Origin: Terriglobia bacterium
Lineage (GTDB): Bacteria; Acidobacteriota; Terriglobia; 20CM-2-55-15
Assembly: GCA_963664115.2 (NCBI GenBank)
Contig: CAXWPJ010000012.1
Span: 384,001-448,000 of the forward strand
Reading direction: 5' to 3'
Length of the DNA: 64,000 nt
In this document: one piece after another, positions 1 to 64,000 of the stretch
How positions within the stretch are numbered: position 1 is the stretch's first letter
How the letters are laid out: each line of letters begins with the position of its first letter
Translations under genes and position numbers: made by a program
The notes under the pieces: model-generated
Told to the model about the DNA's origin: nothing
The model's input: only the letters and a program-made list of their open reading frames with translations
Databases searched by the model: none

Positions 1-60
1 CGGCGAAAACAGGAGCAGCGAGAGACAGGCGCCCTTGCAAACTCGTGACTGAGCAGTCAT
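1..60 (-). CDS. 5' end of a gene running off the window (signal-peptide-like); possibly the ShlB/FhaC-type transporter partner
   Basis: ATG at 60 overlaps the TGA of the FHA gene (ATGA). Reads MTAQSRVCKGACLSLLLFSP. Identity inferred only from the usual cluster layout. Confidence 0.4.
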   Translation of the reverse strand, partial: MTAQSRVCKGACLSLLLFSP

Positions 61-3000
61 CCTATCCCGCCTTGCCCGGTGATTGCTTCGCCGAGCTCGG
101 GTGGACACAGCGCGTCCAGGGCATTCCAGAAGCGCTTCGGATTTGACACCCGAAGATTCATCCCGGTATCGCCCGTCTCCGGAGTCTCCTGATGCAGCGC
201 TTCGACTGCTGCGGTTTCGGGTTCGAGGTCAGAAACGGAACTCGAAAGCAATCCGCCCGGTTCGGGAGGCAGGACGTCACGTCCGGCCACGATGAAACTG
301 CTGGTTTCGCCGCCACCTGCGATTTGGGCGCAACGTGCAGCGAGCAGTTCGGAGACATCCAGAAAGTTTTCCGGTAATGGTGTGATGCTCTCGGCAACTC
401 CGGCAACGATGGCCTGAATTCCGACTTCACCGTCGATTCCAGCGGGTTGTCGTGCCCGGGCCTGAACCAGACCGGTCATCGAACCGGTAAACCCCGCGGC
501 ATCAATGGAAATTTTACCGCCTTGATCTCCACCGTCCGCCCGAATCTCGCTGATGTCTTCTAAAACGAGAAAGCCTACTGGTTCGGCATTGGCACCGCGA
601 ATATCGGACACGACAATCGCGACATTCCCTCCCGCTCCCTCACCACCATCGGCCGTAATCTTGCTGTCGTCGAGCCTGACGAATCGGGAGCTAAGAGTCA
701 CGTTTCCACTGCCGGTGCCGCTTCGGACCGTCGTGGTGATGAGGCTGTCATCAGACAGCAAGATCCGATAGGAATCTATCGAGATACTCCCCCCGCCGGC
801 CTGTTGGGATGCCGTCGTAATCCGGCCCGTCAGAGCGGTAACGGAATCTGCTGACCGACCCGCATCGACACCAGCGATATCGATCGTGCCCGCCGGACCC
901 GATCCGCCGCTTTGTGCAGAAACGGTAGAGTCGCCGGTGAGCTCCAGCGTTCCAACGCGCAGATTGATATCGCCGGCACTTCCAGTACTGCCGTCACGCG
1001 CACTCGATCCGATCTCGGCACCGCCCTGTAGCTGAAGGCGAGGCGTTTCGAACGTAACACTCCCGCCGGCGCCATCGCCCGTGGTGCCACTGAATACAGC
1101 ACTCGGAAATCCAGCACTCGACGTCCCGCTGAGGAGGGCTGATTCTTGGGCGCGAAGACTAATCGTTCCGCCTGCTCCATCCGAAGTTACCGCCAGGACC
1201 TGTCCACCCTCATCGAGAACAAATCTTCCGACATCCAAGATGACAGAACCGGCTGCGCCGGCGTTGTCTCCTTCGGTCACGCTTCGGACGGAAATGACAC
1301 TGTCCTGAACGAAAAGCTCGTCTGTATCGATGGGAATGTCAGCGTCGCGCCCGATCCGAATGATTCCCCCATCCCCCACGCTGTCGGTCGTGGAAGTGAT
1401 CATCGAGCCTCCCGAAACAACGATGCGGCCACCCGAAATCCTCATCTCGCCCGCCGATCCCGAACCCAGTGTCGCAGTGGTCACCAAACTCCGGTTGCTG
1501 ATGGACAACAACGACTTTGCAGCGAATCGGAGCTCTCCACCCTCTCCATCCAAGGTATAGGCTGATATGAATCCATCGTCGATGACGATCCGATCCGCTT
1601 CGACGATGACGGAACCCGACCGGCCGGCATCCTCACCCAGGGCTACGCTGTCCGCGGCGATGCGGCCACCTTCGACAACAAGCTCGTGAGTGTCGATCGG
1701 GATGTCTTCCGCACGGCCAATCCGAATCGCTCCTCCGCTTCCAGAGCTGAAGGTCCTCGATCCGACTTCTCCGCCGTCCGCCACAACAATTCGGTCTGCC
1801 GAAATTCGCAGTTCACCGCCGGATCCGGAACCTCCTGTCGACGTCGTTATACTGCTCGTATATTGTCCGTCAGAGCCGCTTACCAACAACAGCTCCGTAG
1901 CACCGATCGTTATGCTACCTGCCGACCCCTGTGACTGGTCGGCGGCAAAGCTCGCAACGACTCCTCCGTTTTCGATACGCACGACGTCTGCGTCGATACG
2001 GATGTCGCCGCTTCGTGAATCACTCGACGGGGAAAAATTGTTGGACTGGATTGCCGATGGTCCATCAATCGTGACGCGACCGGTGCCGCCTGGGTTAACT
2101 ACCACGACGGCTATACGCCCTCCGTCCCCTGTGCCTCGCGTTGTACTGTTGATCTGCGTTTCCCGAAAGCAGCACGACGGATTCAACACGGACACCGATT
2201 CATTCGCACGAATGAAAATCTCACCCGCATTTCCGGTCGACAATTCCTGGGCTTCACTTTCAATCGAAGCTCCTTCATCTAGTGTCAAGCGGTCGACAAG
2301 AATGGTGATCGTACCTGCCGATGCCGAGCCATTCGATACCGCGGTGGATATCCTGGCGGCATCTGATAAACGAATGTCGGTGGCGACCAGGACAAGATTG
2401 GAGCTATTCCGGCTGCTCTCAGAAGAAATACTTTGAACACCGGTATTGAAGCCGTTCAACGAGATGACAGAATCCTGATTTGGGTCCAGCGGAGTGATCC
2501 GAATTTCCGTTTGAGCGACAAGATCCGAATTCAGAGGAAGCGTAGACTCACTGCTGTCATTCATAATCCGAGCCCCATCGTTCATTTCCAGTTGATTGGT
2601 ATAAATTCGAACATTCCCCGGAGTACCCCGAGTGACCTCCCCTTCGAATGCAAAACCGACGTCCGCTCTGATATTTCCGCCCTCCATCCGCAGTGTAGGG
2701 GTCCGGATCGTAATGTCTCCAGCTGTACCATCACCAAAGGTCACATTGCTTTGAATTCCAGTAAGAAACACGAAACCGTCAGGATCGGAGATCAATACGG
2801 ATCTGGACGCTTCGATCGTGACATCTCCCGCATCACCAGCCGCCCAGGTCTTTGCAGTAATGTTGCTTTCTTCGAGGATTTCCAGTTCCTCGGCTACGAT
2901 ACGAATCGGAACCCCATCCCCGTCCCCCTGTGTCCAGCTCACGACCCCGGCTTCATTCTTCAGCCACACCGTCCCGTCCACCACAATATCGATTGCACCT

Positions 3001-3926
3001 CCGCTGCTGTTGAGGATTGTGTTGGCATATAGGAAGGAATCGTTCACTTCCAACTGGCCGGCTCGAACAATAATCGTCCCCGCACCCTCGGCAACAATGG
3101 AGGACTCGTCTACGTTAACAATTGTTCCGTTCGTCAGACGCAATTCGCCCAAGCTTGAAAACGAATCGACGACGACACTACTATCGGTAAAGATAGCCTC
3201 GCCGGGAGAATCGACACTGACCATATCGATGCGGCCACCGGACGCAACGATAGTGCCTCCGCTTATCGTTGTATCGCCGCCAATGAGACTGATCTCGGTA
3301 CCGTCATACCCCCAAAAAAAGGCGTCATTGACAGTGATGGATGCTGGGCTATCTGAGAGAAAACCGAAGGTGTCGGGGACGTCAAACAGTACGCCGGGAT
3401 CGATGGAGAAAACACTGGGTAGTGCAGCGTTCGCATTGGATTCGCTCACATAGAACGCGCTCGCTCCTGATCGAAGATAGTCTGCTGTACTGACAAGGAA
3501 CGACCCAGCGACATCAAGATTAACGTCAGCGTTAAAAATAACTCCGTTCGGATTCAGGAAAAACAATGTCGTCGGGGCACGAAGCGTGCCGTTGATCGTA
3601 GAAGCCGTGTTGCCCGTAACCCGGGCGAGAATGCTTTGTATAGATTCGGAGGCTGTGAAATCAGCCGTTTCATCTTTCAGGAGTGAAAACTCGGAGAAAC
3701 TTTGGAACAGGTTGTTCCCGATTCTCCTCCCCATTTCTTCGGTAATGCCGTAAACAGGACCATTCCCGAGCGTGCTTCCGTTTCCGATGCTGCCGTCAAG
3801 GACGACGCTTTGGGCCTGGGCTGTAGCCGGGCCGAAAACGGCGGTCAGCGCATACAACATGCAGAGCATGAAAGAGGCGACAGGCACCGTAAAGACTCGA
3901 CCCTTGCCTTGTGACTTCGAAATCAC
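57..3926 (-). CDS. Filamentous haemagglutinin N-terminal (TPS) domain exoprotein
   Basis: Signal peptide (..ATAQAQ), NLFQSFSEFSL, ILARVTG..STINGTL and FFLNPNG secretion-domain motifs, then many G-x-G-G-x-I-x-I beta-helix repeats. Start set at GTG 3926, just after the CHAT stop; ATG 3869 is an alternative. Confidence 0.9.
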   Translation of the reverse strand: MISKSQGKGRVFTVPVASFMLCMLYALTAVFGPATAQAQSVVLDGSIGNGSTLGNGPVYGITEEMGRRIGNNLFQSFSEFSLLKDETADFTASESIQSILARVTGNTASTINGTLRAPTTLFFLNPNGVIFNADVNLDVAGSFLVSTADYLRSGASAFYVSESNANAALPSVFSIDPGVLFDVPDTFGFLSDSPASITVNDAFFWGYDGTEISLIGGDTTISGGTIVASGGRIDMVSVDSPGEAIFTDSSVVVDSFSSLGELRLTNGTIVNVDESSIVAEGAGTIIVRAGQLEVNDSFLYANTILNSSGGAIDIVVDGTVWLKNEAGVVSWTQGDGDGVPIRIVAEELEILEESNITAKTWAAGDAGDVTIEASRSVLISDPDGFVFLTGIQSNVTFGDGTAGDITIRTPTLRMEGGNIRADVGFAFEGEVTRGTPGNVRIYTNQLEMNDGARIMNDSSESTLPLNSDLVAQTEIRITPLDPNQDSVISLNGFNTGVQSISSESSRNSSNLVLVATDIRLSDAARISTAVSNGSASAGTITILVDRLTLDEGASIESEAQELSTGNAGEIFIRANESVSVLNPSCCFRETQINSTTRGTGDGGRIAVVVVNPGGTGRVTIDGPSAIQSNNFSPSSDSRSGDIRIDADVVRIENGGVVASFAADQSQGSAGSITIGATELLLVSGSDGQYTSSITTSTGGSGSGGELRISADRIVVADGGEVGSRTFSSGSGGAIRIGRAEDIPIDTHELVVEGGRIAADSVALGEDAGRSGSVIVEADRIVIDDGFISAYTLDGEGGELRFAAKSLLSISNRSLVTTATLGSGSAGEMRISGGRIVVSGGSMITSTTDSVGDGGIIRIGRDADIPIDTDELFVQDSVISVRSVTEGDNAGAAGSVILDVGRFVLDEGGQVLAVTSDGAGGTISLRAQESALLSGTSSAGFPSAVFSGTTGDGAGGSVTFETPRLQLQGGAEIGSSARDGSTGSAGDINLRVGTLELTGDSTVSAQSGGSGPAGTIDIAGVDAGRSADSVTALTGRITTASQQAGGGSISIDSYRILLSDDSLITTTVRSGTGSGNVTLSSRFVRLDDSKITADGGEGAGGNVAIVVSDIRGANAEPVGFLVLEDISEIRADGGDQGGKISIDAAGFTGSMTGLVQARARQPAGIDGEVGIQAIVAGVAESITPLPENFLDVSELLAARCAQIAGGGETSSFIVAGRDVLPPEPGGLLSSSVSDLEPETAAVEALHQETPETGDTGMNLRVSNPKRFWNALDALCPPELGEAITGQGGIG

Positions 3927-3936
3927 GAATCCAGGC

Positions 3937-6234
3937 TCACAGCCAGTTATTGATGAGGATGAATGGAGACCAGAAGAACGGATGTGCGTATTGCTCCTGG
4001 ACCAGCAATTGAAGTTGGGCTTGTCGGAGGGCCTTGGCTTTCGAGAGAGTACTGTTCCGAAGTTCTTCATAGAAGCTCGTAATCAGTTCGGACGACGCCG
4101 CGTCGCTGATCTGCCACAGCGTGGCCAGCGCGCTCTTGGCTCCGGCCTTTACCGCGACTCCGGCCAGGCCCAGTGCGGCCCGGTCGTCGCCGGCGGCTGA
4201 TTCGCAGGCGCTCAGCGTCAGAAGCTCGATCGGGTTTTCCCGAAGGCGAAACCGGCCGATGAGGTCGCCCAGATCATCGAGCGTGAACCTGTCGTCGTAA
4301 GTCAGAAGAAAGGAATCCTCGGGGTTGGCCGCAAATGCGGCGTGGGATGCAATGTGCACAATACTGAACTCGCGGTCTGCCAGGGCGCGCTCGACGTTCG
4401 CCACAACAAAGTCTTCATCGATCAGCGCGGTTCCGGGAAAGAGTTCCCGGATCGCGTCAGTTTCCTCACCCGCCCCGGGCAAGGCCGCGAAATTCTGAAC
4501 AGCTTCCGTCAGCCCCAGCGTCAGGACTGAAATGTTGTCCCGTGCCAGCGGGCGTGGATCGGACAGCCTCAGACTCGGCGTTACCGCAACGGCGTAGCTT
4601 TCGATCAGAAAGGCTTCTCCATCATAAAGTGCGGCCATCGGTATGGTTCTCAATGCGCCGTCAGGCACAAAGACGATCGTGTCCACACCGGACGCGGTTA
4701 GAAGTGGCTCCAATGGTCGCATCACCCACTCATACAGCTGGGCCGCCGGAGCCAGGTAGGCATTTCCGGCCTGCCCTTCCAGAAGAAGCCGAAATATGCG
4801 CACGAGATTCATCAGTGCGTCTTCCCTTACGGGAACAGTCGTTCGGCTTAACCTGCCACGAATCCCTACCAACAATTCCAACCTGTCTGGAAGGATGATC
4901 GGGTAGATGATGGCGGCCTCGGCGGACAGCGCATCCAGGCTCGTTTCCCGTGCCAGGTAGGTGTCGACACAGTCGTCACGAAAGTAATCTCTGAGCTCGG
5001 CCAGCTTGAAAAGCTCGACGGTATCGCGGGCTTCGTTCAAATAAAGTGAGGTCGTCTCGATGTCGGACACCGTTGAAGCCCGTTCCAGGAGCAGATCGAT
5101 CATTTCGAAATAGGCCCGGCCGGCGGATTCTCTAAACGAGGTTGCCGTTGCGGTGTAGGCCTGTGGCGCCTCCTGGCGGATCGTTTGCAGGGTCTGAATG
5201 GAAGCACGATAGGACTCGATCGCGTCGTCGCTGATTTCAAGCGCACGTAGCAAGCGTCCCGACTGCCACTGCCAGCGATAGAGTGATTCCGGAGAGTGAA
5301 TCCCCCCTACAGCGGCCAGGGCACGTCGCGTCCATACCAGGGCCTCCTCAAAGCGCCCTTCATCTTCGTATAGACTGCCGATACCCCCGTAGGCATAGGA
5401 CCGAGTCCTGAGATCCCCTATCGTTTCAGCGACCTCAGCCCCCTGGCTGAGCGCTTCGTAAGCCGCAAGCCGCAGCGGTCCGTGACGATCGGGAAGCGCC
5501 CGTGCGAGGATGGCGTAGTTTTCCCCGAAGTTGACCGACAGCTGCGCCTTGTCGTATGAAAGGCCCAATGCGCGGACCACGGCCATGCCTTCATTTCCGA
5601 GCCGAAGGCAGGTCTCATAATCTTCTGTCTTACAGGACAATGTGGCCGCATTGCTGAGGGCCCGCCCGTGGAGAGCTTCCAGTGATTCGTTTCGGGCAAG
5701 GCGCGCACTCCTGAGGTAGGACTGGATAGCCGCGTCATAAAAACCTTCGGCCCCCAGCAGCCCACCACGGTTATTTTCAATGAAAGCGATCAGCGGATCG
5801 TCGTCGAGTTCTGTGGCGAGATCGAGGGCGGCTGTGAGCATTTCCGAGGCAGGTGGATAGGCCCTCAAACTCAGATAGACGCTACCCAGAGTTCCCAGTA
5901 TCTCAACCTGCACCCGATTGCCTGCATCCTGATTCAGAAGTCGGGCCGTTCCCAGCGCCCTGAGAGCGTCCCCAGAGAGGCCCAGGTTCTGATACGCCCC
6001 CGCCAGACGAACCAGGGTCCGAGCCTGATCTTCCGACCGGCCGTCCAGCGCATATACCTCTGCGGCTTCAAGCCATCCGCTGATCGCCTCTTCAAACGCG
6101 CCTCGGGCGAATGCACTTTGAGCCTGCTCGTATGAGGACTGGACGGGCCGAGCTTCCGCCCTCGACACGAGAGGTTCTGCGGCCAGAACCACCGTAAAAA
6201 ACAGGAGCACACAGACTGTCCACGGGGTATGCAT
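3937..6234 (-). CDS. Secreted TPR + CHAT (caspase HetF-associated) domain protein
   Basis: Signal peptide, TPR-like helices, FVPDGALRTIPMAAL, catalytic-type VHIASHA and LTLSACES, terminal HPFFWSPFIL. Confidence 0.93.
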   Translation of the reverse strand: MHTPWTVCVLLFFTVVLAAEPLVSRAEARPVQSSYEQAQSAFARGAFEEAISGWLEAAEVYALDGRSEDQARTLVRLAGAYQNLGLSGDALRALGTARLLNQDAGNRVQVEILGTLGSVYLSLRAYPPASEMLTAALDLATELDDDPLIAFIENNRGGLLGAEGFYDAAIQSYLRSARLARNESLEALHGRALSNAATLSCKTEDYETCLRLGNEGMAVVRALGLSYDKAQLSVNFGENYAILARALPDRHGPLRLAAYEALSQGAEVAETIGDLRTRSYAYGGIGSLYEDEGRFEEALVWTRRALAAVGGIHSPESLYRWQWQSGRLLRALEISDDAIESYRASIQTLQTIRQEAPQAYTATATSFRESAGRAYFEMIDLLLERASTVSDIETTSLYLNEARDTVELFKLAELRDYFRDDCVDTYLARETSLDALSAEAAIIYPIILPDRLELLVGIRGRLSRTTVPVREDALMNLVRIFRLLLEGQAGNAYLAPAAQLYEWVMRPLEPLLTASGVDTIVFVPDGALRTIPMAALYDGEAFLIESYAVAVTPSLRLSDPRPLARDNISVLTLGLTEAVQNFAALPGAGEETDAIRELFPGTALIDEDFVVANVERALADREFSIVHIASHAAFAANPEDSFLLTYDDRFTLDDLGDLIGRFRLRENPIELLTLSACESAAGDDRAALGLAGVAVKAGAKSALATLWQISDAASSELITSFYEELRNSTLSKAKALRQAQLQLLVQEQYAHPFFWSPFILINNWL

Positions 6235-6325
6235 GGTTTGGGCTGCCCAATTCTAGCAGTCATCCTAGAATCAGAAAGATCGAAAGTTACTGGACGTCTC
6301 GATGTCACACGGGGACAATGAGTCT

Positions 6326-7228
6326 ATGTCTCTGTATCGGTTACTCATAACAGTTGCTTTATGCCTGTTCTCCACCGCCATCGCTTACGGCGCGCAATCT
6401 GAAAACTCTCCGCTCGGAATGATTCTGGGAATCGAAGGCAGTGTGTTTGTCGAGCGGGATGAACTCCAACGCCCGGCATTGTTCGCCGACCTGCTTTTCG
6501 ACGGAGACCGTGTGATCACGGAAGCGGGAGCAGCCACCTTGATTTATTGTCCCTCAACGCAAACCCTGGGACTCGGTAACAACACCGCAGCCCTCCTGGG
6601 CCTGGAATCATTCGTCATTGAGAGTGGAGCGACACCGACGGTGAGCCCGTCACGTGCCTGCATGCTGCCCCAGGTGGCGCTGGGTGCGGAAAGCCTGGAA
6701 CGTGTGGGCGCGTTGACCGTGCGCGGCAACCCTCCGGTTCCACTGTATCTGGGCGGCAAAATATCCGCTCGACGACCCACCTTTCGATGGGCAGCGGTTG
6801 AGAGCGCGGATAGCTATCAGCTGACGCTCAATGATCTAACCGGTACAAAGGTATGGGAATATCAAACGACCGAACTGAACGTGTCCTATCCCCCCTCGCT
6901 CGATCCACTGGGTGACGGCGACTACCTGTGGGAGTTAAGGGCTCAAACCGGCAACAGCACCGCAGCGTTTCAGATCGCTGTGTTCACCCTCGACCCGGCA
7001 GAGCTTCCGACATCGGAGCCCGCCTCGAACAACGCAGAAAGACTGCTGCGCGCGATGGAACTGGAACATTTTGGCTATTACGCCGATGCAGCCGAAGAAC
7101 TGAGCGCCCTGCTGTCGGGCAATCCGTCAGACAAGCCAATCGTCAGCCGGCTCGCATGGCTGTACTCGAACGCAGGGTTGGTTGCGGCCGCGGACGAAGC
7201 CGTCACACGTCTCGACGCCATGCCTTAG
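6326..7228 (+). CDS. Secreted protein with a DUF928-like domain and C-terminal TPR
   Basis: Signal peptide; RPTFRW...SYP..L..GDYLW resembles DUF928 proteins that accompany CHAT/FHA clusters; divergent from the CHAT gene. Confidence 0.6.
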   Translation: MSLYRLLITVALCLFSTAIAYGAQSENSPLGMILGIEGSVFVERDELQRPALFADLLFDGDRVITEAGAATLIYCPSTQTLGLGNNTAALLGLESFVIESGATPTVSPSRACMLPQVALGAESLERVGALTVRGNPPVPLYLGGKISARRPTFRWAAVESADSYQLTLNDLTGTKVWEYQTTELNVSYPPSLDPLGDGDYLWELRAQTGNSTAAFQIAVFTLDPAELPTSEPASNNAERLLRAMELEHFGYYADAAEELSALLSGNPSDKPIVSRLAWLYSNAGLVAAADEAVTRLDAMP

Positions 7229-7462
7229 CAACCCACGCCGACACCGAACGCTCAGGACCCGTCGAGCTCAAATGAAAAACTCGAGTCGACTGACGCGACT
7301 GTCCCTGTATTCGGCGATCCGTGGAACGTCCCTGAAAGCGATTGCCGCCCCCAATGACTGCTGATCGTGTGCGCGTGGGGGGGGGAGGCCGTGCTCAATG
7401 GCATGCGGGCTCCCGGCATCGCGACAGTCATTCTGCCCGTCTTTCTGCCCTCATGGGGCCTC

Positions 7463-8455
7463 TCATGGTTCGAGAGAAGCCGTGTACGCAGCGATTGCGA
7501 CAAGGTCTTCCAGCGTCAGATCGTCCACGACATCCTCCATCAGTGCAGACCACGCACCGCGGCGGGCACCGGTCTGGAAGTCGTACAACTGGCGGGCGCT
7601 GTAGCTGGGTGACCGTCCCGCAAGTCCCGGTACGGGACCGAGGCCCTTCAGATCCGGGCCGTGACAGACACCGCACCGAGTCGTCCGGCCTTCGCCCCCC
7701 GTGGTCACCAGCGCTTCACCCCGACCGAGGCTGCCCACCGGCAAATAGGCAACGAATCCCGAAGCGTCATCCCTCAACTCGGTTCTCCCGAGATCCTCCG
7801 GGATCTCGACGATCCGGTTTCCGATAGCCTCCCTACCCCCGCCCTCTTCCGCCGCGTACATCGCGCCCGCGATGAACGTTTCAGGCACGGTATCGGTCTC
7901 CACGACACGTATCCATGGCTTGAAGGGGAAGCTGGAAAAATATTCAGCTGCCGCGGCGACCTCGTCATCTTCAGCATTTTCTCCAATCGCCAGCATCGCC
8001 CTGGGCGGCCCCATTCGGGGTTCGGAACTCCGCCGAAGCCCGGCCTTGTAGTCGGCCATCTGCTGCACGATGTAGGCCGCCGGAAGACCGGCAATGCCGG
8101 AATTTTCAGGACGTCCCTGTCCGTTGGGCAGGTGACAATAGCCGCAGGCGCGGACTGCCGGGCTGCGTCCGTTTGACACAATCTGGGGCATCGCGGGATG
8201 TCCGTCGGGATGCCAATCGGGCGGATTGAACAGGTCACGTGTTTCGGTCAACGAGAACGTTATCGCACTCCCAGGAACACGCCGGGGCACACCGTCGTCT
8301 GCGGCGCGTTGCCCTCCGCCTGGATTGACCGGATAGGCCCAGGCCGGCGGCAACGCTCCGGCACGAGGAGTTTCCTCTTGTCGGGGCGCCGCCGGGAGCC
8401 CAACCGTCACGGCAAACCCTATGGAAACTGCAATGATGCCCAGATAAGTTTTCAC
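7463..8455 (-). CDS. Periplasmic dihaem c-type cytochrome (c4-like)
   Basis: Two CxxCH motifs (CGYCH, CGVCH), LAG..Y..QL.DF.G.R c4 pattern, AAGGAGG RBS before GTG 8455, signal peptide. Confidence 0.88.
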   Translation of the reverse strand: MKTYLGIIAVSIGFAVTVGLPAAPRQEETPRAGALPPAWAYPVNPGGGQRAADDGVPRRVPGSAITFSLTETRDLFNPPDWHPDGHPAMPQIVSNGRSPAVRACGYCHLPNGQGRPENSGIAGLPAAYIVQQMADYKAGLRRSSEPRMGPPRAMLAIGENAEDDEVAAAAEYFSSFPFKPWIRVVETDTVPETFIAGAMYAAEEGGGREAIGNRIVEIPEDLGRTELRDDASGFVAYLPVGSLGRGEALVTTGGEGRTTRCGVCHGPDLKGLGPVPGLAGRSPSYSARQLYDFQTGARRGAWSALMEDVVDDLTLEDLVAIAAYTASLEP

Positions 8456-8655
8456 TGGTTCCTCCTTGCGATCTGCAAGATTAGAGACGCGCCGAACAGG
8501 GCTCTTTATATACACCCGGGAAGCCTTACACGCAATCGGCATCCGCTGTGGCAAGCCGTTCGCTCGATAGCGTTTGCTGTTGCGGAACCATTCCCGGTGA
8601 ACCATCATAAGCGTCTTACCCATTACGTCCTATCCATCTACCAGAGGAGACCGCC

Positions 8656-8850
8656 ATGCGTCGTCCACACTCACGCTATGCATTATCCGGCCTGATTACT
8701 GACCTGCCTGCCAGGAACGCCACAGCCGGAAACACGCTCGACGCCCTCATTCCCGGCGAACGCGGGGTCGACCTCGTCCGGAAAACGGGCGGTCCAGTGT
8801 TCGTTCGAGACGCGACTCCAGCCGCATCGGCGCGAAATCACGCATGGTAG
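8656..8850 (+). CDS. Possible small protein or gene remnant coupled to the permease
   Basis: GAGGAG RBS before the ATG; stop overlaps the permease start; no recognisable motif. Confidence 0.3.
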   Translation: MRRPHSRYALSGLITDLPARNATAGNTLDALIPGERGVDLVRKTGGPVFVRDATPAASARNHAW

Positions 8851-10139
8851 CGACAACACGTGAAGGACTGGTTCGGGTCCTCCGGAAATGGGACCTTGAG
8901 GCCATAGTGCTGAACTCCATCATCGGCGCGGGGATATTCGGCCTGCCCTCTGTTGTGTTTGCACTGGCCGGTGTTTATAGCCTCGTAGCGTTTGTTTTCT
9001 GTGCCTTCCTTGTCACCCTGATCATCCTCTGTTTTGCCGAAGTCAGCAGCCGATACAGCGAAACCGGTGGCCCGTATCTATACGCGCGGGAGGCTTTCGG
9101 CCCGGTGGTCGGGTTTGAAGTCGGTTGGCTGATGTGGATCGCGCGTGTTACGGCTTTCGCAGCCAACTGCAATCTTCTCATCGCCTATTTCGGCTTCTTT
9201 GTTCCATCCGTCGAGGCCGGCGCCGCACGCGCGGTCACCGTTACCGTGATCGTCGCCGCGCTCACAACCATCAACGTCATCGGCATCCGCAACGCCACCC
9301 TACTCACCAATGGGTTGACAATAGCGAAACTGCTACCGTTGGTTTTGTTTGTGGTGGTCGGATTCTTCTTCATCGACACCAGCCGCTACGACCTCACCGC
9401 TGGGCCGATCTTTGAAGATTTCTCGGTTTCCGTGTTGTTGCTCGTCTATGCGTTCACCGGGTTCGAGATGGCGGCGATACCGGGTGGTGAGGCTCAGAAC
9501 CCAAGGCGAGACCTTCCCTGGGCCCTGCTAATGGCCATCGGCGTGGTGACCGTGTTTTATTTCCTGATCCAGTTTATCGCGATTGGAACGCTTCCCGGGT
9601 TAGCTGAATCGACGCGGCCACTGGCCGATGCCGGTGGACGCTTTCTGGGGTCAATGGGTGCCGCGATCATTTCAGCCGGGGCTTTGCTTTCTATTCTTGG
9701 GAACCTGAACGTGACGCTGATGGTAACGCCGCGTCTACCCTTTGCCATGGCCGAGCGGCGGGAACTGCCCCGGTGGATCGGTGCTACACACGCACGCTTT
9801 CACACACCGCACATCGCCATCTACTTAACGGGATTGGTGGTCCTCGTTCTGACGCTGACAGGAACCTTCGTCTATGCCGCAACGATCAGCGTGATTGCAC
9901 GATTGCTGAGCTATGGGGCAACCTGCGCGGCGCTGCCAGTGCTTCGGGGCCGGGAGGACTCTCCCCGGGCAGAATTCATTGCTCCCTTCGGAGTTGCCGT
10001 TTCCATCCTTTCCCTGGTACTGGTGGCCTGGTTACTAACCCAGAGCACAGCCGTACAGGCCCGCGACACGGCCATTGCCGCCGCGATCGGGCTCCTGATC
10101 TATTTTCTCCCGAGGCACAAGACTCCCCGAACGGGGTAG
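8844..10139 (+). CDS. APC family amino acid permease
   Basis: IIGAGIFGLP, ETGGPYLYAREAFG, YAFTGFE; about 12 hydrophobic segments. Confidence 0.92.
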   Translation: MVATTREGLVRVLRKWDLEAIVLNSIIGAGIFGLPSVVFALAGVYSLVAFVFCAFLVTLIILCFAEVSSRYSETGGPYLYAREAFGPVVGFEVGWLMWIARVTAFAANCNLLIAYFGFFVPSVEAGAARAVTVTVIVAALTTINVIGIRNATLLTNGLTIAKLLPLVLFVVVGFFFIDTSRYDLTAGPIFEDFSVSVLLLVYAFTGFEMAAIPGGEAQNPRRDLPWALLMAIGVVTVFYFLIQFIAIGTLPGLAESTRPLADAGGRFLGSMGAAIISAGALLSILGNLNVTLMVTPRLPFAMAERRELPRWIGATHARFHTPHIAIYLTGLVVLVLTLTGTFVYAATISVIARLLSYGATCAALPVLRGREDSPRAEFIAPFGVAVSILSLVLVAWLLTQSTAVQARDTAIAAAIGLLIYFLPRHKTPRTG

Positions 10140-10155
10140 AAATCAACTGAGGTTG

Positions 10156-11370
10156 TTAAGGCGTCGGGACGAATTTTTGGATTCGCGTGTTGGGAGCCAC
10201 CTCGGTGACATACAAGTTTCCCTGCGAATCGAATGCCATATATTCGATCTGGTCGAACTGGCCGGCCTGATGCCCTTTGTGGCCGATCGAGCCGACTTCC
10301 GTGCCATCTTCGCGGTTAAGAATCCAGATCTTACCGTTGGCCGCGTCGGCAACGAAGAGATATCGTTGCTCCGGATCTGGAGAAAACGCCGTGGACCATG
10401 CCGTGCCGTTCCCCAGTGTCTCGGGACGAATGAGAAACTCCTCGACGAACATGCCTTCTTTGGTAAACACCTGAACCCGGTTCCCTCCGCGGTCGCTCAC
10501 GTAGACGAATCCGTCAACCGAAATATCGACGTTCATGACCGGACCTCGGAACTGCCGCGCCGGAACTGCCGGATCATAGGGCGGGGATGGGCCATTGTCG
10601 ATCTCACTCAAGGGGATCCCGTAGGCGCCCCAGCCGCGCTTGAATGCTCCCGTGTTCGAGTCGTACACAACGACCCTCCGGTTCATGTAGCCGTCGGCGA
10701 CATAGAGTTCACCGGCTTCGTCGTCGACGAAGATCTCGGAAGGCGCACCCAGCATCGTCGTGTCCTGGTTATTGACGGGATCGTTTGAAGGTTGGCCTAT
10801 CGTCAGGAGAAGTTCCTTGTCTGGAGAAAATTTCAGAACGTGACGATCGCTGTGCAAGATGGCCGGCGGTGGAATCGGGGCTGTGAGCAGTCCGTTATTG
10901 GGGCCGAATCGGTAGTTGCCTCCGAGCCAGAAGTTCCCGGCTGCATCGATGAAAAGACCATGCTCAAGAGTCGGCCAGTTGGGCACGTACTCCGGCCCGC
11001 CCCAGGAGCTGAGCAGGTTGCCCTCGCTATCGAATTCCACCACGGACGGTGCCGGAATACAGCATTCGCTGATCGGGGGTGTCTGTGCTGCTCCGGCGTC
11101 CGCCATCGAGACCTGCCTCGGCCGATTGATAATCCATATATGATCGTCTGCGTCCACATGAAGTCCGGTGCTGTTCCAGAGAATCCAGTTATTGGGCAAT
11201 TCCTTAGGCCAGGACGCATCCACCTGGTAACTCAGCACATCGGGTTCTGCGGTCTCGGCGGCTGTTTCTTCCACGGGTGCCGTGGCGCAGGCGGACACAA
11301 CAAGAAAACAAAAGACGATGACCCCGGGAAACGCGCTTATCTTCATTGTGAACGTTGTTGAAACAGGCAT
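10156..11370 (-). CDS. NHL-repeat beta-propeller lipoprotein (PAL-like)
   Basis: Lipobox VSAC, YVADGYMNRRVVVYD, YVSDRGGNRVQVF, RIQKF. Confidence 0.85.
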   Translation of the reverse strand: MPVSTTFTMKISAFPGVIVFCFLVVSACATAPVEETAAETAEPDVLSYQVDASWPKELPNNWILWNSTGLHVDADDHIWIINRPRQVSMADAGAAQTPPISECCIPAPSVVEFDSEGNLLSSWGGPEYVPNWPTLEHGLFIDAAGNFWLGGNYRFGPNNGLLTAPIPPPAILHSDRHVLKFSPDKELLLTIGQPSNDPVNNQDTTMLGAPSEIFVDDEAGELYVADGYMNRRVVVYDSNTGAFKRGWGAYGIPLSEIDNGPSPPYDPAVPARQFRGPVMNVDISVDGFVYVSDRGGNRVQVFTKEGMFVEEFLIRPETLGNGTAWSTAFSPDPEQRYLFVADAANGKIWILNREDGTEVGSIGHKGHQAGQFDQIEYMAFDSQGNLYVTEVAPNTRIQKFVPTP

Positions 11371-11489
11371 TCGATTGTCCTCCACCGAAATCAGACTCAG
11401 TATCGTTAATGTCTGGAATGCCCGTCAGGATACGCCCAACAAGCGGAGGCTGCAAGATTATTACCGGCACTTGATCGTCGACTCATTGC

Positions 11490-11509
11490 GCCCCACACAG
11501 ATGTGGGGC
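11490..11509 (-). terminator. Hairpin immediately after the DUF5916 gene
   Basis: GCCCCACA-caga-TGTGGGGC; no strong U tract. Confidence 0.4.
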
Positions 11510-11511
11510 AC

Positions 11512-13728
11512 TCAGAATCGATGCGTGTATGAAAGCTTCGCAACCCCCTGGCGGTCGAGAGTGCGCAGTTCGAGAAAATCGTCCTCCCAGTTGTGCACAT
11601 AGACGAAAAAGAGGTCGTTGCCGGGCTGGAGGATCCAACGAAAGCGCGTCTGCCAGCCGAGAACCCGGCTGCGGGTGTCGTATTGAATATTGTTGTTCAG
11701 CGAGATCCAGGGGTTGAACTGGGTGTCGACGCTGGCTCGAACGACGCTGGTCGTAAAGCGGCCTTCGTCCAGGTCGACGCGATTCCATTCGCCGGTCAGG
11801 CCCAGCAGCACGCCGTTGCGGGGACGCAGGTCCAAACCTGCCGTGAACTCGCGACGGTTTCCGGAAAAGAAACTGCCGACCTCGTATGTCGAGTTGAACG
11901 CAATCGGTCGTTGGCTGGCGGTGCGAAGATCGAATACGTATCGGGTGAAGTGATAGGCCGCGCCTTTGGGGAGGACGATGTCGGGATGGATTTCGAAATC
12001 GTTCGCAAGCCGCTCGAAGCTCGGATGGATGTTGACACGGAAACTGTCACCCGAATGCAGTTCGATGGAAAACGCCGAGACGTTCTGCAAATAGGAAAGA
12101 AGCTCGTTCTCGAAGCTTGAGATCCATTCTCCATCCCAGCCGAAACGGAAGCGCCGGATCCAGGGGTGCCCGGTCGGACGCGGCGCGTAAGTCAGTCCCG
12201 GACTAAAGCGGCGCATGTTCACCCGTGGTATAAAACCGACGGCAGGGTCGTGGTCTTCACCAAACTCCCTGTAAGAGACTATGGAGCTCCAGGGGTCGTT
12301 GGGGTAGGCCAGCCGCACTCCAAACGCATGTCCTCCAAGGTGGCCCCGCGGACGACCCGGGTTGTTGTTCCAGGCCCAGTAACCCCAGAGGTTGAGGTTG
12401 TCGGAACCGCGAAACTCGGATGTGTTCAGCGCAAAATCGAGGCCTACGGTATGCCGGTCCGCTTGATCGCCTTCCCGCTCCGAACGCCGGGTGTAAATCA
12501 TGCCGACATAGCTCTGGGTGAATACCTGCCGGCGGGTCCGCAACACAGTGAAATCCGCGCCGGCAACACCCGGCTCTGTTGCGGTTTGCATCTGCAGGAA
12601 CCCGATATCATTGGATCCTACCTGGCCGGTCAACTTGGCGCCGAAGTTGATCGCTTGAGGTGCGCCCGCGTCGGTGCGACCGATTCTGCGGCTGAAAAAT
12701 GATTCCAGACGCCCCACGGCAAAGTCGAAAAAGCTGGCGCCTTCGAGAAAAAAATCGCGTTGCTCCGGGAAACGCAGCGGAAACCGCGTCAGGTTGACGC
12801 GACGCCGGTCCACTTCGGTTTCGGCGAAGTCCGTGTTTATGGTGAAGTTCGCCCGCAGGCTGGGGGTCAGGTTGTAGAAGAAATCCGCGCCCACGTCGGT
12901 GTTCCCCTTCGTAGCCGGAAGCCCGCGACCCGGCGACTGGCTCAATCCGGAGACAATATAAGGTCTGACGTCCAGGCCAACACCCTGGCTGATCTCCCTC
13001 AGGCCCTCCAGCCGACCCGCGTTCGACATGCGAGTCAGGCTCTGGTTGCGGGCATAACCCATCCACAGGCTTTCTTCGTTCTTGCGCCGGACGGTGCGCT
13101 GAAAATTGATGCCCCAGGCCGCGGCGTTGGGGTTGAAGTTGAGCGTGCGGAACGGTATTTCGATTTCAATAGTCCATCCGATCTCGCTCTGCTCGACCCG
13201 CGCATTCCATATGCCGTCCCAGGATCGGTTCACACTGATATTTGTTCCACCGGCCACAGGATTAACCAGACCGTCTCCCATGGCGCCGGATGGATTGATC
13301 TCGAAGTAGTAACCGCTGCGACCGTCCAGGTAGGGATCGATGACAAACATGAAACGATCGTCCCCGGCAAATGCCGCATCCCGCATCATCTGGTTTCCGA
13401 GAAGGCCGTCCGGATCGGAGTCGTAACAGATGACGCTGACAAAAATGCGGTTGCGATCGTAAACGACACGGACTTCGGTTTGTTCCGTCGCCGGCTCTCC
13501 GTTGAGAGGATCCAGCTGTATGAAATCTGTGGCGGGAACAGCCCGCCCCCAGGCCGCTTCTTCCAATTCCCCGTCCAGAGTGATGGACTCCGTCTCTGTC
13601 AGGCGAACCGCGGTGAAGGTCCGTTGTTCAAGGGAGGTTTCCTGAACGCGCTCCATGCCCAATGCCATGGCTGTTGACGATAATCCTGCAACAACTGACA
13701 TGAGCAGCCGAACGCGGAAGTCTCTCAT
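11512..13728 (-). CDS. CBM9-like + DUF5916 outer-membrane protein
   Basis: LDGELEEAAW, WTIEIEIPFRTL, INTDFAETEVD..VNLTRFPLRFPEQRDFFLEG, C-terminal Phe of a beta-barrel. Confidence 0.85.
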   Translation of the reverse strand: MRDFRVRLLMSVVAGLSSTAMALGMERVQETSLEQRTFTAVRLTETESITLDGELEEAAWGRAVPATDFIQLDPLNGEPATEQTEVRVVYDRNRIFVSVICYDSDPDGLLGNQMMRDAAFAGDDRFMFVIDPYLDGRSGYYFEINPSGAMGDGLVNPVAGGTNISVNRSWDGIWNARVEQSEIGWTIEIEIPFRTLNFNPNAAAWGINFQRTVRRKNEESLWMGYARNQSLTRMSNAGRLEGLREISQGVGLDVRPYIVSGLSQSPGRGLPATKGNTDVGADFFYNLTPSLRANFTINTDFAETEVDRRRVNLTRFPLRFPEQRDFFLEGASFFDFAVGRLESFFSRRIGRTDAGAPQAINFGAKLTGQVGSNDIGFLQMQTATEPGVAGADFTVLRTRRQVFTQSYVGMIYTRRSEREGDQADRHTVGLDFALNTSEFRGSDNLNLWGYWAWNNNPGRPRGHLGGHAFGVRLAYPNDPWSSIVSYREFGEDHDPAVGFIPRVNMRRFSPGLTYAPRPTGHPWIRRFRFGWDGEWISSFENELLSYLQNVSAFSIELHSGDSFRVNIHPSFERLANDFEIHPDIVLPKGAAYHFTRYVFDLRTASQRPIAFNSTYEVGSFFSGNRREFTAGLDLRPRNGVLLGLTGEWNRVDLDEGRFTTSVVRASVDTQFNPWISLNNNIQYDTRSRVLGWQTRFRWILQPGNDLFFVYVHNWEDDFLELRTLDRQGVAKLSYTHRF

Positions 13729-13809
13729 TCCCACGAGTATCCCGTAAAATGAGGTTCAAGCGCCAGCGCACGGAGGTATCCCCACCGCGGTGCGGATGGG
13801 TGCACTCGA

Positions 13810-13843
13810 GCAAGAAAGCCCCAAGGCTTGGAGGCCTTCTTGC
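13810..13843. repeat. Imperfect palindrome (terminator- or REP-like)
   Basis: GCAAGAAAGCCCCAAGGCTTGGAGGCCTTCTTGC. Confidence 0.4.
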
Positions 13844-14058
13844 GAGCCTGCGGCGGTCACCGGGTCCGGGTCAACCGGGACAGTCCTCGGTACCGTCGAC
13901 CGTGTTTAAGTTGAAATTGCCGACGACGCCATCGGTATCTATTTGGCAGGTGAGCGGTGCGTTGTATCTCCGGGCATCCCTTCTTCTATATCAGTTTTCT
14001 AGATTAAGGCGCGAGATCCGATCGTCGCCCACACACCCGCCGCGTTCATAGCTTACCC

Positions 14059-15831
14059 TCACGGCGCTTCCGGCAGGGCAAAGGCATAAATTTCGTTATG
14101 ACCGCGAACCGTCTCCACGCCGGCCAGCTCTGCCGGCCCTCGCGTCCCGGAGGCGCCATCCCCCGTCAGGACGGCGACATATTGACGACCGTCCACGGCA
14201 TACGTGATCGTGCTGGTTTGGATAATGCCCCCGAGCACGGCTTCCCAAAGGATTTCGCCGTTGTCTGAATCGAAAGCGCGGAACCGTCGCGCCAGATCGC
14301 CCCAGAAAAGAAGGTCACCGCCCGTGACCAGAGCTGAACCATTGCCGGGAACCGGCTGCGTGTAGATCCGCTCCATTTCGCCCGTAGCAAGATCCACTTT
14401 GGCCATTCCCATAAATTCATCCGGATTGGAACCGGGTCGGACAACGCCGACCCTGGGGCCCCAACCACTTGGGTTATCCGCATTCGCTGTCATGTCCAGG
14501 CAGGAATCGTGAAACGGAATATAAAGCGCGTTTCTGCCGGGGTCATAGGCCGTGGACCAGTAACTTCTGGTGTTGTGGAAGCAGGTGAGGTGTCTTTCTC
14601 CATCCTCGAGGAACACATTGTCCCAATTGATGTGGGTGCGACCCGTTTCAACGTCGATATCGGAAATATTAAATTCTGGCACGTCGTAGGGGAACGGCAT
14701 GGCCCAGAGAAACTCGCCCGTCGCGCGGTCGATGATCCAAATGCCTCCACCCTCTCCAACGGCTACGACGGCATCCCGCTCTTCGCCTCGTGGTATCCCC
14801 GGGTTGATCCATTTCACGGCTGCGGGGTCGGGATCGAAGCGCGTCGTGATCAACGTGCGCTCGTGCAAATGGTCGGCGTCCCAGTCGTCGCCCGGAAGAT
14901 GCTGGTAATACCAGGCCAGCTCGCCGGTCTCGACGTCAATTGCCACCGTTGAATTACTGTAAAGATCGGCGGGCGCTGTCCGTGGCGTCCCGTCCGCGCT
15001 GCCATGGCGGGTCAACCGTGTATAAGGTTTCGGATTCGCAATTCCCCAAAAGGTGAGCTTTCTCTCCGGATCGTAAGACCCGGGCAGTCCCCAGGAACTC
15101 GCGACGCGGTCTTCGACGGGAACCTCACCCCAGGAGTCGCCACCGGGCGTTCCCGGCGCGGCCGTGTTGTAGAACTTCCAAACTTCTTCTCCGGTCAGTG
15201 CGTCATGCGCGACGATGAAGCAGCCGCCGCGCTCGGAACATGTGCGATTCGTAATCACCTTCCCGTCAGCAACGAGGACACCCCCGGTATGTCGCGTATT
15301 GCTGTCCAGCTCAAAAACCTGGGTTTCCCAGCGCACCTGGCCTGTGCGCACATCGAGCGCCACCAAATACCCGTCCGGTGCAGGATAGAAAACCAGATCG
15401 CTGTAGATGGCGATATTCTTCGTCCGAACGTTGACATAGTCCACAGCTTCGTCGGGCACTTCGCGCCAATATTCCCAGATTAGATCACCGCTCGTGGCAT
15501 CAAGCGCAAGGATTCCCGCGCCCGGGGCAACCAGATACATGATCCCGTCATAGACGATGGGCGTTGTTTCCTGCGCGCCACGGGGCAAGCCCCGCGACCA
15601 GGCCATGGCGAGTTGACCGACATTGTCCCGATTGATCTCGTCGAGCGGACTGAAGCGTTGCTCGTCAAAAGTGCGGTTGATCATCAGCCAGTCGGCCGGG
15701 TCGGGATTCAGAAGCATTGCATCGGTAACGGGCGTGTATTCGGGTTCTTGCGCGAATACCGGATACGCGATCAGGTTCAACAATACCGCAGCGCTTATTA
15801 GAACTGCCGCCCACTCCGCTTTAGTCTTCAT
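14059..15831 (-). CDS. Periplasmic PQQ-dependent dehydrogenase (alcohol DH-like beta-propeller)
   Basis: DWLMINRTFDEQRFSPLDEIN..NV, ETTPIVYDGIMY, tryptophan-docking repeats ALDATSGDLIW, ITYAVDGRQYVAV. Confidence 0.9.
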   Translation of the reverse strand: MKTKAEWAAVLISAAVLLNLIAYPVFAQEPEYTPVTDAMLLNPDPADWLMINRTFDEQRFSPLDEINRDNVGQLAMAWSRGLPRGAQETTPIVYDGIMYLVAPGAGILALDATSGDLIWEYWREVPDEAVDYVNVRTKNIAIYSDLVFYPAPDGYLVALDVRTGQVRWETQVFELDSNTRHTGGVLVADGKVITNRTCSERGGCFIVAHDALTGEEVWKFYNTAAPGTPGGDSWGEVPVEDRVASSWGLPGSYDPERKLTFWGIANPKPYTRLTRHGSADGTPRTAPADLYSNSTVAIDVETGELAWYYQHLPGDDWDADHLHERTLITTRFDPDPAAVKWINPGIPRGEERDAVVAVGEGGGIWIIDRATGEFLWAMPFPYDVPEFNISDIDVETGRTHINWDNVFLEDGERHLTCFHNTRSYWSTAYDPGRNALYIPFHDSCLDMTANADNPSGWGPRVGVVRPGSNPDEFMGMAKVDLATGEMERIYTQPVPGNGSALVTGGDLLFWGDLARRFRAFDSDNGEILWEAVLGGIIQTSTITYAVDGRQYVAVLTGDGASGTRGPAELAGVETVRGHNEIYAFALPEAP

Positions 15832-16202
15832 TACGATTCCTCCGGGGTCTTTCGACAGCTGTCGGACCGGGTCGAACACAGTGTTTTCAGCGTGACATGG
15901 GATGTCTATTCTCAAGCCCATGCGCGTGGATTCTGCACCCGAGATGAATTTGTATCGGGAGTATATCGCTGCATCTCGGCACAAACTACCCAAACATTTG
16001 CGAACGGATGTTGGAGATTCAGAGAGAAGCCTGTCAAACAGCCACCTGCTCCTTTCCTGGTGCAAGCGCGCCGGACCAAGAAAGAGGACTCGATGATTCG
16101 TTTCACGCTCTGCCAGGCCGTGATAAGCTCGCTCATGCTGGGACGTGTCGATAAGAAGAGCTGAACCGCAGAAAGCGATCCGGGAAATCCGGGAGGTCAG
16201 TG

Positions 16203-16604
16203 ATGCGATGGGTTCTACTGCTGGTATTAGGTTTCGGGGCGTGGGCTCCGTTTGCGTACCCGCACCACTCTATTGCCGGCATGTATAACACGCGCGAAGA
16301 GGTCACGATCGAGGGGATCGTCGCCGAACTCCGATTCCGTAATCCACACCCGTTCCTGATCGTCAACGTCGGAGGTGCAGGTAGCCGGACGCAGTGGATA
16401 CTCGAGATGGATAATCGCCGAGAGATGGCCAGAATCGGTATGACGGACGAAACCTTGAGGCCCGGCGACCGCGTCATCGTCTCCGGCAACCCGTCCCACG
16501 ATGTGTCGCAGCGCATCTACATCCGCAAGCTTGACCGTCCTGCAGACGGCTTTGGATACGAACAGGTCGGCAACAGCCCCCGGATAAACACACGTTCCCG
16601 CTAA
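16203..16604 (+). CDS. DUF6152-like secreted protein (His-His N-terminus)
   Basis: Signal peptide then HHS; NPH; W.LE; LRPGD.V.V.G. Confidence 0.85.
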   Translation: MRWVLLLVLGFGAWAPFAYPHHSIAGMYNTREEVTIEGIVAELRFRNPHPFLIVNVGGAGSRTQWILEMDNRREMARIGMTDETLRPGDRVIVSGNPSHDVSQRIYIRKLDRPADGFGYEQVGNSPRINTRSR

Positions 16605-16736
16605 TCTTCCCTGAATCTTCGTAACGCCAAGCCGCTTTTCTCGACAGCAGTCGCCGCAGAGCGGCGAAGCGAAACACAGGTCACGAGAACAGTCCAAACC
16701 AAGCGTTACCGGTGAACCCTTTGCGTCTCGATAGCA

Positions 16737-16765
16737 TTGACAATCGCAGTCGTCAAAACTAGACT
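16737..16765 (+). promoter_or_regulatory. sigma70-type promoter of the DUF6152/partner operon (copy 1)
   Basis: TTGACA-17 nt-TAGACT; identical hexamers upstream of the paralogous operon at 53609. Confidence 0.75.
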
Positions 16766-16956
16766 GCGGTAGAAGTCGATCACCTGAAGGCCGCCGACTG
16801 CCACTGTTACCGTAGGGCATGGGTGCGGTGCTCCCGAAAGGGGAAGCCTTGGCAGAGGTGGCGGCAAGACAATAAAGCACGCCGACTGGGGGTCCACACG
16901 GGTGAACTTCCACACGATTCGAATCCCTGTTCCGGCGTCGCTCAGGAGGGATCTAC

Positions 16957-17340
16957 ATGTTCCGAATCTTACAGCTTCTTCTGGTTTTCGGTTTTTGCTT
17001 CACAGCCTTTGCTGTGGCGCACCACTCTACGGCGGCGGTGTACTTCATGGACGACGAGCCCATCACACTGAAGGGAACCGTGACAAAAGTGGAGTGGCAG
17101 AATCCACATATATGGGCCTACATTGATGTGACCGATGAGACCGGGAACGTCACGAACTGGGAAGTGGAAATTCAAACCAATCCGGCCAGAATGTACAGGG
17201 CAGGCTGGTCCAAGGATTCATTAAAGGTTGGCGATGCCGTGACCGTGGAAGGTCTTCTCCCGAGAAACGCCGCCTTGAACCGAGTATTGAACCGGTCCCT
17301 GATTTTGCCGGATGGCAGAGAGTTGGGCAGCCGGCAGTAG
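16957..17340 (+). CDS. DUF6152-like secreted protein
   Basis: AVA|HHS, WQNPHIW, NWEVE, LKVGD; RBS AGGAGG. Confidence 0.88.
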   Translation: MFRILQLLLVFGFCFTAFAVAHHSTAAVYFMDDEPITLKGTVTKVEWQNPHIWAYIDVTDETGNVTNWEVEIQTNPARMYRAGWSKDSLKVGDAVTVEGLLPRNAALNRVLNRSLILPDGRELGSRQ

Positions 17341-17428
17341 CCGAAACCTGACCCACACGGTAAGAACCTGATGAGGCTGCGGTCTATCCGCAGTGATTCG
17401 AGGGGAAGAATCCCCAGGAGGTATCGGC

Positions 17429-18205
17429 ATGAGAATTTGCATTCAGCTTTCAGAAAGACCGCTCATCCTGCAGCTGTGTCTTGTGATTCTGGTCGGCACG
17501 GTGATGCTTGCCCCCGTCCCTGCTGCTGCGCAAGATTGGAATCCCGAGGATCTAGGAGGGATCTGGCGGACTTCCATACGGGACATCACACTGGGGATGC
17601 TGCCCGGCGAGGAGATCTCCTTTACTCCCTACGGCGCACAACAGCATAAGGCCTTCGATTTGCAGGTATATTCCAGGAGGGGATGCGAGATTAAGGGCGC
17701 TACGCGACAGCTGCTTTCGAACAGCCTCTCGATGTTCGTTCAGGCCCCCAGCCTTCAGATGATGGTGATATTACACGAGGACCACAACCGTTTTCGGGCA
17801 GTTTACATGGACGGCCGTGATCATCCCGAAGAAGTTTATGACATCCCGGAGCCCTTCGGACATTCGATTGGGCACTGGGAGGACGACACGCTCGTCGTGG
17901 ATTCGATTGGCTTCCGTGACACGACCTATTTGGACACGAACGGTCTCGGTCACAGTGCGCAACTGCATCTCACCGAAAGGTACCGGAGGACTGGGCCGGA
18001 CACGATCGAGTGGACCACCACGGTTGAGGATTCGCTCTTTTACACGCATCCCTTTACTTTTCGAAGCATCTTCACCCGCCAAACCGGTTTGCGGTTGATG
18101 ATGTATGACTGCGAAAACGAAAGAGATATCGAGCACCTGGAGTCCATAATTCGAGGTGATAACGAGATTCACCGGAATCCTGAAGTTTTTGTATTCCCCG
18201 AGTGA
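17429..18205 (+). CDS. Secreted hypothetical protein, DUF6152-partner family
   Basis: RAVYMDGRDHP, GHSIGHWEDDTLVVDSIGF, HSAQLHLTERY, C-terminal YDCEN. Confidence 0.82.
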   Translation: MRICIQLSERPLILQLCLVILVGTVMLAPVPAAAQDWNPEDLGGIWRTSIRDITLGMLPGEEISFTPYGAQQHKAFDLQVYSRRGCEIKGATRQLLSNSLSMFVQAPSLQMMVILHEDHNRFRAVYMDGRDHPEEVYDIPEPFGHSIGHWEDDTLVVDSIGFRDTTYLDTNGLGHSAQLHLTERYRRTGPDTIEWTTTVEDSLFYTHPFTFRSIFTRQTGLRLMMYDCENERDIEHLESIIRGDNEIHRNPEVFVFPE

Positions 18206-18425
18206 GTTCTGGCCTCGAAGACGTTCACTGCCTTGAAAGCCATCGTCGGGCCAACTCGGCGATGGCGCTTTCGTCAACTTTCTAATCGTTTGTAGCCTCG
18301 AGCTTGATATACGCAGAGCCCGGCTGATGCTACCTCGGACGGCGTCCACAAATCGACGGAACAGCGCTTACCAATGCTCTGAGTGATTGGGACGCCGTAG
18401 TTTAAGCTCCTGCGCATCGAAAAAG

Positions 18426-18484
18426 CTACGGCACCGGCAACCGCGTTCTTTCAGTTCGTCAAACTCGTTCTTCAGAACGACGTC
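18426..18484 (-). pseudogene. Ser/Thr kinase-PD40 C-terminal tail remnant
   Basis: DVVLKNEFDELKER, frameshift, then LPVP*. Confidence 0.65.
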
Positions 18485-18634
18485 CCATCAGTCTGGTATT
18501 TGACAAGATACGCGTCGGGCTGGTCGGCCCGATAACGAAAAACCGACAGTTCTTCTCAGTTCATTACGGAAACTTCTGTGCGCGGGTATTATTTTCTGGC
18601 ACTATTGCGCGAGGTGAGAACCTTGGGAGGACAC

Positions 18635-19255
18635 GTGGCTTGGCTTAACAGACTCATTCCCGTAACAATCATTCTGTGTATTTCGCAGCCTGCTTTCGCG
18701 CAAAGCTGGATGACGCACGTCAGTCTGGAGGATCGCTTCAGCGTCAATCTTCCTGGTGAGCCTGAAGTAGAGGACCTCACCTACCCCTCGGAATATGGGG
18801 CCATATTCCCAGGACGGGTCTATATCTACGAGGATGGCTCAAACCGATATTCCGTCACCGTGATCGATTACACGGACGCGGAAAGAATACACGAGGAACG
18901 AACCAACAAAACCGAAGCCGACAGCCTGCCGATCTACTGGCAGATTGATGTGCGAGCATCTATCGCCTATGCAGCGTGGGGGTTCCGTCAAAGGGACGCC
19001 AAAGTCACCTATGATGCCTGGCACTACATAAACCTCATTGAAGGGCACCAGCTACAGCTTACGAATGCAGATCAATCCCGTACTTTCGCGGCGATTTATC
19101 TGCACGAAAGCCGTCTCTACATCCTGGAGGCCACCGTACCGCAGGGTGCGGCGCCGCCGGGACTGTTTCAGCAATCCCTAACTATCCTCGATGAAGAGGG
19201 CAACAGGGTGCGCTACGATTCGATCTACTCCAACCAGTTACCAACCGGACCCTGA
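18635..19255 (+). CDS. Secreted hypothetical protein
   Basis: GGAGG RBS before GTG, signal peptide AFAQ; directly upstream of a DUF6152-like gene. Confidence 0.75.
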   Translation: MAWLNRLIPVTIILCISQPAFAQSWMTHVSLEDRFSVNLPGEPEVEDLTYPSEYGAIFPGRVYIYEDGSNRYSVTVIDYTDAERIHEERTNKTEADSLPIYWQIDVRASIAYAAWGFRQRDAKVTYDAWHYINLIEGHQLQLTNADQSRTFAAIYLHESRLYILEATVPQGAAPPGLFQQSLTILDEEGNRVRYDSIYSNQLPTGP

Positions 19256-19273
19256 TGACGAGGAGGAAACGAT

Positions 19274-19645
19274 ATGCAGTACAAATCGTTAGGTCTTGCT
19301 GCCCTGTGTGTGGTTTTCCTGGCCGTACCGGCTCGGGCACACCATTCACACGGCAACTACCAGATGACGGAGTACACGATCTTAAACGGAATAGTGAAGG
19401 AAATTCACTGGATCACGCCGCATAGTTGGATCTACCTCGAAGTCATCGACGACGATGGTGAGCCCACAACGTGGGCGCTTGAAGGCGCCGGCGTGACTCA
19501 GCTCAGAAGGCTCGGATGGACAGAAGACAGCGTCAAAGTGGACGATCCCATCTCCGTGCGCTGCCACCAGCTCAGAGACGGCTCCAATGGCTGTCTTCTG
19601 GGATTTGTGACGCCGGAAGGCGGCGTCGAGAAAATGTTCGACTAG
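19274..19645 (+). CDS. DUF6152-like secreted protein
   Basis: ARA|HHSHG, WITPHSW, WALEG. Confidence 0.87.
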   Translation: MQYKSLGLAALCVVFLAVPARAHHSHGNYQMTEYTILNGIVKEIHWITPHSWIYLEVIDDDGEPTTWALEGAGVTQLRRLGWTEDSVKVDDPISVRCHQLRDGSNGCLLGFVTPEGGVEKMFD

Positions 19646-19684
19646 AATGATCGGCTAGGATGACCGGGGCGCCCTGCCTGACTC

Positions 19685-19729
19685 CTTTGCCTTCACATCT
19701 TCAAACGAATTCCGGACGATGTGTATCTG
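19685..19729 (-). pseudogene. Kinase-PD40 C-terminal tail remnant
   Basis: QIHIVRNSFEDVKAK just downstream of the NHL gene stop. Confidence 0.55.
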
Positions 19730-19773
19730 GGATGGTGGCAGTATCGCCCTCGGTTACAGTCGCTTCCGCTTGA

Positions 19774-20793
19774 CTATTTCTTGACGTATTTCCGCAAGGC
19801 CATCCCGCCAGTGAGTGACGCATAGATGTTGCCATCGGCGTCCACGACGACGCCTTCCTGAGATCCGTCGGGATCGGGGTCGTCTATGAACGTGATAACC
19901 TCACCGTTTTCCACGCTGCCAATCCGAATACCTTCCTTCCACGGTGTGTTCCTCTCGTCGTCTGAACTTGAATCGGCAACGTAGAGGATATCGTTGCTGT
20001 CGATGTAAATGCCGCTCGGCCGTCCGAACTGTGGCCACTCGTCCAGAAAAGTCCCGTTCTGATCAAAAATCTGCACGCGCTCGTTTCCACGGTCGCCGAC
20101 GAAAAGCCGACCCCGGGAGTCCATGGCGAGCGTGTGCGGCGTCTCAAACTCTCCGGGTGCTGTTCCCTTAGTTCCCCAGGTCTTGATAAACTGGCCGTTC
20201 TTCGAGAACTTCACGATCCGGGCCGATTCCCCGCCGTGGCCATCCCCAACGAAGATGTCGCCGTTGGGCGCGACGAAGACCGCGGACGGCTGATTGAACT
20301 CATCCGGACCATTCCCTGCTACTCCAGCCTTGCCGAGCGTCATCAGAAGCTGGCCATCCGGACTGAACTTGAACACCTGGTGGCCCTTGCCGTTTCGCCT
20401 CGGGTCGATGCCGTCCGGTCCTTCATGGTCGGTCACCCACACGTTGCCTTCGGCGTCGATGTGGATGCCGTGAGGACGCACGAACATGTCCGCGCCAAAA
20501 CTCTTCATCAGGGTTCCGGAAGGATCAAACTTCAAGATAGGTGGCAGGTCAGAGCCGACGCAGTCATTCTGGCCACAACGCTCGAACAGCCAGATGCTGC
20601 GACCGTCCCCATCGAGAGCCATCGCAACCGTGGAGCCAATCGTCCGCCCCTCGCCTAGCTTGAAGAAACTCTGATTCATAGAATAGGGATCGGGCCGGGC
20701 ATTGATCTCTTCGTTGATTTGCCCGGAAGCCCCTTGGCCGGACGCGACAAACGCGCCCACCAAGACCCAGCTCACGAACTTCCCCTGCCACAT
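19774..20793 (-). CDS. NHL-repeat PAL-like (peptidyl-alpha-hydroxyglycine lyase family) protein
   Basis: RPHGIHIDAEGNVWVTD, HQVFKFSPDG, FETPHTLAMD, VGDRGNERVQIF. Confidence 0.88.
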   Translation of the reverse strand: MWQGKFVSWVLVGAFVASGQGASGQINEEINARPDPYSMNQSFFKLGEGRTIGSTVAMALDGDGRSIWLFERCGQNDCVGSDLPPILKFDPSGTLMKSFGADMFVRPHGIHIDAEGNVWVTDHEGPDGIDPRRNGKGHQVFKFSPDGQLLMTLGKAGVAGNGPDEFNQPSAVFVAPNGDIFVGDGHGGESARIVKFSKNGQFIKTWGTKGTAPGEFETPHTLAMDSRGRLFVGDRGNERVQIFDQNGTFLDEWPQFGRPSGIYIDSNDILYVADSSSDDERNTPWKEGIRIGSVENGEVITFIDDPDPDGSQEGVVVDADGNIYASLTGGMALRKYVKK

Positions 20794-20819
20794 AGCAACC
20801 CCCTTCTGATTACTGCCTT

Positions 20820-20887
20820 TTGAAATGAGGCGGAAAAACTGGTTGAAGGATATTCGACGAGGGATTCAGAAGCAATCAAACTCTCGA
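20820..20887 (-). promoter_or_regulatory. Conserved kinase-type promoter/leader copy
   Basis: TTGCTT-17-TATCCT; -10 plus leader is 26/33 nt identical to that before the truncated kinase at 46942. Confidence 0.7.
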
Positions 20888-21109
20888 TGCCTGAGCACAC
20901 AAAGCGGCGTAAAGAACACACAAGTCAGCCGGAGGCCACTTGTTTTTGAGACGCACGGATTTCATGTTAGTCTCGCCATCAGCAATCACCAGGACGCAGG
21001 CCCCACTGCCCTGGACGACCTACTCCCGGGTAAAGAGGCGGCACGAAGCCTCCGGGCAATGACCGAGATCCGAGCTTAAAAATATGATTCGGGCAATGAA
21101 GGAGGCTAA

Positions 21110-21568
21110 ATGACCATTTCAATGAATCGCTTTGTCGTGTGCATAGCGGCCGTGGGAGTTTTGTTGCTGGCCGGTTTGAACGCGGCGACATTCGCGCATC
21201 ACGGAGGGTTTGTCAATTGGCAGCAGGAAAGTTTGATCGGCCCGGTCACCTTTGTAGCCACGAGTTTTGCGTTTCGTTTTCCGCATCCCCAGATATCCGG
21301 TGAGATCAGGGACGAGACCGGACAGGTCAGGCCATGGGTCATTGCACTGCGTCAGACGCCCACCGGTTTACGGGCTCAAGGCTGGAATCGGACTTCTATC
21401 AAGTCTGGAGACACCCTCGATTTGACCTATAGCCCGCATGTATCCGCAGAGAACGTCGGTATAGCCCGCCGCGTGGTCGTCAACGGAGAATTTCTCCCCA
21501 TCGAACCGGGTGATGAGGAATGCCGCACGACGACGACGCCCTACCGCCGCTGCGGAGACGTGCAATGA
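21110..21568 (+). CDS. DUF6152-like secreted protein (divergent)
   Basis: TFA|HHG, FPHP, W, IKSGD. Confidence 0.75.
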   Translation: MTISMNRFVVCIAAVGVLLLAGLNAATFAHHGGFVNWQQESLIGPVTFVATSFAFRFPHPQISGEIRDETGQVRPWVIALRQTPTGLRAQGWNRTSIKSGDTLDLTYSPHVSAENVGIARRVVVNGEFLPIEPGDEECRTTTTPYRRCGDVQ

Positions 21569-21651
21569 AGTCGCCATCCTGTCAGTGGCCAAAAGCGTCT
21601 CACGGTTGAAGTCACGCCGACAATATGTGACTGGCTAACGAGGAGTTTCCA

Positions 21652-22470
21652 ATGCACAGAGTCTATTGCATGGTCTGGGTTGTAGCGATGGCAGCCGGTA
21701 TGCTTTCTTCAGTAGCTCAAGCGGTGCAGGAGGCCGGTGACCCACGTCCGGGAAATGCGGCCGCCTTCGACCCCCACGATTTTTCTGGACACTGGCACCG
21801 CGAGACGCCCCTCGTCACCTTCGGTGTTGTCCCGACTGTCGCGAACACCACGATCGCGGAAGCTCCGTTTACAGCGGAGGGTAAGGCCCGCTTCGACAGC
21901 AATAAGCCGGGCTACGGCCCCAGAAGAAAACTCGAGAGGAACGATCCCTTGGGACGCTGCGAGCCCATGGGCTTGGTTCGGAATCTTGTCGCTGAAATTA
22001 CTGAGCCCCATCCGACGTGGCAAATTGTTCAGACCGCCGACAGGATCATCCAGTTTTTCGAGTATCGACACGACTGGCGCGAAATATGGATGGATGGGCG
22101 GAGTCTTCCCACCGCGGACGAAGTTTATCCAAAATGGAACGGTTATTCTGTAGGGCGTTTCGAAGGAGAGACGCTTGTTGTGGAGTCGATCGGTTTAGAC
22201 GAGAGAAGCTGGATCGACAAATTCGGCTATCCTCAATCCGAACAGATGCACGTCGAGGAACGCTATCGGCGTGTGGACATCAATACTCTGGAGCTCAGGA
22301 TGACGATCACGGATCCGCTGATATATGCCGGTCCTTGGGAGAGCGACATAAAGGTATTCAGCCTGGACCGTGAGAAAGCCAGTCGATGGGACGAGCAGAT
22401 CTATTGCGTACCCGCCGAGGAATTCTCGTATCAGGAATTAATCGAGTCCGGTAACGTGGTCCCACGGTGA
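21652..22470 (+). CDS. Secreted hypothetical protein, DUF6152-partner family
   Basis: DPLGRCEPMG, REIWMDGR, GYSVGRFEGETLVVES. Confidence 0.82.
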   Translation: MHRVYCMVWVVAMAAGMLSSVAQAVQEAGDPRPGNAAAFDPHDFSGHWHRETPLVTFGVVPTVANTTIAEAPFTAEGKARFDSNKPGYGPRRKLERNDPLGRCEPMGLVRNLVAEITEPHPTWQIVQTADRIIQFFEYRHDWREIWMDGRSLPTADEVYPKWNGYSVGRFEGETLVVESIGLDERSWIDKFGYPQSEQMHVEERYRRVDINTLELRMTITDPLIYAGPWESDIKVFSLDREKASRWDEQIYCVPAEEFSYQELIESGNVVPR

Positions 22471-22557
22471 AAGACGGTATAGCAGCCGGGCACACGAACT
22501 GAGTGAGCACACAAACATTCGACTGAATCACTGCCCTGCTCGGACTGTCCCCGCAGA

Positions 22558-24735
22558 CTAGCGGGCCGGTCTCAGGTATTTGACTTCCCCATCACCGCTA
22601 TAGAAAGCCCAGGTCCCAGCGAGCGGAACCTGGCCAACGCCCGGTTGTGTCCAGTCGCAAACGCCCTCTGGAAAACTTTCTCGAAGGCCGGTGAGTTCAG
22701 CGGCAGCCAATGACCGCGTGTAGTCGCTCCGATCGACGGGCTTGAGCGTGCACTTCAAGACATCGTTGGCCGCTGGGGCTCCCGCCACCATGCGGGCGTC
22801 CGTGCCGATTGGGAACAGTTCCCCGCAACGATCCATGTCGGTGATCTTCGTTGTCGCCGAGGTGTAGCATGCATCGACAAAGCCGGCCGGCCGATGGGCC
22901 CCGACCTTCTGTGCCTGCCCCAGCTCCGAGCTATCCGCCAGTACGCGGGTGACCCACTGGTCCAGAACGGCAACGGCTTCCGGCGAAACGATCCCCAGGA
23001 TCGACTCGGGTCCACGGTGCCCAACCTCGTGCATGACGAACCTGACGTGGTTGTCGATATTTCCATTGGATTTCATCAGCCGGGCACGAGTGACCAGCGA
23101 ATGGTAGCCGTCATGCACGTCGACGTCACGGGCTTCGCCCGGCGGGCATGGCGCGGCTGTGCAGATGCCATCCGTGTATCCGCGGACGTCGAGGATTGGG
23201 ATAGTCCTCAAGCCACCGTCACCGGTATTGAGACGCCCGGTCTCGTAAGCGACCCGCACCGCGTCCGGATTGGCGTGAGCCCGCTCGCCGGACACAATCA
23301 CACCGTTGATGTCATGACCGCCAATGCGTGCGTTCAGATCTGCAAATTGGTCGAAGGTGATGATGCCGTCGTTGAATGCCTTCAAGCCATACTGGACACC
23401 GACGTTATCCCAGGGGCTGCGAGCGAAGCCCGTCGCCGGATCGATGCCATATACATTGACTAGATTGTCCTGGTATGTGCAACGTACGTCCGCCCATAGC
23501 TGGGGGTTGGAAGACATTTGCTCGACCACCGAAGCGTCGCAGTTGTCCGGCGACAGGTTGGGGAACCGCGTCGCAGGTTGGGTGCAGTAGCCGAAGGTAA
23601 TCTTACCGGACACCTCGCGCATCTGGATGTCAGTCAACGGCATTTCGGTGTTGTCAAAATAGCGGACCAAAAGGTTGCAGTCGTTGATCGGCGTGTTGAA
23701 ACTCAGCACGTCCGGATAGCTCCGCCACGGCATGATCCCATCGTAAAGGCCCGGGTAGTCCTGGGCGATGAGGTGCTGCGACATCGAACCACCCGAGGTG
23801 CCCATGCTGAGTGTCAATTCCGGCGGACCGAACAGTTCAATGAACCGCTCCTTGATCTTCGCCGCAGTCTCGGCCTGGACAACGTGGTTGGTGTTGGCGC
23901 CCGTCACCATCAACGACCCGCCGGCGAGGGCGTAGCCGGCGCGAATCAATGACTCGTGCAGGTTGTTGTTCTCCCCTCCCACGTAGCCCTTGCTCGCGTC
24001 GAGCGTGCCGATCGAGGTTCCCATGTGATAGGAGGCCCTCACGCCACCGCGGTGGGACATGATCAGCTTGCCGTTCCAACCAGTCCCGTTACTGACCACC
24101 GTTGGCAGCGGTCCCGCCGCCGGGTCGTGTAACAAACTGATCACGTATGCTGACCGGTTGATGATGCCCTTCTCGTACCAATTGATGAGAGGCACCGTCT
24201 GACCAGTCATCGTGGTCGTCATATCAATATCGTTGGGTCGCGGGCGCGCAGGTTCAAAATCCTTCCACGCGCCACCGGTGCTCCGATAAAAATAGCCGGT
24301 GACCGAGGGCGCCGCGCAGCTTTCATCGGTGGCGGGAGCCAGCCCGTGGGCTTCGTTCTCGCAGACGAATGGTGTTTGCTGCGGCCCCGCGAACAAGGTG
24401 CCGTTGATCGGGTGGTTGGTCAGCGTGAGCGTTGCTTCGATGCCGCCAGCGGACACGGCCAGCGCGTTGTCGCCGTCGCTGAGCCCGTCGACCATTCCGA
24501 TCCATCCGCCGCTTCCATCGGCGACCCAGGCTACCTGGACATCCATACCAGCGACGCTTGCCGTGGGAGCGCCATTCGCCCCGGTGACCCTCACCAGCGC
24601 GTCGCCGCCGGTCACCAGTTCCGGAAACGACGACAAGACCTCAACCTTCAAGTCCTGGCTCCAGGCCGGAACGCCCGCAAGTACCTGGAAAAGGAAAACG
24701 CACGACGCCGCGAAGCGCACAACTTTCCGTGTCAT
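22558..24735 (-). CDS. Secreted DUF6351/tannase-like alpha/beta hydrolase
   Basis: VLSS.PELVTGGDALV, GWNGKL, nucleophile-type GTSGG, WDNVGVQYGL, FPEGVCDWTQPG. Confidence 0.75.
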   Translation of the reverse strand: MTRKVVRFAASCVFLFQVLAGVPAWSQDLKVEVLSSFPELVTGGDALVRVTGANGAPTASVAGMDVQVAWVADGSGGWIGMVDGLSDGDNALAVSAGGIEATLTLTNHPINGTLFAGPQQTPFVCENEAHGLAPATDESCAAPSVTGYFYRSTGGAWKDFEPARPRPNDIDMTTTMTGQTVPLINWYEKGIINRSAYVISLLHDPAAGPLPTVVSNGTGWNGKLIMSHRGGVRASYHMGTSIGTLDASKGYVGGENNNLHESLIRAGYALAGGSLMVTGANTNHVVQAETAAKIKERFIELFGPPELTLSMGTSGGSMSQHLIAQDYPGLYDGIMPWRSYPDVLSFNTPINDCNLLVRYFDNTEMPLTDIQMREVSGKITFGYCTQPATRFPNLSPDNCDASVVEQMSSNPQLWADVRCTYQDNLVNVYGIDPATGFARSPWDNVGVQYGLKAFNDGIITFDQFADLNARIGGHDINGVIVSGERAHANPDAVRVAYETGRLNTGDGGLRTIPILDVRGYTDGICTAAPCPPGEARDVDVHDGYHSLVTRARLMKSNGNIDNHVRFVMHEVGHRGPESILGIVSPEAVAVLDQWVTRVLADSSELGQAQKVGAHRPAGFVDACYTSATTKITDMDRCGELFPIGTDARMVAGAPAANDVLKCTLKPVDRSDYTRSLAAAELTGLRESFPEGVCDWTQPGVGQVPLAGTWAFYSGDGEVKYLRPAR

Positions 24736-24835
24736 CGTATCCCCCTGTCGCATTGTCCGTGCGACGTCCGCCGCACCCGACACTTTATGATCGGTCAGTT
24801 ATACCACTGGCGAAGGCCACGCTACTCGCACCGTC

Positions 24836-25525
24836 TCAATCGGCGGCGAAGCAATAAAATCGTCCAGCGCCGCCCGTGTCGTTGAACGCCTCCAGGCTGC
24901 AACCCGCAGTCGAGTGCGAAGAATTCCAGGAAGTATTCCAGCCACTCATGCGGTCATGGTGGCCGATCATCCCATGGGCATCGGCGCTATCGGAGGTCCA
25001 GTTGTTGCAAGTGCGGTCGTCGGCCTGATTGGACATGCCACCCGGAAAGGCCCGGCCATGGGAATCCGATCCCGTAAGCATGTCGTGTTCTTGCGGGGTG
25101 CCTGCGGCACGACCGAAGCCGTTTACAAGGTCGCCCCCTTCGGTCAACGCAGTTCGCACATTGATGAGGTTGGTGTCACGCTGGACATCGCCGTGAAGAT
25201 CTGCGAGGCTGCCCGCCACCATGGTCCCGTTGGCATTGAACCAAGGTCCGTTGCCGATACGATCCCGTGCGTTGACGGCCGGAGTGGATTGGGTGCCCTG
25301 GGTGCTGAGATAAGCGCGCCAGGTTCGATTGCCCGCGCCGACGGCAGCCGCCAGACTCTGGCACTCGGCGTCGGCACCAGTCAGGCCTCCGAGGTTGCCA
25401 CTGTGCGTGGTGCTCGTGACAAAGAAACCCATCGGTGGCTGCGATTCCTGGCCTTGGGCTAAATTAGCGGCCGCGCTCAATGCGATGGCCACCACTGCGG
25501 CAAGAACGATGTGTCTATGGGTCAT
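24836..25525 (-). CDS. Secreted endostatin/C-type-lectin-like protein
   Basis: GNLGGLTGADAECQ, RTWRAYLS, HDMLTGS, CNNWTS, GRFYCFA. Confidence 0.78.
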   Translation of the reverse strand: MTHRHIVLAAVVAIALSAAANLAQGQESQPPMGFFVTSTTHSGNLGGLTGADAECQSLAAAVGAGNRTWRAYLSTQGTQSTPAVNARDRIGNGPWFNANGTMVAGSLADLHGDVQRDTNLINVRTALTEGGDLVNGFGRAAGTPQEHDMLTGSDSHGRAFPGGMSNQADDRTCNNWTSDSADAHGMIGHHDRMSGWNTSWNSSHSTAGCSLEAFNDTGGAGRFYCFAAD

Positions 25526-25773
25526 GACGTATCTCCCCTGTTCTTTGGTTATATACTCACCAACGGCCCGTGCGGGCCACAGCGGCCCTCTCCGGGCGGT
25601 CGGGCCTAGATGTTAGTTTAAAGGCCGCAAATGCGCCAGCTGTGGATGGGCCGGTCCTGTTCAAAGCGATCATTCACACAGCACAGCTCAAAAGGGGCCA
25701 CGCCGGTTCCACGCCACCATCGACCGTAAGGGTTTCTGCGTGAAAGCATACGACCCTCGAAAAACAGATAGGA

Positions 25774-26028
25774 TTAAGAATCGGAAGACTTCAGGCGACT
25801 GATTGCGCCTTCGGCGAGATCGCGGATCCGGTCCACGGGTATTACGTCCTCACCGAATGTTTCCTCAGCGACAGGAAGCCACTCCCTGATCCTGGGATGC
25901 ACGGCGGCAGCCTCATCAATGATCGCGCTGAAGGTCCGCCACTCGTTCATCCAGTCGGCGTTCGGGTCTTCGGCGAGCTTGTCTCGAATAGCCTCCAACC
26001 TTCGAATCCAGTCCGTTTCCCGGCTCAT
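25774..26028 (-). CDS. Small hypothetical protein
   Basis: GAGGTG RBS before ATG (MSRETDW..), helical composition. Confidence 0.5.
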   Translation of the reverse strand: MSRETDWIRRLEAIRDKLAEDPNADWMNEWRTFSAIIDEAAAVHPRIREWLPVAEETFGEDVIPVDRIRDLAEGAISRLKSSDS

Positions 26029-26162
26029 CGGATACACCTCAAGTGGCAACCTGCCGCTCGGTCGGCTAAGCCACGCGCGGCAGAAGATTCCTCCGTCGAG
26101 GTGTACATCCTCGTTCCGTCTGAATGTCATGTCAATAAGATTCACCGCATGGCAGTTCTGAA

Positions 26163-26191
26163 TTGCCCGAACATCTTTTCTCGACTAGCAT
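26163..26191 (+). promoter_or_regulatory. sigma70-like promoter of the kinase gene
   Basis: TTGCCC-17-TAGCAT. Confidence 0.5.
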
Positions 26192-26225
26192 CTAGGTGCT
26201 AAACGCTCATACGAAACGACGGACC

Positions 26226-28811
26226 ATGATCGGAAAGAAGCTCGCGCACTACGAAGTCACCGGCAAGCTTGGAGAGGGCGCCATGGGCGCCGTCTATCGC
26301 GCCCGGGACTTGCGACTCCACCGGGATGTCGCATTGAAGGTCCTGCCTGAGTCCTTCAGCAAAGATCCGCACCGCATGGTGCGGTTCGAGCGGGAAGCCC
26401 AGGTGTTGGCCTCCATCAACCATCCCAACGTCGCGGCGATCTACGGTCTGGAAGAATCCGGAGGCGTTCGATGTCTCGTGCTGGAGCTGATCGAGGGTCC
26501 GACTTTACGAGAGCACCTCGATAGAAATTCTCTGTCTTTCAGGCAAGCGATTGACATGGCACTGCAAATCGCCCGTGCTCTGGAAGCGACGCACGCAAAG
26601 GGAATCACACATCGCGACCTGAACCCCGCCAATATCAAAATTCTCGAAAACGGAATAATAAAGGTTCTGGATTTCGGCCTGGCCAAAGTGTTCATGGACG
26701 ACGAGAAGACCTCCCCCCTGTCGACCAAAGCGGGTGTGCTGCTGGGAACGCCTGCATATATGAGTCCGGAGCAGGTACGGGGCGGTGCGGTCGACAGCCG
26801 CGCGGACATCTGGGCCTTTGGGTGTGTCCTATTCGAGATGCTCGCCGGGGAGCACGCGTTTCTCAAGAGCACGGTACCGGATACCTTGACCACAGTTCTG
26901 GATCGGGAGCCCGAGTGGGGGAAGCTGCTTCAAAGCACGCCGCCCGCTCTTAGGCGACTACTCGGTCGATGCCTTGCTAAGGAACCCCAACATCGGCTGC
27001 GTCATATTGGCGATGCCATCCTGGAGCTGGAAGAAGCGACTGAAGAAGCCGGTCGCACAGCGTCGGCCAGCATCCCCGTCTCGCAGGGTCGTTGGAGATC
27101 AGCCGCAGCAGTCGGTCTGCTCGGCCTGGTGGTCGGCCTCATGGTGGGCATTCGTGTGTGGGACACCACGCCCGCTGAATTCAGTCTCATTCGCCAGCAG
27201 ATACAGATTACTGACGAGCCCGCCGTTGAAACCTGGCCCAGCCTCTCCCCCGATGGCCAGAACCTGGTGTATGCGGGCAACGGCTCCGGCAATTGGGATA
27301 TTTACTTCAGGCGCGTCGATGGACAGACGGCCATCAACCTGACCGAAAACTTCGAAGGTGATGACCATCAGCCCGCGCTCTCGCCCGATGGCGGACGGAT
27401 CGCGTTCCAATCCAATCGTGACGGCTTGGAAGGCATCTTTGTCATGGGAGCCACAGGGGAATCGATTCGGCGGTTGACGGACTTCGGAGCAAACCCCGCC
27501 TGGTCGCCCGACGGAACGGAAATCGTGTTTGCGACGCTGGAAGTCGAAAGCGACCCCACCACTCGCGGCGGCCTTGACGGAGAGCTCTGGGTCGTCAACG
27601 TGGAAAGTGAGGGTACTCGCCAGCTTGCGACAGCGGGCCGGGACGCAACACAACCCAGTTGGTCACCGAATGGATATCGAATCGCATTCTGGGGTCTGGA
27701 CAGGAAACGCGGCTCCGGGCAGCGAGATATCTGGACAATTCCAGCCGAGGGGGGTGAACCCACTGCGGTCACCGAGGACGTTTATACCGACTGGAACCCC
27801 GTCTGGTCACCCGATGGTCAATACCTCTATTTCTCAAGCGACCGCGCCGGTGGAATGAATCTTTGGCGCGTCCGGATCGACGAACGCACCGGAATTCCGA
27901 CGGGCCAACCGGAACAGATAACCACCGGTGGCTTTTCCCAACAGTTACACCTGACCTTGGCCGGCTCCCAACTGGCCTACGCCGAGCGTCGATCCCGTAC
28001 CAACATTTACGCAGTGGATTTCGATCCCGAAACCGGGCGGGTCGTCGGTGAACCCCAGGCCATCACTCGAGGTTCCCGCGTTGTTGACCACCCCGACGTT
28101 TCCAGAGATGGCCAATGGTTGACGTACATGATCCGAGGCGCGCGGGAGTCCATCATGGCAAGCAGGACGGACGGAAGCGACCTGCGTCGGCTCACGAATG
28201 ATGCGTTCAAGAATAGGGGTCCGCGATGGACTCAGGATGGTACACAGATCGCCTTCTATTCGGATCGAAGCGGTAGCTATGGAATTTGGGTGATGGATCC
28301 CGACGGAAGCGGCCAGACACAAATCACGAACAATCCGGAAACTCCGATAGTCAACCCCGTCTGGTCACCCGACGGTGCAAGGCTGGTTTACGCGTACAAC
28401 GATGTTACTTATGTCGTCGAAGGCCCGGATTGGAGCGAACAGACGCCCACCCGGGTCATGGAGTCGCGGCCGGCCGATTGGTCTCCAGATGGGCGCAGAC
28501 TGGCCAATTCATCCACCCTCACGAACCCGTGGCCGCTTCGGATTCACTCCTTCGATACGGGCGAAACCCTGGAGGTCTCGACTCTCCCGAGCTTCGGCGG
28601 CCGCTGGCTGGACGATCGCAGGCTCGTTTTCGCTTCCGACGGCGAAATCCGATTGATCGACGTTGACTCCGGCCTGTCCCAGCGATTGTTGGACGGCCCC
28701 CGGGGCGAGACCATCAACGTCGCTGGATTTTCACCCGACCGGAGAACGCTCTATGTTCTGCTGAGCGCCGAACCGGAGTCCGACATCTGGCTCATGACTC
28801 TGGGCCCCTAG
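26226..28811 (+). CDS. Hanks-type Ser/Thr protein kinase with TM helix and TolB/PD40 propeller
   Basis: GEGAMG, VALK, HRDLNPAN, DFGLAK, YMSPEQ, DIWAFG; TM segment; repeated P.WSPDG. Confidence 0.95.
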   Translation: MIGKKLAHYEVTGKLGEGAMGAVYRARDLRLHRDVALKVLPESFSKDPHRMVRFEREAQVLASINHPNVAAIYGLEESGGVRCLVLELIEGPTLREHLDRNSLSFRQAIDMALQIARALEATHAKGITHRDLNPANIKILENGIIKVLDFGLAKVFMDDEKTSPLSTKAGVLLGTPAYMSPEQVRGGAVDSRADIWAFGCVLFEMLAGEHAFLKSTVPDTLTTVLDREPEWGKLLQSTPPALRRLLGRCLAKEPQHRLRHIGDAILELEEATEEAGRTASASIPVSQGRWRSAAAVGLLGLVVGLMVGIRVWDTTPAEFSLIRQQIQITDEPAVETWPSLSPDGQNLVYAGNGSGNWDIYFRRVDGQTAINLTENFEGDDHQPALSPDGGRIAFQSNRDGLEGIFVMGATGESIRRLTDFGANPAWSPDGTEIVFATLEVESDPTTRGGLDGELWVVNVESEGTRQLATAGRDATQPSWSPNGYRIAFWGLDRKRGSGQRDIWTIPAEGGEPTAVTEDVYTDWNPVWSPDGQYLYFSSDRAGGMNLWRVRIDERTGIPTGQPEQITTGGFSQQLHLTLAGSQLAYAERRSRTNIYAVDFDPETGRVVGEPQAITRGSRVVDHPDVSRDGQWLTYMIRGARESIMASRTDGSDLRRLTNDAFKNRGPRWTQDGTQIAFYSDRSGSYGIWVMDPDGSGQTQITNNPETPIVNPVWSPDGARLVYAYNDVTYVVEGPDWSEQTPTRVMESRPADWSPDGRRLANSSTLTNPWPLRIHSFDTGETLEVSTLPSFGGRWLDDRRLVFASDGEIRLIDVDSGLSQRLLDGPRGETINVAGFSPDRRTLYVLLSAEPESDIWLMTLGP

Positions 28812-28954
28812 CCTTCGCGCGTGGTGACTCCCGACGACGTGTCGCATCGAGGCCGTCGCGACGAGTCCGATCGAAAACAACTTTGATCACTGAACCCACC
28901 TACCCGCGCGCCACTCACGATATAGAACATCATCAGCGCGCCCGGCCGTGGCAG

Positions 28955-29653
28955 TCAACGCGCTACGGGCGTGCCATAGACTTCGATCCAGTCCACGATC
29001 AGATTTCCCGACGTGCCATGGCCTGCGCCTGAGGTCAGAGTGGTAAAGCCGATCTCGTCAACCTGGCTCAAGTCCACGCCGGTCTTCCAGAGCGGCTGGC
29101 CCCGAACGTTGCCCGCTTCAAACATCGTCTCTGGATTCAGAGGCCTCCATCGAGGGACGTCGACCAGGAAAACTTCGGTCTCGCGTAAATAGGTCGAAAG
29201 CGGCTCTTGATAGTCGCCTACCAGCAGCGTTCCATCCGACAGCTTTATGAGCGGACGAATCTGGTGGAGGCTTCTCTGCCGCACTCGCCAGCGCAGCCGG
29301 CCTGTGCTTCTCAAATCGAGAAAGTTATTCTTATGCTTGAGCATGACGGCCCACGTTCCTTCGGCAACTCCCGTGTAGACGACGCTCACGAGTTCCCCTG
29401 GGTTCGTCGGGTCTCCCTCGTTGCCCAGCAGGAGCCCGGAGTCCCGGCCAACTCCTGGTTTCGAACCCGGACCGTAGACCATTAGATCCAGATTCGGATT
29501 CGTCACCGCGTCCTGTGTCAACTGCACTTGACCCGCGGGTCCCTCCTTAAAGTCTTCACGGAAAAGTAGCGAAGCCGCGTCTTCCTGCGCGAAGCTGTTT
29601 AGGCCGAAGCCCAGAACCACGAGTACCGATAGGATACAAATTGTTTTTCGCAT
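28955..29653 (-). CDS. Secreted hypothetical protein, paralogue of 45969-46706
   Basis: Signal peptide; RPLIKLSDGTLLVGD and DLSQVDEIGF..GAGHG shared with the paralogue. Confidence 0.8.
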   Translation of the reverse strand: MRKTICILSVLVVLGFGLNSFAQEDAASLLFREDFKEGPAGQVQLTQDAVTNPNLDLMVYGPGSKPGVGRDSGLLLGNEGDPTNPGELVSVVYTGVAEGTWAVMLKHKNNFLDLRSTGRLRWRVRQRSLHQIRPLIKLSDGTLLVGDYQEPLSTYLRETEVFLVDVPRWRPLNPETMFEAGNVRGQPLWKTGVDLSQVDEIGFTTLTSGAGHGTSGNLIVDWIEVYGTPVAR

Positions 29654-30038
29654 CACGTCCTCCCTTGCGTTTCTTAGCCACTGATGATTGGTGATCCGGC
29701 TTTCCGCCGCCCGACATCGGGTATCTCTCCCCGGTCCCGAAACAGCCAGTTCACGTCGGCCAGAGCAACCGTGCACATTGGAATATCAGAAACTCTCGAC
29801 AGAGTCCACAGCGAAGGCCGCCGAAATTCGGGGCACCTCCCTTGGATTCCGCCGCCAGTCGTGATCTCGGGTCCTGTGTCGGCTTGGGCTCGCGCTTAAC
29901 GATACGCGTTATTGACTTCCCCCTTCGCTTTCTTCAAACCGGTCACTTCAGTAGCGATAACTCGACAAGACCCGGCACCATCTTGTTAACCCCTAAACGA
30001 TGGGGTAGACTCCGCCGTGAAATAACAAACCACAAAAC

Positions 30039-30554
30039 ATGAATTTTGATCCCTTTTTTCGGTGGGTGGAAGAAAGTTCCCTGAGTGTCTGGATAGTAGA
30101 ATCTCCATCCATGTTTGCATTTCCAGGCATCCTGGTTTTCCACGCCCTGGGGATGGCTTTCCTGGTGGGAGGCAATGTTGCCCTGGATTTGCGCGTGCTC
30201 GGGTTTGCCCGAGGTATCCCGGTTCCTTCGATGGAGAGATTCTTTCCTGTCATGTGGTTCGGCTTCTTGGTGAACACAATATCCGGGATCTTGCTGTTGA
30301 TCGGGTATCCGACCAAGGCGCTGACGAATCCCGTTTTTTACCTGAAGCTCACGCTGATCCTACTGGCCATGGTGACCATGCGGTGGTTCCAGGTAAGGAT
30401 TCTGCGCAACCCGGGCCCGGAAAAGGATTCCGTTTCCTCAAGAGCCAGGCTCCTGGCGGTCGTCTCCATCCTTATGTGGTTTGGAGCGGTCACCTCCGGC
30501 CGCCTGCTGGCCTATACCGCGAACCGATTGACGGTGGACCTGCTGAATTTCTAG
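30039..30554 (+). CDS. DUF6644-like 4-TM membrane protein
   Basis: FHALG..DLRVLG, NPVFYLKL, GRLLAY. Confidence 0.78.
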   Translation: MNFDPFFRWVEESSLSVWIVESPSMFAFPGILVFHALGMAFLVGGNVALDLRVLGFARGIPVPSMERFFPVMWFGFLVNTISGILLLIGYPTKALTNPVFYLKLTLILLAMVTMRWFQVRILRNPGPEKDSVSSRARLLAVVSILMWFGAVTSGRLLAYTANRLTVDLLNF

Positions 30555-30588
30555 AACTTAATAATTATGAAGAGCGACAGAGACTGAA

Positions 30589-31107
30589 ATGGCAGCCTTC
30601 ATGGAATCGTTCCGGATCTGGATCGATGGCACGGCCGCGTCCGCTTTCATGGGCCAATCCTGGTGGGCATGGCGCGTAGCGGAGAGCCTCCACTTTTTCG
30701 GTCTGTCCCTCCTGATCGGTACTGTCGGCATGTTCGACCTGAGGTTGATCGGGCTGGTCAAAAGTGTCCCGCTGACCGCCTTGCATCGCATGGTGCCCTG
30801 GGGCATCTTCGGATACCTCATCAACGTATCCACCGGGATCCTTTTCTTTGCCGGCTTTCCCGACCAGTACATGTACAACCCTTCCTTTCACCTCAAGATG
30901 TTGTTCATGGGAATGGCCGGCATCAACGTGCTTGTTTTCTACCTGGTCGTTTTCGGCAAGATCAAAGCGCTGGACTTGAACGACGAACCCCCTCCCGCTG
31001 CCAGGATCATCGGGCTGGTATCCCTGATGTGCTGGGTCGCTGTCATCACGTTCGGCCGTCTGCTGACCTTCTACCGCCCTCCCTGGTACTGGTGCCCGTG
31101 GTGCTAG
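30589..31107 (+). CDS. DUF6644-like 4-TM membrane protein (tandem paralogue)
   Basis: ESLHFFG..DLRLIG, NPSFHLKM, GRLLTF. Confidence 0.78.
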   Translation: MAAFMESFRIWIDGTAASAFMGQSWWAWRVAESLHFFGLSLLIGTVGMFDLRLIGLVKSVPLTALHRMVPWGIFGYLINVSTGILFFAGFPDQYMYNPSFHLKMLFMGMAGINVLVFYLVVFGKIKALDLNDEPPPAARIIGLVSLMCWVAVITFGRLLTFYRPPWYWCPWC

Positions 31108-31194
31108 CCCCCGGAAGCAGTCGTGCGATTTCGTTCCCGCAGCCACTTCTATTTTTTCCTGTGTCGCGCCCGGACGTTTGAGACCGGACCCTCT

Positions 31195-32508
31195 TTACTG
31201 CCACGCCGAATAGACGGGCTTGCCGATCAGAGTGGTAGGATCGGCGCCCGCGCGCGGACGGAACTTCTGGAAACGTCCGGCGTCGACCTCAGCGACGTAG
31301 AGGTTCCCTTCCTGGTCCGTGCTTACGCCGTGCACGCCCCAGAGCGTGCCTGGAAAATCAGCAACCGTTCCCCACGAGTACAGGAGATGGCCCTCGAGAT
31401 CGTACTTCAGCATCTTGTGGGTATTGCGATCGAAGGTTACCAGCGTTCGATCCGCACCGATCTGGACGAAGTGAAGGCTGGACGGTCTGACATTGATCTT
31501 CCACTCGGAGAGGTAGGTGCCGTTCTCGTCGAATATCTGGATGCGATGGTTGTCGCGATCATTGACGAACACCCGCCCGGTCTCGACGTCGACCGCCACG
31601 CCATGAACGTTGTTCATGTATCCGGGGCGGGTTTCCTCCCCGCCTTCGCCCGCCATTCCGAAGTCCAGCAGGAACTCGCCATTCACATCAAACTTCGCGA
31701 CGCGCGTGCCGTTGTACCCGTCGGCCACGTAGAAGCTCCCATCAGGCATCCACGCCATGAACGTCGGTCGGTTGAAATGTGTCGCATCGGCACCTGCCAC
31801 GTTGGGTGTCCCGATCGTCTGGACCAGCTGCGAGCCGTCGTTCGTAAATTTGTAGATCGCATGCGTGTGGTCATCGACAATCCAGACATGCTTTTGCGGA
31901 TCATACGGGCTGATATAGATGGAGTGCGGGCGCTTGAACAAATCGTCCCACTGCGTCCACTCTTCGATAATGTTGCCCTCCCTGTCGACAACGATCACAC
32001 AGTGTTCCCAGCGCGCGTCTACCCCCAACTCGCGGTAGGGCGCCGACGCGCCCCTCCAGACATCCATGCCCCGCGCAGGGTCCTGGCCGCTTCCACCCCC
32101 TCCGGGTGGCGTTGCCCTGTTGGCGTTGCGCCACGGCAGTCCACCGATGGGAAACAGAACGTTCGGCCCGATATCGGTCAGCAGCCCCGCCTGCGGACGG
32201 GCGATGTTCGGCAGCTCGCCCCCACCCAGCAGATACACGCGATCCGGGCTCTCGGCGAAGATGCCCCGCGCTCCTCCGTAAGTCCAATTCTCGTGGCCCG
32301 GGAGCGTGCTGAGATCTTGCGGCCACCCCTCAACCACTTCATACGGGCCAGAAACGTCCTGTGCCCCAATGGCATCCGGCACGGCGCTAAACGAGGACAC
32401 TCCCGCCGCTGTTTCTCCCTCTGAGGGCGCGTTCAGGCTATTGCCCACAGCAATGCCAGCGGCCAGACCCACCACCAACGCCAACACAACAGTCACCGTT
32501 TTACTCAT
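31195..32508 (-). CDS. NHL-repeat PAL-like protein
   Basis: KRPHSIYI, YVADGYNGTRVAKF, VNDRDNHRIQIF, RFQKF. Confidence 0.86.
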   Translation of the reverse strand: MSKTVTVVLALVVGLAAGIAVGNSLNAPSEGETAAGVSSFSAVPDAIGAQDVSGPYEVVEGWPQDLSTLPGHENWTYGGARGIFAESPDRVYLLGGGELPNIARPQAGLLTDIGPNVLFPIGGLPWRNANRATPPGGGGSGQDPARGMDVWRGASAPYRELGVDARWEHCVIVVDREGNIIEEWTQWDDLFKRPHSIYISPYDPQKHVWIVDDHTHAIYKFTNDGSQLVQTIGTPNVAGADATHFNRPTFMAWMPDGSFYVADGYNGTRVAKFDVNGEFLLDFGMAGEGGEETRPGYMNNVHGVAVDVETGRVFVNDRDNHRIQIFDENGTYLSEWKINVRPSSLHFVQIGADRTLVTFDRNTHKMLKYDLEGHLLYSWGTVADFPGTLWGVHGVSTDQEGNLYVAEVDAGRFQKFRPRAGADPTTLIGKPVYSAWQ

Positions 32509-32775
32509 CGCACCCCTCCCAGCCAGCACAGGCTGCCACGTTGATCCAGTTTGATTCACGTTGATCAAGGACAGGCCCGCCTCTCTTGCGCCTGGCCTTG
32601 GCCAATCCCCTCACTGGTCATATCTAGAAATGTTCGAGCTGTGTCGGAGCACTGACGTCCATTGCGACTGCTCGCGCTCTTCGAACAGCTGGGGGCAGTC
32701 TATAGAAACGGTGGGCGGAGAGGCAACGAATTCTCGAGCAAACATCCGCCTATTTCCTGGGATCTGCGGCTCCAA

Positions 32776-32865
32776 TCATGGCACCGGCACCCGTTCCTTG
32801 AGGATTTGAAAAGACGAATCGTCGGCAGCGTGGAGCCATAATGACCAATAATATTGACTTGATCC
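32776..32865 (-). pseudogene. Kinase-PD40 C-terminal tail remnant
   Basis: DQVNII... then FQILKERVPVP* in another frame. Confidence 0.65.
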
Positions 32866-32960
32866 GGTGGCGGGGTAATGGGTGCCTCGTCGACCCGGCT
32901 AACAGCCCCGCAAGCCAATGAAGAATCTGAGCGAGAACGGGGCGTCCAGGAGGATTCGCG

Positions 32961-33473
32961 ATGTTAAACCGTTCTTGGCTTATTGCAGTTATGGCAGCGA
33001 TTGCCACCTTCTCCACCACGTCTGTCCACGCGCAGGCGCTGACGATGGAACGAACTTTTTTGACTAATTATGCGGCCAGCCAGATCGTGGCTTCGTGTAT
33101 GGCGATCGCGGCGCGCGAGAGCGCGAACATTGCCATCGCGGTCGTCGATCCGTACGGAAACCTGCTTGCCTTTCAAGCCGCTGAAGACAGCACCGAAACC
33201 GGGAGCCTGACCGCGCAACTGAAAGCCAAGACTGCGGCGCGCTGGCGCCGGGCGACGGTGGAACTGTTCGACCGCGTCAACAACCAGGTCAACCGTGCTC
33301 CGGAATGGATCGGCGATTTTCCGCAACCGGGCGGCTTTCCCATCTATGTCGAGGGCCAGATCATCGGCGCGGTCGGAGCCGGCGGCGGTGTTGGCAGTGC
33401 CGATGATGCATGCGCCGTCGCAGCTGTTGCGGCCGTCTTCGGCGATACGGCGAGTCTCACCCGTCCGGAATAG
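32961..33473 (+). CDS. GlcG/HbpS family haem-binding protein with signal peptide
   Basis: IAVVDPYGNLLA, A..KAKTA, GGFPI..IGAVGAGG..DD..A. Confidence 0.85.
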   Translation: MLNRSWLIAVMAAIATFSTTSVHAQALTMERTFLTNYAASQIVASCMAIAARESANIAIAVVDPYGNLLAFQAAEDSTETGSLTAQLKAKTAARWRRATVELFDRVNNQVNRAPEWIGDFPQPGGFPIYVEGQIIGAVGAGGGVGSADDACAVAAVAAVFGDTASLTRPE

Positions 33474-33523
33474 AACTGTTGCTTCAAGGCACCAGATCCG
33501 GCGGGTCGGGACGAAGGACCGGC

Positions 33524-33576
33524 CCAGGGCACCGGCATCCGCTTTTCAATTCATCAAGCGAGTTCAGGACGATGTT
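33524..33576 (-). pseudogene. Kinase-PD40 C-terminal tail remnant
   Basis: NIVLNSLDELK, frameshift, then RMPVP, downstream of the MBL gene. Confidence 0.62.
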
Positions 33577-33634
33577 GCGGTGTGGGATGAGAAGAACCGT
33601 TTAAATTCCGCAAAACGATATAGGCGGACAAGCA

Positions 33635-34636
33635 CTAGGGTATTGCCTCCGCCTCCGCCACCGCTTCTTCGTAAAGACTGCCGTACCATCGCTCTACCGT
33701 AACACCGGTCGTCGGCGAGTGATTTTCAGCAGCGAATTCCGCGTCAAACTCCCTCGAGGGACGTGCTTCCAGGATCTCGTCGAGTGTCATGCCTTGGGCG
33801 ACCATAGCGCGAACTCGGGCATGAACCGTGGTGATGACATCACGTAACGCGATCAGTTCTGTTCTGTTCGAGAGTTGTCCGTGGCCGGGCACAATTATTG
33901 TGTTCGGCGTCGTCATTTCGAGAGCCAGGTTGTAATTGTCAACGAAGTTTTCGGTCGTGCCACCGGCGCGGATGTTCATCGAAGGATAGTCTGTCGTATA
34001 TTCATCGCCAAAGGCCCACACATCGGAACCGCGGAAGTACACGGCTGCATCTCCGTCTGTGTGCGCGGGTTTCAAGGGCACGAAAACCACTTCCTCGCCG
34101 TTAAAGTGGAACGTCAGAAGCTCTGACGATGTCACTACAGGCAGGCCGCCGGGAGGATCCGAACCGGGAGCGCGGCCCCCCATCATGGCCCTGCGCAAGT
34201 TGGGTTGGGCGAATATAATCGCGCCCATCATGGCCATGTTTTCGTTGTTCTGAACGTGATCCAGGTGGGAGTGCGTGTTCACAACGAAGCGTATCGGCTT
34301 ATCGGAAATTTGTCGGATTGCGGCCATGATCTGATCGTAAAAAACGATGAAATTCGTATCCACGAGAAAAATCCCATCGTCGCCCGCGAAGACCACCACA
34401 TTTCCGCCTGCACCGGCAACCACGTATACCTGTCCGGCGACATGGCGGACCAGCACTTCGATCTGCGAAACTGCTTCGGGATCGGTAATTCGACTGTTGA
34501 ATCCACGTATATCGGGGATCGGACCCCCGGTCGGAATCGCTTGCCCGATAGCAGCGACGCCAAAGGAAAGAAGGCCGAGCACGGCAACGGTCGCAAGAGG
34601 CATCGTCGATCGCTTCATAGAAGTCAAACTCCGCAT
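33635..34636 (-). CDS. Secreted MBL-fold metallo-hydrolase (cyclase-like)
   Basis: NTHSHLDH, AHTDGD, VPGHG. Confidence 0.88.
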   Translation of the reverse strand: MRSLTSMKRSTMPLATVAVLGLLSFGVAAIGQAIPTGGPIPDIRGFNSRITDPEAVSQIEVLVRHVAGQVYVVAGAGGNVVVFAGDDGIFLVDTNFIVFYDQIMAAIRQISDKPIRFVVNTHSHLDHVQNNENMAMMGAIIFAQPNLRRAMMGGRAPGSDPPGGLPVVTSSELLTFHFNGEEVVFVPLKPAHTDGDAAVYFRGSDVWAFGDEYTTDYPSMNIRAGGTTENFVDNYNLALEMTTPNTIIVPGHGQLSNRTELIALRDVITTVHARVRAMVAQGMTLDEILEARPSREFDAEFAAENHSPTTGVTVERWYGSLYEEAVAEAEAIP

Positions 34637-34815
34637 ACTGAGTCGATTTTTCAGGGAAGTCTACTGTGCAGGACCATGCCCGTCAATCGCGACGCCCCAT
34701 GTGTATCTCAGGTGGCCTTTCGTTTCTGGTCAGCCCGGTCCTGTTGACGCGTCACACGCATGAGGTAAGATTCAGGGTAGGAACACTCCGTAAAACTGCT
34801 TACCCTGGGGCTCAC

Positions 34816-35910
34816 ATGACCTTGAAATTACAAATGGCATCTATTCTGTGCCTTGTACTGATGGCGCCAACACCCTTACCTGCTCAGCTCGAGCGGGATG
34901 CTCCCGGAGACCGGGGCGTAGACGAACCATCTCCGTTCGATGAATCGGCGCCCACTCTGGTTCGAGGCCAGGTCATCGCGGACAACCCGAGTCGACTCGT
35001 TCATCCCATCCCGGTTCGCCTCGAGAGCTTTGGGCAGCCCCTGGACACAGTATTCACAGACGGCAACGGAAACTTCGTGTTCGACAATGTCCAACCGGGA
35101 AATGTTTTCTATGTCGTGATTGAAGAGGATGGCTTCAGACCTGTTCGGGAGCGAGCAGATTTTGGGCCGGTCTCAGCCGTCTCAGCCGGGTTGCCCATTG
35201 TAATTTTTCTCGAAAGCGTAGATACCACAGACGATTCGATCACCGATGCCGGGGCCGTTGACTTGAACCAACTCATTTCGGACATTCCCCGGGAGGCGGT
35301 CGAGGCATTCCAGAAGGCAGCGGAAGAGTCCCAAAATGGCAACTATGAAAGATCAGCCGAACGGCTGGAAGAGGCCACGGAAATTGCACCCGATTTTTAT
35401 GAAGCGCAGAACGCGTTAGGGGTCGAGTATCAGAAACTGGGACGCCTGGATGAGGCGATCGTGCGTTTTGAAATCGCGATGGGGCTGAACCCGAATGCTG
35501 CGGAACCGGCCCTCAGCCTGGGCATTCTGCACCTTCAAGACAGCGATCTCCAGCTTGCCTCAAGCAAACCTGAAGAAGCTCAAGGAAGTCTTGAAAAAGC
35601 CTTCGGGTACCTGGAAGAGGCCGTCGAACGGGACGCCACATCCGCGACTGCCCAGTATTATTTCGGCACCGTCCTCTTCAAGACAGGAGCGATGGAGCAG
35701 GCCCGCGACCGGCTCGATCACGCGCTCGCACTCGATGAAACCTTGTATGCCGTGCGCCTGATGTTGTTCAACGTTTATCTAGCCCAACGCGATCCTGCGG
35801 CCGCTCTGAATCAACTCGAGACCTATCTTTCGGAATACCCGGACAGCCCGCAACGCGAAGCCGTCGAGGGGATCAAACTGGACCTTGAACAACAGTTGTC
35901 GCAACCCTAG
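34816..35910 (+). CDS. Secreted protein: carboxypeptidase-regulatory-like domain + TPR repeats
   Basis: TDGNGNFVFDNV.PG; TPR motifs AQNALGVEYQKLG, AQYYFGTVLF. Confidence 0.82.
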   Translation: MTLKLQMASILCLVLMAPTPLPAQLERDAPGDRGVDEPSPFDESAPTLVRGQVIADNPSRLVHPIPVRLESFGQPLDTVFTDGNGNFVFDNVQPGNVFYVVIEEDGFRPVRERADFGPVSAVSAGLPIVIFLESVDTTDDSITDAGAVDLNQLISDIPREAVEAFQKAAEESQNGNYERSAERLEEATEIAPDFYEAQNALGVEYQKLGRLDEAIVRFEIAMGLNPNAAEPALSLGILHLQDSDLQLASSKPEEAQGSLEKAFGYLEEAVERDATSATAQYYFGTVLFKTGAMEQARDRLDHALALDETLYAVRLMLFNVYLAQRDPAAALNQLETYLSEYPDSPQREAVEGIKLDLEQQLSQP

Positions 35911-36083
35911 AACGCTGTGGTGGGGAAGATGAGCGTGTCGTCCGGACACAGGCGCGCTCTAATCAGCGAGCGTGCCGCATTTCACCCTTTCCAGTGCAGT
36001 CCTTTCTCTTCTTCCAACCCGTTACGGGTTGCAATGTCAATCTGGGGCCACCACTTTTCTGGGGCGTCTGCCCTCCCCTGAGG

Positions 36084-36464
36084 TCAGTGCTCATGCGACG
36101 ATGTCTTCGACTCAATGCGCCCCACTAACGCTTGGATCGCTTTCGTTTCGTCCTCAAACGTATCGAAGACTTTCGAGAGTTTTGTTAGTTCAAGAAGTTT
36201 TTTCACTTTCTTGGACGGGTTCAACAGACCAAGTTTGCTGTCGCCATTCCGTAGTGAATTATGGACACTGAAAATGGCTCCGAGCCCGGCACTGTTGATG
36301 TAAGAAACCTCGCTGAGATTGAGGAGCAATTTCACCGCGCCTTCCTCAAGAACAGGATTCACCGTCGCTCTGAACAGCCGTATTGAGTCCGCGTGAGATA
36401 ATTCACCCGACACGTCAACAATAACCACGCCGCTGATTCTTCGCGTATTCACCGACAGCGCCAT
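36084..36464 (-). CDS. STAS-domain anti-sigma factor antagonist
   Basis: LLNLSEVSYINSAGLG, LLELTKL; AAAGGAGG RBS. Confidence 0.9.
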   Translation of the reverse strand: MALSVNTRRISGVVIVDVSGELSHADSIRLFRATVNPVLEEGAVKLLLNLSEVSYINSAGLGAIFSVHNSLRNGDSKLGLLNPSKKVKKLLELTKLSKVFDTFEDETKAIQALVGRIESKTSSHEH

Positions 36465-36492
36465 AAATGCCTCCTTTCATTATTGCCGCCCC

Positions 36493-36564
36493 CACTTCTC
36501 CCGTTCCACATTTACGACGGAGTGTGCCAATCGCGCAGCGACCGGGAGTGGCACCTGAATCCAT
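36493..36564 (-). pseudogene. Kinase N-terminal (Gly-loop) remnant
   Basis: MDSGATPGRCAIGTLRRKCGTGEV aligns without gaps (11/24) to MESGTKLGHYEVLSLRGKGGMGEV at 46942. Confidence 0.65.
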
Positions 36565-36605
36565 CGTTAAATTGCGTTGCGACAAGAACCGGGAAATCTT
36601 GCTAA

Positions 36606-36646
36606 AGAATATTAAAGGCAGAAGTTAGAAGCTATCAAATTCTCAA
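36606..36646 (-). promoter_or_regulatory. Conserved kinase-type promoter copy
   Basis: TTGAGAATTTGA-TAGCTT-17-TATTCT. Confidence 0.7.
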
Positions 36647-36787
36647 ATTCCGGCAAATCTTGTATCAGAAGTTGAGAGACACGCCTATTGAGCCAACCTT
36701 CGCCTCGATGAAGTCTCGATGAAGTATGATGATCCGTGCTGGTTTTTGGGTTTAAGATGCCCATTGCAAAGCGGAGTGGAGGATCAA

Positions 36788-37219
36788 ATGAGAACCTTGA
36801 TGACTTGGATCGCAGTTACGACCACCCTCGCCTCAGTGGCGTTTGCTCAGGCCTTGGAACCGGTACGGCTGGCGCCAGGCGATCTGGAATGGGATGGCAC
36901 GCCTGGTGCCGTGATGCGGGCCGGCATCGCTGGAGATAACGAAACTCCCGGCCTGTACGTTTACCGCGTACGTTTCCCCGAAGGATTTAGAATCGAACCC
37001 CACTTCCATCCAGACGACCGCCTCGTCACGGTGATGAGTGGCACGCTCCACATGGGTTACGGAAACGAATTCGATGAGGATGCGATGCGGGCACTCCCGG
37101 CTGGAAGTGTTTGGACCGAACCCGGACGGCAGGCCCATTTCGTCTGGGCGCGGAATGGCGAGGTCATCATCCAGGTGGTCGGTGTCGGACCATCGGGGAC
37201 CACTCAGCTTGAACGCTGA
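36788..37219 (+). CDS. Secreted cupin-domain protein
   Basis: PHFHPDD..TVMSG, PGRQAHF; signal peptide. Confidence 0.82.
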   Translation: MRTLMTWIAVTTTLASVAFAQALEPVRLAPGDLEWDGTPGAVMRAGIAGDNETPGLYVYRVRFPEGFRIEPHFHPDDRLVTVMSGTLHMGYGNEFDEDAMRALPAGSVWTEPGRQAHFVWARNGEVIIQVVGVGPSGTTQLER

Positions 37220-37330
37220 GCGCGGCCTCCGGTCACAGGGCAGGGATGGAAGCTCCTGTTAGCGTTGGGAAGAACCCCACCCCAAGGACGATCTTCGGCG
37301 CAGGTCCGCCGTCGCAGAACCCCATCAAAA

Positions 37331-38890
37331 CTAGTTCGCCGCGTTGACAATACTAAGGAACTCCGCGTTGGTACCCACCCGGCCGTGAATCGGAACGTGG
37401 CGGTCGACATCCAGTCCCAACCGCTGCATGTTCCGGTAGAGCGTTCGCATTCTGCGGTTGAATGCGGGCGCTGCCGCACCCGGTGCGGGAGGGGAATAGA
37501 GGTCCGCATTGACCAGAAGCTTCTCTCCTGGCAGATAGGCAATCACCATGTTCTCGACGTGGTTCAGGTTTCGAAGCCCGTGGATCTCCATTGTCCGTTC
37601 GCCGTCGCTCAGGACGTAGGTTTCCGCCAGCGTCTCGAATCGATCGGTCGGGGTGGCAGTCGACGCCATCGGATGCAGCGACATCCGGTCCGGTTCGAGG
37701 GTCCGGGGCGCGGCCGAGAGCAAGATCCGTTCATAGAAATCCCGGTTTGCCAACTGCGTGACAATCTTGGCGCCATCGGAGAAGTACGTTCGGAGCCCCC
37801 CGATGTGATCAAAATGGTGGTGCGTGCTCACCACGTAATCGATCGTCTTGTCGGGAACGAGCCGGCGCACTTCCGCCATCACGGCCAGTGAACGTGCCTC
37901 ATTCAACGGCGCCTCGATCAGAACGACGAAATCGCGAAACTCAACCGCCACGCTGTTGTGGGATCCGCCCCCAATAAGCCACACGCCTTCAGCCAGACGC
38001 TCGCTTTCCACCCGGACCTCGGGGACCGCCGCACGACGCACGGCGTCGGGTATCGCCGGCGCGGCGTCGCTGAGATTTGTGCGAACGCTGGCCACATTGA
38101 CCTGAAGAAAGTTGGGATCGAGATACCAAAACTTCTGGGTGTAGTCATAGCCGCTGGCTCCGGCGTGCCCGTGGATGCTTGTCGGAAATTTGATGCCGTC
38201 GAATTCTTCGTAGTCTGTGTATCGGATCTCGTAAAGCATGTCGCCGAAAACGGAGTTTGCCACCCACGTCTGGACGTATTCAAGCATGTTCTGGTCGGTG
38301 AACATGCCGCTCAAACGGTACTTCCCCATCGCCATAAACGAGACCATGGTCACGGTCTGGACCGAGTCGTCGACCGCGAGGACCCGGCGCGTGAACGCCG
38401 TCAGGTCGTCACTGGCCATGGCTGCCTTGATGAAGCCGTGCGGCGTGAGAAGGATTTCCAGTCGCCGCAGCTCCACCGCGTTCGGAGTCGGTGCGGGATC
38501 GCCGCCCCGATCGTTCCAGGCGTAGTCGCCGTTGACGGCGGTGTTTCGGATCTGGTCTCCCTGGAGGGGCGTTCCGCCGCCGCCCTGCGGTGGGTAGTTA
38601 CCCTGACGGCGGGTCACTTCTTCCAACATCGACTGTGCGTCGTAATCGATCGTCCGGCTGTAGCGTGTCGTCTCGAAGTGCGGCCATCCCTCGCCGACGT
38701 CATGCAGGGTTGCGCTGTAGCTCTGACCGAGAGCCGCCACCCATCCGGTCCCGGAATACTGTATGGATCTCAGGTTGGCGGCGCCCATCGCTTCGGACGC
38801 GGCCTCGACGACCGACCGGGCATCCTGGGCGATCGCGGGTCGAACCGTCATTGCAAGAAGCACAATAAACATGAGGTATCGTCGGGTCAT
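37331..38890 (-). CDS. Secreted MBL-fold metallo-hydrolase with large N-terminal domain
   Basis: STHHHFDHIGG, NHVENM, NADLY, VPIHG. Confidence 0.87.
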   Translation of the reverse strand: MTRRYLMFIVLLAMTVRPAIAQDARSVVEAASEAMGAANLRSIQYSGTGWVAALGQSYSATLHDVGEGWPHFETTRYSRTIDYDAQSMLEEVTRRQGNYPPQGGGGTPLQGDQIRNTAVNGDYAWNDRGGDPAPTPNAVELRRLEILLTPHGFIKAAMASDDLTAFTRRVLAVDDSVQTVTMVSFMAMGKYRLSGMFTDQNMLEYVQTWVANSVFGDMLYEIRYTDYEEFDGIKFPTSIHGHAGASGYDYTQKFWYLDPNFLQVNVASVRTNLSDAAPAIPDAVRRAAVPEVRVESERLAEGVWLIGGGSHNSVAVEFRDFVVLIEAPLNEARSLAVMAEVRRLVPDKTIDYVVSTHHHFDHIGGLRTYFSDGAKIVTQLANRDFYERILLSAAPRTLEPDRMSLHPMASTATPTDRFETLAETYVLSDGERTMEIHGLRNLNHVENMVIAYLPGEKLLVNADLYSPPAPGAAAPAFNRRMRTLYRNMQRLGLDVDRHVPIHGRVGTNAEFLSIVNAAN

Positions 38891-39329
38891 TGGTTTCTCT
38901 CCGAATTTGGTCGTGTTGGTCTGGACTGGAAATGGACTGGGCACAGTCTAACAAATCACCTTTGGCAGTCAATCGTTCTTAAACCTGGCCAATGAAACAG
39001 GGGCGGCATTCTGCATTGTCAGCGGTAGGTTATAAATTGATTTATCATGATTCGTAAATACGCCTTCCTCCGGTCGCTGTCGCCTTCGCCGGGTGTTGGC
39101 AGCATTCCGTAGTTGAACGGCTTGATTGACGGCTATTGGAACATGCTGAATACCCGGCTGACACTCGTGGGCGGGAAAATCCGTTCGGACCAGCGTTAAG
39201 CGGACAGAGAAGAGAAAATGGGGACGCTAAACCCTCACACGGGGGTCGCGGCCGACATTCTCCACATCCTCAGCTCACCGCTTCCCTTCCTCGAGTTCTG
39301 CTGGGGGAAGCCCTGCGGATTGCAGTCCA

Positions 39330-40463
39330 TCAGGGAATCGGCAGCAGAGGTCTCTGCCCTTCGGGCAAGTGCTGATCGAAGGCCGTCAACAGGACTGCAT
39401 CGCCTGAATGCTGCGCCATCAGATCGATGAAGTCAACCAGGTCTCTCTCTCCAAAAATCTCGAGGGCCCGGGCATAGGTTTCAGGGCTTACGCTGTGCAT
39501 TTGGAAAAGCTCACGACCGAATTCGATGAGAACGGCTTCTCTCTCACCCAGTGCTGTTACCGGCCCGCGATGGCGCACCTGGTCAATGATAGCCGGCTCC
39601 AAGCCGTCCCGGAGGGCTCGAAGCTCGTTCATCGTCCACTGATATTGAGCGTTGTGTTCGCGAGCGGTAACGAGAATCGCCAAGTCCACCAAGCCGCGCC
39701 CAACACTTGCCTCCAGAGAATCGAGACCCGCCCCATGAAGCCGGATGTGTCCCGGTCCCGTGCCCGCGGGGGCCATCGTGCGGCTGTAGAGAGTGGGCGC
39801 CGGGGCCGGGCCGTCTTCCAGACCTTGCTCCTGGACCTGTCGTAGCGGAAGACGGCTTCTTGAGTCCGGATGAATGTCATCGGGCAGAGCAAAAGGAAGG
39901 GGCAGAAATTGCTTCCATCCCGGAGGCATCTGTTGATTGACGGCGGTCAATCGCGTGCCCGTCGCTGTGTAGTTACCGATCAAGTCAACAATATCGACGA
40001 GACCGTTCGTGCCGAGGATATTCAAAGCACGCGCATAGGTTTCCGAGCTCAGTTGGAACGTTCCGAAGATCTCACGACCCAATTCAATGATGATCGATTC
40101 CTTCTCACCGAGTCCTGTCAGCGGCATGCGATAACGCACACGGTCGATCACTGTTGGATCCAATCCCACGGCAAGGGCTTCCATCTCGTGTAACGACCAC
40201 TCGTATGGCTGGTCGTGCTCGCGGGCCGAAACCAGGATCGCCAGTTCCGTCAAGGCGCGGCCGAGTGGGGATTCCCAACGGACGATGACTCCGGACCCAT
40301 GTTGCCGTATCGCGGCAACAGCGTCGGACGAGCCGGGTGTGTCGCGGACTGGAAGCCGGCTGCCCGAAGCCGGAAAGACGTCTCTGGGAAGAGGCAGTTG
40401 TGCACGTGCCGACAGTCCCAGAATGATCAGGACCCAAAGCACAGCGGACAGTCGATGGAGCAT
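39330..40463 (-). CDS. Secreted tandem carboxymuconolactone-decarboxylase/AhpD-like protein
   Basis: Internal duplication ELAILVSAREHDQPYEW / DLAILVTAREHNAQYQW. Confidence 0.78.
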   Translation of the reverse strand: MLHRLSAVLWVLIILGLSARAQLPLPRDVFPASGSRLPVRDTPGSSDAVAAIRQHGSGVIVRWESPLGRALTELAILVSAREHDQPYEWSLHEMEALAVGLDPTVIDRVRYRMPLTGLGEKESIIIELGREIFGTFQLSSETYARALNILGTNGLVDIVDLIGNYTATGTRLTAVNQQMPPGWKQFLPLPFALPDDIHPDSRSRLPLRQVQEQGLEDGPAPAPTLYSRTMAPAGTGPGHIRLHGAGLDSLEASVGRGLVDLAILVTAREHNAQYQWTMNELRALRDGLEPAIIDQVRHRGPVTALGEREAVLIEFGRELFQMHSVSPETYARALEIFGERDLVDFIDLMAQHSGDAVLLTAFDQHLPEGQRPLLPIP

Positions 40464-40564
40464 TGATTTCTCCCGTGATCGTGATTACAACGCAGCCTAT
40501 CACGCCGCCGAGGGATCGCGAGATCCGAGAAGGTCAATCCGATGCCGCTCTCTGCTTGTCAAAC

Positions 40565-41563
40565 TCAACAGGGGCGGTTCACCACCGACAGATCAATTGT
40601 AGCCAGTTGGCTTGGAGTCTCGAAACCGGCGTCGCAGCCGAGGGCCTTCATCGTCGGACTGTTGTCCAGGGCATCCAGAGCGATAGATTCGGCTCTCAGT
40701 TTCAGGTGGGCAAAGGTTGTACGCGTCGGACGGAGCGTTTCTCCCTGACTTCGTGTTGCCGGCAGACGTTTCAGGCTGACGGTTCCGCGCACGTTGCCGC
40801 CAATCGCCAGAATCTCTTCCTTGGCTTCGTCCACCTTTACCACAACGTCACAATGGGTTCGGGCGCCCTCTCCCATCTGTCGTCGCCGTTCGGCGATGTT
40901 TTGATAGCGCGGGCGGCGGGCAGTGCACAGCAAGTCGCCCGGCTCCACTCCGGTTTCACCCGCATCGTAGGCCACAAATGCCGTCTCGGAGGTGCCTGAA
41001 TCGCGCGCACGTATGGCCTGATCGATGTAGGTGTGGTGTGCCACCGCGCGCCGGAACTGATTTGAGTCACCGACCCCGCCCGCACACATCACCCAGGATA
41101 TGAATGCCGCCGACCACGGGCTGCGCCATCTCGAACCGATACCCCGTGACCCGTTCCAGGCGTCGTTTTGATTCTCGAGGATCCAGGATCCCTCGGGAGT
41201 GACGGCCCAGTACCCGCCGATCGAAGCCGCAACCCTGGCAGATTCTTCGGGATTACCACGACCGCGACGTCGGCGTCCACGCGGTGTGTCGATCGCTTCA
41301 TCAACGACACTGAAGCTGAAGAAGCCCCATTCCTGCACCGCTGCATCGACGATGCGGCGGCGTGCCCCGTTGATCGGTAGCGTGTAGCACGATGTCGGCT
41401 GTATTCTCATTTCACCCGGTGCGCCGCTTACCCGCTCCGACGGAGGCAAGATGTCGAGTACTGCGGCAGGCAAACGGTCGAAAGGCCTCTGTGCGGCGTG
41501 ACCGTTAGTAGAATAAGAAACCAGAGCAATGACAGCCGCAAGTGGCAGCATGAGAGCCTTCAT
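40565..41563 (-). CDS. DUF2272-like (CHAP/NlpC-related) secreted protein
   Basis: PWSAAFISWVM, GDLLC, HCDVVV, IGGNV. Confidence 0.8.
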   Translation of the reverse strand: MKALMLPLAAVIALVSYSTNGHAAQRPFDRLPAAVLDILPPSERVSGAPGEMRIQPTSCYTLPINGARRRIVDAAVQEWGFFSFSVVDEAIDTPRGRRRRGRGNPEESARVAASIGGYWAVTPEGSWILENQNDAWNGSRGIGSRWRSPWSAAFISWVMCAGGVGDSNQFRRAVAHHTYIDQAIRARDSGTSETAFVAYDAGETGVEPGDLLCTARRPRYQNIAERRRQMGEGARTHCDVVVKVDEAKEEILAIGGNVRGTVSLKRLPATRSQGETLRPTRTTFAHLKLRAESIALDALDNSPTMKALGCDAGFETPSQLATIDLSVVNRPC

Positions 41564-41635
41564 GAACTTTCCTTTCCTGACGTTTCCTGTGGACATACTG
41601 CTGTGCAGCCAATCGAGCCGCTCCAAACTCGCTAA

Positions 41636-41678
41636 ACATTACTAAAGGTAGAAGTTCGAAGCAAACAAACTCTCAACT
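41636..41678 (-). promoter_or_regulatory. Conserved kinase-type promoter copy
   Basis: GTTGAGAGTTTGT-TTGCTT-17-TAATGT; leader shares TTTA.CGAGTTT...CTGCACA with the 46942 copy. Confidence 0.7.
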
Positions 41679-42114
41679 CCTTTGAACAGTTACTCGTAAT
41701 TTAAAGAAGAAGCCCACTGTGGAGGGCCTGCACTTCCGCGATTCTGATGTGTCATGGTCGGGCGTCTACCTGCATCTACCGGCATCTACCTAATGGTATC
41801 GTTGCGCAATCGCGAAGACAGCGCAGAGTCTGACCGTCGGATCGTCAGGCACATGGGACTCCATCTGCGCAGTGCCCTGGGGCTCAGTCCGAACAGGAAC
41901 AACAGGCGGTCTCCACTCCACCTCTTTGGCCAGCACACAGCGACAGCGGACCCGGTGAAACCGGGGCCGGGACACCACACCAGAGCTCGCCTGTGACGTG
42001 CTATGATGCGCAGACTTCAAGCTTTGGTCCAGGAAACGACTCTATGCATCAGGTCGGCGTGGAGGGATCAGACCGGTCGCGGCCCCAGGCAGGCTCTAAA
42101 AAGGAGACAGAACG

Positions 42115-42927
42115 ATGCGAACATTTAAACTTACGGTTGCTGGAGTATTGATTACCTGTACGGTACTTGTGACGGCGCAGTGCGGCAGCATGCCTGTGGA
42201 AACGTCTGCGCCAGCGACGCCTCCAGCTGCGGCGGTCCCAGCTATCATCGAAGACCTTGTTGCCGCCAACCGCATCATCGCAGATCAGGGAGTCGTCGAC
42301 GGATATGGACACGTCAGCGTTCGGAACCCCGACAACCCAGACCAGTTTTTCCTGTCACGATCCATGGCTCCCGAGAGCGTGGTGGCGAGTGACATCCTCA
42401 CGCTGGATCTCGACGGCAACGTTCTCAATTCCGACCAAAACACGTACCAGGAGCGGTACATCCACAGCGAGATCTACAGACTGCGTCCGGACGTAAATTC
42501 CGTTGTCCATTCGCATGCACCCTCGGTGGTTCCATTCGGTACGACCACCGTTCCGCTTCGAGCAATGTTTCACATGTCCGCGTTCATTGGCCAGGGCCTG
42601 CCCATCTTTGAGATCCGAAACGCCGCGGGGATGACCAACATGCTGGTCTCAAACCAGGACATCGGGGCCGCTCTGGCCGAAACGCTCGGCGACCGGCCTG
42701 CGGTACTCATGCGCGGTCATGGCGCGGCCATCGCAGGGCCTTCCCTGCCGATCGCCGTTGGACAGAGCATCTATCTCGCGATCAATGCGACGATGCAGGC
42801 GCAGGCGATGAGTCTCGGCGGCCCGGTCACCTACCTCACTCCCGAGGAGGTCGAATTGACCGGCATTCCCGATAACTACCAGCGGGCCTGGACGCTGTGG
42901 AGACAGGCCGCCCTGGGCGAAAACTAG
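42115..42927 (+). CDS. Class II aldolase/adducin family protein with N-terminal export signal
   Basis: GHVSVR, ERYIHSEIY..RPDV.SVVHSH, LMRGHG. Confidence 0.88.
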   Translation: MRTFKLTVAGVLITCTVLVTAQCGSMPVETSAPATPPAAAVPAIIEDLVAANRIIADQGVVDGYGHVSVRNPDNPDQFFLSRSMAPESVVASDILTLDLDGNVLNSDQNTYQERYIHSEIYRLRPDVNSVVHSHAPSVVPFGTTTVPLRAMFHMSAFIGQGLPIFEIRNAAGMTNMLVSNQDIGAALAETLGDRPAVLMRGHGAAIAGPSLPIAVGQSIYLAINATMQAQAMSLGGPVTYLTPEEVELTGIPDNYQRAWTLWRQAALGEN

Positions 42928-43069
42928 CTGCTTCGGAGCGGGTCGCCGGCTGATTCTTCTCCCCCGGAACCCGGATCGAAGGCCAGGGATCCCTGTCGTG
43001 ACAGCTTTGGCGTGCGTGGTGGAAAGAGACCGGGGGAAACCGACGCCATACCCGCCGGCGATGACAGGG

Positions 43070-43312
43070 TCAGTTCCCTTCTTTAAGCAGCAGCCGGGCT
43101 TCTTCCAGCAAGTCAGCGGGCACCAGGAAAGTCACAGGCCGGCCACGTGGGCCGAAAAACGTCCCGCGAAACGCCCCCCGAAATGCGTCGTACTGGTCCT
43201 CGCCACGAGCGATATAGGGGATGGCCGCTGCGTCAAGGAGTGACTTGATCACAGCCACCTGGGCCGGGCTTACCGTCTCAAATACGACCCTGAGGTCCGC
43301 CTCGTCCCCCAT
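43070..43312 (-). CDS. DUF2007-like small protein
   Basis: VIKSLLDAAAIPY, V....EEARLLL. Confidence 0.7.
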   Translation of the reverse strand: MGDEADLRVVFETVSPAQVAVIKSLLDAAAIPYIARGEDQYDAFRGAFRGTFFGPRGRPVTFLVPADLLEEARLLLKEGN

Positions 43313-43402
43313 CTGCTCTCCGATTTAAGGTCAACGTGCACGTATAGTATCGTGACGACAAGCGATCGGGGACCCGGACCGTCCTGCCTGGGTATGTTCC
43401 GT

Positions 43403-43849
43403 TTATTGGTCGGGCTGGTCCTGCCCCCGCCTGCGGTACCTCGGGTGGTACTGCTCATGACACGTGCGACACGAACTCTCGAGTTCCGCGTTCAAAGCGA
43501 TGATGGCGTCCAGATCATGGGCTTCTGCAGCCTCAAACGCTGCCGTTCCTACATCCACCAACACTTTCGCGTTCTTCACCCAGTCGTCCTGATCGATGGA
43601 ACGGCCTCCCATCATGAGCAGGTTTCCGGATTCCGCCAGAATCAGTGCGCTTCCCCGAAGCAGGTTCCACTCGTAGTCGTTGGTAGGGGGCGCTCTCATT
43701 ACATAGAAAATCTCGTCCGACTTCGGATAGATGATATCCACCATGAGTTCGCTTATGGAGGCCACGGGTTCAAAGGACGGTTCCTGTGCGGCGGTCTGTC
43801 CTACCGAAAGCAGGCAGAGGGTCAGAGTCAGCAAACCGATCATTCGCAT
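43403..43849 (-). CDS. Periplasmic cytochrome c'-like four-helix cytochrome
   Basis: Signal peptide, C-terminal CRTCH. Confidence 0.8.
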   Translation of the reverse strand: MRMIGLLTLTLCLLSVGQTAAQEPSFEPVASISELMVDIIYPKSDEIFYVMRAPPTNDYEWNLLRGSALILAESGNLLMMGGRSIDQDDWVKNAKVLVDVGTAAFEAAEAHDLDAIIALNAELESSCRTCHEQYHPRYRRRGQDQPDQ

Positions 43850-44007
43850 AGCAGCTCCTTCGGGAATCTTTGGCAGCAATTCTAGCACTGCCGGCGACCA
43901 AGTCTGATCGAGACTTTTGAGGCCGTCCCGTCTTGTGAAGTCGAAACCGGTGTGAGATTCCAGTTCCAACTTCCAACGCTGGGCCAACAAAATCGAAATT
44001 ACAGTTG

Positions 44008-44041
44008 TCAACGTCCGACAAGATGATTTCGCAGGACTTGA
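44008..44041. repeat. 34-bp bulged palindrome, copy A
   Basis: TCAACGTCCGACAAGATGATTTCGCAGGACTTGA, identical to 47021-47054. Confidence 0.9.
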
Positions 44042-44049
44042 ACTTGAAA

Positions 44050-44121
44050 TTATGGCGCCGGCACCCGTTCCTTAAGTTTTTCAAACGAGGTGTGAACAAC
44101 GACGATCTGTTGCTGTTCAGA
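44050..44121 (-). pseudogene. Kinase-PD40 C-terminal tail remnant
   Basis: SEQQQIVVVHTSFEKLKERVPAP*. Confidence 0.72.
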
Positions 44122-44177
44122 TGAGTTCGGCGACCAAGAATCAACTTCGACGTGAGAAAGGCTCTGACGGGCTACAC

Positions 44178-45239
44178 TCAGTCGTTGCCGGCCGTCAACA
44201 GGTTATACGCCGCCTCGACGTTGCGGTCGCGTTGCGGGACGTAGTTGGGAAGATCGCCGTAGTCGCCGAGCGCGTCGCTCGCCAACAGGTCTTCCAGCGA
44301 CGTTTCCGACTCCACCGCGCCGGTGATGGCGGCCTGGAGATCCTCGAAGAACTCCCGGTATGCGGTGAAGTCCGCTTTCGTGCCGACACTGCTGTGGCCG
44401 GGTGAAACAATATCGAAGTCCAGTGCTTCGACTCGCTGGAGTGAGTCGATCCACTGTGACAGCGTCCCGGTGCCGGGGAACCCCAGAGCGAGCCGCTTGA
44501 CGTTGATGAAATCCACCCCGTAGATCACTCGCTCCTCGGGAAACAGGAGCACCGTCGCGTCGATGGAATGGTTCGGTCCGGGATGGATGAGCTCCACGGT
44601 CTTGCCGCCCAGCGTGATCGTCAGGCGCTCGGAGTAGAGCATCTCCGGCCCCAGCACGTCCGCCAGTATCTCCCCCGCATCGAGATAGCCGTCGGCATTG
44701 GTGTCGAACGCATCGAAGTAGGGCGCCAGGTCGCCGCTGGCTTCGTTTCTATCGAGCCGCTGATCGCCGTCGGCATCGACCAGCGTCACTTGGACGGGAA
44801 AGCCGGCTATCGCATCCTCGAGCGCGATGGGCAGGTTCGCGTGCCCCACAAAGGTCGCCGTTTCGTCGAATACCCGGCCGCCGGAGGCATGATCCCAGTG
44901 ATAATGGCTGTAGAGCACGTAGCGCACGGGCACCCCGAACCGCTGTGCCAGTTCACCCTCCAGCCAGGTTGCGAAGTCGGCGTTGAGCGGGTCGGCAAGG
45001 ATGATCCCCTCGGCGGTGACGAGGAACACCGTGAAATGGGTGCCGTCCTGTGCACGGTAGAGATCCCCGGCGATCGGCACGATCTCCCGGGCAGGCTCCT
45101 CGCTCTGGGCTTGACCCGCCGGCGGCGGCGCGTCACCGGTGGAGAGGTCGGCCGGCTGATCGCTCCCTTGCTGCGAGCACGCGGCAAGGAATAGCAGCAG
45201 ACCCACGAGTAGCATCGGTGCGGCATATCTCATCATCAT
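44178..45239 (-). CDS. MBL-fold hydrolase lipoprotein with EF-hand pair insert
   Basis: Lipobox LAAC, SHYHWDH, PNHS, SPGH; DADGDQRLDRNE and DTNADGYLDAGE. Confidence 0.87.
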   Translation of the reverse strand: MMMRYAAPMLLVGLLLFLAACSQQGSDQPADLSTGDAPPPAGQAQSEEPAREIVPIAGDLYRAQDGTHFTVFLVTAEGIILADPLNADFATWLEGELAQRFGVPVRYVLYSHYHWDHASGGRVFDETATFVGHANLPIALEDAIAGFPVQVTLVDADGDQRLDRNEASGDLAPYFDAFDTNADGYLDAGEILADVLGPEMLYSERLTITLGGKTVELIHPGPNHSIDATVLLFPEERVIYGVDFINVKRLALGFPGTGTLSQWIDSLQRVEALDFDIVSPGHSSVGTKADFTAYREFFEDLQAAITGAVESETSLEDLLASDALGDYGDLPNYVPQRDRNVEAAYNLLTAGND

Positions 45240-45510
45240 TAACTATCCCCGGCAACGTGCCGATCTGATCGGTGATCTGGCATGGACCTAGACGTGTATC
45301 CGCCTCGATGGACGCGCAACTCCTCTAAACGAGCTCGCACGTAAAACTCACAGAACTATATAGAGCGCGCGGGATGGGGGTCAAAGGAAAAGTGTTGCTC
45401 ACCACTCCACCAACGTCTTCTCCTCAACCTCCCGAAAGCACTTCGGGCGCTTCGCGGGCTCCGGGGGCAGGCCACGTCGAATTAATAGCAGGGTTCAGGT
45501 ATTACAGTTC

Positions 45511-45544
45511 TCAACGTCCGAGAAGATGATTTGTCGGGACTTGA
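45511..45544. repeat. 34-bp bulged palindrome, copy C
   Basis: TCAACGTCCGAGAAGATGATTTGTCGGGACTTGA. Confidence 0.85.
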
Positions 45545-45587
45545 ACCGTCATCTGCCTCCCTTAACTTCCCCGAAGCCGACTTCTCG

Positions 45588-45632
45588 GTCGTAGGCGGGC
45601 TGCATCATCACTACGAGCGGCGTGATGTGTAA
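45588..45632 (+). mobile_element. Remnant of the C-terminus of an integrase-core-domain transposase
   Basis: VVGGLHHHYERRDV* matches the typical GGLHHxYxR tail. Confidence 0.5.
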
Positions 45633-45968
45633 TCGATGTGCTCTTTCTGTCGGGCAGGGTCCGGAGCGCCATGTCCGGGCCGGGCTAGCTGCCGGGGATC
45701 GGGGATCGATCCGGGTGCACTTGCCAGGTCATTCGCAATGCTGCGCCTTTCATCGAACTGTCCGTCGTTGTAAACAGCCGTAAAGAGTGGCTGGATGCGT
45801 TTTGGCGAATGACGCCTGCCCGGTAAAGCTCAACTCCCGATACCTCTTGGATAACGTGATGGGAGCTCCGCATGGGAGCTCCGCATTGCGTGCGCCGGGG
45901 AACGGGGAGTACACTCAGCGCAGTTATTTCCATGCCTCGGGCCCGGTGCCACGAAAAGGGAGGTCTTC

Positions 45969-46706
45969 ATGCGACGTTCAGTGACGGTAAACACAACGAT
46001 TGGATTGATTGCGGTATTCGGTATGTTCGGGATGCTTTCCGGCGCCTTGGCCCAGGAGACCCCGGCGCAGATGGTGGCCCCGCTGTTCCTGAAAGTGGAT
46101 TGGGTGCGGCCGGCTAGCCAGGAAGACACCTCCCTCCGCTACACGCCGGTTCAGGAAAACATCGCCGATCCGAACGTGGAGATCCACTATTACGGGCCGG
46201 GAGCCAAGCAGATCCTGACCACGGGCAATCCGGAGAGCGACGTTCGGCCCTACGGCGTGTGGACGGGGACGGCCGAAGGTCCCTTTGCCATCACCTTCGG
46301 GATGAAGAACGGCAACTATGTCGATCTCACCGGCCTGGCCAACGTCCGGTGGTTCACGAAGACTTCGGGTTTCCATGTCGTGCGTCCCGTCGTAAAGCTG
46401 GCCGACGGCACCCTGCTGGTCGGCGACCGGACTTTCTCTTCGGTGCCTAAGCTCACCCTAAGCGAGTTCTCCCTGACCGATATTCGCTGGATCAAGCTGG
46501 AGCCGGAGCGCATGGTCACGGTCAACAGCGGCCGGTCCCCGACGAACGAAGTCTGGGCCCCCAATCCGGACCTCACCCGCGTCGCGGAAGTCGGCTTCGC
46601 CGACCTGTATCCCGGCAGCGGCCACGGAACCGGCGGGTATATCCACCTCGCCGGGATCGAGGTCTACGGCAAGACCGTGCCGCGAGGGGCGAGGAGCAGC
46701 CGTTAG
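45969..46706 (+). CDS. Secreted hypothetical protein, paralogue of 28955-29653
   Basis: RPVVKLADGTLLVGD, DLTRVAEVGF..GSGHG. Confidence 0.8.
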   Translation: MRRSVTVNTTIGLIAVFGMFGMLSGALAQETPAQMVAPLFLKVDWVRPASQEDTSLRYTPVQENIADPNVEIHYYGPGAKQILTTGNPESDVRPYGVWTGTAEGPFAITFGMKNGNYVDLTGLANVRWFTKTSGFHVVRPVVKLADGTLLVGDRTFSSVPKLTLSEFSLTDIRWIKLEPERMVTVNSGRSPTNEVWAPNPDLTRVAEVGFADLYPGSGHGTGGYIHLAGIEVYGKTVPRGARSSR

Positions 46707-46762
46707 GCTTTTTCTCGAAGCGGTCTTGGGCGATCCAAGAACGGTCGCGCCCACCGAGTGCC

Positions 46763-46942
46763 CTTGGCTTCACGTTCAAACCGTGCGAGGCGATCTGCAT
46801 CCTTCGCAAACTCTTCGGGCAGAGTCTTGATAGCAATTTCACGCCCGAGTTTCGTGCCACGCGCACGCCACACTTCCCCCATTCCGCCCTTACCCCGGAG
46901 GCTCAGGACTTCGTAGTGACCAAGTTTGGTGCCTGATTCCAT
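46763..46942 (-). pseudogene. Truncated Ser/Thr kinase (first ~60 aa only)
   Basis: MESGTKLGHYEVLSLRGKGGMGEVWRAR..IAIKTLPEEFAKDADRLARFEREAK, then homology stops. Confidence 0.9.
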
Positions 46943-46983
46943 GATCTAGTGTGCAGTTGAAATGACCGAGAAAAACTCGGTAA

Positions 46984-47012
46984 AGGATACTAAAGCAGGA
47001 AGTTAGGCGCTA
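46984..47012 (-). promoter_or_regulatory. Promoter of the truncated kinase (prototype of the repeated promoter)
   Basis: TAGCGC-17-TATCCT. Confidence 0.65.
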
Positions 47013-47020
47013 TCAAATCC

Positions 47021-47054
47021 TCAACGTCCGACAAGATGATTTCGCAGGACTTGA
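47021..47054. repeat. 34-bp bulged palindrome, copy B
   Basis: Identical to copy A; lies between a kinase tail and a kinase promoter. Confidence 0.9.
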
Positions 47055-47072
47055 GAATGGATTTCGAAGGTT

Positions 47073-47138
47073 CTACGGGACTGGCTCCTGTTGCTTCAGT
47101 TCTTCAAACCAGTTCCCGACGACGTTGATTTGGAGTGG
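47073..47138 (-). pseudogene. Kinase-PD40 C-terminal tail remnant
   Basis: PLQINVVGNWFEELKQQEPVP*. Confidence 0.82.
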
Positions 47139-47192
47139 CAGCGGTTCTCTGGGTCCTCCGGTTTCGGTGCGAGATGATTTTCCTTTAGACTT

Positions 47193-48053
47193 TTACTCTG
47201 GTGGCTCGACCACAGGACGAATAATGTTCCCGTTCTCATCTTGATATACCGCTTGTTCCAGGCCGGACCCGCCGATGGTGGGCTGAAGGTGCTCGACGTC
47301 CCTTTCGTAGTCCATGCAGGCATGAGACATAATCCGGTCCGGAGCCGTCACGCGCTGAAGCGTCTGCATTGTCGTAAACGGCTTCACGAAAAACACGGGA
47401 TCGGTATGCGTCACCGTGTACTCGATCGTGTTTGGGTCGGCCAGGTGAAATCGTTCGGTGAGATGCAGCTGGTCACTGTGTTCGTGACCGGAAATGTCCA
47501 GCCACGTTCGGTCATTGATGCTCACTGTGTCCACAACCAGCGTGTCTCCCTCCCACTTGCCGAGCGCGTGCCCCGTCCATTCCGGATAGTCATGAATGTA
47601 TTCGGGATGATCCCGCCCATCCGTATAGATCAGGCGGAAGGTGTACTGAGATTCGCTGAGGATTACGAGCACGTCAGGGCGCTGAACAAACATGGTGGGA
47701 TGGCTACGGATGACCATCCTGGACGGACCCGGGGGGAGGCAGAATGTATTGGGATCCTGAGCGTGGTCGACGGTCTGATATCTTTCGTATCCATATGCGG
47801 TGAGAATCATTTCATCACCCGGCACAGTGACCTGGGAGAGGTCCCTGGCAGTCCGTCCAGTCCAAACACCGCTGAGGTCCACGGGTCCGATATCCACGGG
47901 TCCAGATGGAGAGTCTTCTCCCAAATACCACCAGGCACCCTCCAACCCAGATCCGGGCGCACTCAATTGCGCCTGGGCAGGGATCACCACGAGGATTAAA
48001 GCGCAGAACTGTGCCCACGCGGCAAAAGTTAAAACCGAAAAACGCTTGCTCAT
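47193..48053 (-). CDS. Secreted hypothetical protein, DUF6152-partner family
   Basis: DPNTFCLPPG, RLIYTDGRDHP, GHALGKWEGDTLVVDT, HSDQLHLTER. Confidence 0.85.
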   Translation of the reverse strand: MSKRFSVLTFAAWAQFCALILVVIPAQAQLSAPGSGLEGAWWYLGEDSPSGPVDIGPVDLSGVWTGRTARDLSQVTVPGDEMILTAYGYERYQTVDHAQDPNTFCLPPGPSRMVIRSHPTMFVQRPDVLVILSESQYTFRLIYTDGRDHPEYIHDYPEWTGHALGKWEGDTLVVDTVSINDRTWLDISGHEHSDQLHLTERFHLADPNTIEYTVTHTDPVFFVKPFTTMQTLQRVTAPDRIMSHACMDYERDVEHLQPTIGGSGLEQAVYQDENGNIIRPVVEPPE

Positions 48054-48231
48054 GCTGAGCCTCCATATCGAATCACGATTCTGCTTCGAGGGATCCAGAC
48101 CGGGATTCGACTCGCCTAACATCTGATTTTAATTCGTGCTGTCCAATGCAAACGCTGCCGCACGTCGCCATCGCCCAAAGTCTCTGACGGTGACGCTGTC
48201 GGGAGCGACCTTGGCTCCTGAATAGTTGTCT

Positions 48232-48663
48232 CTAGTTGTTGCCTCTAGGCCCGGTAGGTCCTCTATCGTTGGCCGAACCTCCGTACACCCGACGACCATC
48301 GGGCATCGTCACGTTCCGCCCGTTGATGAGGTTCGACCCGTCTCTGGCTCGGAAGCCCTCCACTCTGACGCTATCTCCAATCTTCAGATCGTCTTTGCGC
48401 CAGCCTCTCCTGAACAGATTGTTCGGCGTGCCACCCTCGATGGCCCAATTCTCCACCGCGCCGCTTTCGTCTTCTACATCCACGAACAAGTAGATGTGCG
48501 GATTCCTCCACTGCACTTCCGTGATTTGGCCTTCTACCGTAATGGGCGCATTCGAATCGTATTGGGCCGCGAACGAATGGTGTGCCTCGAGGGAGAGTCC
48601 TCCCAGGAACAGGGCCACACCCACGGCGAATGCACCCGACCACGCTGGTTTCGTTAGCTTCAT
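48232..48663 (-). CDS. DUF6152-like secreted protein
   Basis: LEA|HHSFAAQYD, WRNPHIY, WAIEG, LKIGD. Confidence 0.9.
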   Translation of the reverse strand: MKLTKPAWSGAFAVGVALFLGGLSLEAHHSFAAQYDSNAPITVEGQITEVQWRNPHIYLFVDVEDESGAVENWAIEGGTPNNLFRRGWRKDDLKIGDSVRVEGFRARDGSNLINGRNVTMPDGRRVYGGSANDRGPTGPRGNN

Positions 48664-48830
48664 CGAGCCCTCCAGACTGAAATCCGTTTTGGGGTTGCTG
48701 CGCTTCCTCGACTGAGATGCCCGCTAGATCTAACTACAGGTGGGATGTGTAAGCAAGAAAAGTCTCAAGAGAAAAGTCTCAAGAGCATTAGGAGAAAATA
48801 AGAGCCCTCCCCCCGATAATGATTGGGGAA

Positions 48831-48993
48831 ACAGCGCCGACTCCAACGTCAGATCCAGCGGTAGCCGTCCTTTCTCTAACCCAGCCGTCAGAGTGTCCCT
48901 TTCGACACATTCCATGACGACGTAGTGTGTGGGGTCCTGTTCGCCAACATCGTGAAGGGTGCAGATATCAGGATGGTTCAGGCTGCTTAGAGC
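48831..48993 (-). pseudogene. Internal Ser/Thr kinase fragment (subdomains IV-VIa)
   Basis: LSSLNHPDICTLHDVGEQDPTHYVVMECVERDTLTAGLEKGRLPLDLTL. Confidence 0.85.
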
Positions 48994-49256
48994 GGTGGTT
49001 CACGGCAACGGAGTTGGTAGAGGTGTGGGGCCGCTGGCCGTCCGGCGAGACATCACTGTGGAAATCCAGGCGAGGTCGTGACATCGTGGGGTCTGAAGAA
49101 CCGCATCGCAAGTTCTCGTTTCGCTGTGCCAGCTTAAACGCGGCTGACGTTTCGGAACGTGTAGTTCGTGCGGCAACCCTATGAGCGCTGCGGGGAGCGC
49201 GATACCCCGTGGATCAAAAACAGAACGTGCGTTTAATGGAAAAGGTGAGCATTGCG

Positions 49257-50330
49257 ATGTCTATTTCACGATTAGCGAGACCTTGGTTTGGGGCAACAAT
49301 AGTCATTGGGATTGCACTGCTGGGAGGCCGCGTCTACACGCAGGATGTTCAGCCCGTAAACAGTGGCGCGAATCCGTATCGCACCATTCGAAATTGGGGC
49401 ATGTTACCGGAGGAAAGACCGTGGGGGGCCGCGAACGGCGTCGACATCGACCCCGACGGTCAGTCCGTCTGGGTGGCCGACCGATGCGGAACACGCGAGG
49501 GCTGTGTCGGGTCCCAAGTGGACCCGATTCAGAAGTTCGACGAGTCAGGAAACCTGCTCGCGAGCTTCGGCGGAGGCATGTTCGTGTGGCCGCATGGTCT
49601 CCACGTCGACCAGGATGGAAATGTGTGGGTGGCTGACTCGCGACGCCCGACCGCAGAAGAGCTCCAGACGTTTCCCGGAGAAAAAGACAAGGGCAGCGTG
49701 GTGGTCAAGTTCAGCCCGGAGGGCGAGGTCCTCATGACGCTGGGGCAGTTCGGCGTGGCCGGCAGTCCGCCCGATGCCTTGACCGACCCGATCGACGTTG
49801 TGACCGCTCCAAACGGCGACATTTACGTGACCGAGAGCCATACCAGGGGCCAGGACCCGGACGTCGTCGGACGCATCTCGGTGTTCGACAGCACCGGGCA
49901 GTTCATCAAAACCATCGGGAAATTGGGGACCGGGCCGGGCGAGTTCCGAAGACCCCACGGCATCGTGTTCGACTCGCTTGGCCGCCTGATCGTTGCCGAC
50001 CGGCAGAACCACCGCATCCAGATCCTGGACACGGACGGAAATTATATTGGTGAATACCGAGAGTTCGGCCGCGTGAGTGGGCTGACCATCGATCAGGACG
50101 ACACGATTTATACGAGCGACTCCGAATCAAACGCGAGCAATCACCCAGGCTGGCGCAGGGGGATCCGGATCGGGAGCCTCAAAGACGGCAAAGTGACGAT
50201 GTTCATTCCTGGCCACGAAACGGATTCCCCCGAAGGCGCTGCCGGGGAAGGAATCGCGCTCGACGCCGCCGGCAATCTGTACACTGCAGAAGCAACAGTG
50301 ACGGGAGTGACAAAGTACGTCAGGGATTAG
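49257..50330 (+). CDS. NHL-repeat PAL-like protein, paralogue of 19774-20793
   Basis: VWVADRCG..CVGS, WPHGLHVD, VADRQNHRIQI, GIRIGS. Confidence 0.88.
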   Translation: MSISRLARPWFGATIVIGIALLGGRVYTQDVQPVNSGANPYRTIRNWGMLPEERPWGAANGVDIDPDGQSVWVADRCGTREGCVGSQVDPIQKFDESGNLLASFGGGMFVWPHGLHVDQDGNVWVADSRRPTAEELQTFPGEKDKGSVVVKFSPEGEVLMTLGQFGVAGSPPDALTDPIDVVTAPNGDIYVTESHTRGQDPDVVGRISVFDSTGQFIKTIGKLGTGPGEFRRPHGIVFDSLGRLIVADRQNHRIQILDTDGNYIGEYREFGRVSGLTIDQDDTIYTSDSESNASNHPGWRRGIRIGSLKDGKVTMFIPGHETDSPEGAAGEGIALDAAGNLYTAEATVTGVTKYVRD

Positions 50331-50430
50331 AGGCCATTCGTGAGGCACTGGGCCAACGATGTGTCGGATTAGAACTGAGGTCGTTGGGGAAGGTCTAGCA
50401 AGAAGGGTAGATAGCAAGGCAACGAAATTC

Positions 50431-50464
50431 TCGAGATCCGAGAAGATGATTCATCGGGACTTGA
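50431..50464. repeat. 34-bp bulged palindrome, copy D
   Basis: TCGAGATCCGAGAAGATGATTCATCGGGACTTGA. Confidence 0.8.
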
Positions 50465-50473
50465 CCTTGAAAA

Positions 50474-50527
50474 TCAGGACACCGGGACCCGTTCCTTCAG
50501 TTCTTCAAACCAGTTCAGGACGGTGTT
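50474..50527 (-). pseudogene. Kinase-PD40 C-terminal tail remnant
   Basis: NTVLNWFEELKERVPVS*. Confidence 0.82.
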
Positions 50528-51117
50528 CCCCGCCGTTCACTGTCACGAAACCACCGGTGATCTTGCCCGTCTCAGCCTTGGCAGCGCCGGCATCAACAGG
50601 GGATAGAGGCGCGTCGACGTCACCAGGCCTCCCATGATTACGACTGCCATGGGTTTTCGGTTTCATAGCCCCGAGCAGTGCCCGCCATTGCGATAGGCGA
50701 AGGCGCCAGAGCGGTCATCAATGCGGTCATCAGAATGGAGGCCAAACGTTCCTGGGCTCCTCAAACGGGCAACTCCGTCCCGGGCATCTAAGTCGAGTTT
50801 CGCCTGGAAGGGCGCTTGGCAGCGGTTTGTGACTGATTCTGGAGATGGGCGTAGTTCATTGATCCGTTTAGCCGCCACAGGCTTTCTCTCAGATTGAGAG
50901 TTACGACCGTCTGCCCGAAGAGCCCTGGCGCGGGACGGCTGTGGGGGGCGACAAGTTCGACGATCGATTAAATTGACTTGAGGGTGAGCCGGGATATAAT
51001 TTCGCCCGCGGGCACGACCGAGCCACGGTCGAGCAACGTTCAGCGCGACAGCGTCTCCAAACAAACACCTAGACACGCCATGCTTCAACTGGCAGACCAG
51101 TCACGAGGGTCAAACTA

Positions 51118-52962
51118 ATGAGCAAACCGAGCAAACCGCCCGTTAACCGCCGCAATTTTCTGAAGGGTGCTGCGGCTGGTGCAGCAGCGATCGTCGCCGA
51201 ACCCGCCCTGGCAGCGACGCCAGAAGGCGCACTTCCAGCGCCGCTGCCATCGAGTGCTGTTCAGGTGGGGGACGACGGAACGCGCTACGCGTCTGACTAC
51301 ATGGTCGATCTCTTCAAGTCTTTGGGGCTCGAGTACGTCTTAGCGATGCCGGCCGGGAACTTTGCTGGGCTCATTGAATCGGTGGCCCACTATGCGGGCA
51401 ACAGCAACCCCGAGTGGATCACCTGCATGCATGAAGAATCCTCGGTGGCCATGGCGAACGGGTACGCGAAGATTGAAGGCAAGCCCGTGCTGGTGTGCGC
51501 ACACGCAACGGTGGGGTTGCAACATGCCACGATGGGCATCTATGACGCCTGGTGCGACCGGGTGCCAATCTACATGGTGCTGGGAAATACTCAGGATGCG
51601 ACCCAGCGTGGCGGGTATGTCACCTGGGTCCACAGCGCCCAAGACCCGTGTGGCCTGGTTCGCGATATTACAAAGTGGGACGACAATCCCATCTCGACGG
51701 CACATTTTGCCGAGTCGGCTGTGCGCGCTTACAAGATAGCCACGACTCCACCGATGGGGCCGGTAGCACTCGTGCTGGACGAGCACCGCCATCTTGAGCG
51801 AGTCCCCGCGAATATGCGAATTCCCACTTTGAGCGTGCCTACGGCGCCTCAGGGTGACGCGTCAGCCGTAGCCGAGGCGGCGAGACTTCTGGTGGCGGCT
51901 CGGAATCCTGTGATCACCGTCGGCCGAACCGCACGCACGCCCGCGGGCGTGCCACTGCTGGTCGAACTGGCCGAGACCTTGCAGGCTGGAGTCGTCGATC
52001 GATGGCACCGGCGGATGAACTTCCCGTCGCGTCACCCACTCAATGGCGGCGATTTGAACGATGCCGATGTGATTCTGGCCCTGGAGGCAGGCGATATCGC
52101 CGGCATGGCTCGCCAGGCCAAACAACGTGACGCCACGGTGATCAATGTCAGCGACACTGAACTCTATCTCAAGAGCAACTACCAGGATTTCTTCGAATAC
52201 GCCGAAGTGGATCTATCCATAAGCGGAGACGCGGAGGCGACCCTGCCAACGCTGATCGAATCGGTGAAGCGCTTGATCACGCCCAATCGCCGAGTCGCCT
52301 TCGAGGCACGCGGCCGGACGGTGGCAGCGGCGAACCGGCAGGCCCTGGACAGAGAGCGCATAGCGGCCACCCACGGCTGGGACGCCAGCCCGATCAGCAC
52401 GGCGCGGCTTTCCATGGAATTATGGGAGCAGATCAAGAACGAAGACTGGTCGTATGTGTCGGGCTGGGTCACATGGCCCCTGCGGCTCTGGGATTTCGAC
52501 AAGCATTACCAATTCATCGGCCGCGCAGGCGGAGAAGGCATCGGCTACCATCTGCCGGCGACCATCGGAGCTGCTCTCGCCAACAAAAAGTATGGCCGGC
52601 TGACGGTCTCGATCAACGGCGATGGGGACTTCATGGTGGCGAACGGTGCATTGTGGACGGCCGCACATCATCAGATTCCGATCCTGATCATCATGCAGAA
52701 CAACCGTGCGTACCATCAGGACTACATGGACATGGACCGCATTGCTCATGTGCGGGACCGGGGAAGCTCCTCGACAATGGGTATCGGAACCGAAATCACA
52801 AACCCCGATATCGACTACGCCCAACTCGCGCAAAGTTTAGGCGTCGCAGCCGAAGGTCCGATTTCAGACCCCAGGGATCTGGCGGCGGCCATTCGGCGTG
52901 GCATTGAGGTCGTCAAGGGGGGGCAGCCCTATCTCATTGATGCCATCACACAACCGCGGTAA
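51118..52962 (+). CDS. Thiamine pyrophosphate-dependent enzyme (ALS/benzoylformate decarboxylase-like) with Tat signal
   Basis: NRRNFLKG, HEESSVAMANGYAK, GDGDF..(x24)..NN. Confidence 0.9.
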   Translation: MSKPSKPPVNRRNFLKGAAAGAAAIVAEPALAATPEGALPAPLPSSAVQVGDDGTRYASDYMVDLFKSLGLEYVLAMPAGNFAGLIESVAHYAGNSNPEWITCMHEESSVAMANGYAKIEGKPVLVCAHATVGLQHATMGIYDAWCDRVPIYMVLGNTQDATQRGGYVTWVHSAQDPCGLVRDITKWDDNPISTAHFAESAVRAYKIATTPPMGPVALVLDEHRHLERVPANMRIPTLSVPTAPQGDASAVAEAARLLVAARNPVITVGRTARTPAGVPLLVELAETLQAGVVDRWHRRMNFPSRHPLNGGDLNDADVILALEAGDIAGMARQAKQRDATVINVSDTELYLKSNYQDFFEYAEVDLSISGDAEATLPTLIESVKRLITPNRRVAFEARGRTVAAANRQALDRERIAATHGWDASPISTARLSMELWEQIKNEDWSYVSGWVTWPLRLWDFDKHYQFIGRAGGEGIGYHLPATIGAALANKKYGRLTVSINGDGDFMVANGALWTAAHHQIPILIIMQNNRAYHQDYMDMDRIAHVRDRGSSSTMGIGTEITNPDIDYAQLAQSLGVAAEGPISDPRDLAAAIRRGIEVVKGGQPYLIDAITQPR

Positions 52963-52972
52963 GGAGGCTGGA

Positions 52973-53398
52973 TTGACCAAGATATCACCAAACTCGAAGG
53001 TGCTACCCGGATGGGCGGTCTGGCTCATTTCTCTGACTGCCTTAGTGGTGCTCTTCGTGCCGGTCTCTGGCGCCGAAACTCAAGGCAATGCGCCCGCCGG
53101 AAATCCGCAAAACGGTAAGACTGTCTTCATGAACACCGGCTGCTACCGATGCCATGGAACTGTGGGGCAGGGCGGCCCGGGTGGACGGCTGGCCCCGAAC
53201 ACTATTCCGTTTGGGATCTTTGCTTCCTTTGTGCGCAACGGAAAAAGAAGCAATCCCAATGCCAACGTGAATTGGTCGGGAATGCCGCCTTATTCGGAGA
53301 AATTCATATCGAATTCCGAACTCGCAGATATTCACGCTTATCTTGCCAGTATTCCGCCATCGGCTCCGGTCGGGAGTATACCGTTGTTGAACGATTAG
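52973..53398 (+). CDS. Monohaem class I cytochrome c
   Basis: AAGGAGG RBS, signal peptide, CYRCHG, GMPPY. Confidence 0.87.
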   Translation: MTKISPNSKVLPGWAVWLISLTALVVLFVPVSGAETQGNAPAGNPQNGKTVFMNTGCYRCHGTVGQGGPGGRLAPNTIPFGIFASFVRNGKRSNPNANVNWSGMPPYSEKFISNSELADIHAYLASIPPSAPVGSIPLLND

Positions 53399-53608
53399 AG
53401 TATGTCCCCGCGATTCGGTCCGTTGCCGGTCCAACTTCCGATCAAAAATGGCCAAACGAACGGCTCTTTCTCTATTTTTGAAATTCTCAACGTCAAGAAG
53501 ATGGCCACTTTCGACCGATCCAGGCACGGACCACAAGTCCCCCTGATATCAGTCAGACTTATATTCGCCACCCACACCCGCCCGTGCTATCTTCGTCCGC
53601 CGACACGA

Positions 53609-53637
53609 TTGACAAACACTTCTGCGAAAACTAGACT
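53609..53637 (+). promoter_or_regulatory. sigma70-type promoter of the DUF6152/partner operon (copy 2)
   Basis: TTGACA-17-TAGACT. Confidence 0.75.
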
Positions 53638-53730
53638 TTGCTCCAAGCAAGGCGCAGCATGCCCCCGTCCTCTCACAGGTGGGGCTATCTTATAAAATCT
53701 CTGTTCCGCTGTTGCTCAGGAGGATTTCAC

Positions 53731-54108
53731 ATGTTCCGGACTCTACAAATTGTTTTATTTTGCTTCTGTTTCGCGGCCGTGGCCGTGGCGCACCACTCCA
53801 CGACTGCCGTATACGACGCGGACGAGCCGGCCATAATGCTGGAGGGAACCGTGACGCAGGTGGAATGGCGGAACCCGCACATATGGTTCTACATCGATGT
53901 CGTTGGTGACGAGGGTAACGTCACGAACTGGGGCGTGGAATTCCAGACCCCTCCCGCGAGAATGTTCAGGAGAGGCTGGACGCAGGAATCGTTGCAGGTT
54001 GGCGACGTGGTCAAGGTGGAAGGTTCTCCCCCGAGAAACCGCGAGCTCATCCGCGTCTTGAGCCGGACGACGATCCTGCCCGACGGCAGAGAACTGGGCG
54101 GCAGATGA
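53731..54108 (+). CDS. DUF6152-like secreted protein, close paralogue of 16957-17340
   Basis: AVA|HHSTTAVY, WRNPHIW, ILPDGRELG. Confidence 0.9.
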   Translation: MFRTLQIVLFCFCFAAVAVAHHSTTAVYDADEPAIMLEGTVTQVEWRNPHIWFYIDVVGDEGNVTNWGVEFQTPPARMFRRGWTQESLQVGDVVKVEGSPPRNRELIRVLSRTTILPDGRELGGR

Positions 54109-54206
54109 AGAACGAATCCAGCGCGATAGTCCCGGTCAAGCCGGGAGAACGTTAAAGAAGTTTGATGGGGTCACTGCACCCGCACGATTCCACAAGAGGT
54201 ATTGAC

Positions 54207-54971
54207 ATGAGGAGTGGCATTCAGTTTTCATTTTGTTTCGTGATTCTAGTCAGCGCCGTCATGCTTTCCCCCGTCCCCACCGCCGCCCAATCGGATTGGG
54301 ATCCGCGGGATTTCGGGGGCATTTGGCGCGCCGGCACAAGAGACATCACGGTGGCGTTGCAGCCCGGCGAGGAGATCGCATTCACACGCTATGGCGCCGA
54401 GCAGCACCGGGCCTTCGATCTCAAGGACTATTCCACCAAGGGATGCCTGCACAAGGGGCTCACCCGGCAGTTGCTCTCGAACGCTCTTTCGATGTTCGCT
54501 TACGATGACGATCTCGAAATTATGATGTTCCTGCACGAGGACCACTACCGCTGGCGGGCAATCTACATGGACGGCCGGGAGCATCCGCGGGAGGCGCCCG
54601 ATTTTCCGGAGCCGGCCGGACATTCGATCGGCCACTGGGAGGGCGACACCCTGGTTGTGGACTCGGTCGGTTTCCGCGACAGCACCTATCTGGACACCGA
54701 CGGGCTGGGGCACAGCACCGAGCTGCATCTCATCGAAAGGTACACCCGGACGGGACCGGACACGATCGATTGGGTGGTGAGGGTCGAGGATCCGACGTTT
54801 TTCCTCCATCCGTTTACCTTTCAAACGGAGTTCACCCGGCAGCCTCCCAATATCCGGCTGATGTATTATGATTGCGACTACGAACAGGACATCGAACATT
54901 TGGAGTCGTGGATCCGAGGCGAGGAAGGTGAAATTCACACCAATCCTGATGTTTTCGTGTTCCCTGAGTGA
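54207..54971 (+). CDS. DUF6152-partner protein, close paralogue of 17429-18205
   Basis: GHSIGHWEGDTLVVDS; same VFVFPE end. Confidence 0.85.
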   Translation: MRSGIQFSFCFVILVSAVMLSPVPTAAQSDWDPRDFGGIWRAGTRDITVALQPGEEIAFTRYGAEQHRAFDLKDYSTKGCLHKGLTRQLLSNALSMFAYDDDLEIMMFLHEDHYRWRAIYMDGREHPREAPDFPEPAGHSIGHWEGDTLVVDSVGFRDSTYLDTDGLGHSTELHLIERYTRTGPDTIDWVVRVEDPTFFLHPFTFQTEFTRQPPNIRLMYYDCDYEQDIEHLESWIRGEEGEIHTNPDVFVFPE

Positions 54972-55110
54972 GGTGAGACAGAAGGAAGTTCCCAGTCGAA
55001 ACCTTGGTGTGTTTGTTGGGAGAATCCCGGTTTCGTTTCCGCGATGCCGGGATTTGATCAGCTGAGTCGGGACCGGTTTTGAGCCCGCCGAATCAGAAGA
55101 CCTCTACGCA

Positions 55111-55293
55111 GGCATTGTCGAATTAAATCCGCGGGAATCACATTGCCAGGACGCAGAAGCGCCGCCCCCCCCCCCCCCCCCCCACGTTAGGCATCGCTTT
55201 CCATCCGAGATCATCAGCCATGCAGTCTGGCTGTATTAGCGGTTCAACCTGAGCCTCAACAACGTGGAGGACATGCTCGCCGGACGTGGCGTG
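55111..55293 (+). mobile_element. IS6-family remnant: left-IR-like end plus 5' transposase fragment with an in-frame stop
   Basis: GGCATTGTCGAATTAA at 55111; RHRFPSEIISHAVWLY*RFNLSLNNVEDMLAGRGV. Confidence 0.8.
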
Positions 55294-55497
55294 CGAGAGC
55301 AGGCCTCTCGACCTGTTCCATCACCAGGGCGTTGACTCCGGTCGCTGTTTTCACAGCCAAGGTCTGCTCCTGCACCCGGGGTCACTGCAATACAGAAAGG
55401 TGCCTTGGCTGGGGCTTTCTTCTGCTCAGTGCGTCGATGTAGCTTCGCCAGAGTGCCATGGCTCACGCACCACCTTCAGGGTCTTCACCGCCACCGT
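55293..55497 (-). pseudogene. Degenerate kinase N-lobe remnant
   Basis: VAVKTL ... GVNALVMEQVERPALA (compare GVRCLVLELIEGPTLR in the intact kinase). Confidence 0.6.
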
Positions 55498-55642
55498 CGC
55501 CGCCGGGTGAGAAAAAATGATTCGAGCCCCCTCGAGTGCCGGCAATCGCTGTCGCACAAGTGTTCAAGGCAGTTTGACAGAGAGTAATGGAGTGGTATTC
55601 TTCAGACGATATTTAGATTCCCAGATGCTGGAGAGGCACAAG

Positions 55643-56077
55643 ATGCGAATCAAGCTAACGAGTCTAGTTGTTGTTGCCGGTATCCTCCTTTACGCAGTGC
55701 CTGTGTTTGCGCACCACTCCTTTGCTGCGGAATTTGACGCCGGCAAGCCCATCACCCTCAGGGGAAGCATCACCAGGCTCGAGATGCCCATCACCCTCAG
55801 GGGAAGCATCACCAGGCTCATGACAAACCCACATGGGTGGCTTTACATAAACGTCACGGAAGAGGACGGCAGTGTACAGAATTGGGCCGTCGAAACGGGT
55901 GCCCCAAGGGCTCTTATGAGAGCAGGTGGGAACCGGGAAAGCTTGGCGCCAGGAACGGAGATCATAGTCGAGGGATGGCTTGCTCGTAACGGTACGCCAA
56001 CGGTGAACGGCAGAAACATCATGTTCGCCGACGGGCGATCGATTACGACCGGCTCCTCGAATCCAGAGATCCAGTAA
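55643..56077 (+). CDS. DUF6152-like secreted protein with an internal in-frame duplication
   Basis: VFA|HHSFAAEFD, NPHGW, WAVE; PITLRGSITRL present twice. Confidence 0.85.
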   Translation: MRIKLTSLVVVAGILLYAVPVFAHHSFAAEFDAGKPITLRGSITRLEMPITLRGSITRLMTNPHGWLYINVTEEDGSVQNWAVETGAPRALMRAGGNRESLAPGTEIIVEGWLARNGTPTVNGRNIMFADGRSITTGSSNPEIQ

Positions 56078-56139
56078 CGGAAGGGCTGGGTCAGGCCGTC
56101 ACTCCTGGGAACTGACTCTATCGCGGCTCCTCGCGAACA

Positions 56140-57321
56140 TCAGTATTGCCTGGTGATCTTGAACGTCCCGCTCTCGTTGCCCCGGGTGTAGGTGCCGATC
56201 AACGAACGGGCAAGCCAGGTCAGATTCTCGAACTTTCCGTCCAGGACGACTCTAGCGGCTCCAGTCCCGCTTTCAATGTGGACGGTCCAGTCATCCGGGT
56301 TGAGTTCCGCCTGTGTGATGGGAACACTTTGCGGTCCCGGATTGATGGTACCCGTGATGGCCTCACCGTCCCAATCCATCACAATCATCAGGCCGCTCTG
56401 GGTGTTCTCATCTGGACCCCATTCACCGACGAAGCTCCCCTTCACCGGGTGTCCGTGACCGGAATAGGCTCCGACATTGCCGGTTCCTGTTGCTCCGTTG
56501 GTTTCCCTGACGTAGCTTTCCTGCCAGCGGTTGTTCTCCTGGCACTTATAATCCCTGATCTCGGAATCCGGACTCCAGGAAAGATCCACAGCAACGGTCC
56601 AGGGCCGCGTGTAGGCTCCGGGATCATCGATAGTGGCTTCGATGTGAAGATTGTTCAAGCTGGTACGCGTGTATCTTTCGATCAAGTGCATCTGGCCCGT
56701 ATGCGGATCGCCGGCGCGGTCAATCCACGTTCCTTCATTGAAGCCGACGGTATCCACAACCAGCGTATCGCCCTCCCAACGGCCAATCGCGTGTCCCATG
56801 AACGTCGGGAAGTTTTCAAGATCCTCTCTTGGCGGATGCGGGCGCCCATCCAGGAAAATCTCACGCGAGATGTTTCCGGGGAATTCCCGAAGTTGAATGA
56901 TGCGTTCCTGTTCGGGGAGCTGAATGAATTCGATCGGGTGCGGCCCACCTCTTGCGTACGGTAGCGGCGGCGGGATGCAGAACCCCTCAGGATCTTCTTT
57001 CCCAAATGTTATTTGATCGCGGTACTGCTGGAGGGCTCTGGCCCAGGGCTTGAAAGGAATTCCCTCGGATTGCGGCGGATCTATCAAGATATCCAAATAA
57101 TTCGGGACCGATCTGATAAGCCAAACGCCTTTTCCGGTTTCGGTTCTTCCCAGGTTCGGCCTGCCATCCGGCAGTCGGGGAACCGGCTCTCCCGGGTCAG
57201 GGCCCCCAGGGTCCGGAAGTCCGGCTGTTCCCTGCGCGGCGAGGGTGGATGCCAGCAGGCAACACGAGAGTATGAAGATTGCCGTTATCGTCACCGATCT
57301 TGTAATCCAATGATCGTTCAC
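56140..57321 (-). CDS. DUF6152-partner protein fused to an extra C-terminal beta domain
   Basis: DPEGFCIPP, REIFLDGRPHP, GHAIGRWEGDTLVVDT, YKCQENN; then GHPVKGSFVGEWGP.. domain. Confidence 0.82.
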   Translation of the reverse strand: MNDHWITRSVTITAIFILSCCLLASTLAAQGTAGLPDPGGPDPGEPVPRLPDGRPNLGRTETGKGVWLIRSVPNYLDILIDPPQSEGIPFKPWARALQQYRDQITFGKEDPEGFCIPPPLPYARGGPHPIEFIQLPEQERIIQLREFPGNISREIFLDGRPHPPREDLENFPTFMGHAIGRWEGDTLVVDTVGFNEGTWIDRAGDPHTGQMHLIERYTRTSLNNLHIEATIDDPGAYTRPWTVAVDLSWSPDSEIRDYKCQENNRWQESYVRETNGATGTGNVGAYSGHGHPVKGSFVGEWGPDENTQSGLMIVMDWDGEAITGTINPGPQSVPITQAELNPDDWTVHIESGTGAARVVLDGKFENLTWLARSLIGTYTRGNESGTFKITRQY

Positions 57322-57367
57322 GCTGCCCTCCTTCATCCAACCGTGTCAATGTATTCGAATATCGGTG

Positions 57368-57394
57368 TTGAGGGGCGCGTGATGCGCCCCTCAA
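57368..57394. terminator. Perfect 11-bp stem hairpin after the sugar dehydrogenase gene
   Basis: TTGAGGGGCGC-gtgat-GCGCCCCTCAA. Confidence 0.55.
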
Positions 57395-57440
57395 AAGTTG
57401 CCTGATTTGCGATTGTCTCGTCGTCCAGGGCCGCTCAGAT

Positions 57441-58592
57441 CTAGTCGACAGGCTCCAACCGGACGACAGACGTCGGTGCACCGTCGCGATCTTCGATGGC
57501 CACGTAGATGTATCCGTCAGGTCCCTGACGGAGGTCCCGGACACGGCCGATTCCGTGCAAGAGCGTCTCCTCATGCACGATGCCTGTGGCATCGGTGACG
57601 AGCCGCGCGACCTGTTCGCCGGCCAAGCCACCGGCCAACAAGTTCCCTTTCCATTCGGGAAAGCGGTCGCCCGTATACACCATCAGGCCTGAAGCGGCGA
57701 TTGACGGCACCCAGAAATGTACGGGTGACTCCATGCCGTCGCGCAGCGTGCCTTCGTGGATCGCCAAGCCGCTTCGATAGTTCACACCGTAACCGATCAC
57801 CGGCCAACCGTAGTTCGAACCCCCGCTCAGGAGATTGAGCTCGTCGCCCCCCTGCGGTCCGTGTTCGGTGACCCATACATCACCCGTGTCGGGATGCACA
57901 ACCAGTCCTTGCGGATTGCGGTGCCCGTAGGTCCAGATCTCGGGTCGCGCGCCTTCGGTATCGACGAAGGGATTGTCCGACGGCACACGCCCATCATCAT
58001 GCAAGCGGACGACCACGCCGTGATGGTTTGAAAGATCCTGAGCCGGGTGCGCCTCGAGATCGCCCGTTGATGGGACCTGGCGTTCACCGACCGTAATGAA
58101 AAGGTAGCCGTTACCGTCGAAAGCAAGTCGCGAGCCGTAGTGACCGCGTCCACGGGTCTCCGCCTGGAAAATCTCCCCGATACCCGTCAGGCGATCGTTC
58201 TCAAAACGACCGCGCACGACTGCCGTGGTCGATTCGCCCCCGGGCAGTGGCTTGGAGAAGCTCAGGTAGAGCATCTGGTTCGATGCGAAGTCGGGGTGCG
58301 GCACCACGTCGAGCAACCCGCCCTGTCCCTGGGCGAAGACCTCCGGTACGCCGGCCACCGGGTCGGCAAGGAGCTGTCCGTGCCGGACGATGCGCAGCCG
58401 GCCGGGACGTTCGGAGATCAGGACGTCTCCGTCGGGAAGGAAGGCGATGGACCACGGGTTCACGAGACCATCCGCCACGGTGACGACGCGAAAGTCGTGG
58501 TCGGCAGACCGCACGACCGGCGCTTGCGCAAAAGCCACTGTCACGGCGACGATCAGGGACAGCGTCGCCAGCATCCAACAAATACGAATCAT
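57441..58592 (-). CDS. PQQ-dependent soluble aldose sugar dehydrogenase (GSDH/YliI family)
   Basis: PWSIAFLPDG, QGGLLDV, HYGSRL, YGHRNPQG, EHGPQGGDELN, NYGWP. Confidence 0.92.
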   Translation of the reverse strand: MIRICWMLATLSLIVAVTVAFAQAPVVRSADHDFRVVTVADGLVNPWSIAFLPDGDVLISERPGRLRIVRHGQLLADPVAGVPEVFAQGQGGLLDVVPHPDFASNQMLYLSFSKPLPGGESTTAVVRGRFENDRLTGIGEIFQAETRGRGHYGSRLAFDGNGYLFITVGERQVPSTGDLEAHPAQDLSNHHGVVVRLHDDGRVPSDNPFVDTEGARPEIWTYGHRNPQGLVVHPDTGDVWVTEHGPQGGDELNLLSGGSNYGWPVIGYGVNYRSGLAIHEGTLRDGMESPVHFWVPSIAASGLMVYTGDRFPEWKGNLLAGGLAGEQVARLVTDATGIVHEETLLHGIGRVRDLRQGPDGYIYVAIEDRDGAPTSVVRLEPVD

Positions 58593-59038
58593 GAAGATCT
58601 CCTTCGGCCCGGGGGCCGTCTGAATCAGCTGGCGCAAACCCGCCTCGCCTCCCCTCACGGGAAACGCACATACTGTGGGTTGCACCAAGAGCAAGTCTCA
58701 AACAGCTTAATCGCACCACCGGTCTCTTGCAAACCGACAAACCGTGCGGTCAGCCTGCGTCCTCTCACCGAACGCTCAAGGTCTGGATAGGCTGTACTTG
58801 AGCGCTGCTGCGGCGCACCCGGGGCCCCCCATGTAAGGTTTCACCCAACACCAGAGAAGCACTTTCCGGTGCCTGTCGCGCGGCGTGGAACGGTTGTTGC
58901 GCTGAGGCCGTCCAGGCCAGACCCGGGAAAAACACAGACATTCGGATTTAGGCTTTGCGTCACACTGAATCTCCTCCGTCACTTAGACAATGAACCGATC
59001 GCGTCCAAGACACCGTTCGGCGGTTTGGAGCGACCGTG

Positions 59039-60628
59039 TCAAAGCGTCAGCAACGGCCGCAGCTCCCGCACGTCCCTCAGTTCCTCGAGCGCATTCACCT
59101 GTTCGATCACCGCTTCCGTTCTTGTGTCCCCAAGTATCGGCACCATGAGCTCACGTGCTTTCGCGGCCACGCCTTCGGTGTCGAGCGGGTTTTCTGGCGT
59201 GCCGGGCGCGTGACTCACGAACAGGCTCACCCGAGCCCCGTCGCGAGTCGTCACCTCGACGAAGCCGCTGCGCGGTGCCTCCAACACGACGAGCTCCGGA
59301 TCAGCGATCAGCTCCACACGCTGCCTGGCTTGAACGATGGCGGGCTCCGACATACGTTCGAAGGAATGGCTGTTCTCGAAGTTGATCATGCCATCGACCA
59401 GGGCCACAGCCAGGATGTGCTGGCAGTTGACGTCCGGCATCAGACGGTTGTCGACAATCCGTGCACCGTCCTCAGGCAGTCGCACGAGAATATGCTCGAC
59501 GTTGTCCACCGTCAGGCCGTACTCCTCGCGGAGCGTAAAAAAAGCCGCCAGCGGCGACTGGATGGGATAGCCCACCGGAAACGTCTTGATCGCGGTTTCC
59601 TCAACGTAGAATCGGCTGCCGAGATCCGCAACCATTTCCTCCGGTGCTGCGTCGTCCGACAAAGCATCGAGCACGTTGCGTTCGCCTTCCAGAGCATCGA
59701 GGACACCGGTGAATCCACTCTGTATCATTGTCGCTGCAGCGACACCGTTGCGTGCCCCCATTCCACTGAAGTCGAAAGCCTTTTCGATATGCTCCACATC
59801 CCGGACCCAACTCCACACACCGGAAACCTGCTGGACGGCGTAGGAGATCGCGTAACGCATTCCCGTCTCATCGAAGCGTGCGAGAGACGCAGCCCCAGCA
59901 CTGGCCCCGAATGTCGAGCTGTAACCCTCCGCACTGCGAAAATTCGCACGGACCAGGGCCGGTCTGAGCGCGACCAGGAACCGGCAACAGAGATCGTAGC
60001 CCAGAGTTATCGCTCTGAGCAGTTCCTCACCCGAACTGCCTTCGCGCTCACCCATGGCAAGCGCTGCCGGCACGACCGAACAACCGGGATGGGCTTTTGT
60101 GAAGGGGTGGAAGTCATCCGTCTCATCCGCATGGGCGGACATCGCGTTGGCAAAAGCAGCATTGACAGCCGACGTCATGATGTTTGTCGTCACGACGGAT
60201 GCTTCCGGGATGCCACCCTGCGCCCTCACGTAGTCGATTGCGACTTCCCCGGGCCTGAGGCGTGCACCCGAAACGATTGCGCCGAGCGTATCGAGAAGCC
60301 GATGTTTGGCTGCGAGCCGAACGCCGGGCCCGAGGCTCAGTTCCCTCGCTTCGACCATGTATCGCGCCAGACGGCCCGTCAGATCAGGACTTCCGGCTGT
60401 GGGGGACGTGGGTTGTGCGGGCTCAGCCGCCGGGTCTTCAGTGACTGAACAGCCCCCGACAGTGGCGGCGGCGAGAAAGCCACCTGCAGCGCCCTTGAGA
60501 ACGCGTCGCCGTGTAATGCGCCCCGGTGCGTCCCCGCCTCGGACCGGAACGTCCGTGCCCCGCAGATCATCGCTCACGTATTTCTCCTCTTTCTCCATTT
60601 TCTCCCTGGCAATGTTCTCTTCATTCAC
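59039..60628 (-). CDS. MmgE/PrpD family protein with Tat (lipo)signal
   Basis: TRRRVLKG..GGC; HADETDDFH...HPG; PGTPENPL. Confidence 0.88.
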   Translation of the reverse strand: MNEENIAREKMEKEEKYVSDDLRGTDVPVRGGDAPGRITRRRVLKGAAGGFLAAATVGGCSVTEDPAAEPAQPTSPTAGSPDLTGRLARYMVEARELSLGPGVRLAAKHRLLDTLGAIVSGARLRPGEVAIDYVRAQGGIPEASVVTTNIMTSAVNAAFANAMSAHADETDDFHPFTKAHPGCSVVPAALAMGEREGSSGEELLRAITLGYDLCCRFLVALRPALVRANFRSAEGYSSTFGASAGAASLARFDETGMRYAISYAVQQVSGVWSWVRDVEHIEKAFDFSGMGARNGVAAATMIQSGFTGVLDALEGERNVLDALSDDAAPEEMVADLGSRFYVEETAIKTFPVGYPIQSPLAAFFTLREEYGLTVDNVEHILVRLPEDGARIVDNRLMPDVNCQHILAVALVDGMINFENSHSFERMSEPAIVQARQRVELIADPELVVLEAPRSGFVEVTTRDGARVSLFVSHAPGTPENPLDTEGVAAKARELMVPILGDTRTEAVIEQVNALEELRDVRELRPLLTL

Positions 60629-60641
60629 TGTCGGCCCACCC

Positions 60642-61811
60642 TCAGTCGATCGGTTTCTCCCAACCCTGCTCGAAATACTTTTCCCAGTTCTGCGCCCAGG
60701 GCCGGCCAAAGTAATCGATGTAACCCTCATCGAAGGGCAGCAGCTGCGTGGGTCTGCCGTCAGGACCGTTGACAATATTGCTCATCACGCGGCACTCGAC
60801 GAAGGTGTAGCGCATCTCCGGGTCGTCGAGTTCGGCTTGAAGGTCCCACTCGGTCAGCGTATGCAAGGGCCGGACAAAGGCTTCCGGATCGTAAAATGTC
60901 GTCTCGATGATGAGGCCGGTTCCATCAGGGTTCGAGCGGATGATCTCCACGGTCTCCATCGCATTGCTGTACTCGAACATCGAGATTCCCAGCGTCCACG
61001 CCTGGACATTCGCTGTCCAGCTGACCAGGGTGTCGTGGTCCCAGAATCCGATTGTTTCCCCATACCACTGCGGCACCAGTTGCACGTGCTGGCGGCCGAT
61101 GAGCACCTTGCGGATAAAATTGTCGGCGACGCCGCCGAGGAACTGAACCTGAAGCGGGTTAACCAGAACCTCGACCTCCCGGACCGCACCCCGTGTGAAC
61201 CATCGCATGAATCCCTCGGGATAGCAGAAGGAAGACACCCACTGGGGCGAATTGCTCACGGTCTCGTGATAGTTGGCCTGGACCATGCGCTGCTGGTACT
61301 CCGGGGTCAGCAACGATATCACCGTGCCCGTTTGAAGGTTCCGGCCGTCAACCCACTGGTCGGCCAAATTCCCTTTCGTGTACACACCGCCCCAGTCGGG
61401 CATGGTCCGCAGTGTGTGTATGGTGGGCCCTCCCCCAGCAGCCTCCGCTTGAGCCAGCAACACCATGTAGTGTTGCTCCGCGCTCTGATAGTCGTAGGGG
61501 CTGACGATATCAGAGACGTCGCGGTCAAAGTCACAATCGCCCCATGCAGCAAACCTGCCGCGACGCCACATATCGGAAAGCCCGCGGGGCGTGTTGCATC
61601 GGGCATATCGTGGATCCGCCCAATACTCGCGATCCAAATAGAAGTTCTCGGTCGTAAACAAGTCCACCGGCAGCGGCACGATTCCCGCCGGCGCTCGGAG
61701 CTGTGGCTCCCCTTGCGCGGCACCTGAAGCCGGCGCCACAGTCGTCAGGGACATCAGGGCCAGAAACAGGGTCATCGTGAACGCGGGTACTCTTCGACCG
61801 GCCATAGGCAT
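60642..61811 (-). CDS. Long secreted member of the DUF6152-partner family
   Basis: [27 protein letters not shown]; extra N-terminal Cys-containing region. Confidence 0.72.
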
Positions 61812-62036
61812 CGACGTTTCTCCCTTTCTTGTGGCTGTCGTTTCGGAAGGATCGTATTCGGAGATCTTCGGAGCGGTCAAGCGATAAGATGCACCCTCAT
61901 GAAAGACCTGCGCTCGACCATGAGAGGACAGTGCGAAGGACGGTGGGTCCCGTGTTAGATATGAGGGCAGCGACGGCGGGCGGAATTGCCTGCTGGAAGC
62001 ATCGTAAATCCCGTACAGTGACCGTTCTGAAAATCG

Positions 62037-62051
62037 CGGGCCTTCGGCCCG
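62037..62051 (-). terminator. Hairpin after the STAS gene
   Basis: CGGGCC-gaa-GGCCCG followed by CGATTTT. Confidence 0.5.
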
Positions 62052-62054
62052 AAT

Positions 62055-62420
62055 CTAGTTTTTCGTTGCGGCCATGCCTGTTTGCGCCTCGATGGCCTGA
62101 GTTTCACGATCGAAGATGTCGAATACCGTCGTAAGCTTGGACAATTCCAGGAGATCACTTGTCCTTTGAGTTGGATTCAACAGGCTCATGCGGCACCCTT
62201 TGTTCGTCAGCGATGTATAGGTGGCAACGAGTTCGCCAAGGCCACAACTGTCGATGTAAGAAACATCTTCCAGATTCAACACAAACTTGCGGCTGTCCTC
62301 CTCCACCAACCGGTTGACCGTATTGCGCAACAACAAGACTGACTCGCCAGCTGAAAAGCGGCCAGACATGTCCACCAGCACCACCCCACGGTCGCGGCGT
62401 GTCTTCAGAGCAAAGGACAT
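62055..62420 (-). CDS. STAS-domain anti-sigma factor antagonist
   Basis: VLNLEDVSYIDSCGLGELV, LLELSKLTTVF. Confidence 0.9.
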   Translation of the reverse strand: MSFALKTRRDRGVVLVDMSGRFSAGESVLLLRNTVNRLVEEDSRKFVLNLEDVSYIDSCGLGELVATYTSLTNKGCRMSLLNPTQRTSDLLELSKLTTVFDIFDRETQAIEAQTGMAATKN

Positions 62421-62528
62421 CGAAAACTCCAATTCGGCGATTCATCCGAATTTGTGCATCAGCAGCGAGGCGCTTACGCTCGGATGCCTCCCCAAGATCG
62501 TTGCGGACAAGAATGAAAATCTGGATTA

Positions 62529-62557
62529 AGTGTATATCGGAGAGGAGCCGGAAGCAA
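62529..62557 (-). promoter_or_regulatory. Related promoter copy upstream of the second STAS gene
   Basis: TTGCTT-17-TACACT; leader shares AGATTT..TTCTTGTC.GCAACG with the 36606 copy. Confidence 0.6.
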
Positions 62558-62638
62558 CGGAAGGTCAGACAACGACAAAGGGATTGCTCGTTGCCTGACG
62601 TGGCCATATGAAGGGACGTATACCTGTGATCGTATCGG

Positions 62639-64000
62639 CTATGGAAGCCGGAGCGCCAACAGTTCGGCCGGATATCCGTCTGCGGCAACCGCAATAACAA
62701 TGCACTGCACCCCGTCAACCATGTAGGACATGGGCAGGCCCGTCTGAGTCGCCGGAAGTTCGATCTCGGCTAAAATGTCGCCGGTCGCTTTGTCGTGTGC
62801 CCGAAAGACAGGCCGGCCCCCCACACCCTCTCCCGAGAAGAGGAGCGTGCGCGTTGCGAGGAGTCCGACGCGATTAGGACGTCCCGTCCGGCCCAGTTCC
62901 AGTCCGGCCAGGGCCGGATGGTTCGCAATTTCTTCCGGCGTGTCCGCGTTCGCAATCTGCCAGAGCATCTCGCCACGGTTCAGGTCGATCGCACTGATCT
63001 GGCCATAGGGAGGTTTGACGGCTGGCAGGCCATCGACCATCAGCGTCTCGGCCGGCATGAGCATGAAGTCGACCGTGACACCTTCGATAGGGGGCAGCAA
63101 GCCTTCGACCGCCGCACTCATCTGTGAACTCACGTAAAGAATGCCGGTTTCCGGATCCACCGCACCCCCTTCCCAGTTACCCCCACCGGTGGAACGCGGC
63201 AGCATGACCGTTCCCCGAATGCCGTTCTCGGGGTCGGATCGTTCGATCGGAGTGAATAGAGGCCCGAAGCGCACGCCTTCCACCAGCGCCAATGCCTTCT
63301 CCCGCAGTTCGGGGGTGAAGTCGATGAGATCATCCTCGCTTAAGCCCTGGCGTGTGAAAGCGGGTGGCCGTGTCGGGAACGGTTGCGTGGGCGACAGGCG
63401 TTCCCCCGGAACAGTCGTGTCGGTCGGTACGGGGCGTTCCACGATAGGCCAGACCGGTTCGCCCGTGACCCGGTTGAACACATAAGCCCAGCCCTGTTTG
63501 GTGATTTGCGCCACGGCCGGAATCGAGAGTCCATCCACTTCGATGTCGACCAGAATCGGTGCGGCTGGATTGTCGAAATCCCAGACGTCATGGTGCACCA
63601 GCTGGAAATGCCAGAGGCGTTCTCCGGTTGCGGCGTCGAGCGCCACCACGCTGCTGGAATAGAGGTTGTCGCCCAGTCGATGCCCGCCATACCAGTCGTG
63701 AGTGGAAACCTCGGTGGGGAGGTAGACAATACCCCGTTCGAGGTCGGCCGAGAACATGGTCCAGACACCCGCGTTACCGGAGTATTGGTTCGAATTGTTT
63801 TCCCATGTTTCCGCTCCCGGCTCCCCGTTCTCAGGAACGACGTGGAAGCTCCAGAGCAACGCGCCTGTCCGGACGTCGAATCCCCGGATGTCGCCTGGAA
63901 TATTCTCGGGTGTTGGCTGACTCCGACCGCTGATATGAGCCGAGCCCACAATAACAACGTTGTTGACGATCACCGGTGGTGAGGACGAGCCGATGGTACC
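62639..64000 (-). CDS. PQQ-dependent glucose/quinate dehydrogenase-like protein (5' part outside window)
   Basis: PGDIRGFDVRTG, HFQLVHHDVWDFD, SPTQPFP, GGGNWEG, KPPYG. Confidence 0.9.
   Translation of the reverse strand, partial: GTIGSSSPPVIVNNVVIVGSAHISGRSQPTPENIPGDIRGFDVRTGALLWSFHVVPENGEPGAETWENNSNQYSGNAGVWTMFSADLERGIVYLPTEVSTHDWYGGHRLGDNLYSSSVVALDAATGERLWHFQLVHHDVWDFDNPAAPILVDIEVDGLSIPAVAQITKQGWAYVFNRVTGEPVWPIVERPVPTDTTVPGERLSPTQPFPTRPPAFTRQGLSEDDLIDFTPELREKALALVEGVRFGPLFTPIERSDPENGIRGTVMLPRSTGGGNWEGGAVDPETGILYVSSQMSAAVEGLLPPIEGVTVDFMLMPAETLMVDGLPAVKPPYGQISAIDLNRGEMLWQIANADTPEEIANHPALAGLELGRTGRPNRVGLLATRTLLFSGEGVGGRPVFRAHDKATGDILAEIELPATQTGLPMSYMVDGVQCIVIAVAADGYPAELLALRLP

Follow-up and report, generated by a model that had tools for sequence, protein, structure and literature searches.

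The genome of this Terriglobia bacterium encodes an expanded two-protein secreted system, in which small DUF6152 proteins with a His-His motif (S) are associated with larger secreted partners of a barrel family (L). Profile searches of six-frame ORFs identified 126 S and 140 L copies in the 4.89 Mb genome (E ≤ 1e-3), and the system occupies ~2.8% of it. At a stricter threshold (E ≤ 1e-10) the same search gave 121 S and 132 L. A previous sequence-only reading of the window (the whole stretch of 64,000 nucleotides analysed here) had proposed an expanded uncharacterised system, which understated its extent. The L family is unnamed.

The seven small secreted His-His genes described in that reading were all recovered in place, and all belong to DUF6152 (Pfam PF19649):

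16203..16604, plus strand: S1, DUF6152 (PF19649, 67.6 bits; sequence)
16957..17340, plus strand: S2, DUF6152, paired with L1 (PF19649, 87.9 bits; signal peptide ends in AVA, then HHS)
19274..19645, plus strand: S3, DUF6152, paired with X rather than with an L (PF19649, 96.3 bits; ARA, then HHS)
21110..21568, plus strand: S4, divergent DUF6152, paired with L2 (PF19649, 30.8 bits; TFA, then HHG)
48232..48663, minus strand: S5, DUF6152, upstream partner of L3 (PF19649, 108.6 bits; LEA, then HHS; OB-fold model)
53731..54108, plus strand: S6, DUF6152, close paralogue of S2, paired with L4 (PF19649, 87.1 bits)
55643..56077, plus strand: S7, DUF6152, convergent with L5 (PF19649, 89.6 bits)

All seven scores (30.8-108.6 bits) exceed the gathering cut-off of the family (27 bits, whole-protein score). 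Their E-values (3e-7 to 1.7e-31), together with the genome-wide pattern, exclude chance matches. The Pfam search gave 125 DUF6152 matches in the genome, 124 of them over the cut-off, and the domain was present in all 120 homologues of S5 among the matches listed. The family has no described function, the S-L pairing lies outside its definition, and our literature search found the name "DUF6152" in no paper. The H-H, P-H, G and W columns were invariant in the alignment of the seven window copies. In S4, FPH replaces NPH. Sequence and alignment place a 36-nt in-frame tandem duplication in S7 immediately ahead of the NPH motif, and positions 55784-55819 of this gene are missing from contigs of runs X19 and X20.

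The six larger paralogues were borne out by alignment, the other five being 68, 41, 30, 28 and 21% identical to L1:

17429..18205, plus strand: L1, barrel family, 88 nt downstream of S2 (A3 profile, 285.4 bits; alignment; no Pfam or NCBIfam family)
21652..22470, plus strand: L2, barrel family (A3 profile, 214.2 bits; alignment)
47193..48053, minus strand: L3, barrel family, the modelled copy (pLDDT 81.2, pTM 0.74; Foldseek CRBP/FABP)
54207..54971, plus strand: L4, 68% identical to L1 (A3 profile, 269.3 bits; alignment)
56140..57336, minus strand: L5, barrel family with an extra C-terminal region of ~130 aa (A3 profile, 235.9 bits; alignment)
60642..61811, minus strand: L6, distant member with an N-terminal extension and no adjoining S (A3 profile, 38.7 bits)

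L6 is a weak member (21% identity to L1). The invariant columns of the six window copies include W, C, R, G-R, TLV, E and D. None of the six matched a Pfam or NCBIfam family, and a comparison of 59 aligned L members with known families gave only five scattered chance-level matches, with no lipocalin or FABP family among them. The family is nevertheless large (16,662 cluster representatives). L3 has 1195 homologues, and none of the 120 among the matches listed carried a Pfam domain.

The four co-directional small-then-large pairs of the window (S2/L1, S4/L2, S5/L3 and S6/L4) were confirmed, with spacers of 88, 83, 178 and 98 nt, respectively, whereas S7 (at 55643) and L5 (at 56140) are convergent. 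Contigs from RNA libraries of two studies span S5 and L3. Genome-wide, an L lies within 700 bp of 95 of the 126 S: 52 are in the order S-then-L and 30 in the order L-then-S (same strand, ≤700 bp), eight are fusions, and five are on opposite strands. Both families occur in 85 of 132 clusters. The S domain comes first in all eight genomic fusions (six distinct sequences), in three same-ORF cases in foreign loci, and in the database protein P0250. Foreign S-L fusions occur at two loci (one gammaproteobacterial, one of Bryobacterales). Mirror-tree analysis of 87 pairs gave r = 0.64, or 0.57 after dropping pairs more than 90% identical, against 0.00 ± 0.036 (about 0.04) and a maximum of 0.11 in permutations; nearest paralogues agree in 41 of the 87 pairs. 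Such co-divergence can stem from duplication of the pair as a unit and is no proof of contact. Of 41 related genomes, 20 have S (over the Pfam cut-off), and these are also the ones with L; among 79 loci from other phyla, 43 have an S/L pair on one strand within 700 bp. Adjacency, fusions, co-divergence and coinciding phyletic distributions all support the earlier claim of a two-protein system, and S very probably binds L.

Pairing is not obligatory. There is no L within 700 bp of 31 of the 126 S, no S within 700 bp of 43 of the 140 L, and no S within 4 kb in 33 of the 79 foreign loci; arrays with L only also exist (e.g., locus L066). S also pairs with DUF6644 membrane proteins and with an unrelated third family, represented in the window by one gene:

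18578..19255, plus strand: X, ~220 aa, secreted, third unnamed family, just upstream of the lone S3

The neighbours taken for S/L clusters included all 11 genomic copies of the X family, and in 10 cases the copy adjoined a lone S. X showed no relation to L (hhalign) and no Pfam family, and its Atlas clusters are unnamed. X is the predicted alternative partner of S3. The earlier reading had not noted this gene, the convergence of S7 and L5, or the share of the genome taken up by the system.

The three His of S are nearly invariant. The His-His motif stands at the start of the domain in 123 of the 126 genomic copies, all 123 with a hydrophobic stretch upstream, and Ala occupies position -1 in 112 of the 123 and a small residue in 122. 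Signal peptide cleavage that would expose His1, as had been proposed, accords with the -3/-1 rule in 122 of these 123 S. In the window, Ala precedes His-His in six of the seven S; the exception, S1, reads FAYP-HH with Pro at -1, and its cleavage point is atypical and uncertain. The H-H...P-H pattern is kept in 121 of 124 full-length copies, with the third invariant His 25-30 residues past His1. Of 180 S domains taken from databases and further genomes, 177 have all three His, and two of the three that do not are truncated. In P0308, the sole fusion found in which L comes first, the S domain does not form the N-terminus and has none of the three His. The model of S5 is an OB fold (pLDDT 83.1; Foldseek matches to the LysRS OB domain, PriB and Stn1), and in the S sequence strand 1 has His1/His2 at one end and the third His at the other. 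The N-terminal amine and the three His probably form a metal site on S. The metal could be copper, an assignment that is possible and somewhat short of even.

These features recall known copper sites. The brace proteins have beta-sandwich or cupredoxin-like folds, and PmoB has a three-His CuB site, which the third His of S brings to mind. PMC10952591 lists LPMOs AA9-AA17, CopC, PmoF1, pMMO/pAMO and X325/Bim1 as histidine-brace copper proteins, calls YcnI a "mono-histidine brace", and describes the brace as a T-shaped N3 site completed by a second His. In a brace, the free amine and the side chain of a mature His1 can chelate Cu. Like these proteins, S has His as predicted mature residue 1 and further invariant His. 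Unlike them, it has an OB fold, a barrel partner that looks obligate and more than 100 paralogues. We rejected S as a member of a known brace family (LPMO, CopC, PmoB, X325 or YcnI) given the OB fold found by Foldseek. Our Pfam scan of S gave only DUF6152 and weak OB-fold families, with no brace family, and a sequence search of the PDB gave nothing relevant. The copper histidine-brace module proposed for these genes stays a putative one.

Comparison with the CusF type was also negative. CusF is an OB-fold periplasmic Cu(I)/Ag(I) chaperone, and CusF-type metal ligands are Met, His and Trp. S resembles CusF and SilF (the latter in PMC10656224) in being small, periplasmic and OB-folded, with a possible metal role, but its putative ligands are the N-terminal His-His and one more His. 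S had no Pfam match to this type, and no Met was conserved at 60% or more in the 126 copies.

The L3 model is an FABP/CRBP-like barrel (pLDDT 81.2, pTM 0.74). Foldseek gave 16 matches with E ≤ 0.001, the top matches listed being all CRBP, CRABP, FABP or UnaG (best matches CRBP/FABP, E 1.9e-4, target-normalised TM 0.56-0.63). The predicted barrel fits a closed antiparallel beta-barrel of calycin topology and superposes on CRBP/FABP with a target-normalised TM of ~0.6. Calycins, which comprise intracellular lipid-binding proteins (CRBP, CRABP, FABP) and lipocalins, carry G-x-W in their first strand; L shares a G-x-W before the first Cys (92 of 140 copies, with W invariant in the six window L) and helices between the first two strands. 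In contrast to calycins, L matches none of their sequence families, is twice their size, is secreted and paired with S, and has a conserved Cys pair and a set of R, D and E residues. The first Cys is kept in 132 and the late Cys in 137 of the 140 copies, and 79-97% retain each of R140, D145, R147, E200, R201 and D218. These charged residues may form part of an interface or an active site. Besides the Cys pair, no His, Cys or Met is conserved among the 140 paralogues; without conserved His or Met in L, any metal site would therefore need to come from S, perhaps with carboxylates from L.

The neighbours of S/L genes are enriched in metallo-beta-lactamase-fold (MBL) hydrolases, NHL propellers, amidohydrolases, PQQ and GSDH dehydrogenases, a cytochrome c fusion and outer-membrane barrels. 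Near S/L clusters we found five of the 11 PQQ, five of the nine GSDH and all four cytochrome c-DUF6544 genes. One cytochrome gene of the window is a possible electron partner of S6-L4:

52898..53398, plus strand: cytochrome c, co-directional, between a Tat-signal TPP enzyme and S6-L4 (Pfam Cytochrom_C, E 1.2e-7)

The putative supply of electrons by these PQQ dehydrogenases and cytochromes c, proposed earlier, is based on this neighbourhood enrichment.

We lean tentatively towards S and L forming one secreted complex, in which a metal ion on S would sit beside a small organic ligand in L. Cleavage of the signal peptide would free the His-His end of S, and this His tip would hold the metal next to the ligand in the barrel. 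The L barrels would accommodate varied small ligands, which the complex may transform or process in the periplasm, near hydrolases, PQQ dehydrogenases and outer-membrane receptors. We favour putative catalysis over simple carriage. The constant His tip would provide the chemistry and the variable barrel the specificity, which on this proposal would account for a genome retaining more than 100 pairs of ~30% mutual identity.

A non-catalytic carrier is a rather unlikely alternative with several observations in its favour. L would carry small hydrophobic or amphipathic compounds entering through TonB-dependent receptors, and S would be an adaptor or latch docking the loaded barrel to a common partner, with the adjoining enzymes doing the chemistry. 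The FABP-like barrel predicted for L fits such a role, as do the highly mixed neighbouring enzymes, an S-S-L-TonB-dependent receptor operon on a Croceibacterium atlanticum plasmid, and the outer-membrane barrels found in eight of the 79 foreign loci and, for five of 17 genomic copies, near S/L. In database proteins L is fused, without S, to MBL, CarboxypepD_reg or DUF3471 domains (e.g., P0258, an L-MBL protein), which suits a general ligand-binding accessory domain and an enzyme subunit equally well. However, carriage leaves unexplained why 121 of 124 copies of S retain the three His and the free N-terminus, and why charged residues of L are kept at 79-97% across paralogues only ~28% identical.

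Metal trafficking is distinctly improbable. S would then be a periplasmic chaperone like CopC or YcnI, handing metal to DUF6644 proteins or cuproenzymes, with L as an accessory. The window encodes two such membrane proteins:

30062..31181, plus strand: tandem DUF6644-like four-helix membrane proteins (ORFs 30062-30679 and 30663-31181; PF20349 matches at C12:414054-414515 and 414676-415071)

This pair lies 7.6-8.6 kb from the nearest S/L gene, and the family recurs near S/L elsewhere: eight of 12 DUF6644 loci have an S or L within 2 kb, some as single-strand S-DUF6644-DUF6644 runs, an arrangement also found on a Novosphingobium humi plasmid. An N-terminal-His protein sometimes beside small multi-helix membrane proteins recalls CopC/CopD and YcnI/YcnJ. 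The two best sub-threshold genomic matches of the CopD model are DUF6644 genes (E 0.0034, the first gene of the window pair, and 0.011), the sole hint of a copper-handling context, and DUF2214 gives a weak match (E 0.0015). Periplasmic Cu(I)/Ag(I) chaperones with an OB fold are known, CusF being one and SilF (PMC10656224) another. Yet S is unrelated to CopC, and only a minority of S have a DUF6644 neighbour (19 DUF6644 matches in the genome vs 126 S). The enriched neighbours include no copper-handling genes (CopC, multicopper oxidase or PCuAC), and a chaperone needs no 126 paralogues at ~30% identity.

A cofactor redox module is very unlikely. Here L would hold haem or another organic cofactor, ligated by a His or the N-terminal amine of S, and the pair would be a small electron-transfer or sensor protein. 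Haem-binding barrels such as nitrobindin and nitrophorin are known, and cytochrome f uses its N-terminal amine as a haem ligand. The three conserved Arg of L could hold carboxylates such as propionates, all four genomic cytochrome c-DUF6544 copies are near S/L arrays, and a cytochrome c gene lies just 5' of S6-L4. But no haem-binding barrel was among the 50 best Foldseek matches of L3, L has no conserved His, and nothing would call for more than 100 diverged electron carriers. That S and L form no complex, being independent secreted proteins co-regulated and co-duplicated in catabolic islands, would accommodate the facultative pairing in this genome and in foreign loci, the two gene orders (52 vs 30) and a co-divergence due to co-duplication alone, but is equally hard to credit given the independent S-L fusions here, at the gammaproteobacterial and Bryobacterales loci and in P0250, and the coinciding phyletic patterns.

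On the reading of S and L as a metal- and ligand-binding complex, the system has most likely diversified for many substrates. A more specific and unlikely version is that the pairs are new two-subunit periplasmic copper oxygenases or peroxygenases. Copper of histidine-brace type would be bound by the free His-His end of the OB-fold subunit, the calycin barrel would present one small hydrophobic or aromatic substrate, and adjoining cytochromes c would supply the electrons. If true, a single genome would encode more than 100 specificities, and the system would be a bacterial counterpart of the P450 and LPMO families, oxidising recalcitrant organic matter.

Translation of the seven small genes of the window (S1 to S7) gave in each case a hydrophobic N-terminal stretch followed by His-His, with an internal (N/T/F)-P-H, as the sequence-only reading had described. 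All seven exceeded the 27-bit cut-off of DUF6152 (PF19649) in a Pfam scan (30.8–108.6 bits), and H-H, P-H and several G and W columns are invariant in their alignment. Ala occupies position -1 in six of them; the copy at 16203 (S1) reads FAYP-HH, so that its cleavage point is doubtful. A 228-aa open frame antisense to S1 (16227-16913, minus strand) matched no family and is probably not a gene. The six larger genes (L1 to L6) proved to be paralogues (68, 41, 30, 28 and 21% identity with the first copy), with invariant W, C, R, G-R, TLV, E and D columns. In all four small-then-large pairs (16957/17429, 21110/21652, 48663/48053 and 53731/54207) both genes run in the same direction, separated by 88, 83, 178 and 98 nt. 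The six L matched no Pfam or NCBIfam family, and an NCBIfam search of 11 proteins gave 0 families. Sequence searches of the PDB found no relative of L, and for S the sole match was a ribosomal protein at E 0.089.

Both families are expanded across the genome. The window is C12:384001-448000 in the contig numbering used here. The Pfam model found 125 DUF6152 matches in the assembly (4.89 Mb, 12 contigs) and none in 14 control genomes. We then searched the six-frame ORFs of this genome that reach 70 aa (32,612) with a profile for S (alignment A4, 58 sequences) and one for L (alignment A3, 59 sequences picked from the best 120 listed homologues and the window paralogues). S was present in 126 ORFs and L in 140 at E ≤ 1e-3; at E ≤ 1e-10 the counts were 121 and 132. 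The matched domains cover 135,561 bases, about 2.8% of the genome. S paralogues share a median identity of about 30% and L paralogues one of about 28%; the expansion is therefore old and diverged rather than recent. Among 1.84 billion cluster representatives in public data, 16,662 belong to the unnamed L family at E ≤ 1e-3; stricter limits of 1e-10 and 1e-30 leave 9,672 and 1,464. One 537-aa protein of the genome (C2:333464-335074, minus strand) carries two tandem L domains behind a single signal peptide; such two-domain proteins, of about 480–530 aa, are numerous among the L-family representatives.

The genes of the two families are typically neighbours. On the same strand and within 700 bp, L lies directly downstream of 52 of the 126 S and upstream of 30. 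Eight other S share an ORF with L, five face an L on the opposite strand, 12 have an L at 700–3000 bp, and 19 have none within 3 kb. Conversely, an S lies no more than 700 bp from 97 of the 140 L. Only about eight of the 126 S would be expected near an L by chance, since 140 L in 4.89 Mb correspond to one per 35 kb (clustering ignored). In all eight fusions of the genome, one of them at C12:334002-335153, S comes first, the order being signal peptide, HH, S, L. They represent six distinct sequences, because three copies, beside an IS110 transposase, are near-identical:

C6:43863-44972, near-identical S-L fusion copy
C11:2736-3845, near-identical S-L fusion copy
C2:264397-265506, near-identical S-L fusion copy

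The triplicate gene may belong to a mobile unit. Four of the seven genome copies of the IS110-family transposase lie beside S/L genes, and its representative abuts the fusion copy of contig C11. S is also first in three same-ORF cases, which come from one gammaproteobacterial and one Bryobacterales locus, and in the database protein P0250. A search for fused S among longer homologues found none, which is weak evidence; the fusions came by other routes. An apparent C-terminal S fusion in a 621-aa frame (C10:379326-381188) was rejected: it is non-coding read-through before a normal S with its own signal peptide.

The two families also diverged together. We compared 87 same-strand pairs within 700 bp, with one S per L (39 S and 53 L were left out). 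Pairwise identities of S and L are correlated (r 0.64, and 0.57 after removing pairs above 90% identity), and 500 permutations gave r 0.00 ± 0.036 with a maximum of 0.11. In 41 of the 87 pairs the nearest S paralogue is the partner of the nearest L paralogue. Duplication of the pairs as units would also give this result. The phyletic co-occurrence analysis that had been proposed as a check gave a match: among 41 genomes of the same genus, family and class, this one included, which are related and hence not independent, S over the cut-off and L occurred in the identical 20, and one more genome had a sub-threshold S only. Seven genera of the family have large expansions, with per-genome counts that are minimum values; two further genera (five genomes) and 15 of the 16 genomes of other families yielded none. 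The system recurs in Acidobacteriota, Proteobacteria and Actinobacteriota. We examined 79 L-encoding foreign loci (Acidobacteriota, Alpha- and Gammaproteobacteria, Acidimicrobiia and others), of which 46 have an S within 4 kb, 43 having a same-strand pair within 700 bp. The other 33 lack S, and some of these are L-only arrays. A very large, unnamed secreted barrel family is linked to DUF6152 by genome organisation, fusion, evolution and phyletic pattern.

The N-terminus of S is strongly constrained. HH opens the domain in 123 of the 126 S ORFs, the exceptions being one Y-H and two fragments. Of these 123, 112 have Ala and 10 have Gly or Ser at -1, 117 have one of A, V, L, S and T at -3, and a hydrophobic 9-mer precedes HH in every one. 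Judged by the -3/-1 rule, this is the signal-peptidase I pattern, and it would fit cleavage before His1. The third histidine, in N-P-H, lies 25–30 residues past the first (most commonly 28). H-H...P-H is retained in 121 of the 124 full-length S of this genome. Of 180 S domains taken from foreign loci or database proteins, 177 retain it as well, so that the His-His...His motif is near-universal in S, at its predicted free N-terminus. Two of the three exceptions among the 180 are N-terminally truncated. The third, the database protein P0308, has lost all three histidines (NRDH replaces HH and SNPY replaces NPH), and it is the only protein found with S fused behind L. This single case fits three histidines that would act together and need a free N-terminus.

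Folds were assigned to S and L with Foldseek alone. The model of S5 (pLDDT 83.1) is a five-strand barrel with one helix, and its matches are OB folds: the LysRS anticodon-binding domain (E 5.6e-4), PriB (target-normalised TM 0.60–0.64) and Stn1/Ten1. Weak Pfam OB-fold matches of S are consistent with this model. For L3 (pLDDT 81.2, pTM 0.74) every match listed is a cellular retinol-, retinoic-acid- or fatty-acid-binding protein (best E 1.9e-4, 16 matches at E ≤ 0.001, target-normalised TM 0.56–0.63). L resembles the calycins in predicted fold and in a G-x-W, which precedes the first Cys in 92 of 140 L, but has no sequence-family match. The first Cys is kept in 132 and the later one in 137 of these 140 paralogues, across which conservation is high at C105 (0.94), R140 (0.92), D145 and R147 (both 0.79), G161 (0.99), W167 (0.86), E200 (0.94), R201 (0.86) and D218 (0.97); no histidine reaches 0.70. 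In the ESM Atlas, L and the third secreted family described below (X) fell in unnamed clusters only; the nearest named clusters, DUF3471 (0.80), DUF6152 (0.78) and DHOase (0.88), were discarded, their similarity being below the level that counts.

The sequence-only reading had suggested a copper histidine brace, in which, according to a review, an N-terminal His binds copper through both its amine and its side chain, together with a further His (PMC10952591). The classes reviewed there include LPMOs, pMMO/pAMO, X325/Bim1, CopC, PmoF1 and YcnI (PMC10952591). S is predicted to begin with such a His, but it has neither homology to these classes nor their fold. S may work like a brace protein, yet by comparison with these classes it is not classifiable as one. 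Literature searches aimed at a histidine brace on an OB fold or at a lipocalin partner brought up nothing beyond known work on CopC, YcnI, LPMO and SilF, and the name DUF6152 was not found in the literature searched, which excluded supplements and subscription journals.

Membrane proteins of the DUF6644 family (PF20349) are recurrent neighbours. There are 19 matches in the genome, mostly in tandem pairs, one of them in the window:

30062-31181, plus strand, DUF6644-like tandem membrane-protein pair (PF20349 matches at 30054-31071)

S or L lies within 2 kb of eight of the 12 DUF6644 loci, two of which are same-strand S-DUF6644-DUF6644 runs. No gene of this genome reached the cut-off of the Pfam CopD model. 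Below it, the top two hits both fall on DUF6644 genes (E 0.0034 and 0.011), the better one on the first gene of the window pair. One Novosphingobium DUF6644 protein matched DUF2214 (E 0.0015). The family has one conserved His, in the first helix. The arrangement recalls the CopC/CopD or YcnI/YcnJ modules, but the likeness is weak and applies to only a minority of S genes. Using tblastn against plasmids we found L in eight records: Novosphingobium (six), Sphingobium and Croceibacterium. The plasmid of Croceibacterium atlanticum 26DY36 (NZ_CP011453.2, 38.9–40.6 kb) encodes on one strand two DUF6152 proteins, a hypothetical protein (L) and a TonB-dependent receptor, with an adjoining MarR regulator. 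On the Novosphingobium humi plasmid (NZ_CP103870.1), a GH39-like gene, L, DUF6152 and a TetR regulator stand opposite two divergently oriented DUF6644 genes.

To survey other partners we took up to two non-S/L genes per side within 2.5 kb of 132 S/L clusters (439 genes, clustered by BLAST), from crude gene calls that greedily kept the longest ORFs (minimum 110 aa; 4,038 in total). All 11 genome copies of X (about 220 aa, secreted) were among these neighbours, 10 beside a lone S and mostly 15–250 bp away. An hhalign comparison showed no relationship between X and L (probability 3.9%). Another unnamed secreted family (about 233–240 aa) has five of its six genome copies near S/L clusters. The window contains:

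18578-19255, plus strand, X, directly before S3, with no Pfam family
28955-29776, minus strand, unnamed secreted family of about 240 aa
45969-46706, plus strand, paralogue of the preceding

The neighbours further included 12 of 14 DUF6644-like membrane proteins and all four cytochrome c-DUF6544 fusions. These four families scarcely occur away from S/L clusters. Enrichment (neighbours/genome copies) was seen for metallo-beta-lactamase-fold (MBL) hydrolases (11/29 and 10/33), NHL propellers (9/25), DUF5916 (7/23), amidohydrolases (6/18 and 4/12), DUF1554-like proteins (6/10), PQQ dehydrogenases (5/11), GSDH (5/9) and an outer-membrane barrel family (5/17). The 79 foreign loci gave profile matches to NHL (10), outer-membrane barrels (8), MBL (6), PQQ (6) and DUF6644-like proteins (5). 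Among the best 150 listed L representatives, 22 were chosen for their extra sequence: one was S+L, one L+S-like, one L+MBL, three CarboxypepD_reg+L and two L+DUF3471, the remainder having no further Pfam domain. L can therefore combine with catalytic or other domains without S.

Other genes of the window include a Tat-signal TPP-dependent enzyme followed by a cytochrome c (51118-53398, plus strand), directly upstream of S6-L4, possibly a TPP enzyme of the periplasm that has an electron acceptor of its own. S4-L2 is followed on the opposite strand by a full-length tannase-like DUF6351 protein (22558-24783, minus strand, E 5e-192). There are also a 1337-aa protein with an N-terminal two-partner-secretion (TPS) domain (57-4070, minus strand) and a Ser/Thr protein kinase fused to PD40/WD40-like beta-propeller repeats (26196-28811, plus strand).

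Parts of the S5/L3 stretch occur in four metatranscriptome runs from two studies, whose contigs cover both genes. In one run (X20) overlapping contigs (47918-48180 and 48161-48380) bridge the S5-L3 spacer. Such contigs give neither an expression level nor a single transcript, and DNA carry-over is possible; stretches that they leave uncovered (48746-49000 and most of 50900-53550) and runs sharing few words were given no weight either way. Promoter and terminator sites around S5/L3 were no more frequent than in shuffles. S7 (55643-56077) contains an in-frame 36-nt tandem duplication (55784-55819; 12 residues, PITLRGSITRL.) just before NPH. Contigs of a relative in two runs (X19 and X20), 95–99% alike, skip these 36 nt, one of them with a reported mean depth of 1112, and the duplication is therefore strain-specific.

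We infer from these data that S and L would bind physically, with the N-terminal amine and the histidines of S forming a metal site and the L barrel providing a ligand pocket. The complex would then catalyse or process diverse small organic compounds in the periplasm. We prefer such a metal-dependent enzyme-like complex to a plain carrier, because carriage alone hardly accounts for an invariant free His-His, a third His and six conserved charged residues in L. Metal trafficking alone fits poorly with more than 100 diverged copies.

Newly described here are the genome census, the co-divergence, the phyletic coincidence, the polarity of the fusions and the His-less L-S fusion. To these are added X as a partner, the fusions of L to MBL and other domains, the size of the L family, the lead from DUF6644 to CopD and the cultured carriers. 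The latter (Croceibacterium atlanticum, Novosphingobium humi and Novosphingobium sp. PP1Y) make the system testable. If the invariant free His-His end of S binds metal, its OB fold would give a new scaffold to N-terminal-histidine chemistry, which the review describes so far from a handful of families only (PMC10952591). The enzyme-like complex is the reading we favour. The expansion suggests that, in uncultured bacteria of soils, sediments and hosts, a large part of periplasmic metabolism has gone unrecognised.

Follow-up and report, generated by a model that had tools for sequence, protein, structure and literature searches.

Co-oriented ends of kinase-PD40 genes bracket unrelated cargo genes in arrays of a Terriglobia genome

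Chromosomal integrons and CALINs (attC clusters without an integrase) are long arrays of co-oriented repeats of ~100 nt, which separate accessory-gene cassettes of 0.5–3 kb, differ in content between relatives, and have a repeat that is targeted by IS110/IS1111-type elements. Minimal mobile elements in Neisseria are cassettes exchanged by homologous recombination in conserved flanks. Orphan arrays in Vibrio T6SS and Rhs loci have been attributed to recombination, either homologous or of the homology-facilitated illegitimate kind (Kirchberger et al. 2017, PMC5361080), and insertion sequences have been described as targeting REP/BIME elements (Tobes & Pareja 2006, PMC1525189; ISPpu9, PMC12288879), a context to which the IS110 bridge RNA also belongs (PMC11208160).

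The window analyzed here, a stretch of 64,000 nt from a Terriglobia bacterium, carries two kinds of element. The tail measures 107 nt and comprises the final 19 codons of a kinase-PD40 gene (with the motif NWFEELK), the stop codon, and a hairpin of roughly 45 nt; the head, of ~280 nt, comprises the promoter, the 5'UTR, and the first ~65 codons. As in the Rhs/T6SS orphan arrays, to the extent that the account cited above describes them, a conserved gene part would serve as recombination anchor, successive events would leave co-oriented orphan fragments with other genes between them, and modules would be exchanged between strains by horizontal transfer. Unlike in that account, both gene ends survive here, one as a head with a promoter and the other as a tail with a hairpin; the scaffold gene encodes a sensor kinase instead of a toxin and has no relation to the cargo, the arrays number 22 and take up 11% of the genome rather than one locus, and no intact master gene stands consistently at the array head. 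The likeness to integrons and CALINs lies in the co-oriented repeats of ~100 nt, the cassettes of 0.5–3 kb, their differing content, and the targeting by IS110-type elements. Unlike in integrons, the repeat is a gene end and not an attC, it has no significant single-strand fold and no integrase beside it, cargo lies on both strands (58%–63% co-oriented), many cassettes have a promoter of their own or borrow one, and breakpoints appear scattered rather than confined to one site; the integron likeness suggested by a sequence-only reading of the window fails on defining features (folding, cargo orientation, and adjacent integrase). The hairpin half of the tail resembles REP/BIME elements, as these are characterized in the studies cited for them, in being a short, high-copy, intergenic imperfect palindrome with IS110-family insertions at fixed loop points; unlike those elements, it is physically joined to the final codons of a single gene family, with strict co-orientation in arrays. 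With the Neisseria elements, the arrays would share exchange via flanking homology without a dedicated recombinase, but whereas those have unique flanks at each site, the flanks here all belong to a single repeated family, which would in principle open every slot to every cassette.

The window was searched with a DNA profile of the tail and a DNA profile of the head (nhmmer, with E-values at window scale), and kinase remnants were also sought by tblastn with intact kinases of the same genome as queries. The tail profile gave eight copies, all on the minus strand, and the head profile gave five matches (one borderline), likewise all on the minus strand. These and the genes referred to below are as follows:

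18418–18483, minus: partial tail (profile positions 8–68; nhmmer E 3.9e-9) with the motif NEFDELK
19688–19728, minus: degenerate tail (positions 2–42; nhmmer E 1.8e-5), 46 nt past the stop of NHL gene 19774
20818–20883, minus: borderline head, promoter part (nhmmer E 0.013), bracketing NHL gene 19774–20793 together with the tail at 19728
26196–28811, plus: intact Ser/Thr kinase-PD40 gene (Pfam Pkinase 3.1e-49, PD40 1.5e-53)
32758–32802, minus: partial tail (positions 34–79; E 4.1e-6), with NHL gene 31195–32568 starting ~190 nt downstream
33524–33577, minus: tail, coding part only (positions 6–60; nhmmer E 1.5e-10), 58 nt past the stop of metallo-beta-lactamase-fold (MBL) gene 33635
36084–36464, minus: cargo, STAS gene (Pfam STAS)
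36436–36642, minus: degenerate head (nhmmer E 3e-28), in which promoter, 5'UTR, and ~30 decayed kinase codons pass into the STAS ribosome-binding site and gene start
41602–41672, minus: head, promoter/5'UTR part only (nhmmer E 5e-7), about 40 nt ahead of the DUF2272 start at 41563
44005–44108, minus: complete but diverged orphan tail (nhmmer E 6e-22; also tblastn), starting 70 nt past the stop of MBL gene 44178
44178–45239, minus: cargo, MBL-fold gene (Pfam)
45508–45546, minus: tail, hairpin half only (positions 68–106; E 7.9e-7), the upstream edge of the MBL cassette block, where homology to congener G002 begins exactly
46763–47019, minus: head (nhmmer E 6.7e-76) comprising a promoter-like site, a 5'UTR that contains a small palindrome, and the beginning of the kinase, which breaks off after codon ~64
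47017–47131, minus: complete tail (nhmmer E 7.7e-24; positions 2–107) covering the final 19 codons with their NWFEELK motif, the stop, and the hairpin, beginning 62 nt past the stop of a 309-aa partner gene
48718–48764, minus: head, promoter part (nhmmer E 1.6e-5), which with the tail at 47131 brackets a co-oriented DUF6152 gene (48232–48663) and its partner (47193–48122)
48832–48990, minus: diverged kinase N-lobe fragment, residues ~66–118 (tblastn, 47% identity over 53 aa, E 5.6e-10)
50427–50527, minus: complete orphan tail (nhmmer E 3.6e-30)

The sequence-only reading had listed 14 kinase pieces, all on the minus strand. Ten were recovered, every one of them on that strand, and the other four, among them the three that it had marked as weak, found no support: the tail at ~29915 reached only E 3.3, the N-lobe pieces at ~32600–32662 and ~50735 had no match, and the N-terminal piece at 55293 reached only E 0.5 by tblastn. 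Four further pieces were found in the window beyond those 14 positions. Short as they are, the tails match their profile significantly (window E-values from 1.8e-5 to 3.6e-30). They adjoin the stops of cargo genes, as had been noticed, at 46–70 nt after NHL 19774, MBL 33635, MBL 44178, and partner 47193, and kinase starts do precede cargo, with heads ending at or just before NHL 20793, STAS 36464, and DUF2272 41563 and, likewise, DUF6152 48663. The complete junction described at 47131–46763 (tail, stop, palindrome, promoter, and kinase start) is present as claimed, with a sigma-70-like promoter match (TTGATA-18-TAGTAT) at 47016–46987 in the head; in the tblastn search, intact kinases match its stretch 46945–46763 with 87% identity over 61 aa, and the 5'UTR is conserved alongside the kinase start at 46990–46763. 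The intact kinase gene at 26196–28811 lies on the strand opposite to the remnants, belongs to a diverged branch, and has a head-profile match confined to its coding start, and the tail profile search found no tail element at its end. Rfam, searched with 43.8–51 kb and E-values of up to 1 admitted, yielded nothing. The profile and tblastn matches, together with the codon-periodic variation described below, show that the window fragments derive from kinase-PD40 genes rather than resembling them by chance.

Genome-wide, 212 tails and 119 heads were detected, versus about five intact head-plus-tail kinase-PD40 genes, and 271 of these 331 elements lie in the 22 arrays, which total 536 kb and one of which contains the window. 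Consecutive tails less than 5 kb apart share a strand in 135 cases and lie on opposite strands in three. The array remnants are co-oriented kinase ends, as had been proposed. Replication strand was considered as a cause of the co-orientation and rejected, since the skew is weak and not explanatory (127 of 212 tails, or 60%, on the locally G-rich strand). Outer ends of the elements are constant and inner ends variable: 153 of the 212 tails reach profile position 103–107 at their 3' end, with differing 5' ends, while 97 of the 119 heads begin within the first ~20 profile positions, with differing 3' ends, and kinase homology upstream of tails ranges from none to full length. The arrays inspected do not bear out sequential displacement from a master gene at the array head: on contigs C9 and C10 the intact kinase is not at the upstream end, and the array at 493–585 kb of C12 has no intact kinase.

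The tail bears the marks of coding origin, with minor-allele fractions of 0.083, 0.081, and 0.194 at codon positions 1, 2, and 3 in 64 full tails. An NWFEELK-type ending had been called typical of the family, and the motif indeed lies 4–9 residues from the C-terminus in 118 of the 120 best homologues listed for the C10 kinase; among these 120, most carry PF00069 and all carry PF07676 (database precomputed), and they include proteins named by their sources as from other Acidobacteria. A full-text literature search found no paper for the motif NWFEELK, and the literature found on kinase paralogues in Solibacter is limited to general statements. Alternatively, the tail could have its origin outside the kinase genes, as a non-coding repeat mobile in its own right (MITE or REP-like) that only looks like a coding tail and that kinase genes captured. 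This would suit the ~40:1 excess of tails over intact genes, the occurrence of the hairpin half alone (93 further matches to a hairpin-only profile at E<0.1), and the REP-like behavior of the hairpin as an insertion-sequence target. We regard this as highly improbable, given that the motif closes nearly all of the homologues listed, those of other Acidobacteria included, that variation among tails is codon-periodic, that 92 of 212 tails keep some upstream PD40 homology of varying length, and that the heads form a mirror-image pattern beyond what a 3'-end repeat can explain; the variable inner ends of heads and tails also speak against a discrete transposed unit such as a MITE. The coding half of this explanation is largely refuted, and it could still apply to the hairpin half only. 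Tails as small proteins were likewise rejected, as the upstream open frames are mostly shorter than 100 codons and in several cases shorter than 10, and three copies contain in-frame stops.

Replacement of kinase bodies by cargo, proposed from the window, is supported as the architecture of the arrays: 51 of the 68 head-to-tail units hold non-kinase cargo, with seven holding a kinase body, six mixed, and four empty (cargo ORFs being longest-ORF calls, not gene-finder output). Head-to-tail units with a single ORF have cargo co-oriented with the scaffold in 20 cases and opposite in two. Tail-to-tail units, by contrast, have their cargo about equally on either strand (100:94), and a large share of the pattern could therefore be a by-product rather than a system; the ORF upstream of the tail is co-oriented for 134 of 212 tails, and uniformly oriented arrays contain 191 ORFs on the same strand and 136 on the opposite one. 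The arrays may also be read as a passive graveyard, in which tandem kinase paralogues were eroded by random deletions and insertion sequences, and heads and tails persist merely as the most conserved gene parts, with no role in cargo movement. Continuously varying truncation points, the abundance of insertion sequences (one family with 78 matches of at least 800 bp and another with 56), a genome of 4.9 Mb at the small end of the genus range (4.6–8.4 Mb), and codon-periodic variation showing that tails diverged as gene parts all agree with such erosion, as do kinase bodies just ~30%–45% identical as proteins, since body remnants would then escape detection. Nonetheless, we consider erosion unlikely: the median distance from cargo to tail is 82 nt, which argues that bodies were taken out rather than decayed in place, and the 20:2 co-orientation of single cargo genes between head and tail also speaks against it, as do three further observations given next.

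Comparison with congeners, which the sequence-only reading had recommended, places the cassettes of the window at other, distant positions in G002. The region at 17–57 kb corresponds there to about 20 separate blocks far apart, with blocks of 0.5–2.3 kb each mapping to a different place at up to 98% identity, whereas the flanking backbone (window 7.5–15.9 kb) is syntenic at 84%–87%. High-identity cassettes that are neighbors in the window are not adjacent in G002 although the adjoining backbone is syntenic, and several cassettes (seven blocks at 91%–98% identity) are closer to G002 than the backbone is; both findings count against passive erosion. The G002 copies are again flanked by tails. 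The MBL block (44146–45546) is 96% identical to a block on G002 contig C1 and 94% to one on G004 contig C16, in unrelated surroundings; the tail at 50427–50527 rides inside an NHL cassette block (49162–50525) common to G002 at 93% identity; and the G002 block matching the region of NHL gene 31195–32568 has a tail at the same relative distance as the one at 32758–32802. These alignments support the view that cassettes have been mobile relative to one another between congeners. Among public runs, 20 rows from nine studies contain part of the stretch, all as assembled contigs breaking at elements, and the loci assemble badly in metagenomes; tail-hairpin joints listed in such runs have sides of 26–35 letters and look like repeat cross-matches, and the runs yielded no evidence of circles or of other cassette orders. 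Within the genome, low-copy duplicated segments (at least 400 bp and at least 88% identity) have 117 distinct ends, of which 46 fall in tails (41) or heads (5) and 71 outside elements; with elements filling 4.8% of array DNA as the expected share, this is an enrichment of about 8-fold, the third observation at odds with erosion.

We put at about even the chance that kinase ends act as dispersed homology for general recombination, which replaces kinase bodies and swaps, deletes, or imports the genes between them. Homologous recombination between two flanking kinase ends would move a cassette into any slot of any array; alternatively, homology-facilitated illegitimate recombination could use one kinase end as anchor, and recombination between direct copies would lead to deletion or circularization of a cassette. 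The head would likely give its promoter to co-oriented cargo. The earlier suggestion of a junction that supplies both a ready promoter and a recombination target holds insofar as kinase promoters precede cargo and duplication ends are enriched in elements; the mechanism itself is one that we infer, and it counts against the recombination reading that no recombination event was observed. Full tails are also only about 78% identical pairwise over ~85 columns (0.78 within this genome, G000, and 0.75 to the eight G002 and two G004 tails compared), making them a poor RecA substrate except for a ~30-nt core, and the comparison with these few tails gave no sign of concerted evolution within a genome. 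The ends of blocks between genomes lie mostly 30–450 nt outside elements, not within them, and the 71 duplication ends outside elements likewise count against this reading.

The hairpin invites a different explanation, in which the structure behind the stop codon is the site of a dedicated recombinase that inserts and excises cassettes directionally, as in an integron; candidates are an IS110-type bridge recombinase, a RAYT-like Y1 enzyme, the partner of an IS91-like element, and an integron integrase. Its stem, confined to the ~45-nt 3' part of the tail, is 13 base pairs long and interrupted by two bulges; across 101 distinct copies, 88% of cells are paired, and the hairpin-only profile has 246 matches genome-wide. 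Two different IS110-family elements (eight and seven matches of at least 800 bp) are inserted exactly in the hairpin loop in opposite orientations, with junctions read in 5/6 and 5/5 of the copies listed, and an IS30-like and an IS91-like element (the latter with a Y2 transposase plus a tyrosine recombinase) sit in hairpins or about 25 nt beside them. Further points in favor of a dedicated site are that 36 of the 41 in-tail duplication ends lie at profile positions 56–110, at the edges of the hairpin or inside it; that partial tails break at positions 60–61 (13 copies) and 68–69 (15 copies), between stop codon and hairpin; that neither gene strand (58%) nor GC skew (60%) explains the 135:3 co-orientation; and that the genome encodes a bona fide integron integrase (TIGR02249; C9:714608–715549; 440 bits against a cut-off of 265, the sole match above it) and two Y1 transposases (PF01797; C10:490081 and C10:492691), with one tail only near the latter, about 260 nt upstream of the first.

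Such a dedicated site is nevertheless improbable in our assessment. No single cut position is apparent: duplication breakpoints are concentrated near the hairpin yet extend across profile positions 21–110, copy identity blurring the exact crossover points, and blocks common to G002 start at position 68 (MBL), at about 8 (NHL), or outside elements. Three tails folded as single-stranded DNA on both strands did no better than shuffles (z −0.84 to +0.78). Covariation in the hairpin is almost nil, but the pairs are conserved and scarcely vary, so that covariation says nothing for or against a selected structure. The integrase and the window are on different contigs, and even on C9, the contig of the integrase, the nearest tail is ~190 kb away; no repeat family and no tails lie in the 20 kb on either side, and attachment of the arrays to it was therefore rejected. 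IS110 enzymes, moreover, are known to attach their own ends to a target and are not known to link one target to another. Under the reading based on general recombination, the hairpin would attract IS110-family and other insertion sequences and so promote further rearrangement.

The most far-reaching interpretation is an integron-like cassette system without an integron in soil Acidobacteria, comprising this genus and some related genera. Kinase ends would be universal junctions that provide a recombination site as well as promoter and transcript end, roughly one tenth of the genome would consist of exchangeable one- or two-gene cassettes traveling between arrays and species, and the hairpin might be the site of a guided or structure-specific recombinase; we consider this doubtful. 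If kinase ends do serve as recombination handles, a repeated gene family and general recombination alone would suffice for cassette building and exchange on a large scale. About 11% of the genome would then be so organized, in a manner common to several genera of abundant, hard-to-culture soil bacteria, which would explain the poor assembly of these loci from metagenomes and the recurrence of DUF6152, NHL propellers, and MBL-fold hydrolases in many contexts. The arrays would offer a natural test bed for homology-facilitated gene capture, and the hairpin a ready-made natural target set for IS110-type recombinases.

The 3' end of a kinase-PD40 gene with its NWFEELK motif and hairpin (hereafter the tail) was searched for with a DNA profile for which 89 copies of the NWFEELK-encoding stretch were taken from across the genome, and the promoter-side 5' end (the head) with a profile that runs from the kinase promoter region through the 5'UTR to codon ~65. 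The tail unit is ~107 nt long and comprises the last 19 codons of the kinase-PD40 gene, the stop codon and a hairpin part of ~45 nt with a 13-bp stem and two bulges. All eight tail matches in the window (E 1.8e-5 to 3.6e-30) and all five head matches, one of them weak, lie on the minus strand.

Kinase-derived features of the window (coordinates, strand, feature, evidence)
18483-18418, minus, tail, tail profile
19728-19688, minus, tail, tail profile
20883-20818, minus, head (weak match), head profile
26196-28811, plus, intact kinase, the sole one in the window, diverged branch
32802-32758, minus, tail, tail profile
33577-33524, minus, tail, tail profile
36642-36436, minus, head, head profile
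41672-41602, minus, head, head profile
44108-44005, minus, tail, tail profile
45546-45508, minus, tail (hairpin half only), tail profile
47019-46763, minus, head, head profile
47131-47017, minus, tail, tail profile
48764-48718, minus, head, head profile
48990-48832, minus, kinase N-lobe fragment, tblastn
50527-50427, minus, tail, tail profile

The sequence-only reading had placed kinase-end remnants at 14 positions, of which ten were recovered by the two profiles and tblastn, all on the minus strand; the other four (~29915, 32600 and 50735, which it had itself called weak, and 55293) drew no support from profiles or tblastn. The complete junction that it described at 47131->46763 was borne out, with a tail, hairpin, TTGATA-18-TAGTAT promoter match, small palindrome and kinase start in that order. 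The tail profile search found no tail element at the end of the intact kinase.

Judged from sequence comparison, the tail is a real kinase gene end and not a look-alike. The motif lies 4-9 residues from the C-terminus in 118 of the 120 best homologues of one intact kinase of the source genome (G000), the best 120 of 5502 proteins passing E<=1e-5; many of these 120 carry source names as acidobacterial kinases. Minor-allele fractions at codon positions 1, 2 and 3 were 0.083, 0.081 and 0.194 (n = 64 full-length tails), and the copies therefore diverged mostly while coding. That the tail is instead an autonomous non-coding repeat is highly improbable as a whole, and this reading could apply to the hairpin half alone, of which a hairpin-only profile detected 93 further copies outside known tails. 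We rejected the view that orphan tails are small genes, since their upstream open frames are mostly <100 codons (several <10) and three copies contain in-frame stops. A literature search of limited breadth for NWFEELK gave no paper, and the motif may have been described elsewhere.

Across the 4.89-Mb genome, the profiles detected 212 tails and 119 heads, and about five intact kinase genes possess both. Tails are constant at the 3' end (153/212 extend to profile position 103-107) and cut at every possible position on the 5' side; heads mirror them, in that their 3' ends vary and 97 of 119 copies start no later than about profile position 20. On the upstream side, 120 tails lack any kinase protein homology, 8 have it over the full length and the others lie between. 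The remnants are clustered and co-oriented: 271 of 331 elements fall in 22 arrays summing to 536 kb (11% of the genome), and consecutive tails <5 kb apart share a strand in 135 cases and oppose each other in 3. Neither gene strand (191 ORFs on the same and 136 on the opposite strand in uniformly oriented arrays) nor GC skew (127/212 tails on the G-rich strand) accounts for tail co-orientation. The junction sequence was also present in all four other same-genus genomes searched, and several more genera of the family have it too. For four public runs (three studies), assembled contigs gave a summed depth over head and tail bins (window 45476-47611 and 50282-50815) that was 5-40-fold that of adjacent bins, and contigs terminated at the elements. 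The repeat family is thus abundant in the communities concerned, and it breaks up their assemblies. Contigs, the form in which public runs were compared, yielded no evidence on circles or alternative cassette orders.

The proposal that kinase bodies were replaced by cargo holds as a description of architecture, and for a subset of slots. Among 68 head-to-tail units genome-wide (head and then tail, same strand, no more than 8 kb apart), 51 contain non-kinase DNA (median 1955 nt), 7 a kinase body, 6 a partial body with other DNA, and 4 are empty. Two units of the window illustrate this.

20883->19688, minus, head-to-tail unit with NHL cargo
48764->47017, minus, head-to-tail unit with DUF6152 and partner

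At the STAS and DUF2272 genes, the kinase promoter and 5'UTR lead directly into the ribosome-binding site or start of the cargo. Based on longest-ORF calls rather than a gene finder (Pfam annotation covers the window ORFs), single ORFs between head and tail follow the scaffold orientation 20 times and run against it twice, and the ORF upstream of a tail is co-oriented in 134/212 cases, compared with 47% at random intergenic points; within tail-to-tail intervals, ORF orientation is random (100:94). Cargo also recurs, with six DUF6152 genes in the window (16957-17340, 19274-19645, 21110-21568, 48232-48663, 53638-54108 and 55517-56077), several beside a partner of ~270-310 aa.

Window DNA was compared with four congeners. 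Array blocks are scattered in one of them (G002), whereas the adjoining backbone keeps its gene order. Window 7.5-15.9 kb is syntenic in G002, G004 and G001 at 78-87% identity, and window 17-57 kb breaks into ~20 blocks of 0.5-2.3 kb, each matching a different, distant place in G002.

Window blocks and their G002 matches (window coordinates, G002 position, identity)
31190-32546, C2:2005721, 91%
44146-45546 (MBL), C1:1048870, 96%
45815-46771, C2:4169965, 98%
47164-48771, C2:4450008, 94%
49162-50525 (NHL), C2:4107958, 93%
53501-54981, C2:2609686, 92%

At 91-98% identity, several cassettes are thus more alike between species than the syntenic backbone, which would fit recent exchange between species. 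We examined ~100 kb of G002 and G004. Tails within ~500 nt flank four of seven examined cassettes in G002 (both sides of the MBL, NHL and 53.5-55 kb cassettes, one side of the 31.2-32.5 kb cassette); a fifth has its tail in the opposite relative orientation, and the last two lack tails. The MBL cassette of G004 is inverted with respect to the array that holds it, and a kinase head fragment takes the place of the hairpin in front of it.

Join points were located from 68 high-identity alignments (≥400 bp each) within low-copy array DNA of the source genome. Tails contain 41 and heads 5 of the 117 distinct duplication ends, elements making up 4.8% of array DNA, and between-genome block ends lie mostly 30-450 nt beyond the nearest element; the elements are therefore preferred, non-exclusive join points. 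It is doubtful that they form a passive graveyard of kinase ends without any role. Ends within tails are spread across profile positions 21-110, with clusters at 56-70 (17) and 103-110 (8) at the hairpin edges and 11 inside the hairpin (74-97), and partial tails break preferentially between stop codon and hairpin (13 end at 60-61, 15 start at 68-69). No single cut site emerged among duplication ends, partial tails or between-genome blocks, and a dedicated site-specific system acting at the hairpin seems unlikely. Several array segments, each of multi-kb length, have a second copy at 99.8-99.97% identity (G000:C2:593-5226 and C2:162107-166739; C6:40200-43714 and C11:3994-7507); the duplicates, some of them close to a contig end, may be genuine or may have arisen in assembly.

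The hairpin is also a target of insertion sequences. Two IS110-family elements (DEDD transposase plus Transposase_20; L017, G000:C5:47700-49500, and L018, G000:C11:28800-30700), which gave 8 and 7 matches ≥800 bp long at ~98-100% identity, are inserted at fixed hairpin-loop points in opposite orientations, and their guide RNAs should, by prediction, match the tail hairpin. An IS30-like and an IS91-like element lie in hairpins or ~25 nt beside them. The latter (2.48 kb; L020, G000:C12:33700-36800, with further copies at C1:92879, C1:106163, C12:156685, C12:486940 and C2:196404) carries genes for a 293-aa tyrosine recombinase and a Y2 transposase (PF04986 plus Zn_Tnp_IS91). Its six full copies are nearly identical, and a seventh is truncated by the end of a contig; in five of six inspected copies, a tail hairpin, or a hairpin-like sequence in reverse, lies ~25 nt away. 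The tail hairpin resembles REP sequences in being hit by IS elements (PMC1525189, PMC12288879 and PMC11208160). Elsewhere, two Y1 transposase (PF01797) genes lie ~2.6 kb apart (G000:C10:490039-490818 and C10:492649-493158); a partial tail with hairpin precedes the first by ~260 nt, and a RAYT-type relation to the hairpin is possible. The overall IS load is very high, including a ~1.86-kb family (78 matches of at least 800 bp, flanks with CTAG-containing words; e.g., C9:783528-785403) and a 1.42-kb family (56 matches; e.g., C11:137507-138928), the largest ORFs of which had no Pfam match.

The suggested analogy with integrons does not hold in defining respects. Integrons differ by an adjoining integrase, a folding repeat and oriented cassettes. 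The source genome encodes a bona fide integron integrase (G000:C9:714608-715549; 427-aa open frame; TIGR02249 score 440 bits, cut-off 265), yet it lies ~190 kb from the nearest tail, and a direct-repeat search 20 kb to each side found no obvious repeat family or attC array. Tails folded as single-stranded DNA, on both strands, no better than shuffled sequence, and cargo occurs on both strands; three defining integron features are therefore absent. On the same contig, a short tandem array (L013:17603-17762; G000:C9:~733600) alternates G-runs (8-10 G) with a ACATGACAGCAGCCT-like word.

We put at about even the chance that kinase ends serve as homology for general recombination of cassettes. A hyper-expanded, co-oriented kinase family would have supplied many copies of two conserved blocks, which would then act as that homology. 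Double crossover in head and tail, or in two tails, would swap the intervening DNA, and where one homologous anchor is combined with an illegitimate join, foreign genes would come in and the kinase would be cut off at varying points; this is the way in which T6SS and Rhs orphan arrays have been proposed to arise (PMC5361080). IS insertion at the hairpin may cause extra breakage. Recombination of direct copies would delete a cassette or release it as a circle that could re-enter any copy, so that co-orientation would be preserved, and selection would then favour cargo co-oriented behind the head promoter, as in the 20:2 ratio.

Follow-up and report, generated by a model that had tools for sequence, protein, structure and literature searches.

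A 34-bp motif that recurs throughout the genome of a Terriglobia bacterium is tentatively interpreted here as a lineage-restricted intergenic repeat at the joints of horizontally shared modules, where it might serve as a duplex site-specific recombination site. The motif is present in high copy number in intergenic arrays, its sequence is conserved without covariation, and its flanks recombine freely. The modules are more alike between species than the backbone is, adjacency has been lost at every traceable joint, the ends of one natural insertion/deletion fall in the motif centre, and insertion sequences (IS) have entered it there repeatedly. The stretch analysed, hereafter the window, comprises 64,000 nt of assembly GCA_963664115.2 (contig CAXWPJ010000012.1, positions 384,001-448,000 of the forward strand).

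The motif and its neighbourhood in the window

The original prediction of two identical copies, two variants and one partial copy was confirmed in the sequence. The 34-mer occurs exactly at 44008-44041 and 47021-47054 (copies A and B; zero expected from 100 shuffles), copy C (45511-45544) and copy D (50431-50464) differ from the genome consensus at two and six positions, respectively, and at 53481-53497 only the left half of the motif is found, with a 1-nt deletion. Three copies had been placed 9-19 bp from the stop codon of a kinase tail; three do lie close to such a stop, at measured distances of 8 nt (A), 18 nt (B) and 9 nt (D), and beside copy C there is no tail. Although copies A and B share one sequence, their adjoining tails have diverged (IVVVHTSFEKLKERVPAP versus INVVGNWFEELKQQEPVP), as had been proposed. 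The features of this region are as follows, G001 to G004 being genomes used for comparison:

44008..44041, plus strand: motif copy A, exact match; kinase-type reading runs on the minus strand
44050..44109, minus strand: decayed kinase-tail remnant beside copy A (..TSFEKLKERVPAP), with 8 nt between stop and motif; 73% in the alignment to the G002 motif and tail
44146..45546, minus strand: module 1, leader and metallo-beta-lactamase-fold gene (Pfam), copy C at its upstream end; 96.3% to G002, in an unrelated place
45511..45544, plus strand: motif copy C; G002 homology ends 2 nt past its tail-side edge
45815..46771, plus strand: module 2, gene 45969-46706 with no Pfam family; 97.7% to G002, 93% to G004 and 94% to G001, in a different place in each
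46703..47020, minus strand: kinase head remnant of 79 codons (MESGTKLGHYE..GKGGMGEVWRA) with a promoter-like leader directly after copy B; dozens of partial matches per sister genome
47021..47054, plus strand: motif copy B, exact match, same sequence as copy A
47073..47133, minus strand: kinase-tail remnant beside copy B (..NWFEELKQQEPVP), with 18 nt between stop and motif; from sequence and G002 alignment
47164..48771, minus strand: module 3, DUF6152 gene (Pfam) and partner gene; 93.8% to G002, in another place
49162..50525, plus strand: module 4, NHL-repeat gene (Pfam), copy D and about 60 nt of tail; 92.8% to G002, in another place
50431..50464, plus strand: motif copy D, degenerate, six differences from the consensus, facing the 3' end of a convergent gene; consensus-like counterpart in G002
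50474..50527, minus strand: kinase-tail remnant beside copy D (..VLNWFEELKERVPVS), from sequence; stop 9 nt from the motif
50443..53497, no strand assigned: 3,055-bp block with a TPP-enzyme gene and a downstream ORF (cytochrome c in the original prediction), absent in close relatives
53481..53497, plus strand: half motif E, left arm lacking 1 nt and the centre to GATG; absent from the G002 counterpart of the following block
53501..54981, plus strand: module 5, second DUF6152 gene (Pfam) and partner, directly after the half motif; 91.5% to G002, in another place

Across the 161 copies found in the genome, most of the 34 positions are conserved above 95%, positions 5, 11, 12 and 23 being free, and the central 6 nt, the loop of a hairpin reading, are conserved to the same degree as the arms. 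The layout is 14-6-14, with imperfect inverted 14-bp arms around a conserved asymmetric centre, GATGAT, as in a tyrosine-recombinase core site; the arm symmetry is broken by 1-nt shifts. A second class of sites has unchanged arms and the centre TGTCGT or GGTCGT, and is placed before one type of kinase promoter. In two genomes of another genus, 31/34 and 30/34 letters of the motif are kept, versus 33/60 and 36/60 in the neighbouring 60-nt kinase tail. Conservation of all but four positions in two genera, while the adjoining tail diverges, points to a constraint on the motif, which is thus more conserved than the kinase-derived DNA beside it. Individual copies decay: compared with their G002 counterparts, copies C and D show 4/34 and 7/34 differences within blocks that are 93-96% identical.

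Distribution of the motif in the genome and in relatives

The motif is not local to the window. The 161 copies (up to 8 mismatches to the consensus) are spread over a genome of 4.89 Mb, and a degenerate pattern allowing up to 3 mismatches gave 126 matches, compared with none for the same pattern reversed. According to a crude ORF-based gene caller, 159 of the 161 copies are intergenic, so the motif, like REP-type sequences, is an imperfect palindrome that is short, extragenic and highly repeated. Neighbouring copies less than 10 kb apart are co-oriented in 85 of 113 pairs, with a median spacing of 2.2 kb, and only six close inverted pairs were found in the genome.

Among four sister species, the motif is abundant in two; G003 has 40 to 97 copies, G001 few, and G004 none or weak ones only. 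In the other genera searched, where the kinase family is almost ubiquitous, it is rare or was not found. Within 31 genomes of the family, the kinase C-terminus was found in 29 and the motif in 11. Pairs of copies that share flanking sequence do so on the promoter side only in 136 cases, on the tail side only in 1,278 and on both sides in 31, indicating that the flanks of the motif recombine freely.

Modules and synteny breaks

Five blocks of the window are 91.5-97.7% identical to sequences at five far-apart places in G002, compared with 84-87% identity in the syntenic backbone (window positions 8384-15917). Blocks from two other arrays behave in the same way, with high identity and scattered positions in G002; modules bounded by the motif thus occur in different contexts, as dif modules do. 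The mapping of synteny breakpoints that had been suggested placed breaks at the motif: tested against 800 kb of G002 arrays, adjacency was kept at none of the seven motif joints for which both flanks were traceable, versus 20/20 span midpoints and 37/38 random points within blocks (together 57/58). Motif-free intergenic gaps kept adjacency in 4/8 cases; since the other four were broken as well, the excess of breaks at motif joints is only suggestive. Homology extended to within 10 nt of the motif edge in 21 of 33 tail-side and 14 of 34 promoter-side flank matches, and several blocks end away from the motif, at the outer edge of kinase tail or head remnants. A 6.7-kb difference to G001 had no motif at either end. 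In corresponding copies, similarity was not higher in the arm beside the shared flank than in the distant arm (23 versus 26 and 19 versus 20 differences), so that arm comparison does not localise a crossover point inside the motif.

A natural insertion/deletion that ends in the motif centre

Close relatives in metagenome runs X14 and X16, from two studies, lack the 3,055-bp block and have a joint 50442->53498, its shorter side comprising 114 and 141 nt. At the joint, copy D continues from its left half into the DNA that follows half motif E, the ends falling in the centres of both. The joint ends share the 6 letters AAGATG, and the true cut could therefore be as much as 6 nt to the right; the left arms are not the same. 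The sequence in common at the joint, only about 8 nt, is too little for RecA-type homologous exchange. A clean centre-to-centre event was seen once; a second array compared with four runs showed none.

The synteny breaks together with this event favour a recombination site. Modules would be cut out, inserted or swapped at a double-stranded 34-bp site, the 14-6-14 layout being read as duplex DNA by an enzyme of the tyrosine-recombinase type, strand exchange would occur within the 6-bp centre, and the class with the TGTCGT or GGTCGT centre may represent sites that do not cross-react with the main one. On a wider scale it is possible, if doubtful, that this genus of soil Acidobacteria runs a module exchange independent of integrons, in which a host recombinase excises, inserts and swaps promoter-bearing modules at more than 100 duplex sites of 34 bp that first lodged behind kinase genes; modules would circulate between species, and the second centre class would keep separate joints.

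Insertion sequences, candidate enzymes and a passive repeat

The main alternative, which we consider possible if rather unlikely, is a passive REP-like repeat, selfish or neutral, derived from the 3' intergenic region of multi-copy kinase genes and devoid of a dedicated function, where an island-rich genome is rearranged by IS elements, by the decay of gene families and by recombination of the general or illegitimate kind. The short imperfect palindrome, its intergenic position, copy number and restriction to the genus, and the decay of individual copies all agree with such a repeat, as do the breaks at half of the motif-free gaps and at kinase head and tail edges.

No enzyme was found for the motif, which also suits a passive repeat. 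The original prediction had expected a tyrosine recombinase or HUH gene at the array edge; recombinase and HUH genes are present in the genome, and none of them tracks the motif across species. The integrase linked to an IS91-family element was not found in the motif-rich G003 and is present in G004, the integron integrase was not found in G003, and a recombinase flanked by two variant motifs was found in neither G002 nor G003. Two RAYT-like Y1 genes scored 56 bits against a family cut-off of 80 (NCBIfam NF047646), and one of them has a degenerate motif copy 260 bp upstream and none on its other side. Such genes, below the cut-off and not flanked by the motif, argue against a REP system, as does the pattern of conserved positions kept across two genera. 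Against the passive repeat there also stand the resolved joint, with only about 8 shared nt, and the fact that 34 to 39 identical bases just reach what RecA exchange requires.

Many half motifs were detected, and about 28 copies are interrupted at or beside the centre by two IS110-type elements, one IS30-type element and one of no assigned type; three half motifs are joined to an IS91-type end. At least four IS types are found in or at the motif centre. Among the copies of the genome no pair of a filled and an empty site was found, which speaks against the passive repeat. REP sequences are known as landing sites of IS110-type and other IS elements, according to two reports (PMC11208160; 10.1101/2025.01.17.633520), and the IS insertions in the motif match this behaviour.

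Regulatory, folded-strand and IS91-related explanations

A protein-binding site that regulates in cis, for example an operator or insulator between a gene end and the next promoter, with shuffling as a by-product of recombination between kinase paralogues, appears improbable. Its dyad-symmetric layout and conservation without covariation would suit a bound protein; promoter-like modules always lie within about 35 nt on one side of the motif, copies with a co-oriented gene at most 400 nt downstream have slightly fewer mismatches (1.16 versus 1.86, p = 0.04), and the second centre class is associated with a single type of kinase promoter. However, the proposed operator of the kinase family does not agree with the family genomes, in which the kinase was found 29 times and the motif only 11 times out of 31, and -35-like hexamers stand at variable distances (+4, +9, +21 and +33). 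The downstream gene is co-oriented in only 108 of 160 copies, and copy D lies opposite the 3' end of a gene that converges on it. Operator sets, moreover, usually fall far below the roughly 55 bits of conservation that more than 100 sites show here.

Recognition of a folded single strand is very unlikely, whether the fold is a hairpin with extrahelical bases, attC-like or of the HUH type (REP/IS200), or an RNA terminator or stability hairpin. Consensus copies do adopt the expected fold with its two bulges (RNA -13 to -20 kcal/mol, z -1.2 to -5.1), which makes recognition of a folded strand possible, and several of the IS types inside the motif target hairpin-forming repeats. Nevertheless, no covariation was found among the 161 copies, an outcome that the original prediction had named among those that would refute it: pair 12-23 is paired in 66 copies versus 69.8 expected under independence, at pairs 11-24 and 6-30 a change in one partner is not matched by the other, and the covariation score was 0.031 versus 0.030 in shuffles, 216 of 500 of which scored as high. 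Shuffled sequence folds as well as copies A and B do, and loop and stem are equally conserved. Of the single-strand recombination site first proposed, the recombination site is therefore retained and the single-strand recognition through extrahelical bases is not. A terminator or RNA-stability hairpin is contradicted by the stem being followed by GAAUU and no U tract, by an upstream gene co-oriented with the motif in only 95 of 161 copies, and by the lack of an Rfam match to the motif.

The attC ends R'' (RYYYAAC) and R' (GTTRRRY) pair with each other. In the motif, GTTGAGA agrees with 6/7 of the R' consensus; the opposite end, taken either as TCTCAAG or as the AATCAAC that opens the tail remnant, agrees with 5-6/7. 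An integron integrase above the family cut-off, which like the R' match would favour a folded site, lies on a different contig (C9), with no motif copy and no such repeat in the 20 kb around it. The motif was accordingly rejected as an integron attC site on its non-canonical ends, already noted in the original prediction, its conservation of sequence and not of structure, and the lack of an adjoining intI/attI array.

Gene capture by rolling-circle transposition of the IS91/ISCR type, in which an element of the IS91 family and its integrase would have carried off adjacent DNA, the motif acting as a surrogate end or target, is scarcely probable. Of this element there are six identical and two diverged copies, in which a tyrosine recombinase gene precedes one for a Zn_Tnp_IS91/Y2_Tnp transposase; on the recombinase side the element ends 25-35 nt away from a motif or abuts a half motif, and in G002 one homologue lies about 190 bp from a motif. 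However, the motif-side flanks differ among the identical copies, which identifies them as target DNA that was not carried along, the other end has no motif, the element ends are unlike the motif, and the element was not found in motif-rich G003 and is abundant in motif-poor G001 (20 full-length copies among 21 matches).

Comparison with known systems

A duplex recombination site, the reading we prefer, can be set beside several known systems. Integron cassette arrays and CALIN, clusters of attC sites without an integrase (IntegronFinder literature), resemble the motif arrays in their co-oriented repeated site at 0.4-10 kb intervals with diverse accessory genes in between, in modules common to several species and in IS elements within the sites. 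Unlike attC sites, the motif has a core of 34 bp and is conserved in sequence, not structure; its modules have promoter-like leaders of their own and genes on both strands, and the integron integrase of this genome is located elsewhere. REP/REPIN sequences are intergenic palindromes of 20-40 nt, present in hundreds of copies with RAYT transposases. The motif shares their size, intergenic position, genus specificity and use as an IS110-type target, but it has no motif-flanked RAYT gene, few close inverted pairs and no covariation, and is tied to module joints. The loxP and FRT core sites (13-8-13) have the same total length of 34 bp and likewise derive direction from inverted arms around an asymmetric centre, and the second centre class recalls their spacer variants without cross-reaction; in contrast, the motif is a predicted site with no recombinase found to go with it, and its arm symmetry is broken.

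The motif is also unlike the genome's own putative dif-like candidate, which was found with a dif consensus, and does not have the 28-bp dif-arm arrangement. A further comparison is with the plasmid/chromosome dif (pdif) modules of Acinetobacter, as described in four papers (PMC13141974, PMC12907356, PMC5790767, PMC10132070). Unlike pdif sites as described there, which are 28 bp long (11-6-11) and alternate in orientation, the motif has 34 bp (14-6-14), is mostly in direct orientation, and is chromosomal, with more than 100 copies linked to kinase-gene tails. In both systems, short dyad sites with a 6-bp centre delimit discrete gene modules, a given module recurs in several contexts, the modules carry no recombinase, and the sites attract dedicated IS elements.

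Anatomy of the motif and its kinase remnants

The 34-bp motif, an imperfect palindrome of two 14-bp arms around a 6-bp centre, was recovered where it had been read from the sequence: as exact matches at 44008 and 47021 (copies A and B), where none are expected by chance, as variants at 45511 (C) and 50431 (D), and as a partial copy, its left half, at 53481 (E). Three copies had been placed 9-19 bp from the stop codon of a kinase tail, the decayed end of a kinase gene; copies A, B and D do lie near such a stop, with distances now corrected to 8, 18 and 9 nt, and copy C is without a kinase tail. The kinase-type frames adjoining the motif read on the minus strand of the window. In the 4.89-Mb source genome (G000), 161 copies were found at up to 8 mismatches to the consensus, and a degenerate pattern with up to 3 mismatches allowed gave 126 copies versus none for a reversed control.

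Parts of a typical motif copy, in minus-strand reading
Part 1: tail remnant ..INIVLNWFEELKERVPVP, then a stop codon
Part 2: spacer of 9 nt, or of about 19 nt or longer in other classes
Part 3: motif, TCAAGTCCTGAGAA ATCATC TTCTCGGACGTTGA
Part 4: GAATT, then one of many promoter-like leaders

Conservation ends sharply after GAATT and decays gradually into the tail on the opposite side. Among the G000 copies it exceeds 95% at most motif positions, with positions 5, 11, 12 and 23 free, and the centre is conserved to the same degree as the arms. A second motif class, in which the same arms enclose TGTCGT or GGTCGT, is located ahead of one kinase promoter type; some of its copies and a main-type copy stand back to back, 58-148 nt apart. 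Seventy-five kinase tails end within 12 residues of the stop, 8 of them on frames of at least 300 aa and 60 on frames shorter than 100 aa; around intact kinases of about 880-900 aa the order is remnant tail, motif, promoter, kinase, tail, motif. A small ORF starting at the central ATG of the motif was rejected because its frame differs between flank classes, and a sigma-70 promoter within the motif because there is no -10 box at a suitable distance.

At 48740-48775 in the window, a 13-nt tandem duplication (CTTGAGACTTTTC, twice) precedes a TTGCTT..TAGTTA promoter-like module, and just the final 5 letters of a motif remain there. The leaders adjoining the motif also carry a second short repeat, at 45545-45640 and in several other flanks, which consists of a perfect 7-bp stem (CCAGAAG CCGA CTTCTGG and variants).

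Genomic placement and spread among relatives

According to our own crude gene caller, 159 of the 161 copies are intergenic. Neighbouring copies less than 10 kb apart are co-oriented in 85 of 113 pairs, the median spacing is 2.2 kb, and a co-oriented gene is found downstream of 108/160 copies and upstream of 95/161. The genes between copies form a diverse accessory set: a metallo-beta-lactamase fold protein, an NHL propeller, PQQ dehydrogenases, DUF6152 pairs, a luciferase-like oxidoreductase, an ABM monooxygenase, an APH-type phosphotransferase, YaeQ, an ECF sigma factor, peptidases and IS elements.

Within the family, the kinase C-terminus is present in 29 of 31 genomes and the motif, as detected by a sequence-only model, in 11; this model found no motif in the other 20, many of which are fragmented assemblies.

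Motif copies detected by the sequence-only model
G000 (source genome): at least 150
G002 (sister species): 151
G003 (sister species): 97
G001 (sister species): 19
G004 (sister species): 11, all weak
Second genus, five genomes: 0 to 9 per genome
Third genus, two genomes: one weak match in each

In the second genus, 31/34 and 30/34 motif letters are kept versus 33/60 and 36/60 in the adjoining tails, and within G000 the motif is kept at 93% versus 83% for the tail. The motif is therefore more conserved than the kinase-derived DNA next to it, both across genera and within G000, and, given the genome counts, the kinase genes do not require it as a component. A literature search on the tail motif and on kinase-linked palindromes in Acidobacteria returned nothing relevant.

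Folding and covariation

The pairing of the arms had suggested, among other readings, a single-strand structure, an idea that the motif copies do not bear out, as they show no covariation. At the variable pair 12-23, 66 of 161 copies have pairing bases versus 69.8 expected for independent columns, and pairs 11-24 and 6-30 change without compensation. Across 40 copies from five genomes, the covariation score was 0.031 versus 0.030 in shuffles, 216 of 500 of which scored as high. The window copies have no folding advantage over shuffles (z from -1.05 to +0.30), and neither have tail and motif as one larger fold (z = 0.09). Consensus copies do fold as RNA (-13 to -20 kcal/mol, z from -1.2 to -5.1), so a folded form is possible, yet the fold is not the conserved property. 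A search of 43000-54500 against Rfam at permissive thresholds gave no match. Readings of the motif as an operator, a terminator, an attC-like site or an ISCR-type site are weaker than the two considered next.

The motif as a joint between apparently exchanged blocks

The best fit, which we put forward tentatively and at less than even confidence, is a duplex recombination site with a 14-6-14 layout, where modules that bear promoters would be exchanged. Nearly as likely, and in our judgement possible rather than probable, is a passive REP-like repeat that does no more than focus general and IS-driven rearrangement. The blocks, the gene-bearing stretches between copies, were compared with those of the sister species G002.

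Window blocks with 91.5-97.7% identity to G002
44146-45546
45815-46771
47164-48771
49162-50525
53501-54981

The G002 counterparts of these five blocks lie in five far-apart places, with a motif copy in 4 of the 5 loci fetched, and blocks of two other G000 arrays behave in the same way. The syntenic backbone at 8384-15917 of the window has just 84-87% identity to G002, and, judged from this difference in identity, the blocks appear to have passed between species recently. Homology of the first block to G002 ends 2 nt past copy C, and the last block begins directly after half copy E.

Joints were evaluated against 800 kb of G002 arrays, with both 400-nt flanks required to match at 88% identity or more over at least 150 nt. 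None of the seven traceable G000 motif joints is adjacent in G002, while adjacency by this rule holds for 20/20 midpoints between motifs, 37/38 random points within blocks and 4/8 motif-free intergenic gaps in arrays. Mapping of synteny breakpoints relative to the motif, as proposed in the original prediction, thus placed breaks at the motif. They are not confined to it; several coincide with the outer ends of tail or head remnants, and a 6.7-kb difference between G000 and the sister species G001 has no motif at either end. Homology extends to within 10 nt of the motif edge in 21 of 33 flank matches on the tail side and in 14 of 34 on the promoter side, and at 23 of these 35 edge-reaching matches the motif is also present in G002.

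Among pairs of G000 copies, 136 are alike in the promoter-side flank only, 1,278 in the tail-side flank only and 31 in both. Arm variants are weakly associated with their own flank (right arm with tail-side class, p = 0.01; left arm with promoter-side cluster, p = 0.078), and the cross-tests against the opposite flank gave p = 0.17 and 0.48. When corresponding copies of G000 and G002 were set side by side, the arm adjoining the shared flank matched no better than the opposite arm. Corresponding copies decay: 4/34 positions differ between copy C and its equivalent in G002, and 7/34 in the case of copy D, and in the sister species G004 an intact tail is followed by a decayed motif. No convincing filled and empty paralogous sites were found within G000, where 221 of 224 flank pairs have a motif-sized gap.

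A natural insertion/deletion in metagenomes

DNA nearly identical to 43300-50700 of the window occurs in public sequencing runs of nine studies, 11 runs containing at least half of the sampled words; module turnover could therefore be followed at the population level in so widespread an organism. Window parts without cover in run X12 were left out. In two runs from two studies, contigs join 50442 to 53498 and skip 3,055 bp; they are 97-98% like the window, with shorter sides of 114 and 141 nt. The joint connects the left half of copy D with the DNA that lies behind half copy E in G000, and six letters (AAGATG) are common to both sides. The left arms of D and E differ, and identity at the joint amounts to only about 8 nt. 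Read from the sequence, the skipped block starts with a right motif half and ends with a left half, as would be expected from exchange at the centre between a full site and a partial one. Under the recombination-site reading, strand exchange would take place at the motif centre, a position based on this one insertion/deletion. In a second array (L003), four runs yielded no clean centre joint; joints there are at repeats, with shorter sides of at most 37 nt, and a 106-nt difference is unrelated to the motif.

Acidobacteria are among the most abundant soil bacteria, and to our knowledge little is known of how they acquire and reshuffle accessory genes. Should the motif prove a true recombination site, it would add a third site-bounded module system to integron cassettes and the dif modules of Acinetobacter, and a chromosomal one with more than 100 site copies; it would offer a simple sequence handle to find mobile modules in metagenomes and would indicate a recombinase activity yet to be discovered. 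Even as no more than a passive repeat, it would account for the mosaic make-up of these genomes from single-gene blocks, for the assembly breaks at the motif and for the insertion of several IS families at one sequence.

IS elements in the motif and half sites

About 28 copies are interrupted at or beside the motif centre.

Elements interrupting the motif or joined to half motifs
1,561-bp IS110-type element: 7 copies (G000:C10:417468-419042 and six other places), at one fixed centre point
Second IS110-type element: 5 right junctions, at a point near the first IS110-type site
IS30-type element with terminal inverted repeats: about 10 copies, at a point near the IS110-type site
One further element: 3 copies
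IS91-type end: joined to 3 half motifs

In the IS91-type element, a tyrosine recombinase gene precedes that of a Zn_Tnp_IS91/Y2_Tnp transposase. Of its copies (at L021:7387-9000 and in seven other places, such as G000:C1:92986 and C12:487047), six are identical and two diverged; all are beside or inside a motif copy, the recombinase-side end being 25-35 nt from the motif or joined to a half motif. As the motif-side flanks differ among identical copies, these flanks are, on sequence grounds, target DNA. Overall, the results do not favour IS91 as the origin of such arrays.

Candidate enzymes

A search for a tyrosine recombinase or HUH/RAYT gene at the array edge had been proposed. Such genes exist in G000, and none of the candidates compared has a presence that follows the motif across species.

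Candidate genes and sites in G000
L001:9591-10760 (G000:C9:714591-715760), minus strand: integron integrase, 440 bits versus an NCBIfam cut-off of 265
C5:52192-53139 (layout with motifs at L019:2062-3267): single-copy tyrosine recombinase gene
L004:1539-2318 and 4149-4658: two RAYT-like Y1 transposase genes, 56 bits versus a family cut-off of 80
G000:C2, positions 989652 and 993048, minus strand: dif-like pair, about 109.5 and 112.8 kb from the far contig end

An integrase of this kind was also found in G001 and G002 and was not found in G003, G004 or G007. A link to the motif was rejected, since no motif lies in the 20 kb around the gene and its presence does not track motif abundance. Small ORFs and inverted repeats ending in GTTAGGC adjoin it, which may make the locus a classical integron with no relation to the 34-bp motif. 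Homologues of the IS91-linked integrase (21 in G001, 2 in G002, 2 in G004, 1 in G007 and none found in G003) likewise do not track the motif. The C5 recombinase gene is framed exactly by two inverted variant-centre motifs, with a kinase promoter and a head remnant on the outer side of each, and this layout looks like an invertible or excisable unit; the gene was not found in G002, G003 or G004, and it was discarded as the motif enzyme because its presence does not track the motif. The two RAYT-like genes, 93% alike over the first 300 nt common to both, were set aside as they have no flanking motif.

A dif-like candidate, picked with a presumed dif consensus, is unlike the motif. The two dif-like sequences, 3.4 kb apart and picked with this consensus, could represent the chromosomal dif site and an element integrated alongside it.
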